DNA of 32,000 bases. Origin: Acaryochloris marina S15. Lineage in GTDB: Bacteria; Cyanobacteriota; Cyanobacteriia; Thermosynechococcales; Thermosynechococcaceae. The translations under genes and the position numbers were made by a program. Positions within the stretch are counted from its first letter, which is position 1; every line of letters begins with the position of its first letter. Of the stretch, positions 1-32,000 are shown one piece after another. The notes under the pieces are model-generated. The model was not told where the DNA came from. It searched no databases and saw only the letters and a list, made by a program, of their open reading frames with translations. The stretch is taken from the NCBI RefSeq assembly GCF_018336915.1, contig NZ_CP064923.1, forward strand, positions 2,880,001-2,912,000. Direction: 5' to 3'.

Positions 1-170
1 CGGATCCACCGTTGCCGGATCCACCAGGAGGCATTCAGCCCGTACCGCGCGATCGCAACTCGCCACCCCCAGCAGAATTACCTCCCCAGTTTTAGTTCAC
101 GAATAATTACAACCCAGTCTTTTATGAGGGGCTCCTCTAAACTGTTAGCAACAAGAAAGGTAATACCATC

Positions 171-737
171 ATGTTGCCCAACTGGCAGAAACTGTCTCAG
201 ATCAAAGAACTCAGCCAATATTTTGAGGCTGATTTTGCCAGTTTCCAGCAGCAAGTTGAGCATCATATTCTGACGTTAGAGCAGTTCGACTCCAAAGAGC
301 TGGATAAACTGGCCCTATTGCGAGTGCTTGAAGTCACCAATGGTTGCACTCAATGGGGATTGCGCCGACACGACCCGCATTGCTTATCGGTAGAACAGAC
401 CCGTGACTGTATGAGGACTGTAATTGGATTTATTCTGGCTAAGCAGATTGATCTACCCAGTGGAGACTCTATTCGCTTCTCTCCGCCGATTGAACAGCTT
501 ATGAATGAGGTCCGCGAACTCTATCATGCTGCCTTCAAAAAGCATGTTGAGGGCGCGGAACGAGAATACTATGCTTCTTCTGCAGCACAGTTCTTGGTCT
601 ATGGCCGCCCGCGGCTAGAATCTGCAATACAGGTCGTAGCACAAGAGTTTGAGCCTCTCTTTACTCCCTATTATCTTGAACAGGGCCAAAACTATATCGC
701 ACCCTATCTAGAGGCAATCCTGTCTGAAGAATCATAA
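171..737 (+). CDS. hypothetical protein (188 aa), no recognisable domain
   Basis: Intact ATG-to-stop ORF from the track. I cannot assign a motif. The overlapping antisense ORF 78..266 is judged spurious. Confidence 0.55.
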   Translation: MLPNWQKLSQIKELSQYFEADFASFQQQVEHHILTLEQFDSKELDKLALLRVLEVTNGCTQWGLRRHDPHCLSVEQTRDCMRTVIGFILAKQIDLPSGDSIRFSPPIEQLMNEVRELYHAAFKKHVEGAEREYYASSAAQFLVYGRPRLESAIQVVAQEFEPLFTPYYLEQGQNYIAPYLEAILSEES

Positions 738-971
738 TGTTGTGCTTTGCATTAGTAGCAGTGCATAAACAAAAGCCATTTAGTAAATGGAGACCATTGC
801 CAAACTTTCTCCTGCTGGGGTTCCTTTTTGGCAACAAGAAAAAATTTTCCACTATAGCGGGCAAGGTCTTTTTCATCCTTAGAGTCAGAATTGGTCAAAT
901 CTACAAAACCTTATTTCTAAATGGGCATCCTTGTTCCATAACTAGAACAAGTCCACCATTAGAGATTAGAG

Positions 972-1922
972 ATGAACCATAAACAATCTTTCTTGAAGAT
1001 ATTGACGGGGATTGGATTATTATCTCTAACCAGTTGTAACAGCGTTTCTGGTAAAGGATCTGAACATGCATTCAATCAAGCAATTTGGCCCCAGCATTGT
1101 CAGAAACTCAGAAAAGAACTATCTCAACAACCTGGGGTCAAGATTACCTATCAACCCCTGCCGAAAGATATGGCCAGTCAGCCCAGCTGGAAGTTGAATT
1201 GGTATGGACGACAAATTCCTATCCCTGCTATCCAATACACTGATGTGTTGGTTATTCGAGATAAGGATGACAGTTCTGTGTTGCTCAAAGGCCAAATAGC
1301 CGACCAAACAGCTTCAGTTGTATTGAGCAGATCCCCAAAGATTGAGCCAATGGTAGATATTTTTGCTGAGATCGCAGACTCTGGTACCGCACAAAACTCA
1401 TCAGAAGGGATTGCTCTGACTCAAAAACTGTTCGGTGGCCCAGTCAGTGTCGAGCAACTATCGGACCTAGGATATCGCCACACCTTGGCTGACATAACCT
1501 GTGATAAGGCGAATTGGCAAGAGGAAGTTCCGATTGCTCTAGCATTCATCATCAAAGACATCGCAGCACCGATAGGTCCTAGTACATCGGCCTATAACCT
1601 CAATCCCGGCGTTTTACTCGCCAGCCAAAGTGAGTCCAAGGATAAGTGGTGGTCTAAATGGCATGATGAGCAATACGATGTCGAGGTGATATTGACTTTG
1701 CCAAAAGACCATCAGCAGGGCGATTTGGGGTTTGCTTTAGGGCAAGCCGATGGACCAGTTGCACCCAATGTACCTGTTTGGTTGGGGCAGTTAGAAACTG
1801 CGATCGCAAACCAAACACAACAAAATTGGCAGGCATTACGCATGGCCTTTAAGCAAGCCAAAATGTCAGATAAAAGTATTCAAAAAATTGAAGAGTTACT
1901 GGAGGCTTCCCAAGAAAGGTAA
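972..1922 (+). CDS. putative lipoprotein (316 aa), function unknown
   Basis: The N-terminus MNHKQSFLKILTGIGLLSLTSCNS has a basic n-region, a hydrophobic core and a lipobox-like LTSC. The rest has no motif I recognise. Confidence 0.7.
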   Translation: MNHKQSFLKILTGIGLLSLTSCNSVSGKGSEHAFNQAIWPQHCQKLRKELSQQPGVKITYQPLPKDMASQPSWKLNWYGRQIPIPAIQYTDVLVIRDKDDSSVLLKGQIADQTASVVLSRSPKIEPMVDIFAEIADSGTAQNSSEGIALTQKLFGGPVSVEQLSDLGYRHTLADITCDKANWQEEVPIALAFIIKDIAAPIGPSTSAYNLNPGVLLASQSESKDKWWSKWHDEQYDVEVILTLPKDHQQGDLGFALGQADGPVAPNVPVWLGQLETAIANQTQQNWQALRMAFKQAKMSDKSIQKIEELLEASQER

Positions 1923-2579
1923 TATCAGACCCTGGGAATGGCCCTGTTCTAGCTTGTCTCACAACCGGTATAGAGTTGAAGGCAAAGCTTGAACATAGCC
2001 TAGGTAGTTGCCTAGCTGTTCAAGAGCGTTTGGGATCCACGGCAATATTTACTTTGACCTAACTCATTGAGGTTGGTGGAGTTTAGTTTTAGTGCTTATA
2101 TTTAGCCTGAAACAAATATTCATTAGATTTTTATTGTCTTGATAGAAAAACTAGTGCAAAAGAGAAATAACTATTATTTAGAGCCTACAGTTACTTCCTA
2201 TAAGATATAGGTAGTCGATTGCCAACATATTAATACACCAATGGGATATGAGGTATTTATCTTTAGATCTGAAGACTGAAGGATTAGGCTCGATCTATTA
2301 ATGGCAACAATGGCAAGTGTTGATTTGATTCTCGATTATATTGTAGATAGCTAAAAAAAATGGGCATATTAGAGGTACCTACCTACTCCAGAGAATATTG
2401 ATTGATCCGACTAAGATTTATTGCCCCTTGTTCGGAGACTATCAGGATAGCAATGTTGTACTACTGACTTTCAAGATATTATGAGTTTTTCTTAAAGTAA
2501 ATATTTGAAAAATTCTTGCATTGCATCAACTGAGTGTGAACACAATTTGTTAACGGATTAATCGACATTCATATATAGC

Positions 2580-3302
2580 ATGGATGAATACCTAGAATTA
2601 GTTCTTCAACTATTACAGAACATCAAAGAGAGAACAGACATAACTTATCTTATCTCGACGAAAGATAAGCATACTGCGATGGTTTCAGTGAAAGAAGGGG
2701 AAATCTCATATCTTCGCTATGGCTCACTGTCTGGGCCTAACGCATTGAATGCTGTTCTTGGCATGGAAGTTGAGAGTTTTGCCGTGCGAAAGCATTCCCT
2801 AGAACATTCCAAAACTAAGCGAGTTTTACCAGATACAAGTGAAATCTTACAAAAGTTATGTGTAAAACTGCCGAAGACTCTACAAGAATATCAGGCTAAT
2901 CTAGACCCTATTAGGCTGAATTCAGCAGTATCCATGGCACCCAGTAGACCTGAAAATACTGATTCTTTGGTTAGCTATCCTGAAGCATCTTCTCCCGTAC
3001 AGGATTTATCTCCTGTATCTGCTACACAGTCTGGCTTAGTTACTCCAGTTGAGCCAAAATCTACTGAAATTCCAGATTTTACAATTCCCACAATCAAGTC
3101 TGCATTACAACAAGCTGTGGGTCCTATTTCTGAACTGATTTACGATGATGCTTTTGCTGAAATCAGTTTATTGAAAGATCGTGGAGACTTAGCATTATTC
3201 ATTGACATCTTAATTGGTGAACTTGATGAAGATGAGTATCAGAAGCAGTTCATAAGCGTCATTAAGGAGCAGCTGGTCGGCGTCATCCTCATCCAGGATT
3301 AA
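2580..3302 (+). CDS. hypothetical protein with DUF4388/PATAN-like N-terminal region (tentative)
   Basis: The N-terminal pattern ...TAMVSVKEGEISYLRYGSLSGPNALNAVLGMEVESFAV resembles the G-x-I-x-F-x-x-G...G-x-x-A-L...F signature of DUF4388. The middle is P/S-rich low complexity and the C-terminus is acidic. The family call is from memory only. Confidence 0.55.
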   Translation: MDEYLELVLQLLQNIKERTDITYLISTKDKHTAMVSVKEGEISYLRYGSLSGPNALNAVLGMEVESFAVRKHSLEHSKTKRVLPDTSEILQKLCVKLPKTLQEYQANLDPIRLNSAVSMAPSRPENTDSLVSYPEASSPVQDLSPVSATQSGLVTPVEPKSTEIPDFTIPTIKSALQQAVGPISELIYDDAFAEISLLKDRGDLALFIDILIGELDEDEYQKQFISVIKEQLVGVILIQD

Positions 3303-3432
3303 GAATTGTTTGTTTCTTCTAAAATATCCGTATTTCATCCTACGGCTTTGGAGATACTGATTCACAATCTTGAGGAAGATAATCCTAGATAGTTGTTGCA
3401 AGCGATAGCTCTTCCAAACAAGCTTGAAACAT

Positions 3433-3468
3433 AAACTTAGTAGCTACCAATCTGTAGTTACTAAGTTT
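3433..3468 (+). terminator. AT-rich hairpin downstream of 2580..3302 (weak terminator candidate)
   Basis: The arm aaacttagtagctac (3433-3447) pairs with gtagttactaagttt (3454-3468) across the loop caatct. This gives a 15-bp stem including one G-T pair. It is followed only by gtatagttt, so there is no clean T-run. Confidence 0.25.
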
Positions 3469-3950
3469 GTATAGTTTGGGTACAGGACTGCTAAGAGGAT
3501 CTATCTGTTCAAAACCTTTTCCCTACATGGCTTTTAGTCAAGATAGATGTAAAAGCCTAAAGTCTTTATCAAATAAGGGTTAAGAGGCTTCAGGTCTTAC
3601 TAAGAAACCAGTACTATGGTTTGAGTATTTAGTATTCTCCCTATATTCTCTAGGGTAAAATAAACTTAAAGTTTAATTTGTAAACATAGAAAATCTAGAT
3701 TCTATCTCAATAACCTAAAAGACTAAATATTAATCTTTTTAGTCGTTATTTGCGTGTCGTTTTATTAATTGATTTCTGTAGAATATTTATACTAAATTTC
3801 AATTCATTTATTTTACTAAATCTTGTAGAAAAAGATTACTTCGATGTATGATATTTTCCTTGGTTAGGGCACTATACATTCAGTGCATTGCTTAGATGTG
3901 CTAAGCATTCTTTGTTTATTCAATACTTTGACATTTAGGAGCAAAGCAAG

Positions 3951-4856
3951 GTGGTCAATACAGTTGAAGAGGTTGCATCAAAGAAGAGCCTACTCTGGAG
4001 ATTTAGGCAAATATTGGTCAGTCTATATCTTCTAACTCTTTTCATTATGCTTCCTGTTATTGGCGTTTGGACAAATACAGAAGTCCATGCTGCTGCGAAT
4101 AAAGAGCTTGGCTTAATGGTTGATATGGTTAAGTCTCTTAGAACTTTTATTGCAGAGGATGTTCGTCCACCTTTACTAGAAAAGCAGATTTTTCATCCTC
4201 CAGCTGTATCTTCAACAGTTGCGACTAAAAAGGTATCAGGTCATTTCTTAAAAGTGCAGCCTGACTACTATATTAAAGTAGCTTCAGATAATCCCTTAAA
4301 CCCAGATAACTTACCACAGCCTCTAGAAGATGAACTTTTAGAAACCTTTCGTAAGGATCGAGATTTAAAAGACTTAATTCGGGAAGGTCAAATTGAAGGA
4401 AAAAACTATCTTGTTTCATCTAGACCTTCTGTGAGTAAAGATTCTTGCTTAAAATGCCATGGCACAGCTTCGACCGCCCCAAAAGAAATCACAGATTTAT
4501 ATAAAGCGGGTACCGGCTTTGGTTATACCTCGGGGCAAGTCGTTGGTGCTAGCGTTGTGGGAGTACCGCTACAAGACGTTAAGTCTCTAGTTTTTCAACG
4601 TAGCTTGATTGCCTTTGTTGTCTTAACGGCAATGTTCTCAGGCATTTTTATCTTGATGGATCAGTTGATTCAACGCTTTATTATCAAGCCTGTGACTCAT
4701 ATCTCTCGTCTGGCTCGAGAAGTGAGCGGTGGCGTCCTAGAACAAGAAATTAGATCTAATCGAACGGATGAGATTGGAGAGTTGGCCAAGGCAGTTGAAC
4801 TAATGCGCCGGAGTCTAGTTTCTGCAACCAATCGATTAAGAAAGAAAAAAGACTAA
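3951..4856 (+). CDS. Tll0287-like (DUF3365) c-type heme sensor domain + TM + HAMP protein, no output domain
   Basis: GTG start with AGGAG at 3937-3941. There is an N-terminal TM helix. The extracytoplasmic region has the NPLNPDN...CLKCHG (CxxCH heme-c site)...GFGYTSGQVVGASVVGVP pattern typical of PF11845. A second TM follows, then a HAMP-like IIKPVTHISRLAREVSGGVLEQEI...DEIGELAKAVELMRRSL. The protein stops about 15 aa later. Confidence 0.8.
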   Translation: MVNTVEEVASKKSLLWRFRQILVSLYLLTLFIMLPVIGVWTNTEVHAAANKELGLMVDMVKSLRTFIAEDVRPPLLEKQIFHPPAVSSTVATKKVSGHFLKVQPDYYIKVASDNPLNPDNLPQPLEDELLETFRKDRDLKDLIREGQIEGKNYLVSSRPSVSKDSCLKCHGTASTAPKEITDLYKAGTGFGYTSGQVVGASVVGVPLQDVKSLVFQRSLIAFVVLTAMFSGIFILMDQLIQRFIIKPVTHISRLAREVSGGVLEQEIRSNRTDEIGELAKAVELMRRSLVSATNRLRKKKD

Positions 4857-4989
4857 TTGATTATCCTCGACGGTTACTTCACTAGCAATATTGGCTGAAT
4901 TCTTGGTCAACATTGAGCTTCAGCTAACTTTGTAGGAAACGATAGCTCAGCAAATCTCAAAAAATACGGCTTCCGCAATGGAATAGATG

Positions 4990-5020
4990 GGCACCTCTAA
5001 CTTGTAGAGGTGCCTTTTCT
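4990..5020 (+). terminator. Rho-independent terminator of the heme-sensor/HAMP gene
   Basis: Perfect 10-bp stem ggcacctcta (4990-4999) / tagaggtgcc (5005-5014) with loop acttg, followed directly by ttttct. Confidence 0.75.
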
Positions 5021-5193
5021 CAATTAGATGCGCATACTTTCTGGCTGTAGTAAAGCATAAAGCCCACTTTAAACCGTATACACAAAATAATTTACAGTCC
5101 TATTAACACGGTAGTATCCTTGAATGGCCTAACCTGGAAGCTTCGTAGCTCATTCACCTTGGTGGGGCAACTCGTCATCCATCTGGACTAAGG

Positions 5194-6087
5194 ATGAAAA
5201 TTAATTGCCCAACCTGTAAAAGCCTTTTGTACATACCAGACGATAAACAGTCGTTACGCAAATGCTCAGTGCTATGTTCTCATTGCCATTCAACCTATCT
5301 TGTCTCTGCAGGGACCGTGGTTGCATCTTGGCTAGGGTATAGCAATCATCATCGGGTTATCTATAACGCTCGAATTCATCTACAGACTGGTTCTATCAAA
5401 ACGGTTGAACTGGCAAAGCTAGTCGGGATTGGTGCACCGATTGTTTTACTGACTCCCCTAAAAGGAGTAGGTAGACTCAATCCTATTTTATTGATTGAAA
5501 TGAATACTGAAAGCACTCTGCTTCTGGTTCATCCTCGCCAGAAAATCCGCAAGTTTCAGTTACAAGGAGCAATCGGGACTGGGATATTAATCTTCTCACT
5601 GGGTATAGTGTTGCAAGGAACGATTAGTGCGATTGTTGGTGCTGCAATTGTAAGCAGTCTTGTCGTAGCAATAACGGTCAAAAAGATCTATCGAGGAGAA
5701 GAAAAAAATCTTAAGCTTCGTGATCGATTACTCTTAGTGCAGCAGCTGCTTAGACGGAGTGATGATTGGGGTCAACGTTTTTGTCAGTTACATACAGAGT
5801 TCTCAAGTCTATATCGTGTCACTCAGCAGTTACAGCCCTATGGTGAGAATCAGGTGTTTGAGATAAATTCACTGTCAAAGTATCCAAGAGAACGCCACTA
5901 CTTTGAGAACAGATATCACAGCTTGAGTGAGCTTGTCGAGTGCTATTTACTTGCCAAAAGTCTTGTTGACACTAGTGTTCCAGAAATTCAATCCACTGCA
6001 GAAGTACCTCTTGATCTGAATGAGAAACTCTTAGAGTTCTCTCAAAGAATTGAGTATTTAGAACAAAAATACAGAGTCAATAGTTAA
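5194..6087 (+). CDS. zinc-ribbon (MJ0042-like CPxC...CxxC) membrane protein with C-terminal helical region
   Basis: The N-terminus is MKINCPTCKSLLYIPDD...CSHCHSTYLV. A hydrophobic stretch GAIGTGILIFSLGIVLQGTISAIVGAAIVSSLVVAITV follows. AAGGA lies 5 nt upstream of the ATG. Confidence 0.65.
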   Translation: MKINCPTCKSLLYIPDDKQSLRKCSVLCSHCHSTYLVSAGTVVASWLGYSNHHRVIYNARIHLQTGSIKTVELAKLVGIGAPIVLLTPLKGVGRLNPILLIEMNTESTLLLVHPRQKIRKFQLQGAIGTGILIFSLGIVLQGTISAIVGAAIVSSLVVAITVKKIYRGEEKNLKLRDRLLLVQQLLRRSDDWGQRFCQLHTEFSSLYRVTQQLQPYGENQVFEINSLSKYPRERHYFENRYHSLSELVECYLLAKSLVDTSVPEIQSTAEVPLDLNEKLLEFSQRIEYLEQKYRVNS

Positions 6088-6439
6088 TCGTTAATTGGCG
6101 AACACCCGTTTTATAGGTGTTGCTGACTGACGAGATGATGCCTAACATTTCAGATGAAACGGACGATTGACAGTTGTTGATAATGAGTTCAAGGGTATCT
6201 ACTCGTATCTACCTATGCTGCTATGCCTTACCCATAAGTCTTGAAAGTTAGACTGCCGATTGCTTTCAATCATGACCCACCCTAAAAATGGGCGAACCGG
6301 ATGTGATCAGTAATGAATGGCTTGATAAGTGGCTTGATTTAGTTCTGCTTGAAGAAAAAGCTGCTTGAGAATTAGCTTTCTAATACGTGATATTTACGCT
6401 TACAATCCTAATATCCCCCGGAATCCGTTAGAACGAGGA

Positions 6440-9400
6440 TTAGACGTAAGTAAATATGCTTTCAGATAAGTTGAGTTTGTTGGCATAAGCAACAATCGCC
6501 ACTAACTCATTTGTACCTGCAGTTTCCAGGTAAATTGCAGTGCCCGACTGCATACCAGATGGTGCAGAACCCAAATGATAATTAAATGCCTGACCATGCA
6601 ACTGAATTTTGTCGCCCCGAGACGCATCAAAACCTTTTATGACAGCATAGTCATTCGTTCCCGACGTACCATCGTTTCCATCGTTATAGAACACTTGACG
6701 GTCATCACCCAGAACAAAAACATTTCTACCATCCCAGTCTTTGAGCTCATCTATCTCGCCTCGGCCAGCTCGTGAGCTACTGGTATCAACACCTAGGAGT
6801 CGGTCATTTGAGTTCCCACCATATAGGGTATCGTTACCACGACCGCCTATAAGTGTATCCGCGCCATTCGCCCCATAGAGAGTGTCATTACCATCATTAC
6901 CTTTGAGGACATCATTTCCCGCATTGCCATCCAAGGAGTCGCTTCCACTACCGCCATCAAGGGTATCGCTTCCATCACCACCCCAAAGGGTGTCGTTATC
7001 CTGATCACCTACGAGATAATCGTTGCCGATACCGCCCCCCAATTTATCGTTACCAAAACCACCTCTCAATATGTCATTTCCCCCATCACCATAAACTTTG
7101 TCTCGACCAGAAGCTCCATACAAGGAGTCATTTCCCTCTTGACCAGCAAGGGTATCATCTCCTTGTCCTCCATCTAAGGTGTCATCTCCTAAGCCACCGT
7201 TGAGTAAATCTAGGCCATTACTCCCAAACAGTTGATCATCTCCTTGGTCTCCATTCAACGTGTCATTACCATCACCGCCATTCAGTTTGTCTTGATCATC
7301 GCCCCCATAGAGTTTGTCATCACCACGCCAGCCAGCTAATGTATCGTTATTTTTACTACCAGATAACGTGTCATTACCTTCACCACCACCGAGAAAGTCA
7401 TTCCCTATATCTCCATATAGAGAGTCATTCCCATCATCACCACGAAGTTCATCATTACCTGCTCCGCCACTAAGACTATCATCACCATCTCCGCCAGAAA
7501 GGCGATCTTGACCCTCATCTCCCACCAGTCTATCTTTACCCGATCCACCAGAAAGATAGTCGTTGTTTAGGCCACCGTAAAGGCTGTCATCGCCAGTGGA
7601 ACCGTATAGCAAATCATTCCCGTCACTACCATAGAGTTTGTCATTATTCCTATCACCACGAAGTTCATCATTCCCAACACCACCATTTAAGGTGTCGTTG
7701 CCGTTACCTCCGTATAGCTTGTCAACCCCATCGGCACCATAGAGGTTATCGTTACCATCCCAACCGACAAGAGAGTCATTACCATTGCCACCATTCAAAC
7801 GGTCATTCCCTGAACCACCTACGAGGAAATCATTGCCATTTTCACCGTATAGTTCATCATTGCCATCATCTCCTCTTAATTCGTCTTCCCCATGGCTACC
7901 AAATAGCTTGTCGTCACCCCCACTTCCTTTCAGAGTGTCATTGCCATCTTCACCTTCAATGACCTGATTGCGGTCGCTCCCTACTAAGCGGTCATTGGTG
8001 GCAGCACCTTCAATAAAGTATCGATTATCACCATTTGGGATAGAAGATGCAGTGGGTGTTGAAAAACCATCCCCAAACAACTTTACGTTGTCGATACCGA
8101 CAAAATCTCCTACATTGCTTGTTCCCCTAGAATTAACCTGAACAAGCAAATAATCGTAACCATTTTTGAGATCAACATTCCACTGAAACCCTTTCCAGTC
8201 GAAATTTTGCCCTCCTAAAGTCACATCAGTAAGTTTTGCTCGCTGCATCGGTAAAGTTCCAACCTGGTAAGGGTCAGCTTTTTCCCAGATATTGCTTTTA
8301 AACTGGCCATTCACCCCCCAAAGAGAAATCTCAATATCATTATTGAGTTTGCCATCTCCTTCGGTATTTTTAAGTCTCAGACCTAGGGTTTGTTTCCCTT
8401 TTCGAATCTTGCCGTCATACACAACTTGGGCTATCCCTGCACTGTTGTGTGATGTATTGGATAAAATAGCTGCACCACTTCTGATATTGGCGTCATGTCT
8501 AACTCCGCTGGTTGCAAACCAGCCTAGATCTGCGCCTGCACTAGTTGTTTTATAGGGTTCACCAAAGGACGAAGCATCACTAAAATAACCATTAACAAAG
8601 GGATTACGATAGTTCGCAGGCTGTACATTAATTGTTTTAGTTAGAGACTTAGAGGCACCTTGGTTATCCCAAACAGTCAGCGTCACATTTTGCGAACCAG
8701 CTTGGTCAAAGTGGTAACTCACTTGGCGACCAAATTTATCAACTTTGCCATCGTTATTAAAGTCCCAGCCGTAGGCTGCAATAGCATTACTAGGTAAATC
8801 TCTAGATAGAGTTGCTCCTTCTGCTTTCAAGGGATCAGTATCATAGGAACCCCTTGCATCAAAGGAAAATGCTAATCCACCTACCACACTGTGATTAAAT
8901 TTAGCGACGGGTGCAGCATTATTACTCGGGGTATCAAAAGTTGTATTAATGATTTGGAAATAGGCTGGGAAGTCATCGGGAAGCCGACCTAAATTGATCG
9001 GATTGCCTCCAATAGCCGACAGATTGTAGATATTATGCCGAAATTGGCTATTGGTAATAGAAGAACTAATAAAGTCCTTATCCTGATTGAGAGATTCAAG
9101 TTTGAGGCCTTCCTCAAACCCAATAACTTTCAATCGATCGAAATTGAGATTAAAAGAAGCATGATTTGAAAAAATCCCACGTCCATCAGGATCGCTCGGA
9201 TCACCCACAATCAATCCATTTTTAATATCAGTGTATGAACTATATTGAATTTTGACTCCTGTTCCTCGAACGCCCCACACTTGAAAATCATCAATCGTGG
9301 AGACCAAATTATGAGCAGTTCTCAGATCAGGACTATCAAGCTGTAGTTGACCATCAAAGTTAGTTTTATGCGCCCATAAAGAGATACCGTCCCTGGTGTT

Positions 9401-11161
9401 ATAACTCTGAAACCCTGTTAGTTGGCGCAAAGGGATATCGGTCACATCCACTTCTGTTTGACCAGGGGGAGCAATCAATGCCCGGATATCAGCTGGCAGT
9501 GAATCAACTGAAATTGTGGTTTTATCCCGAAAATCATCTTCAGGGTGAAGTGTATCCCCAAACAGGGTAATGCCTGCATCGTTCGCACTAATTGCTACAT
9601 TGTCGATCATGGCAACTTGAGCAGCACCTTGAACCCAAAAGCCTTCGCCTCTAAAACCAAGGTCAAATAACTTTTCTCTCAGGTCTTTGGTTTGATTAAT
9701 ATTGTCCCAATTAACTCCTGTTGTTTTGATGGTTAGGTTATTCTGCCACAGCCCCGTTTCATTGCCTGATTCAGCAACAATACCGGCTCCAACGACATCG
9801 AAAACAACGTTATCTTTAAGCACTGCATGACTATCATGGTGCACAATACCCCAGCCTGGTGTCCCTACTACAGCATTACCCTGCAGTACTGCTGGAGAAT
9901 CATGAGCCCCGGTACGGTGAACGTGCAGCCCATAACGACCTCGAGTGTTTGTCCCTCTTCCTAAGGAACCATCAACATTGGTCCCAGGATCATCAACAAC
10001 TTGACTCTTATCTGAACGTCCTAAATCATAAAAGCCAGCATTGCTCACCACCACATCAGGGTTATGCATGAACATCACATGGGCACGTTGCTGAAGCGGA
10101 ACAGAATTTGCATTTTCTGTCGTGAAGCTAATGTTGCGGGTTAGATTCGCAGCATATAGCTGTAACTGTCCTTTCTCAGCAATATCGGGAAGATGGTGAT
10201 CATAACGGAGAACCGTGTTATCCCCAGAAGCAATATCGTTATTAGTAAAGTAAACTCGATTGCCATCAATACGAGTAATGGTCAGTTCCTCATCCTGGAA
10301 TCGAGAGTTGTTAGCATCAGAACCACCATATCTGTGATTGGTCCCCCCTAAAGCAATTTGGTCACCAACACGCCATCCTTGAGGAGCCTCTTTAAAAACG
10401 AGAAAATTATCGCCTGCCGAAACATCTCCATTTAAAGCCAGAAAATCACTTTTTTCAGCTCCATATATCCGAACCTTACCGTGGCTGATCAGGCCTCGAC
10501 TGAGTTGTGTCGGATCCCAACTGGTATCTATTGCACCTTCTGCAGTGAAGATAATTTGGGTTTTAACCCCAGCTTTCACAGGATTATTTTGTGTGCCAAT
10601 AAAGAGTTCTCCTGAGGGTGCAACTACAAAAGTATCAACCAGCAGTTTGGTATCTACGTTATGGGCAAACTTCAATTCTCCATCAACCCTGATGGTTTCC
10701 AAACGGGCATCACTTTCTTGGTTATACGTAACCGAGGTTCCCTCTTGGATTAGAACGTGAGCACCATCTTGTGGAATTCTGCCACCTTGCCATGTATTGG
10801 GGTCAAACCAAGATCCACTTCTAATCGCGATATGGGTAGCTTGGGCGTGAGAAACAAGGTCCAATAAGGCGGAGTGAGTGTGCTGTTTACCAGAATCATT
10901 AGGGTGAGCTAAAGGCCCAGAAGAAGAATGCGTTAGCATCTGTGGCATCCCATCTATGCTTGAAGTGCCAACAACTGAAGGGTCATCAACAAGATTTTGT
11001 TGTTGGATAGATGTAGTTGAAGAACTTTGATCAACAGAGGTTGAAGGGGACATCCCTGAAGTTACGTTTGCAAGGGTGATTAATCCAGAGTTGGTATCAA
11101 CTTTTGTGGTGGTTCCAAAACTATTGTCTAGGGAAGAAGATGCGATTTGATTGTCAGCCAT
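6440..11161 (-). CDS. large RTX-type calcium-binding exoprotein: G8 domain, beta-helix-like region, PKD domain, long nonapeptide array, cyanobacterial-type C-terminal domain
   Basis: Uninterrupted 1573-aa ORF with a hydrophilic S/T-rich N-terminus and no signal peptide. SGSWFDPNTWQGGRIPQDGAHVLI...IRVDGELKF is G8-like. AFSFDARGSYD...YGWDFNNDGKVD...VTLTVWDNQGASKSLTKTINV is PKD-like. GGxGxDxLx units follow. The C-terminal ~117 aa match a pattern common at the end of cyanobacterial RTX proteins. Confidence 0.9.
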   Translation of the reverse strand: MADNQIASSSLDNSFGTTTKVDTNSGLITLANVTSGMSPSTSVDQSSSTTSIQQQNLVDDPSVVGTSSIDGMPQMLTHSSSGPLAHPNDSGKQHTHSALLDLVSHAQATHIAIRSGSWFDPNTWQGGRIPQDGAHVLIQEGTSVTYNQESDARLETIRVDGELKFAHNVDTKLLVDTFVVAPSGELFIGTQNNPVKAGVKTQIIFTAEGAIDTSWDPTQLSRGLISHGKVRIYGAEKSDFLALNGDVSAGDNFLVFKEAPQGWRVGDQIALGGTNHRYGGSDANNSRFQDEELTITRIDGNRVYFTNNDIASGDNTVLRYDHHLPDIAEKGQLQLYAANLTRNISFTTENANSVPLQQRAHVMFMHNPDVVVSNAGFYDLGRSDKSQVVDDPGTNVDGSLGRGTNTRGRYGLHVHRTGAHDSPAVLQGNAVVGTPGWGIVHHDSHAVLKDNVVFDVVGAGIVAESGNETGLWQNNLTIKTTGVNWDNINQTKDLREKLFDLGFRGEGFWVQGAAQVAMIDNVAISANDAGITLFGDTLHPEDDFRDKTTISVDSLPADIRALIAPPGQTEVDVTDIPLRQLTGFQSYNTRDGISLWAHKTNFDGQLQLDSPDLRTAHNLVSTIDDFQVWGVRGTGVKIQYSSYTDIKNGLIVGDPSDPDGRGIFSNHASFNLNFDRLKVIGFEEGLKLESLNQDKDFISSSITNSQFRHNIYNLSAIGGNPINLGRLPDDFPAYFQIINTTFDTPSNNAAPVAKFNHSVVGGLAFSFDARGSYDTDPLKAEGATLSRDLPSNAIAAYGWDFNNDGKVDKFGRQVSYHFDQAGSQNVTLTVWDNQGASKSLTKTINVQPANYRNPFVNGYFSDASSFGEPYKTTSAGADLGWFATSGVRHDANIRSGAAILSNTSHNSAGIAQVVYDGKIRKGKQTLGLRLKNTEGDGKLNNDIEISLWGVNGQFKSNIWEKADPYQVGTLPMQRAKLTDVTLGGQNFDWKGFQWNVDLKNGYDYLLVQVNSRGTSNVGDFVGIDNVKLFGDGFSTPTASSIPNGDNRYFIEGAATNDRLVGSDRNQVIEGEDGNDTLKGSGGDDKLFGSHGEDELRGDDGNDELYGENGNDFLVGGSGNDRLNGGNGNDSLVGWDGNDNLYGADGVDKLYGGNGNDTLNGGVGNDELRGDRNNDKLYGSDGNDLLYGSTGDDSLYGGLNNDYLSGGSGKDRLVGDEGQDRLSGGDGDDSLSGGAGNDELRGDDGNDSLYGDIGNDFLGGGEGNDTLSGSKNNDTLAGWRGDDKLYGGDDQDKLNGGDGNDTLNGDQGDDQLFGSNGLDLLNGGLGDDTLDGGQGDDTLAGQEGNDSLYGASGRDKVYGDGGNDILRGGFGNDKLGGGIGNDYLVGDQDNDTLWGGDGSDTLDGGSGSDSLDGNAGNDVLKGNDGNDTLYGANGADTLIGGRGNDTLYGGNSNDRLLGVDTSSSRAGRGEIDELKDWDGRNVFVLGDDRQVFYNDGNDGTSGTNDYAVIKGFDASRGDKIQLHGQAFNYHLGSAPSGMQSGTAIYLETAGTNELVAIVAYANKLNLSESIFTYV
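6794..7954 (-). repeat. array of 43 consecutive in-register RTX nonapeptides (27-nt coding period)
   Basis: Hand-parsed from GEDGNDTLK to GGNSNDRLL with no spacer. Two more degenerate units (GAATNDRLV, GSDRNQVIE) extend it to about 8008. Confidence 0.9.
8622..8908 (-). other. PKD domain of the exoprotein
   Basis: FSFDARGSYDTD...AYGWDFNNDGKVD...HFDQAGSQNVTLTVWDNQGAS...TINV matches the classic PKD signature (WDFGDG-like core). Confidence 0.7.
10457..10825 (-). other. G8 domain of the exoprotein (approx. aa 113-235)
   Basis: Motif W-x-D-P-x-T-W-x-G-G-x-I-P, then alternating beta-strand-like segments with conserved glycines. Boundaries are approximate. Confidence 0.6.
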
Positions 11162-11987
11162 ATCTTGTTAGTTGGGGATCGAAAGTACTCTATTCAGAAG
11201 CAAGAACTGGGATTGTCCTATAGAACTAAAGACCTCAAGCATTCAAGCTAAACCTTTAAGGCCAAATAGCAGATAGGACTTACTCTGATCCCCCAAACTT
11301 TATTAATCTACATCAAAAGAATGAATTTTCCGGAAAGATTGGATACAAATTCTTCCCATGTTGATTAAGCACACTGCAGGAAGAATGTAAAGAAATCTCT
11401 CATTATTAGAATTTGAGCTACTGCACACTATTGAGAAGTCGATTGTATTTATTTTTTGCTAGAAAATAAATACATAGCCGAAGTCTAAGTTACATTGCCG
11501 CCAAGGCAATATGACACAATTTCAATAAGTCCTAAATATGTAAAGACCAACCGTCAGCAAGCTTTGTCTCACTAAAATATGAAAATTTCTATCTATTCAT
11601 AATAGATTTTTAATAGGGGCTCAGATGAGTTTTCACCTGCTGACCAAATTATGGCAATAGGATGTCTAATATCGCGTTTGATATATATATTTTTTTGTAT
11701 AACTTATGCCATTTTTCGTATAACATCAGAACTTTTACGAATCTCACTTGAGAGTATTGAGGCAACTCTACGTCGAAAAAGTGTATTACTCAGATCAGGT
11801 TTATAAACAAAAACTGTCAGGTCTGAGTATCCATAATTGAAGGATTGCTACTATCCTGATACGGTAAGTATTGTCCTAAAGCTATACTCTAACTGCATTT
11901 AATGGATTGGCCTCATTGCTACTCAACACGAGTCTCATTTCATTAGCATAAAAATTCTGTCTGCTATGGTTGGTAGGCTAAAAACAG

Positions 11988-12111
11988 TGGGAGTATGTCA
12001 CCTTTGCCGATGCACAAAATTTGTAATCAGAAATTTGATACCTGAAAGCAAGACTAGCAAGGATTTCTGGGATAAGTATAAATACTAGAATGCAAAGGTG
12101 ACATGCTCCCA
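11988..12111. mobile_element. 124-bp MITE-like element with 20-bp terminal inverted repeats and 7-bp target duplication
   Basis: The left TIR tgggagtatgtcacctttgc (11988-12007) and right TIR gcaaaggtgacatgctccca (12092-12111) are reverse complements with one mismatch. The direct repeat aaaacag flanks both ends (11981-11987 and 12112-12118). There is no internal ORF. Confidence 0.6.
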
Positions 12112-12168
12112 AAAACAGCTAGATGATTTCTGGCTTACCTATCCAATTCAGCGTGGTCGAGCACTAGA

Positions 12169-13968
12169 GTGACTAAACCTACATCGATAAAGCTTAATTT
12201 GTTTTTGTGGCTGATCATCACTACCTTCATGGGTACGACCTTATGTGATAGCAGAACAGAAGTCATCCCAATAAAAAAATGGACCAAAGAAGGAGAGCAA
12301 ACTGGGAGTTACCCATATAAAGTTAGCAAGACTTTTGTCGCACATCCCTGGATTGAGTCAGATACAGTAACATCGAATGCCGATTTTTCACTACCTCCTC
12401 ATGTTCAACCAGCATCAAAATCAGGCATTTATATCTCTCGGAAGGTGAATGGTATCAATCGTTCACAACTACTGACCCAGCAAGGTTTTAAAGGGAACAT
12501 TATTAAAAAAGTGAATATGCACTGGAAGCAGTTAGAACCCGTTGAGAATGTATACCGCTTTGATCTACTTGAGAAGGCAATCAATGTTGCTAGCAAGAAT
12601 GGGAAATATAAAGTCGAACTACACATTAAAGGATCTGTTCGTGAGTTTCAGTATTTCAAACAGTCAGACAAAAATCTTAAAAAGTTAGAGGAGTCTGCCC
12701 CTTTATGGTTGGATAACTACGATATTCCGATTATTGCTGAAAAGCCAACATCTATATTCCAAATTCATAATTATGATATATACGATAGCCGCTACCACTC
12801 TCGTTATATTGAGCTATTAAATAAACTTGGAACTACTAGAATTCTAGAAAATCCTGCCATTTTAGTCATATACCTGCATAATAAGTCACATACTCGTGGA
12901 GAAGAAGGAATAGGCCCCAAAGAAGGAGATCCTAATCGCAAAAAATACCTTGAGCGGATGGATACATGGGCTAAGATTGCAGGTCCTCAGAAGAATATGA
13001 TTATGGAGACATCCTATAGAGATCAAGATATTCAAGCAGCTTTAGATCGGGGTATGGGGCAGCGTAATGGTTGGATAGAGCACTATCTCACTCATGGCCA
13101 TAAGAAAGTCTTAGGCCAAGGTATTGACCGCCATGGTTATCTGATTGTGAATGAACATCACCCCCTTATACGAGGTGATGTAGCTTCCGGTGATGAAAAT
13201 GAAGAATACGAAAACAATCGCTTTTACCAACAGAGGTTTGGTCATTTTTCATCCTTCCCGCATCGGTATCATGAGTCTATGTTGCGGTTGCTGCAGATGC
13301 GTCGTAGTGTTGTTTGGGCAGAAGGAATCAAGGGTTTTATAGATCCTGCATTGCTACAATTCGTTGCGTTAGAGCTGGGCAAGACAGTAGAAGACGCGCC
13401 TGATGCGTGGAGCTATCTGAGGGAAAGCTATCTATTTGAGAAGGTACATCGCCAATGGGTGGAGGTTGATCCTAAGATCATTCGTTCAGACGGTTCAATG
13501 CCCCTCAAGAACTTTGAACGGTGGCTTTATCAACGTGATGACCCCAGTAATCACGTTCGCACAGTTGCCGTTGAACCCAGAGGGTTTGGAGGGCGACAGT
13601 TGTTTCGCCATCAGAAATACGATTATGATTTGACTGCTCGCAGAACGGACACAGCCAACTCAATGAATAGGATTGCTTTTGCCGTAGAGGATAAATTTCT
13701 GTCAGGACCATCCCATCGAGTTGCCATTAAAGTGACTTACTTTGACAAAGGATTTGGTTCCTTTTCACTGAAGTTTAAAAGAGTAGGCAGGAAGAAGGAG
13801 AGCCGTTCTCAAGGTAAAAACAATACAGGAAAGATGATGACTCGAACCTACATCATTAATGATATTGATCTTAGTGCTCGTGGTATGGATACAGATTTTT
13901 ATTTGGAAGCTTATGAGGATGATTTAACAGTTCGCATGGTTCGAATTATTAAGCGTTCCCATAAATAG
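12169..13968 (+). CDS. secreted hypothetical protein (599 aa), possibly glycoside-hydrolase-like
   Basis: GTG start. The N-terminus MTKPTSIKLNLFLWLIITTFMGTTLC is signal-peptide-like. The segment NMHWKQLEPVENVYRFDLLEKAINVASKNGKYKVELHI resembles the W-x-x-x-EP-x-x-G-x-Y-x-F motif of GH42/DUF4874-type TIM barrels. The functional call is weak. Confidence 0.6.
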   Translation: MTKPTSIKLNLFLWLIITTFMGTTLCDSRTEVIPIKKWTKEGEQTGSYPYKVSKTFVAHPWIESDTVTSNADFSLPPHVQPASKSGIYISRKVNGINRSQLLTQQGFKGNIIKKVNMHWKQLEPVENVYRFDLLEKAINVASKNGKYKVELHIKGSVREFQYFKQSDKNLKKLEESAPLWLDNYDIPIIAEKPTSIFQIHNYDIYDSRYHSRYIELLNKLGTTRILENPAILVIYLHNKSHTRGEEGIGPKEGDPNRKKYLERMDTWAKIAGPQKNMIMETSYRDQDIQAALDRGMGQRNGWIEHYLTHGHKKVLGQGIDRHGYLIVNEHHPLIRGDVASGDENEEYENNRFYQQRFGHFSSFPHRYHESMLRLLQMRRSVVWAEGIKGFIDPALLQFVALELGKTVEDAPDAWSYLRESYLFEKVHRQWVEVDPKIIRSDGSMPLKNFERWLYQRDDPSNHVRTVAVEPRGFGGRQLFRHQKYDYDLTARRTDTANSMNRIAFAVEDKFLSGPSHRVAIKVTYFDKGFGSFSLKFKRVGRKKESRSQGKNNTGKMMTRTYIINDIDLSARGMDTDFYLEAYEDDLTVRMVRIIKRSHK

Positions 13969-14031
13969 TTTATTGTAAGAATTTATGCTTAATAATGTTG
14001 AAAATGCTCTTAGCGGATGACAACGAAGCTA

Positions 14032-15491
14032 GGAAGCGTAAATATTCCACAGCTATTCAATAAATTATGCTGCACCCACTAATGCCCTTAATACGGGGGC
14101 CTGCCACCTATCGGCCCATTCGTTGCATTCAACTAGTCCTCTAATCTGCAATACATTATGGGCTCCATCATGGGTCCACTGCATTTTCTTTGTCCGTTTA
14201 TATCGGTCATTGATAATCGTATCGATATGTGATTCTGCAACTTGACTGGTGTAACTTAGGCCCTGTTGATCTCGTTCTTCATAATTCACCAGATAGGCTT
14301 GATTATTCTCTAAATAGTTATACAACTTTTTGAGTTTTAAGCGTTTCTTTGAATCAGTAATATTGGTCATCAGTAGCTTTAATTTTTTTAACGCCTCATC
14401 CGATTTGCCATGCCACAATTTCCATTTCACTCCCTCCAAGGTTTCTTTGAAAGCATCATCTTCCGCCCCTCTAACATTTTGAAATCGCATGGCAATATGA
14501 AACCAATCCAAAATACACAGAAGGCTGTTGCAGTGGGGAGCCAAGCTTAAAATCACTGTCCAGCAATTTTGGGCTCCATCCGCTAGAGCAGTAACCTGTG
14601 TCTCCTCGGTCATTCCCTGCTTGCGGGCTGCATTAAGGGTGTAGATTTTCATCGTGGATAGGCCGTCATCTTTAGCTGAGACAGCACAGCTTTTATTTTC
14701 AATCTGACGATGATGGTTGTCCAAAGGGATGATGTTCTCTGGTCGATAGGCCACAGCATATAAGGCTTCAAAGCTGCGTTTATCTTTATCCTTAGTCGGA
14801 ATGTGCCCCCCATCAGCTTGGAGGATCAATTCTGGGGTGCTAAGACCATCCTCAACGACTGCGGCGGGTTCAAGATTCTCTTGAGCTATGACTGCACCCA
14901 CTTCATTCGTGAGCAGTTTGATATTGGTATGGTTATTGACTGGACGCCGGTGAACCGTCATTTTATTTAGGTTAGTCTCAGCCTTACGGAAGCTGTACAT
15001 GGCCCCTTGTTCACATTGCAATTTCGCTAAATCTGGGTGGATTGAGGTGCCAAATACATAGGCCGTTGAGGGGGTACTTTGCCAGTTGCATTCGGGATTC
15101 GTGCACTTGTGCTTTTGAATCCCTACTTTGTGGTCTGTAAAAACCGCATGGAATTTGGACTTAGTAAATCCTCGTTTATTGAGTTTCTGGCCACATCTAG
15201 GGCACCTATCATAGCCCGTATCAATGAGTTTTGATTGAGCAGCTAAGAGTGAATTCTGAACTTTTTCAAGGAGAGATATTTGTTCTTCGTGGCGCAACCC
15301 TAATTCTAAAATCGATGCTGGAGGAGCAATGTCATAGACTTTGAGCGTATCGCGCTGAATTACTTCTTGTGAAGTGACTGATACCTTCTCAACAATGACT
15401 CGTAATTCGTACTCCAACGGATAACTCCCTAAATGCTGCCAGGAGAGAGTTTATCATCCATCGTCTAAAGCTGCAATATATTTACGCTTCC
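14032..15491 (-). mobile_element. insertion sequence (about 1460 bp), single transposase gene, imperfect terminal inverted repeats
   Basis: ggaagcgtaaatat (14032-14045) is the exact reverse complement of atatttacgcttcc (15478-15491). Similarity continues imperfectly to 22 bp. The repeats enclose the 450-aa transposase ORF. I saw no clear target-site duplication. Confidence 0.75.
14065..15417 (-). CDS. DDE-type transposase, probably ISKra4-like (family call tentative)
   Basis: The 450-aa ORF has an N-terminal zinc-ribbon (CPRCGQKL...CTNPEC). Acidic-residue contexts are LQADGGHIP and ALADGAQNCW, and there is an LDWFHIAMRF motif. It is bracketed by the inverted repeats above. Confidence 0.8.
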   Translation of the reverse strand: MEYELRVIVEKVSVTSQEVIQRDTLKVYDIAPPASILELGLRHEEQISLLEKVQNSLLAAQSKLIDTGYDRCPRCGQKLNKRGFTKSKFHAVFTDHKVGIQKHKCTNPECNWQSTPSTAYVFGTSIHPDLAKLQCEQGAMYSFRKAETNLNKMTVHRRPVNNHTNIKLLTNEVGAVIAQENLEPAAVVEDGLSTPELILQADGGHIPTKDKDKRSFEALYAVAYRPENIIPLDNHHRQIENKSCAVSAKDDGLSTMKIYTLNAARKQGMTEETQVTALADGAQNCWTVILSLAPHCNSLLCILDWFHIAMRFQNVRGAEDDAFKETLEGVKWKLWHGKSDEALKKLKLLMTNITDSKKRLKLKKLYNYLENNQAYLVNYEERDQQGLSYTSQVAESHIDTIINDRYKRTKKMQWTHDGAHNVLQIRGLVECNEWADRWQAPVLRALVGAA

Positions 15492-15578
15492 ACTCGTCTT
15501 TCTCAAATGTCTTCTTCTTTGATTTTAAAAAGAAGCTATAACTTCACTTATGACGTTCATTTTTTTTGTATGGAATAC

Positions 15579-16457
15579 TCACCATCCAAAGTTTTCTCCA
15601 ATTAACTTATATAGTAAATGATTCTGAGAGTAATAGTAATTGTCTAAATACTCATAAATATTTGCTGCCACTTTAGTTCTATTCTGAGAGACATTGCATG
15701 CATGTAAATCTTTAACAAAAAAATCATCATCTACGCCAATAAAGTTGAACACCCGTCGAAGCGTAATTTCAGGATGACTAAAAAGCATCGCACTATTAAT
15801 AAAAAGAATATTGCTCATTGAAAAGTAATTAAGATATCTCTTTATTTGATCATAATAATGTCCACGACTTTTGTAAGAAAAGTGTATAAAGTTCGTATGT
15901 TTATAATCCTGCTGTTCTAGTATTGGCTTCAACCGCTCCTCTTCAGCTAATAATGCATCCATTATTGGCAATGATTCATATCCTAATTTTTTTTCATAAA
16001 AATAGTGAGAAATAGCTCGTTCTGTAGGATTTCTCAGAATAGCAATTAGCTTTGCTTTAGGAATAATTTCAGAAATTCGTTTTGGGACAATTGGATTGAA
16101 AATATATAACGGAGAAGAATCAAAAGTTTTCTGGTTTTTGACAGTTTTACCTGCTCTTGGAAAATGTGATAGGTACCAAGATTGACCTTGTTTGAAATTA
16201 TCAAAATCTGGCTTTAAACCACCATCAAAAAAGTGAACTTCTTTGACATAAGATGGTGAAATCTGACTATGTTGACTTAAGTAGTAGTACAAACTAGAGG
16301 TCCCAGATTTCTGTGCTCCAATTATCATGAAATCTGGTAGATTCCGTGAACGCCAAGTGGCTTTTCGGTAATTAAATATTGCTTTTTTTATAGCTGACTT
16401 CATATGACATTTATCTATATATTTCAATAAAGAAAGCAGGATGATATACCTGAACAT
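15579..16457 (-). CDS. PAPS-dependent sulfotransferase (heparan-sulfate 3-O/N-sulfotransferase-like family)
   Basis: IIGAQKSGTSSLYYYL matches the 5'-PSB loop (compare IIGVRKGGTRAL). LRNPTERAISHY matches the 3'-PB motif. The gene is very AT-rich. An alternative start is Met19 at 16403. Confidence 0.85.
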   Translation of the reverse strand: MFRYIILLSLLKYIDKCHMKSAIKKAIFNYRKATWRSRNLPDFMIIGAQKSGTSSLYYYLSQHSQISPSYVKEVHFFDGGLKPDFDNFKQGQSWYLSHFPRAGKTVKNQKTFDSSPLYIFNPIVPKRISEIIPKAKLIAILRNPTERAISHYFYEKKLGYESLPIMDALLAEEERLKPILEQQDYKHTNFIHFSYKSRGHYYDQIKRYLNYFSMSNILFINSAMLFSHPEITLRRVFNFIGVDDDFFVKDLHACNVSQNRTKVAANIYEYLDNYYYSQNHLLYKLIGENFGW

Positions 16458-16466
16458 GAAGAATAT

Positions 16467-16489
16467 AAAAATTCAAGCACAAGCTTGAA
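16467..16489 (-). terminator. weak hairpin plus T5 on the minus strand between the NRPS-TE gene and the sulfotransferase gene
   Basis: The minus-strand transcript reads ttcaagc ttgt gcttgaa ttttt atattc, a 7-bp stem with only 3 GC pairs. The T-run ends 9 nt before the track ATG at 16457. Confidence 0.3.
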
Positions 16490-16669
16490 ATCTCAATATT
16501 TTAGGGTTTAATTCTCGAAAGGAAAGGATTTTTAAAATCATTTAGTAGAAGATAAAAAGTATGTACATTAAAATCTTTTATTTTAAGCAATATTTTTCTT
16601 TTTATTAGCTTGCCTTTAAGGATTGATACATACTATGTTGTCTATCTTATAGATGACAGCCAATTTTTT

Positions 16670-19600
16670 TTACTGCCTGACTTTCTCTACTGAGGGCGAT
16701 CTAGATACATTTAAATCAATATAACCCTGGAGGACTTGAACAATGGCATGTACGTGTGGCTCTTGTAACATGCCATTGTGATCACCGGGCATCTGGATGG
16801 TTTCTAGACTATCCGTAATCTTTTCCCACTGTTGCGGTAACCAATTAGAATCTTTGTACTTAGCAGCTTCTTCTAAAGCATGAAATAGAAGAACTTTGCT
16901 AGAGAGAAATTGAGGGTAGTAGGGCTTAAATAATCGGCTTTCTCTCCAGTAAAAATTAGGTGTATATCTACCGTTATGTTGAATATAGAATTGCAGTTGT
17001 CTCCATCGATAGGAAATTAAGTTTTGAATGCCAGATATGCTCTTGGTTAAATATTTGAATAATCCTTGGTGCTTATCTTTCAAGGGAGGTCTAGGCCATA
17101 ATGATGAGTCAAAAATAGCTAGAAGGGCAACTTTCTCGCCCTGTTGTAGGAGTTGTTGAGCCATCTCAAATGCAATAGTCCCACCCAGCGATGATCCCAT
17201 TAAGTAGTATGGGCCAGTTGGTTGAAGGCGACGCATTTCCTGAATATAATGAGCAGCTATTAGTTCAATTCGTTGCGGTATGTCTGAAACACTTTGTGTG
17301 GTTTGTGAAGCGATCCCGTATCGAAGTGCATAGATAGGTTGATCAGGGTCAAAGTGGCTGGTTAAGGGTCTAAGGATAAAATGCACGCAAAAGAGTGGAG
17401 GTCGGCTACCTTTGGGCTGAATTGGTATTAGAGAACGCCAATTTGACCGGGTTCGTTCCTGTTGTAAGAGAGTTGCCAACTCTTGGATCGTTGGAGCCTG
17501 AAAGAATGAAGAGAGTGGCACAATTTTCTCTAACTGCTGTTCGATAGCAATTGCTAAGCTCATCGCTAATAGGGAATTGCCACCCAGCTCAAAGAAATTA
17601 TCTGTTATCCCCACGTCTTGAACCTTCAGAACTTGCTCCCAAATTTTTTTTAGCTGATGTTCTAACGGTGTTTGAGCAACAATCTTGACGTCTTCACAAG
17701 CGGAAGTAAGGTTGCTAGGAAATGGCAGAATGTCTATATCTACTTCACCCTGTGGTGTAAGAGGTAATGCCTCGATTACTACAAAGCTAGAAGGAATGAG
17801 ATGACTAGGCAGGTGTTTTTTGAGGAAGCAATATATATCTTTTGAGGTGAGGCTATGGTCAGTCGCAACCACATAAGCGACGAGCGAGGGTTGGTTTTCA
17901 ATGGGATCGGTTAAGCCCACTGCCTTACCTTCTTTTACCTGTGGGTGTTGTGTTAAAACTGTTTCTATCTCCTGTAAACAGATACTTTGCCCCAAAAGCT
18001 GGCCAGAATCGCCACTCCCCATTTTTACGATCGAGCCATCTGATAAGCATTTTGCCCGCTCACCCGTGAAAAATAAGTATTCTGGTTGTTCGGAATCGTA
18101 GTTCTTCAATGGGTTGGGGATACAGTGATGGCTATCTAAACACGGTAGGTTCAAATAGCCTTTTGCAACCCTAGCGCCCCCAAGGTATAGATTGCCTTCC
18201 ACACCACAAGGAACCAGTTGTTGATTCTGGTCAAAAATATAAGTGTCAATGTTGGCTAGAGGTGATCCAATTTGGCGCTCATATAGGGATAAAAAAGACG
18301 AATGGATGGGTTGCCAACAGACAAAGCCACTGGTTTCGGGTGTACTATAGATTTTCCACAGACAGCACGATGGTAGGGTTTGTAAAAACTGTTTGATGAA
18401 ATATGGTGAGATCCGATCGCTATTGATTAGGCATTGTCGAACAGACTTTAACTGTTTACATTGATGTTCGACGAGATTATTAAACAATCTCATAGGCAAG
18501 ACAAGGGTTGTGACTTGATGCTGCTCAATAAACTTTCCTAGATCTGTCAAACTCTGATGAGCTGATGGCAGAATGATTTGGCCACCATTAACGAGGGCTG
18601 CATACAGTTCAAAGAGTGCCACTTCAGACATTGGAGATGCCCATTGAAGCAAGCGATCTGAAGAGGATAGGTTCAGCTCTCTTGAATCCTGAACAAGCAA
18701 GATTATCCCCGCATGGGTAATTTTGACGCCAACATTGTCGTCAAAAAGCACACAAGCGATATCCTTCTGGCAAGAGGTAAAGGCGGGGATATTGTTGTGG
18801 CTTTGAGTACCTATCTTCTCTTGAAGAGAATTCAGGCAGATAATTTTGCTGATAGGGGTTTCTAGCTGTTCTGCAAGGTTCTGCGTTGTGACGATTATTT
18901 CGACTTTCGCTGTCGTTAGGATGCTATCAAGATCACACTTAGAGAGTTTATCCTCGATGGGGATATAGGTCCCTCCAACTTTGAGAATAGCAAGCTGAGC
19001 CAACACCATCTCTGGTGATCTTTCTAGGTAAATCGCCACGGGAGCTGAGGTAATATCTCCAACAGATAACAGGAAATGGGCCAATTGGTTCGCTCGTTGA
19101 TTGAGATCTTGATAGGTCCATTGTTGATTTGGTGCTGTCAGTGCGATCGCATCTGGTTGACGATTAACCTGAGCTTCGAAAAGCTGATGAACGCAAACTG
19201 ATGTAGACTCAGCCTTTACCAATGACTGAGTTGATAAAAGGACTTGACGCTCACCTTCCGTCAAAAGGGGCAACATTGAAATGGGTTGATCTGGATTTTG
19301 CACAATCCCCTGCAATAGGGTATGAAAATGTTCCACCATCCGCTCAATGGTTTCTTTCGTAAAAATATCCGCATTGTAATCAAACACCATTCCTAGACCT
19401 TCATCCTGCTCGCGCATCACCAGAGTCAGGTCATACTTAGTTTCGCCATGATAGATATAGCCAAATAAAGAAGTGATAGTTAGATCGGGTAGATGAACAG
19501 CGGCCATTCCCCGGCCCTTGGACCAGGGCGGATTTAAGGCAAATTTCACCTGAAATAAAGCCTCTTGCGTTTGCTGATCTGTGGAGATTTCTTCTATCAC

Positions 19601-20812
19601 CTTGGCAAAGGGAATATCTTGATGGGCAAATGCTGCTAAGGAAGATTGCTTAACCCGTAATAAAAACTCCCGGAACGTCGGATTATCAGACAAATCTGCT
19701 TTGAACAAAAGCGTATTGGAGAAAAAGCCGACTAATCTTTCGGTTTCTACATTGCCTCGTCCAGCACTGGCAACATTAATCAGAAACTGCTCTTGGCTAG
19801 AGTAGCGATAGAGCAATGTTTCGAAGGCTGAAAGCAAAATCATAAACTGGGTCGCTCCCACCTGCTGGCCTAATTTCAAAACGGCTTGATTTAAGGTCCA
19901 GGGCAACATTTTTGCAGCTCGATCTCCCCTGTAGGCCCGCTTTGCTTTGGGTCGAGGAGCGTCAAAAGGTAACTTTAAAGCAGGAAACTTCCCTTCTAGA
20001 ATCTCTTTCCAGTAACTTAACTGCGTCTCCAACGCCTCTCCCTGTAACCATTGTCGCTGCCAATCGGCAAAGTCAAGATATTGGACGGGAAGCTCGGGTA
20101 GAGACAAGGGCTGGCCAGCCTTGAAGGCCTGATAGGTTTGGGTTAAGTCCTGATAAAACACATCTGAAGAAGCACCATCGCAAATGATGCAATGCATGTT
20201 CCAAATGCATAAGAACTGTTGCTCCTGCAGCTTAAATAACTGACAGCGAAATAGGGGGCCATTGATTAAATCAAAGGGTTGCCGAGCTTCTTGAGTGGCT
20301 AGACGGTAGGCTTCAGCATCTCTATCCTTCTCAGGCAGATGCAGTAAATCGACCATAGATAAAGTGACTTGCAAGTCCTCAACCTTAACCGTGGGTTGCC
20401 CCCCATCCAGTGGAAAACTCGTTCTCAGCACCTCGTGACGTTGTACGACAGTCTGAATACTACGCTGCAGCACCTCAATATCCAGTAATCCATCAAATTT
20501 GACCACCACTGGCATATTGCTGGCCGTATTGTCAGGGTCTAGTTGCTGGATAAACCACAGTCTTTGTTGCGCAAATGAGAGGGGTAACGATTGTTGACGA
20601 TCAACTTTCTCTAATGCAGGTAACTGAGTTTGATGTTGGGCATTCGCGTGTTGCAAAAAGCCAATGATTTCACTTTTTCGAGCTTTAATCTGCGCTAATA
20701 ATGCTTCGGGCAGTGCGTTTTTGGGGGCTCGATACCGAAGGCGATCCTCTTCCACCCACAGACAAATATTCCTTAAGCGAATCTCATCTAGCAATTCGAC
20801 AATAGAGGTCAT
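16670..20812 (-). CDS. terminal NRPS module: TubC-like N-terminal docking domain, C, A-like (degenerate motifs), PCP, TE
   Basis: Docking: IVELLDEIRLRNICLWVEEDRLRYRAPKNALPEALLAQIKARKSEII. C domain: SFAQQRLWF...MHCIICDG. The A domain keeps A1/A2/A6 (WTYQDLNQRANQLA, LKVGGTYIPIE, GNLYLGGARVAKGYL), but A3/A5/A7/A8/A10 are non-canonical. PCP: FFELGGNSLLA. TE: YLMGSSLGG...GDHNGM. The ATG overlaps the upstream stop as ATGA. Confidence 0.95.
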   Translation of the reverse strand: MTSIVELLDEIRLRNICLWVEEDRLRYRAPKNALPEALLAQIKARKSEIIGFLQHANAQHQTQLPALEKVDRQQSLPLSFAQQRLWFIQQLDPDNTASNMPVVVKFDGLLDIEVLQRSIQTVVQRHEVLRTSFPLDGGQPTVKVEDLQVTLSMVDLLHLPEKDRDAEAYRLATQEARQPFDLINGPLFRCQLFKLQEQQFLCIWNMHCIICDGASSDVFYQDLTQTYQAFKAGQPLSLPELPVQYLDFADWQRQWLQGEALETQLSYWKEILEGKFPALKLPFDAPRPKAKRAYRGDRAAKMLPWTLNQAVLKLGQQVGATQFMILLSAFETLLYRYSSQEQFLINVASAGRGNVETERLVGFFSNTLLFKADLSDNPTFREFLLRVKQSSLAAFAHQDIPFAKVIEEISTDQQTQEALFQVKFALNPPWSKGRGMAAVHLPDLTITSLFGYIYHGETKYDLTLVMREQDEGLGMVFDYNADIFTKETIERMVEHFHTLLQGIVQNPDQPISMLPLLTEGERQVLLSTQSLVKAESTSVCVHQLFEAQVNRQPDAIALTAPNQQWTYQDLNQRANQLAHFLLSVGDITSAPVAIYLERSPEMVLAQLAILKVGGTYIPIEDKLSKCDLDSILTTAKVEIIVTTQNLAEQLETPISKIICLNSLQEKIGTQSHNNIPAFTSCQKDIACVLFDDNVGVKITHAGIILLVQDSRELNLSSSDRLLQWASPMSEVALFELYAALVNGGQIILPSAHQSLTDLGKFIEQHQVTTLVLPMRLFNNLVEHQCKQLKSVRQCLINSDRISPYFIKQFLQTLPSCCLWKIYSTPETSGFVCWQPIHSSFLSLYERQIGSPLANIDTYIFDQNQQLVPCGVEGNLYLGGARVAKGYLNLPCLDSHHCIPNPLKNYDSEQPEYLFFTGERAKCLSDGSIVKMGSGDSGQLLGQSICLQEIETVLTQHPQVKEGKAVGLTDPIENQPSLVAYVVATDHSLTSKDIYCFLKKHLPSHLIPSSFVVIEALPLTPQGEVDIDILPFPSNLTSACEDVKIVAQTPLEHQLKKIWEQVLKVQDVGITDNFFELGGNSLLAMSLAIAIEQQLEKIVPLSSFFQAPTIQELATLLQQERTRSNWRSLIPIQPKGSRPPLFCVHFILRPLTSHFDPDQPIYALRYGIASQTTQSVSDIPQRIELIAAHYIQEMRRLQPTGPYYLMGSSLGGTIAFEMAQQLLQQGEKVALLAIFDSSLWPRPPLKDKHQGLFKYLTKSISGIQNLISYRWRQLQFYIQHNGRYTPNFYWRESRLFKPYYPQFLSSKVLLFHALEEAAKYKDSNWLPQQWEKITDSLETIQMPGDHNGMLQEPHVHAIVQVLQGYIDLNVSRSPSVEKVRQ
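17723..19195 (-). other. adenylation-like domain with degenerate core motifs (approx. aa 540-1030)
   Basis: See the finding. A3 is replaced by IACVLFDDNVGVKITH. The A10 Lys position is Glu (GAA, 17744-17746). Confidence 0.7.
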
Positions 20813-23800
20813 AGCTCACCTTCCTCAAAACCATCATGATTATCATCTGTATCCTGTTCAGGCTGGCCATGAATGGACCAACGAAGAACTTCCACCCTTT
20901 GAGCCAACTCGGCGATGGTGGGAGACTCAAATAAGTGAGGCAGTAAAATCTCAATATTTAAGGCTTGTCTCAGCCGTGACACAATTTGGACGGCCAATAA
21001 GGAGTACCCCCCTAAGTCGAAGAAGTTGTCATAAATGCCAATTTTTTCTTGTTTGAAAATTTCAGCCCAGACTTGCATAATTTGCTCTTCCAGAGAATTG
21101 CGGGGGGCGACATAATTAGCCGCCAGCATTTGGGATGTATCTGGTTTTGGAAGGGCCTTGCGATCTATCTTGCCACTGGAGGTAAGGGGAAAAGTTTCCA
21201 GGGGCATGAAATGATTGGGAACCATAAAGTCAGGCACCCGCGACTTTAAGAACTGGCGAATGTCAGTTACCCAAGTGGCAATGCCTTGAGTTTGGGCATC
21301 CTGACCAACAAAATATCCGACCAATATTCGCTCACCTGGAGTATCTTCACGAACAAGGACTACTGCTTCCTTGACTGTAGGAAATTGACGCAAATTTGCC
21401 TCAATTTCACCAATTTCAATTCTAAATCCTCGGATTTTAATTTGATGATCAATGCGTCCTAACCATTCAATATTGCCATCCGGTAGAAGACGCACCCAAT
21501 CCCCCGTTTTATACATTCGTTGACCTTGCTCGGCTCCTGCTTCAGGCCAGTCACAAAATTTTTCTGCTGTTAAGCTAGAGCGGTTCAAGTATCCTCGCCC
21601 TAATCCTGCCCCTACCAAGCACAATTCACCGGGAACCCCACGCGGTACAGGTTGTGAGTGAGCATCTAAAATACAAACGCCAGTATTAAGCAGCGGACGT
21701 CCAATGGGGACGGTTATCGTATCAGAATTTGTTGTTGATAGCGGGTAAACCGTAGAGTAGATCGTGGCTTCAGTGGGGCCATAACCATTCCAGACCCCAC
21801 GACTTCTTTGATTCAGTGCCTGGGCTAGTTCATGGGACATTGCTTCTCCGCCACTGAGAATTTTGAGATGTTGATTCCCCTGCCAACCCACAGTTAATAA
21901 CATTTGCCAGGTAGCTGGTGTAGCTTGCATAAAGGTGGCATCAGTGTTTGTCAGCAGAAAAAGCAGCCGATTTCCATCCTGAGCCACCTCCCGACTGGCA
22001 ATCACCACTTTTCCGCCCTTAATTAACGGTAAAAATATCTCCAAGACAGAAATGTCAAATGAGATGGGAGTGACTGCAAGACATATATCACTGGAGCTAT
22101 AGTATAATTCTTGCCCCATTGCTTGCAGTAAATTGACGACATTACAATGAGCAATCATGACGCCCTTAGGTTTCCCCGTTGAACCAGAGGTATAGAGGAC
22201 GTAAGCCATATTGGCTGTGTTAGCCGTATTTTGAACCGGTGCTGTAGGTTCTGACTCAATCTGTGATTTATTTTGATCCAGATAAATGACTGACGCTGCA
22301 CAGTCGGGAATATGAGTTTCTAAAGACGTTTCTGAAATGAGTAGTGAAAGTTGAGAGTCTTCTAAGATCAGAGCGAGCCGATGAGGAGGATTGCCTGGAT
22401 CCAAAGGCACATAAGCACCACCTGCCTTCAAAATGGCAAGCATAGCGACAACCATGTTGAGTGACCGCTCAAGACAAAGACCTACTAAGCAATCTGGGCC
22501 AACACCTTGTTTTCTTAAAAAATGAGCCAGCTGGTTGGCTTGATGATCTAATGCTTGATAAGTCAGTTGAGTATCTTCAAAGATCACTGCTACGGTATTT
22601 GGAGCCTTAGTCGTTTGAGTTTCGACTAACTGGTGTAAACAAAGACTGTCAAGCCCAGGGGTTTGAGTAGGATTGAATTGAGCGAGCCATTGACGTTCAG
22701 ATTCTGGCAGCAAAGATAAAGTCGAGATCGGTTGGGCTGGATTCGTGATGATACTCCGTAGTATCGTTTCAAACTCTGCTAAACGACGTTGAATCGTTTC
22801 CCGATCAAATAAATTGGTATTGTACTGGCACTCTAGGGTAACTGCTCCTTTGAGTTCAGTTGCATTGATAAATAGCTCAAAATTTTCATAAGATCGCGGA
22901 TTTGACTTAGATGTCACCTCTAAATCAGCAAACGATAGTTGTTCACTATCTAAGCCTTGATCGATATTGAAAATAATGGGCACGAGCGGAATACGGCTCG
23001 GATCCCGATCCATTTTCAAAGCTTGCACTAAGGTGCCAAAGGTGAATTGTTGGTGATCGTAGGCATCCAATACCGTTGATTTGCGATGGTTAAAATACTC
23101 TTGGAAAGAGTGCTGGGAATGAACTTGAGATCGCAGGGGTAGCAAGTTGACACAATGACCAACCAAGTTGAACTCCCCTGTTGCGGCTTGGCCAGCAGCC
23201 GGCACTCCAACAGTGATATCGGATTGGCCAGTAATGCGAGCAAGATAAATTTCAAAACCAGACAGCAGAGTCGTCATAAAACTACCACCCAATTCGGTCC
23301 CCAAGTGTTTGAGTCGAGTTGTGAGATCGGGAGACAGTTGCCAATCTACCCGAGCAGAATCAAAGGTTCTCAAGGCGGGACGTGGTCGATCAGTAGGAAA
23401 GTCCAACGTGGGAACAGACTCACCATATTGGTTTAGCCAATAATCAAAATCCTCTTTGGCTGCTGATGTTTCTTTAGCATCGTCTAAAGCGATGGCATAG
23501 TCGCTAAAAGCATTAGGTGGATTGAGCTGAGGCACCTTCCCCCGCTTGAAATCGGTATAAAGTTTCGCTAAATCCGAGATCATTAGTGCAATCGACCAGC
23601 CATCACAGATGATGTGATGAACAGTCAAAAGAAGCACATGATCTTGGTCAGTTAATTTGATCAATTGGCCCCTTATAAGGGGGCCATGTTCTAGATCAAA
23701 AGTCGTTCTGACAGCCTGCTGGCTACAGTTAGTAATTTGCTGGGTTTGAACTTCATGATCGAGGTGGGACAGGTCAGTAATCGCGATATCCAACGCTAGT

Positions 23801-24093
23801 TCTCTAGCAATGCATAGGGTCGAACCATCCGGGCTACACGTCGCTCTAAGGATCTCGTGGCGAGCGATTAATGCCTGTAAGGCCTGCAAAATCGCATTTT
23901 CACTCAGTCCCCCCTTTAGTTCCAAAGATTGGGATTCGTTATAGGAACAGTTAGCAGCAGATCCCATTTGTACAGAAGCCCAAATCTCTTTTTGAGAAGC
24001 TGTTAATGGAACTGTAGATGAGAGTTCTCCCCCTGCAAACGGGTCAAAGTCTACAGGAAGTGATGTCACTAGGGGTTGAGATAAAAAACTCAT
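20809..24093 (-). CDS. NRPS elongation module C-A-PCP with acidic C-terminal docking tail
   Basis: C domain: VDFDPFAGGE...VHHIICDGWS. A domain: LTYQALDHQANQLA, LKAGGAYVPLD, MAYVLYTSGSTGKPKGV, FDISV, NGYGPTE, GELCLVGAGLGRGYL, YKTGD, GRIDHQIKIRGFRIEIGEIE, LTSSGKIDR. PCP: FFDLGGYSLLA. Tail: EQDTDDNHDGFEEGEL. Confidence 0.95.
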   Translation of the reverse strand: MSFLSQPLVTSLPVDFDPFAGGELSSTVPLTASQKEIWASVQMGSAANCSYNESQSLELKGGLSENAILQALQALIARHEILRATCSPDGSTLCIARELALDIAITDLSHLDHEVQTQQITNCSQQAVRTTFDLEHGPLIRGQLIKLTDQDHVLLLTVHHIICDGWSIALMISDLAKLYTDFKRGKVPQLNPPNAFSDYAIALDDAKETSAAKEDFDYWLNQYGESVPTLDFPTDRPRPALRTFDSARVDWQLSPDLTTRLKHLGTELGGSFMTTLLSGFEIYLARITGQSDITVGVPAAGQAATGEFNLVGHCVNLLPLRSQVHSQHSFQEYFNHRKSTVLDAYDHQQFTFGTLVQALKMDRDPSRIPLVPIIFNIDQGLDSEQLSFADLEVTSKSNPRSYENFELFINATELKGAVTLECQYNTNLFDRETIQRRLAEFETILRSIITNPAQPISTLSLLPESERQWLAQFNPTQTPGLDSLCLHQLVETQTTKAPNTVAVIFEDTQLTYQALDHQANQLAHFLRKQGVGPDCLVGLCLERSLNMVVAMLAILKAGGAYVPLDPGNPPHRLALILEDSQLSLLISETSLETHIPDCAASVIYLDQNKSQIESEPTAPVQNTANTANMAYVLYTSGSTGKPKGVMIAHCNVVNLLQAMGQELYYSSSDICLAVTPISFDISVLEIFLPLIKGGKVVIASREVAQDGNRLLFLLTNTDATFMQATPATWQMLLTVGWQGNQHLKILSGGEAMSHELAQALNQRSRGVWNGYGPTEATIYSTVYPLSTTNSDTITVPIGRPLLNTGVCILDAHSQPVPRGVPGELCLVGAGLGRGYLNRSSLTAEKFCDWPEAGAEQGQRMYKTGDWVRLLPDGNIEWLGRIDHQIKIRGFRIEIGEIEANLRQFPTVKEAVVLVREDTPGERILVGYFVGQDAQTQGIATWVTDIRQFLKSRVPDFMVPNHFMPLETFPLTSSGKIDRKALPKPDTSQMLAANYVAPRNSLEEQIMQVWAEIFKQEKIGIYDNFFDLGGYSLLAVQIVSRLRQALNIEILLPHLFESPTIAELAQRVEVLRWSIHGQPEQDTDDNHDGFEEGEL

Positions 24094-24159
24094 AGCAAAA
24101 AGGCCTAAATTAAACAGGTTTTATTATGTTGATTTCTAATTAGTTGGGTGAATGGGTAA

Positions 24160-25326
24160 TTATGTAGATGGACAATAGATAAACTTGCGAGCAAAGTAAC
24201 TGGTTTTCAGCCATCTTCGACTGGGTTTCTCAATCAAGAAGTAGAGCAGAGAAGAAAGTCCTAAAACAATCAGCACTTCTACTCCCAGAAGTATCGAAAA
24301 GGAACTGAATTTCATCTCCTGTGGGAAAGTTTGATTAAAAGTTGCCTGCCAAGAGAACTTGATTACATCTTGCACCAGCCAATGACTCATATAGATGGAG
24401 TAAGAGATAGTTCCCAGGAACAGCAAGAACCTCGATGATAGTAAGTCAGTAATCGAATTTCTTTTACCACTGACAGAAAGAATCAAAAGGCTAAATATTG
24501 GAACGATCAGAATTATCTTCAAGCCAGTATGCATAATGATCATTGCAAGTAAGAATGAAGTGATCGAAACCGAGCTATGACTAAAAAACCGACGAGCTTT
24601 TGGATCTTCGAAAAACTGATAAGTAATAATTCCTACTACACCTTCACTAAAGAATCTGATGATTACAGGTATACCTGAATGGTTGATTTTGCCGAAATGA
24701 ATAACTAGAGAAATAGCTAAAAGAGAAAAGATATAAATAACAAGATTGGTCTTTCTGCTTCTTTGAAATAACAAAAAAATTACAAAAGGGAGTACTAAAT
24801 AAATCAGGCATTGGGTGCTAATTGACCAAGCAGGCTGATTCCAAAAAGTCTTAATGTCAAATAGTGGGGATCTTGTATAATCAAATCCTTGCAACATCAA
24901 TAGGCTCATAAAAAGAGACACAATATCCTTTCGCCCAGAAAATGGATGTTGAAAAATGGATAAATACTGTGGCTTTATAGTTAAAATAAATTGATAATGT
25001 ATTAGTTTAAATATTTCAAATATAAAGTAAGAGAATAATAATATAAAATGTAACGGATAAAGATGAGTGGATCTTGAAAAAATAAATTTTTTATAGTCTT
25101 TCCACTGAATATTGTTTCGAAGGAAAGACTTATAAATATGGGTCATTAAAAAGCCACTGAGAATAAAGAAGAAATCAACCCATAGATAACTGTTATCAAT
25201 GAGTTGTGTTTGGGTTTGGAGTGCTTTCCCCCATGTTGGTGCTAAGGCAATTGGGAAATGATGAATGACGATCATCAAAGCTGCAATTCCTCTAAGACCA
25301 GTTAATGGCTTTATCTGTTGACTCAT
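24160..25326 (-). CDS. integral-membrane acyltransferase family 3 (OafA/Lag1-like O-acyltransferase)
   Basis: The N-terminus KPLTGLRGIAALMIVIHHF is the family-3 signature. There are about 10 predicted hydrophobic helices. The gene is AT-rich. Confidence 0.85.
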   Translation of the reverse strand: MSQQIKPLTGLRGIAALMIVIHHFPIALAPTWGKALQTQTQLIDNSYLWVDFFFILSGFLMTHIYKSFLRNNIQWKDYKKFIFSRSTHLYPLHFILLFSYFIFEIFKLIHYQFILTIKPQYLSIFQHPFSGRKDIVSLFMSLLMLQGFDYTRSPLFDIKTFWNQPAWSISTQCLIYLVLPFVIFLLFQRSRKTNLVIYIFSLLAISLVIHFGKINHSGIPVIIRFFSEGVVGIITYQFFEDPKARRFFSHSSVSITSFLLAMIIMHTGLKIILIVPIFSLLILSVSGKRNSITDLLSSRFLLFLGTISYSIYMSHWLVQDVIKFSWQATFNQTFPQEMKFSSFSILLGVEVLIVLGLSSLLYFLIEKPSRRWLKTSYFARKFIYCPST

Positions 25327-25400
25327 TAGGTAATATCAAATATAACTAGCCAATTTTGTTAATTGTGCAATGTTGGATAGTGGCAAACTGACCTAATATT

Positions 25401-25596
25401 TAGGGCTTGCTGAAAAAGTCAAAAGTGCTGATATATGGTTTTTATAGTCTGTGAAAACATTTTTATGTGCAAGGTTAATTAACAATTTTGCGAGGTTTTG
25501 AGCAATTTCACCTTGCACTAAATTGTCCGTATAACTTGAAAAAATCACGTAAATATAAGGGTTTTAAGCTGTTGCAGACTTTTTCAGTAAGCCCTA
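25401..25596. repeat. nested inverted repeat in the methyltransferase-acyltransferase spacer
   Basis: Outer arms tagggcttgctgaaaaagtc (25401-25420) and gactttttcagtaagcccta (25577-25596) are complementary at 19 of 20 positions. Inner arms gtgcaaggt (25467-25475) and accttgcac (25510-25518) match at 9 of 9. The palindrome ttaattaa lies next to the inner left arm. Confidence 0.65.
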
Positions 25597-25754
25597 TTTA
25601 TAAGTGCATAAGTAATTTAATTTTAACATATAAAATAAAGTAAAGCCTAAGTTGTTAATTGCTAGATATGGGATTTGCTAACCATCTGTCAAGGATTAAG
25701 AATTCAAGAGACATAAGCGTCAAAAATTAAGTTCTTATAGTAAATAAAAGAGCA

Positions 25755-26552
25755 TCATTTTTTTGTGAAATAAAATCCAAAGTAGCTGCTGACAAATTGA
25801 TCTGGATGAAAAGGGATTAAACAAGTCCTAGGCTCTTCCCAGCTTTTTACCAATTGATATCCTTGTACTTCCAAGTCGTGAATAAATTGGGTACGCCCTT
25901 GAATCTTATACGGACAGCGAGAAAATTTTAAATTTTGAATAGTGAAGAAAGTGTTGCCGTCATAACAAGGAATATAATTGACCAATAAGTGCTTTGGCTT
26001 ATGGGGTAACTGATCTATAAGTTCTGACAATGATTGGTCAAGATATTGTAGAGCGCCATTTGTAAGTAATAGATCTACAGATTTAGTCTGCTTTAAATCA
26101 GTGATAAAGGATAGATTAGGACAGTGATTTCTAGTGGCAATATCCTGGCCGACTTTGACTGCTATAGGGACATCATAAACCATCCAACTTAAAGATTCAG
26201 AAAAGTCAAGTGCTTGTTTGAAAGCATAGTAGTCAATTCCAACACCACCTCCTATATCTAGAACACTTGATATATCTTTAAGTGCCGTTTCAAATGGTTC
26301 CAATAGGGGGGTATTGATAGGGCGAAATAGGCTGAGATCTCTATTGGGCTTATGATGTGCCTCTTGAATATCATAGTCTGATCTAAATTTGGAAGGTATT
26401 GAATTTTTTGCTTCCTTAAAGCCTTCATAAACGCCTTTATAAAGGTTGGCTCCATAAGGATATTTGAGGTAATAGTAAATATCTGCAACAGCTGGAGTCG
26501 ATTTGAAGCGTTCTTTCGAAAAACCTTGAGCCTTTTTAAGGATGGTACTCAT
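25755..26552 (-). CDS. SAM-dependent methyltransferase (TIGR04325/LIC12133-like, tentative subfamily)
   Basis: Motif I is VLDIGGGVGIDYY. The N-terminal YKGVYEGFKEA resembles the GVY-x-S/G-x-x-EA start of TIGR04325 members. The ATG (26552-26550) overlaps the PKS stop TGA (26551-26549). Confidence 0.8.
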   Translation of the reverse strand: MSTILKKAQGFSKERFKSTPAVADIYYYLKYPYGANLYKGVYEGFKEAKNSIPSKFRSDYDIQEAHHKPNRDLSLFRPINTPLLEPFETALKDISSVLDIGGGVGIDYYAFKQALDFSESLSWMVYDVPIAVKVGQDIATRNHCPNLSFITDLKQTKSVDLLLTNGALQYLDQSLSELIDQLPHKPKHLLVNYIPCYDGNTFFTIQNLKFSRCPYKIQGRTQFIHDLEVQGYQLVKSWEEPRTCLIPFHPDQFVSSYFGFYFTKK

Positions 26553-29500
26553 GCTATTCCTCCCACTTTTAAATATTTCCCCTGACGGTTGGGGTCCGGG
26601 ATATACCAGGCTGGATTCCCATCAGGATCTCGTCCTAACTTGGCACCCAGTCGCGGAGGTTGGTTGGCATTGAATCGATTGATCGTATTCTGAGTCTGCT
26701 CGGCTTGGAGGTTCCTGGGTAGTAATTCCGCGATTTGCAATTCGGTGATACTGTCCTTAAAGGCTTGGGCAACAAACTCAATATCTGCATCAGTGTGAGC
26801 CAAGGTAAAGAAGCAGGGCCGATATTCCCAAACATGTATCCCTTTAGATCTCAGCAGATAAAAGAGCAATCCACCGTAAGTAACATCATCGTCATAGGTA
26901 ATATAGAAGAATGAGCTAAAGGATTTCACCTGGACCGAAGCCCCAACTTGAGTGCAAAATTGCTGCAAATGTGACGTAAGTTGCGTTACTTTTTGCGCTA
27001 ATTCAAGTTGAGGTGTTGGCCCCAATGATTTGAGTTTCAGTAATACTGCTTCTGCCGCAGCCAACGCCAAGGGATGACGGACAAACGTCCCAGCAAAAAA
27101 GGTAACCCCGACTTCTGGAATTGAGTCATCGCCAAACTGCCACTGTCCCCCATCCAGGGAATCCATATAATCTGCTTTACCAGCCACAATTCCAATGGGA
27201 AGGCCTCCACCTACTACTTTTCCATAGGTGGCCAGATCGGCTTGAATGCCGAAATAGGCTTGGGCCCCTCCTGGATGGACCCTAAATCCAGTCACCACTT
27301 CATCAAAGATCAGGGTTGTTTCTGTATCCGCAGTGATGGTACGCAATTCTTGGAGAAATTCTACGGGTTGCAGGCCAGGATCTCTACTCCGAACCGGTTC
27401 GACGAGTACCGCCGCAATCTTATCTGCCCGCTGACGAATCATGTCTAAGGATTCAATGGTCCCATATTCAAGCACCAGAAGATTCTCAAACATGGAAGGC
27501 ATAATTCCAGGGGCTGCAGGTAGGGTTTTCTGATTGGCCCCAGCTCGATACAGAACTTCATCAAAGGTACCGTGATAGTCGCCTTTGAAGGTCACCACGA
27601 GGTCGCGTCCCGTCACCGTTCGAGCCAGACGCAGTGCAGCCATCACTGCTTCAGAACCCGTGTTGCAAAAAGCTACGCGATCCATGCCGGTAAACTCAGA
27701 AACAAGCTTGGCCACTTTGCCTGCTAGGGGTGTTTGGGGACCAATTTCAAAGCCTTTCTCCATTTGGGCAATAACGGCCTGGGTCACAAAGTCGGGATTC
27801 CAACCAAAGAAATTCAAACCAAACCCATTGGTGATATCCACATATTCGTTGCCATCAACGTCCCACAATTTAGCTCCGGAAGATCGCTCGACCACAATGG
27901 GATAAACCATTTCTTTCAGAAGAGGGGTAAATCCCGAAACGGTTCTTGGATCGGCGAGATAGGGGCGGTGTTTTTCAGTCTGTCGTTTAGATTCTTGCGT
28001 TTGAGTTGTATAACACTGGATCAAGTCATCTAGATAAGACTGCTGTGCAGTCGTTAGAGCAGTAACTTGGATCTTTTTGATTTTGGTCCCAGGACCGTGA
28101 GATTTTGCGGGTGGTGTTGAGCTGGCTTGAGAGGGGCCTCTGTTGTGAGCACTATTCCTCTTATCTCCCTCTGGGGATAAATCAATATCTGAAGTTGCGG
28201 AACTAATGGGAAGCGATTGAGCACCATTCACGACTGCAGGTGTAGAACCACCCTGTTGGACCTGCTGAATCAAGGCAAGCTGTTGAGAAAGAATTTGCAA
28301 CTGTTGGCTCATTAAGGCTTCTACCATACTGCCAGAGAGAGGGGAAGAAGCAGCAGGCACACCATTGAGATAAGAACCATTAGTGGTGCCATTGGCATAG
28401 GAAATGGCTGTGACCATTGATTCTGGGGTAGGAGACTCCAAAGGAGGCGACGGTGAGGGAGCTGGAAAGGCTTCAGGCGGGAGGGATTGATCGAGATGAT
28501 TGGCAACAGCCTGGATAGAACTATAGTCTTCTAACAGGTGACGGAAACTAATTTTGACTTTGAATTTCTTTTTCAGGGATAGGGCAATTTGGGTTAAGGA
28601 TAAAGAATCCAGTCCCATTTCTAAGAAGGTGGCTTGGTGATCGGCATCCACTAGATCTAGACCTGAGGCTGTTTCTAGAATCTCTTTAATCAAAGGGGTT
28701 AATCGTTGAGGTCGTGTTTCTGACATGGTGCGTTGGGGAGGAGGTTGAACGGGATCTGCAACAGAAGAAGCACTGGGGGATGAAGAAGTGGTCACTTGCT
28801 TAGAATTCGTCCGAGCTGGTAGTGGATCAATCCAATACCGCTGACGTTCAAAGGGATAAGTCGGTAAGGGGACTCGATGGCGGTATTCATGGCGATAAAG
28901 CTGTTGCCAATCAAGGGTGACCCCAGCTAACCAAAGCTGGCCCAGGGCTCTAGTTAGCGCTTTCCATTCTTGTTGGTCAGCAGCCGTTTTACTGAGGGAA
29001 GCGATGGCGACTTGCGTTTGCTCATCTCTAATTTGTTGACGGGCTAAGGTCGTGGTTGTCGTCCGTGGACCTACTTCCAATAAAATACGGTCGGGCTGCT
29101 GCCACAGGGTTTTCACGCTCTCGGCAAACCGGACTGTGGCACGCAAGTGATCCGCCCAATATTGCGGATCGGTGGTTTGGCTCTCAGTGATCCATTCTGC
29201 TGTGGCTGTTGAAACAAACGGAATTTGAGGAGGAAATAGAGAAATATCGGCACAAAGGGCTTTGAAGGGAGCTACCATGTCATCCATCATTGAGGAATGG
29301 AAGGCATGGGATGTGTGTAACCGTTTGCAAGCCATTTCCTCGATGCTTAAGGTCGCTTCTAGGGCCTCGATGGCAGGTGTGGGGCCAGAGATTACACAAA
29401 GACTAGGACTGTTGATGGCTGCGATCGCAAGTTGATCCGTCAAATATGGGCGGACTTGATCCACCCCAGAGCGCACAGACAACATGGAGCCAGCAGGTAG

Positions 29501-32000
29501 CTCCCACATCATCTTGCCTCGGGCTGCAATCAGCTTCAGGCCATCTTCTAGGGAGAAGACTCCAGCCAAACAGGCCGCCACAAATTCGCCAATACTATGG
29601 CCCATCAGGGCAACGGGTTGAAGTCCCCAGCTCATCCACAATTGAGCGAGCGCATATTCCACCACAAACAAGGCTGGCTGGGTATAAATCGTCTTTTTCA
29701 GCTCCGCGGCGGCGGCTTCTTCCTGTCCAGATTCAGGATAAAGGAGCGTGCGAATATCGAAATTGAGATCCTGATGGAGCAGCTCAGCACACTGATCCAC
29801 AATTGACTGAAACAGGGGTTCCGACTGATAAAAGTTCAGCCCCATATTCACGTACTGTGACCCTTGCCCTGGGAAGACAAAAACCACCTCGCGATCGCGA
29901 CCCATCGTTTCTCGGGTCCCTGTTGTATCCGGACTTAGAGCCTCTAGGTTTTCACAGGCATCCGTAGACCCTTGGCACAGGATAAAGCGACGATACTTAA
30001 AGGGCGTTCGCCCAACTTGCAGAGTATGGGCAATATCAGCCAGATTCACAGAGGTATCGGCCTGGAGAAACTGCCGTAAATTGCTCGATGCTTGCTCTAA
30101 AGCAGTGGCCGTCTTCGCGGACAGTAACAAGAGTTGATAGGGGTGCGAGGGACCCGATGCATTGAATTTCGGTGGCTCTTCTAAGACCACATGGGCATTG
30201 GTGCCCCCCACCCCAAAAGAGCTGACCCCCGCTCGTCGTGGGGTTTCCTGAAGGGGCCACGCCGTCTGTTGGGTATTGACGAAAAAGGGGCTATTTTCAA
30301 AGTCTATCTGGGGATTGGGGGTGGTATATCCCAAGCTGGGGGGCAATGTTTTGTGGTAGAGCGCGAGAGCAGTTTTGATCAATCCAGCAATCCCTGCCGC
30401 TGCCACCGTATGGCCAATATTGCCCTTCACCGACCCAATTGCACAAAACTGTCGCTTAGATGTTGACCCTTGAAAAGCTTGCGTTAATGCTTCTACCTCA
30501 ATGGGATCGCCCAGGGGAGTCGCTGTGCCATGGGCTTCGATATAATCAATGGACTCTGGATCAAATCCAGCTTCCGCCTGGGCCTGAAGAATGGCTCCAG
30601 CCTGCCCTTTAACGCTAGGAGCTGTAAAACTGACCTTATCGGCTCCGTCATTATTGATGCCTACCCCTTTGAGGACGGCATAAATTCGATCGCCCTCTTC
30701 TAAGGCATCGGCTAAGCGCTTCAGAACCACTAGGCCAGCACCACTGTTGAATGTGGTGCCTTTGGCCTCCGCATCAAAGGGACGGCAATGGCCATCGGGG
30801 GATAAGATCCCTTCTTCTTGGTATAAGTAGCCGATATTCTGAGGGGTGGAAATCGAGATCCCCCCAGCCAACGCCAAATCACAATCGCCCTTTAATAGTC
30901 CTTGATAAGCCTGAATCGTCGCCACGAGGGATGTCGAGCAGGCCGTACTAACACTGACACTAGGACCCGTCAGATTTAATTTGTAGGAGGCACGGGTAGG
31001 GACAAAGTCTTTTTCATTCGCCAACATCGTCTGGAACGCCCCCAAACGGTTCACAATCTCAGGGCGTCCACATAAATGCCGCTCAAAATAGGTATTTTGA
31101 CCAGACCCTGCGTACAATCCAATTTTTCCGGCGTACTGGTTAGGCGCATAACCAGAATTTTCTAAGGCTTCCTGGGCGAGTTCTAACAACAGTCGCGCCT
31201 GGGGATCCATAATTTCAGCTTGGCGGGGACTGATACCAAAAAAGGCGGCATCAAACCCCTCAGCTCCGTCGACTACGCCTTTCGCTCGAACATAGTTCGG
31301 ATCAGTCCGCAGATCTGCATCGACACTGGGGTCAATTTGATCCACGTCAAAAAAGGTAATCGACTCCTTACCGTTGCAGAGATTAGACCAAAACGCATCG
31401 ATATTTTGCGCTCCAGGGAAGCGACCCACCATTCCAACAATGGCGATACCCGCTTCAGGTTGTGAGGGCTGGGGGGATATCGAAGGACGAGGGGCGGTCT
31501 GAGTGGGATAGGATTGGGTGAGATATTGGGCCAGTCCTCGAATCGTTGGATATTCGTATAGCTTAACGGCCCGCAACGGCTGTCCCAACTCCGTCGATAA
31601 ACGCGATGCCACCTGTAAGCTCAGAATTGAGGTGCCACCAACATCAAAGAAATTATCGTCTGTGCCAACTTGCTCCAGTCCTAAAATGTCACACCACAAG
31701 TCAGATAGGCGTTTTTCTAGGGTTGTCCGAGGAGCCACTGCGTTAGTCACGGTTGTATGGGATTTAGGTAAATTCCGTTTATCGACCTTGCCATTGGGCG
31801 TCAGTGGAATGGCATCGAGCCCGATCAGAGTTGCAGGCACCATGTATTCGGGCAATCGTTGCTTCAAGTCCTGCTTGATGGTGTCTAGATCTAACGTCAT
31901 CCCTCGGGCAGCAGTCACATAACCTACAAGCTGCTTATGGGTAGGAGGGTCTTCCTCTACGATTGCGATCGCATCTTGAATCGCATCATGTTGGCGCAAT
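26549..32000 (-). CDS. hybrid NRPS-PKS, 5'-truncated by the window edge: (A)-PCP-KS-AT-ACP-aminotransferase
   Basis: The frame is open to the edge. A9/A10: LPEYMVP, PLTPNGKVDKRNLP. PCP: FFDVGGTSILS. KS: GIAIVGMVGRFPGA, STACSTSLVA, EAHGTATPLGDPIE, GNIGHT. AT: FVFPGQGSQ, GHSIGE, HAFH. ACP: LEMGLDSLS. Class-III PLP aminotransferase: CNTGSEAVMAALRLAR, FDEVVTGFR, TYGKVVGGGLP. Confidence 0.95.
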   Translation of the reverse strand, partial: LRQHDAIQDAIAIVEEDPPTHKQLVGYVTAARGMTLDLDTIKQDLKQRLPEYMVPATLIGLDAIPLTPNGKVDKRNLPKSHTTVTNAVAPRTTLEKRLSDLWCDILGLEQVGTDDNFFDVGGTSILSLQVASRLSTELGQPLRAVKLYEYPTIRGLAQYLTQSYPTQTAPRPSISPQPSQPEAGIAIVGMVGRFPGAQNIDAFWSNLCNGKESITFFDVDQIDPSVDADLRTDPNYVRAKGVVDGAEGFDAAFFGISPRQAEIMDPQARLLLELAQEALENSGYAPNQYAGKIGLYAGSGQNTYFERHLCGRPEIVNRLGAFQTMLANEKDFVPTRASYKLNLTGPSVSVSTACSTSLVATIQAYQGLLKGDCDLALAGGISISTPQNIGYLYQEEGILSPDGHCRPFDAEAKGTTFNSGAGLVVLKRLADALEEGDRIYAVLKGVGINNDGADKVSFTAPSVKGQAGAILQAQAEAGFDPESIDYIEAHGTATPLGDPIEVEALTQAFQGSTSKRQFCAIGSVKGNIGHTVAAAGIAGLIKTALALYHKTLPPSLGYTTPNPQIDFENSPFFVNTQQTAWPLQETPRRAGVSSFGVGGTNAHVVLEEPPKFNASGPSHPYQLLLLSAKTATALEQASSNLRQFLQADTSVNLADIAHTLQVGRTPFKYRRFILCQGSTDACENLEALSPDTTGTRETMGRDREVVFVFPGQGSQYVNMGLNFYQSEPLFQSIVDQCAELLHQDLNFDIRTLLYPESGQEEAAAAELKKTIYTQPALFVVEYALAQLWMSWGLQPVALMGHSIGEFVAACLAGVFSLEDGLKLIAARGKMMWELPAGSMLSVRSGVDQVRPYLTDQLAIAAINSPSLCVISGPTPAIEALEATLSIEEMACKRLHTSHAFHSSMMDDMVAPFKALCADISLFPPQIPFVSTATAEWITESQTTDPQYWADHLRATVRFAESVKTLWQQPDRILLEVGPRTTTTTLARQQIRDEQTQVAIASLSKTAADQQEWKALTRALGQLWLAGVTLDWQQLYRHEYRHRVPLPTYPFERQRYWIDPLPARTNSKQVTTSSSPSASSVADPVQPPPQRTMSETRPQRLTPLIKEILETASGLDLVDADHQATFLEMGLDSLSLTQIALSLKKKFKVKISFRHLLEDYSSIQAVANHLDQSLPPEAFPAPSPSPPLESPTPESMVTAISYANGTTNGSYLNGVPAASSPLSGSMVEALMSQQLQILSQQLALIQQVQQGGSTPAVVNGAQSLPISSATSDIDLSPEGDKRNSAHNRGPSQASSTPPAKSHGPGTKIKKIQVTALTTAQQSYLDDLIQCYTTQTQESKRQTEKHRPYLADPRTVSGFTPLLKEMVYPIVVERSSGAKLWDVDGNEYVDITNGFGLNFFGWNPDFVTQAVIAQMEKGFEIGPQTPLAGKVAKLVSEFTGMDRVAFCNTGSEAVMAALRLARTVTGRDLVVTFKGDYHGTFDEVLYRAGANQKTLPAAPGIMPSMFENLLVLEYGTIESLDMIRQRADKIAAVLVEPVRSRDPGLQPVEFLQELRTITADTETTLIFDEVVTGFRVHPGGAQAYFGIQADLATYGKVVGGGLPIGIVAGKADYMDSLDGGQWQFGDDSIPEVGVTFFAGTFVRHPLALAAAEAVLLKLKSLGPTPQLELAQKVTQLTSHLQQFCTQVGASVQVKSFSSFFYITYDDDVTYGGLLFYLLRSKGIHVWEYRPCFFTLAHTDADIEFVAQAFKDSITELQIAELLPRNLQAEQTQNTINRFNANQPPRLGAKLGRDPDGNPAWYIPDPNRQGKYLKVGGIA
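26720..27982 (-). other. in-line class-III (GSA-aminomutase-like) aminotransferase domain
   Basis: The PLP lysine is in TYGK (codon 27218-27220). It is preceded by a P/S/Q-rich linker of about 165 aa. The protein ends about 55 aa after the domain. Confidence 0.85.
28490..28708 (-). other. acyl carrier protein domain
   Basis: FLEMGLDSLSLTQI, with the Ser codon at 28604-28606. Confidence 0.85.
29000..29887 (-). other. acyltransferase domain, malonyl-type motifs
   Basis: GQGSQ is present. GHSIGE has its Gly codon at 29600-29602. The HAFH motif is associated with malonyl-CoA selection. Confidence 0.85.
30176..31453 (-). other. ketosynthase domain (fragment aa 183-608)
   Basis: Active-site Cys is in STACSTS. 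The His residues are in EAHGTATP and NIGHT. Confidence 0.9.

Follow-up and report, generated by a model that had tools for sequence, protein, structure and literature searches.

What does a hybrid NRPS-PKS cassette make when the tailoring genes beside it look suited to glycans? The question is posed by a locus of Acaryochloris marina S15, analysed here over a window (the whole stretch of DNA under study) of 32,000 nt. An earlier account of the same stretch, made from its letters alone (hereafter the sequence-only reading), had described the order of the genes and domains, their placement on the minus strand, their ATGA overlaps and their spacers, all of which were borne out by open reading frames, Pfam and the sequence itself. 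The open reading frames, all on the minus strand, are 15579-16457 (Sulfotransfer_1), 16670-20812 (TubC_N-Condensation-AMP-binding-PP-binding-Thioesterase), 20809-24093 (Condensation-AMP-binding-PP-binding), 24160-25326 (Acyl_transf_3, 79 bits), 25755-26552, and 26549-31999 ((AMP-binding_C)-PP-binding-KS-AT-PP-binding-Aminotran_3), the last being open at the window end. Two ATGA stop/start overlaps, checked on the sequence as were spacers of 428 bp and 212 bp, join the megasynthase gene to the methyltransferase gene and module 2 to module 3. The longer spacer (25327..25754; GC 0.30) is AT-rich, lies 5' of the acyltransferase gene, and showed no similarity to the 226-bp spacer between the methyltransferase and NRPS genes of the closest relative, locus L003.

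The window holds the 3' 5.45 kb of the megasynthase gene (26549..32000, minus strand), with the 5' 2.05 kb lying past its end. The domains within the window, assigned by Pfam and motifs, are the end of A1, PCP1, KS (about 30326-31447), AT (about 28922-29884), ACP, a class-III aminotransferase (AMT; about 26828-27904) and a conserved 60-aa C-terminal tail. The full protein, as seen in a 99% identical contig (L001), has 2,500 aa arranged as half-C-A-PCP-KS-AT-ACP-AMT; at its N-terminus, a C domain cut down to its C-terminal half (profile positions 195-456) precedes a full-length A domain of the amino-acid type. The Cys/His/His motifs of the KS are all there, the AT carries GHSIG and HAFH, which we take to indicate the malonyl type, and the ACP and AMT carry DSL and the PLP-Lys motif YGKVVGGG, respectively. 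Against a strain at dS about 0.6, the comparison used throughout, dN/dS is 0.04-0.12 for the megasynthase catalytic domains. The resemblance to MycA and McyE noted previously holds at the level of Pfam and motifs: in MycA/ItuA and McyE the same KS-AT(malonyl)-ACP-class-III AMT block is followed by a C domain that passes a beta-amino acyl chain to the NRPS. However, those enzymes start with a fatty-acid or polyketide chain, whereas here an amino acid enters through a true A domain, such that the product would carry a vicinal diamine. A1 retains Asp235 and Lys517 and has the Val-type code DALWLGGTFK; this rules out a fatty-acyl ligase, contradicts the acyl-chain starter implied by the sequence-only reading, and makes a Val-derived 3,4-diamino acid, not a beta-amino fatty acid, the predicted unit. 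Also unlike MycA/ItuA and McyE, the AMT ends the protein with the conserved tail in most family members, with no fused C domain, and only two modules follow (the short peptide part described earlier, recovered by Pfam), the last without adenylation activity. A parallel by chemistry alone is found in biotin synthesis (BioF/BioA), where a class-III PLP aminotransferase turns an alpha-amino ketone, KAPA, into a vicinal diamine, DAPA. The same step is predicted for the Val-malonate intermediate, although, unlike in BioF/BioA, this substrate would be carrier-protein-bound and built by the KS, with no AONS-type enzyme.

Module 2 (C-A-PCP; 20809..24093, minus strand) was assigned from Pfam, motifs and its A code. 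C2 has the canonical motif HHIICDG, and the code of A2, DILQLGGIYK, is Gly-like, although pocket positions 322, 330 and 331 depart from those of the canonical Gly code. The unusually low dS of A2-PCP2 (0.18-0.26) suggests recent recombination in this segment. Module 3 (16670..20812, minus strand; Pfam, motifs and dN/dS) consists of a TubC_N docking domain, a variant C domain, a dead A domain (about 17747-19180), PCP3 (about 17465-17656) and a TE with GSSLG and GDH motifs (about 16673-17395). The suspicion that this last module is defective was justified as regards A3, which is crippled: FDDNVGVKITH stands where the P-loop motif YTSGSTGKPKG is expected, Asp235 and Lys517 are both replaced by Glu, and motifs A5, A7 and A8 are degenerate. 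The C3 motif, HCIICDG (about 20174-20194), has Cys for the second His, so that module 3 may or may not catalyse condensation.

Such lesions, taken with the truncated N-terminal C domain, a WecG pseudogene, an adjoining insertion sequence and the failure to find the cluster in any Acaryochloris species-representative genome, could mark a decaying, non-functional remnant. Against this, the synthetase reading frames are all intact across 16 kb, and dN/dS is 0.04-0.20 for the catalytic domains, C3, PCP3 and TE. Within module 3 the values are 0.10 for C3, 0.24 for the dead A3, 0.07 for PCP3 and 0.20 for the TE. C3, PCP3 and TE are constrained (0.07-0.20), and the dead A3 and the half-C (0.29) evolve nearly as fast as the linkers (0.33-0.35). 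Moreover, a C3 of HC or HS type, a dead or missing A3 and the half-C are common to Aetokthonos, Pseudanabaena, Chamaesiphon and L088 at 45-66% identity, and the same lesions, kept over such divergence, are therefore old and maintained. Three states of A3 occur across the family: L026, L034, L052 and L043 have an intact, Gly-type domain; Acaryochloris, Aetokthonos, L022, L024, L028, L038 and L040 a degenerate one; and L088, L092, L027, L029, L033, L035 and L036 none at all. The apparent defect in the last module is a trait that the family has conserved under selection, not the outcome of recent decay, and a remnant is very improbable indeed.

The cluster had been considered to match no familiar one. 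As a sign of idiosyncrasy this did not stand, since a genome scan found the core arrangement [A-PCP-KS-AT-ACP-AMT][C-A-PCP][C-(A/dead A/no A)-PCP-(TE)] at about 80 loci in cyanobacteria, Lysobacterales, Marinobacter, Myxococcales, Acidobacteria, Verrucomicrobia and Bacteroidota, a span of at least six phyla or classes. A1 is Val-type in about 25 of these loci, and Gly-type A2 codes recur. An unrecognised member of an already characterised pathway might be supposed, since cyanobacteria often use KS-AT-ACP-AMT hybrids (iturin-like, microginin, puwainaphycin and microcystin pathways). To the best of our knowledge, a Val-type starter with a two-module peptide part and an A-less terminal module matches no known pathway. 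The names of 155 homologues were uninformative as to pathway and open-access literature on combinations of the cluster's features yielded nothing matching, in agreement with the earlier statement that no known pathway could be assigned. The agd cluster of Microcystis (aeruginoguanidine/microguanidine) likewise makes a short non-ribosomal peptide in a cyanobacterium and includes sulfotransferases, but its gene content differs: its NRPS recognises Arg and is accompanied by prenyltransferases and by several sulfatase/sulfotransferase genes (PMC12371840), whereas the codes here are Val- and Gly-type and a prenyltransferase is absent. Membership of a characterised pathway is thus improbable; the cluster is real, uncharacterised, and a member of a widespread family.

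It could also be that the cluster stands alone, yielding a free, diffusible, small beta-aminated peptide that is tailored directly, with its adjacency to exopolysaccharide (EPS) genes resulting from insertion into a variable genomic island. The single strand, short spacers and two translational couplings favour this account, as does the type-I TE with its intact catalytic Ser and His. The methyltransferase (25755..26552, minus strand) does so too, remaining tightly coupled even where glycan genes are not visible (L007 and L088). Its 265-aa product has no Pfam match, scores 178 bits to TIGR04325 "MTase_LIC12133" (NCBIfam; cut-off 80), and is modelled by AF2 with a class-I SAM methyltransferase fold (pLDDT 90). 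Its start codon overlaps the megasynthase stop, its dN/dS is 0.15, and orthologues occupy the same slot or adjoin the same core in L003, L007, L010, L088, L092, L022, L024, L028, L038 and L040; the enzyme is a translationally coupled, family-wide partner of the megasynthase. The three tailoring genes differ in how far they are co-conserved. The membrane acyltransferase (Acyl_transf_3; 24160..25326, minus strand) is missing from L003, has a 39% orthologue in L012 in the same slot between megasynthase and C-A-PCP, and has 29-32% homologues 3' of the core in Marinobacter L048, L049, L056 and L069; it is a variable, sporadic accessory gene. The PAPS-type sulfotransferase (15579..16457, minus strand) is of the carbohydrate-sulfotransferase kind, its nearest solved relatives being heparan-sulfate 3-OST and NDST. 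At a dN/dS of 0.11, it is lineage-restricted, common only to the sister strain and, distantly, one Rhodanobacteraceae locus (a 77% orthologue in L003; a 27% homologue in L022, whose position beside a homologous cluster favours the stand-alone account). This kinship to carbohydrate enzymes, the loss of the acyltransferase from the closest relative, the absence of the sulfotransferase from most family members and a tailoring-gene GC (0.34 for the acyltransferase, 0.32 for the sulfotransferase) far below that of the synthetases (0.44-0.50) all count against direct tailoring of a free peptide, although small molecules, too, are substrates of Acyl_transf_3 enzymes and sulfotransferases (macrolide acyltransferases, SxtN, CyrJ).

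The genomic setting bears further on this choice. In L001, WecG fragments and a Bac_transf gene lie 5' of the megasynthase; in this lineage WecG is a pseudogene, frameshifted and interrupted by stop codons in two assemblies, which weighs against the EPS link. The sister strain has the cassette, from WecG to the sulfotransferase, joined on to a Wzx/Wzc/Bac_transf/GT4/sulfotransferase EPS locus, whose sulfotransferase is no paralogue of the cluster's own. L093 reads GT4-GT4-ST-Wzx...Wzc-Bac_transf-WecG-megasynthase and L094 has the same EPS locus with the cassette missing; such presence or absence as a unit would suit a stand-alone cluster. On the other side, glycan-assembly genes recur beside the family, in five or more independent lineages. 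A GT2 domain is even fused covalently to the megasynthase: L013 and L018 show this, L013 with Wzy, Wzx, GT1 and GT4 downstream, and in Chamaesiphon the fusion lies within a Wzx/Wzy cluster. Relatives from other phyla lie within Wzx/Wzy or XrtA-type EPS clusters (Wzc, porin and Bac_transf in Haloferula; Wzc in Acidobacteria). With only a few kb visible, glycan-assembly genes were seen in at least 21 of 52 family loci versus none of 6 contrast loci, the latter all from one lineage; the visible flanks of about 60% of family loci are free of glycan genes, and L088, L007 and L030 have none or weak ones. An unattached, directly tailored peptide is regarded as rather unlikely.

These settings resemble known EPS loci, both the Wzx/Wzy-dependent cyanobacterial sulfated type (synechan xss-type) and the XrtA/PEP-CTERM type, in that priming Bac_transf, Wzx, Wzc, GT4s and sulfotransferases surround the cassettes; the Bac_transf of the window genome passes TIGR03025 and that of Lysobacterales TIGR03013. 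XrtA/PEP-CTERM loci contain an "acyl-CoA ligase + ACP + PLP enzyme + hydrolase 1/2" cassette (TIGR03098-03101), likewise a carrier-protein-based side pathway within an EPS locus, but with a single ligase and ACP rather than a full three-module NRPS-PKS. TE-less family members have alpha/beta-hydrolases distantly related to hydr1_PEP/hydr2_PEP (46-79 bits versus curated cut-offs of 168-203), and neither an exosortase nor a PEP-CTERM protein was seen in the window. Two further systems were likened by description only: mycobacterial glycopeptidolipids (GPLs), in which an NRPS product undergoes glycosylation, O-methylation, acetylation by membrane acyltransferases and in some cases sulfation, and the monobactam sulfazecin, which SulN sulfonates in trans at the carrier-bound stage. 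The former differ from this cluster in a long fatty-acyl starter and four modules, the latter in Dap and a beta-lactam-forming TE, and neither lies in a Wzx/Wzy polymer locus as this family does.

On its other side the cluster adjoins the element recognised earlier as an IS, here placed in the ISKra4 family (14018..15505, minus strand; transposase 14065-15417, 233 bits, cut-off 205) by its transposase and imperfect 37-nt inverted repeats (14018-14054 and 15469-15505). It lies outside the pathway and is absent at the corresponding position in L003. Beyond it, on the opposite strand, is a gene for a 599-aa putatively exported protein (12169..13968, plus strand) with a signal-like N-terminal segment, zero TM segments and no Pfam or NCBIfam match; a 601-aa gene adjoining the L003 sulfotransferase in the same position and orientation is a candidate counterpart by position, and the 599-aa gene is possibly a boundary or accessory gene.

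We consider it somewhat probable that the locus is an intact but orphan three-module NRPS-PKS cassette for a Val-derived 3,4-diaminoacyl-Gly(-Gly) unit tied functionally to exopolysaccharide synthesis. This proposal builds on the observed gene content, motifs, family distribution, synteny and selection, with substrates predicted from A codes and chemistry modelled on motifs and on MycA/BioA precedents. A1 would load L-Val onto PCP1, and KS/AT extension with malonate would give a 4-amino-3-oxo-5-methylhexanoyl thioester, the 3-oxo group of which the in-line PLP aminotransferase would convert to an amine, yielding a vicinal 3,4-diaminoacyl-S-ACP. The coupled TIGR04325 enzyme may methylate this unit, and C2 would join it to a Gly-like residue from A2. 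Module 3 would have no adenylation of its own, and PCP3 would most plausibly be loaded in trans by A2, because the intact A3 domains of relatives are Gly-specific; the TE would then release the diaminoacyl-Gly(-Gly) unit. Coupling to a glycan is proposed from the EPS setting in the sister strain and other phyla and from the GT2 fusion: a lipid-linked sugar or polysaccharide would receive the peptide, or be its partner in synthesis and export, and the heparan-type sulfotransferase and Acyl_transf_3 enzyme would act on the glycan part. The glycan-like appearance of the tailoring families, aptly remarked upon by the sequence-only reading, finds its best explanation in the cassette's membership of an EPS locus, and for the same reason the methylated, O-acylated and sulfated small peptide envisaged there is not the most likely product. 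Given its place within surface-polysaccharide clusters, the product of this family may serve to decorate a sugar polymer, or occur alongside one, instead of being an ordinary free peptide.

Six open reading frames (ORFs) were called on the minus strand at the positions proposed by the sequence-only reading, and the domain order that it had given was upheld by Pfam. From the window edge downstream, these encode a megasynthase with the order (end of A)-PCP-KS-AT-ACP-Aminotran_3 (26549-31999), a 265-aa ORF assigned by NCBIfam to TIGR04325 methyltransferases (MT; 25755-26552), an Acyl_transf_3 protein (24160-25326), a C-A-PCP protein (20809-24093), a TubC_N-C-A-PCP-TE protein (16670-20812), and a Sulfotransfer_1 protein (ST; 15579-16457). 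Checks on the sequence bore out both stop/start overlaps (ATGA) and the spacers of 428 bp and 212 bp. The IS element is also real: its transposase is of the ISKra4 family, and the element occupies positions 14018-15505, between ST and a gene for a 599-aa protein, bounded by imperfect inverted repeats of 37 nt (14018-14054 and 15469-15505). The same site lacks an IS in L003, a sister strain and the closest relative. Promoter and terminator consensus scans for operon boundaries gave counts no higher than shuffled controls, and Rfam and tRNA scans gave no matches.

The full megasynthase, 2,500 aa long, was obtained from a contig that carries the same genes and is 99% identical to the window (L001). 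Its N-terminus matches only positions 195-456, the second half, of the Condensation profile and is without an HHxxxDG motif; this half-C domain is followed by a complete A domain (A1), PCP, KS, AT, ACP, and an in-line aminotransferase (AMT), as annotated by Pfam. Specificity codes of A domains were read by alignment to GrsA-PheA, for which the control reading gave DAWTIAAICK. The A1 domain has all core motifs (A1-A10), keeps Asp235 and Lys517, and has the code DALWLGGTFK, which is of the amino-acid (Val) type; the Stachelhaus code for Val is DAFWIGGTFK. These motifs and this code make the starter an amino acid rather than the acyl chain that had been predicted. Motif readings further indicate that Cys/His/His are kept in KS, that Ser is kept in ACP and the PCPs, that the PLP lysine is kept in AMT, and that AT contains GHSIG and HAFH, which we take to denote a malonyl-type domain.

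Judging from Pfam order and catalytic residues, the KS-AT-ACP-AMT block probably works like those of MycA/ItuA/McyE, since in iturin-type systems, as here, an in-line KS-AT-ACP-aminotransferase feeds a C domain. However, MycA/ItuA is loaded through a fatty-acyl-AMP ligase for a long-chain fatty acid, whereas loading here involves the amino-acid domain A1, and the iturin-type line comprises seven residues and a cyclising TE, whereas only two NRPS modules follow AMT here, the second without adenylation activity. The loading domain and the peptide length rule out membership of the MycA/ItuA/McyE pathways, and an amino-acid A domain at the loading position likewise rules out an iturin- or microginin-type lipopeptide. 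The aeruginoguanidine (agd) gene content includes an Arg-specific NRPS, a prenyltransferase, and multiple sulfatase/sulfotransferase genes (PMC12371840), and comparison of this content with the Pfam domains and A codes of the window rules out identity with agd. A published or database name for the family described below was not found among homologue source names or in the literature searched, MIBiG being outside the comparison; searches on Acaryochloris NRPS/PKS, on EPS (exopolysaccharide) or exosortase loci with NRPS/PKS, on TIGR04325, and on the A1 code returned no relevant paper. Within the names and literature covered, the cluster is genuinely unassigned to any known pathway, as had been proposed. 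The nearest analogues, in concept only, are NRPS-glycan hybrids of the glycopeptidolipid type and the side pathways based on carrier proteins that occur in EPS loci of the XrtA type.

The two NRPS modules downstream of the megasynthase are in different states. In module 2, on the synthetase that follows the megasynthase in the assembly line, the C domain (C2) has the motif HHIICDG, of the HHxxxDG type, and the A domain (A2) has complete core motifs and the code DILQLGGIYK; the code for Gly is DILQLGLIWK. In module 3, the A domain (A3) has the code EVFVLNIGFE, with both Asp235 and Lys517 gone, its P-loop motif is replaced by FDDNVGVKITH, and its A5, A7, and A8 motifs are degenerate, losses that bear out the earlier suspicion of a defective last A domain. 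The C domain of this module (C3) reads HCIICDG, where the second, catalytic His is replaced by Cys, and the TE keeps GSSLG and GDH. Selection was measured against L003, whose synthetase proteins are 82-91% identical at a dS of ~0.6. Catalytic domains have dN/dS values of 0.04-0.16, and the values for C3, PCP3, and TE are 0.10, 0.07, and 0.20. The dead A3 (0.24) and the half-C domain (0.29) compare with 0.33-0.35 for the two long inter-domain linkers. Strain L003 shares the dead A3 code (EVFVLNTGFE) and the HC motif of C3, and the HC variant recurs, at 45-66% identity, in Aetokthonos, Pseudanabaena, and Chamaesiphon, with HS in L088. Recent pseudogenisation of the last module is ruled out by these dN/dS values together with the retention of the same variants in other genera. 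Separately, positions 20650-22650, which span A2-PCP2 and the docking domain of module 3, have a dS against L003 of 0.05-0.26, as compared with ~0.5-0.7 elsewhere in the cluster, a drop that may mark a tract of recent recombination between strains.

A profile of AMT plus its C-tail was scanned against one genome per species and the domains of the window were then mapped onto the loci returned, a total of 80. In cyanobacteria, Lysobacterales, Marinobacter, and others, residues 1-470 of AMT plus C-tail align with 50-75% identity. A core of A-PCP-KS-AT-ACP-AMT / C-A-PCP / C-(A)-PCP-(TE) recurs among the scanned loci, and the window cluster fits both this order and the conserved C-tail. The core is carried by Aetokthonos, Pseudanabaena, Chamaesiphon, Marinobacter, Flavobacterium, Myxococcales, Acidobacteria, Haloferula, and Saprospiraceae, and by many Lysobacterales (Lysobacter, Luteimonas, Pseudoxanthomonas, Dokdonella, and Rhodanobacter). 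None of the Acaryochloris species representatives, one genome per species, was among the matches, and the cassette is therefore strain-variable within the genus. A Val-type A1 is found in ~25 loci, with DALWLGGTFK identical in at least 12 (among them L007, L008, L009, L024, L025, L028, L034, L038, L040, and L074); Marinobacter and some others have a Pro-type A1 and Chamaesiphon a Thr-type A1. Most loci have a Gly-type A2, and the A2 of the window belongs to a subtype, DI(L/V/M)Q(L/I/V)GG(I/V)YK, also seen in L022, L026, L028, and L052. The window cluster shares the Val-type A1 and Gly-type A2 codes of the family, from which the substrates are predicted; it also shares the family trait of a terminal module whose A domain is redundant, degenerate, or absent. 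The cluster belongs to an EPS-associated NRPS-PKS family of wide distribution and is not a one-off, toxin-like cluster.

Several loci depart from this plan. A Marinobacter variant (L048, L049, L056, L059, L061, L069) has the Pro-type A1 code DVQFIAQVVK, an extra module with the code DVCHLTLVHK, and a fixed accessory set of a PPTase, a Cupin_8/JmjC hydroxylase, a FemAB-like GNAT, a sugar-type formyltransferase, and two hydr1/hydr2-like hydrolases; Of these six loci, L059 and L061 gave no match to Acyl_transf_3, and the other four have the gene. In six Nostocales loci (L068, L070, L071, L073, L075, L076), a related but stand-alone AMT of 48-50% identity is flanked by NRPS modules whose code is of the Ser type (DVWHISLIDK), and KS-AT is a protein of its own; the architecture is different, and no glycan genes lie nearby. 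One locus (L007:3201-10807) has only the megasynthase and the TIGR04325 methyltransferase, without downstream NRPS or TE, and L004-L006 (10001-10807) have the same neighbors (SpoU, TrmO, HEAT) and the methyltransferase but no megasynthase.

The state of the third-module A domain varies across the family. It is intact and Gly-type in L026, L034, L052, and L043, degenerate in L022, L024, L028, L038, L040, and the cyanobacterial clade, and missing in L027, L029, L033, L035, L036, L088, and L092. The simplest reading of these sequences is that A3 had the same specificity as A2 and could be dispensed with, since PCP3 can be loaded in trans by A2, and that it decayed repeatedly. A precedent is yersiniabactin HMWP2, in which one A domain loads several carrier domains in trans. 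The family offers a natural series, from intact through degenerate to deleted, for studying the decay of a redundant A domain while C-PCP-TE stays under selection, independent of any link to glycans.

The three tailoring genes are not equivalent, and of these only MT is a partner at the level of the family. The MT ORF has no Pfam match even at E = 10 and scores 178 bits on NCBIfam TIGR04325 (cut-off 80); an identical protein is named by NCBI as a TIGR04325-family methyltransferase of Acaryochloris marina. Its AF2 model (pLDDT 90) is a class-I SAM methyltransferase, for which Foldseek, used to look for a substrate class, gave only generic class-I neighbors at TM ~0.45, and a sequence search of the PDB gave no matches. 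Homologs overlap or adjoin the end of AMT in L003, L007, L010, and L088 and lie near the core in L022, L024, L028, L038, L040, and L092, in the latter group at 28-48% identity; MT is a family-level partner of the core. Acyl_transf_3 is a sporadic accessory: it is missing from L003 with no detectable scar of a deletion, has a 39% orthologue in the same slot in L012, and has homologs of 29-32% downstream of the core in four Marinobacter loci. ST is kept in L003 (77%, dN/dS 0.11) and has a homolog (27%, E = 1e-14) beside the cluster of L022, a Rhodanobacteraceae MAG; it was not seen in other family loci. Among solved structures, it is closest to the 3-O- and N-sulfotransferases of heparan sulfate. 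The possibility that it duplicates the sulfotransferase of the neighboring EPS locus is ruled out, as the two have no BLAST similarity. The GC content is 0.32-0.37 in MT, Acyl_transf_3, and ST, and 0.44-0.50 in the synthetases.

The surroundings of the core were examined by clustering all flanking ORFs of the family loci and annotating representatives. A Bac_transf gene adjoins the core in Acaryochloris, seven Lysobacterales, Chamaesiphon, and Haloferula, and the Lysobacterales protein, at 540 bits, passes TIGR03013, the model for the priming transferase of XrtA/PEP-CTERM EPS loci. Flanks in Acidobacteria and Haloferula contain Wzc-like kinases, and those of Haloferula also a BBP2 porin; a FemAB-like GNAT, a formyltransferase of the sugar type, and genes for GINT1_N and GT2 are found in flanks as well. 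Loci that lack a TE carry alpha/beta-hydrolases that are distant kin of the "exosortase A-associated hydrolase 1/2" families; no exosortase was found in any flank of the family loci, nor any PEP-CTERM-like ORF in the window. Two independent Chamaesiphon MAGs (L013:3698-11398 and L018:3527-11392) have a GT2 domain within the megasynthase ORF itself, joined in-frame at the N-terminal end, and genes for Wzy_C, a Wzx flippase, GT1, and GT4 follow in L013. When loci were surveyed by BLAST with probes from annotated flank proteins, a core glycan-assembly gene was found in at least 21 of 52 family loci of at least 15 kb versus none of six architecturally different Nostocales AMT loci, a small contrast set from one lineage; ~60% of family loci have no glycan gene within the short flanks (3-5 kb on each side) that are visible.

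The upstream 10 kb of the sister strain (L093) reads GT4-GT4-sulfotransferase-Wzx, then Wzc-Bac_transf-WecG-megasynthase, and the corresponding locus of a more distant genome (L094) reads MT-GT4-GT4-ST-Wzx-Wzy-Wzc-Bac_transf at 50-71% identity, stops at Bac_transf, continues with FtsQ/FtsZ, and has no NRPS-PKS. In the sister strain, the cassette from WecG to the sulfotransferase is therefore an add-on that ends a Wzx/Wzy-type EPS locus. Wzy is a 21-aa remnant in L093 (5685-6766) as compared with a 400-aa Wzy_C polymerase gene in L094 (5766-6968). Contigs of the window's own lineage reach 364 bp upstream of Bac_transf. On two of them (L001, L095), Bac_transf (P0158, beyond the window end) scores 357 bits on TIGR03025 (cut-off 296), as a priming transferase does, although its best match is TIGR03013, where it falls just below the cut-off (379 versus 393 bits). 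Two fragments of a WecG/TagA glycosyltransferase lie between this gene and the megasynthase (L001:1450-2280), with a frameshift and two internal stop codons relative to the intact 276-aa orthologue of L003. A further assembly from this lineage (L096:2024-2688) has the gene in fragments too, and WecG is a pseudogene in the lineage.

On the other side of the cluster, the 599-aa exported protein (12169-13968, plus strand) has no family, and a 601-aa gene occupies the same position by ST in L003; the protein has an NEHH motif that gives an impression of glycoside hydrolases. A 1,573-aa protein (6440-11161, minus strand) has G8, a CEMIP-type beta-helix, PKD, and ~20 RTX calcium-binding repeats and looks like a secreted glycan-active enzyme. 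Both proteins are compatible with an extracellular-glycan neighborhood. GC skew is strongly negative at 7-8 kb. A sensor protein with Tll0287-like and HAMP domains (3951-4856, plus strand) and a zinc-ribbon membrane protein (5194-6087, plus strand) are apparently unrelated to the cluster.

Domain order, catalytic residues, codes, synteny, and selection are the observed basis for the following scheme, in which each chemical step is inferred. Val would be loaded and extended with malonate, and the 3-oxo group transaminated to give 3,4-diamino-5-methylhexanoyl-S-ACP, a MycA-type step whose chemistry is that of BioA, in which an alpha-amino ketone is turned into a vicinal diamine. The coupled MT would methylate this 3,4-diaminoacyl unit, C2 would join it to a Gly-like residue, a second Gly would follow on PCP3 after loading in trans by A2, and TE would release the product. 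For the final step, the favored reading is that the product is passed to a lipid-linked sugar or EPS, or processed together with it, and that ST and Acyl_transf_3 act on the carbohydrate, because the association across phyla and the GT2 fusion would otherwise be difficult to account for. This step is also the least secure, because ~60% of loci have no glycan gene in visible flanks, WecG is dead in the window's lineage, and the product chemistry is predicted only. Covalent attachment of the predicted peptide, which would be cationic, Val-derived, and vicinal-diaminoacyl-glycyl in type, to an EPS repeat unit or a lipid-linked sugar is offered as a tentative proposal, one that we consider less probable than its negation; the GT2-megasynthase fusion lends it physical support.

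The observation reported in the sequence-only reading is thus confirmed and its interpretation stands in part, with the unassigned status of the cluster retained and the acyl starter and singular nature given up. The cluster is an orphan NRPS-PKS notable for the breadth of its family, its conserved predicted chemistry, and its embedding in EPS loci, and the useful result is this reframing as a member of a widespread EPS-associated family. EPS of cyanobacteria and other environmental bacteria bear sulfate, acetyl, and methyl groups as well as peptide moieties that are ill-defined, and for the most part the genes behind these have yet to be identified. The EPS-embedded cassette of cyanobacteria, Lysobacterales, Marinobacter, Acidobacteria, Verrucomicrobia, and Myxococcales is a testable candidate for such modification. 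Independent of the link to glycans, the family predicts an unusual vicinal-diamine building block. If the link is true, the peptide would represent a previously unrecognized, phylum-spanning class of polysaccharide substituent with dedicated partners, namely the TIGR04325 methyltransferase, hydr1/hydr2-like hydrolases or TE as transferase, and the fused GT2 in Chamaesiphon, and genome-mining pipelines would then assign this orphan "NRPS-PKS hybrid", which is very common, to the biosynthesis of cell-surface glycans instead of to toxin or antibiotic clusters.
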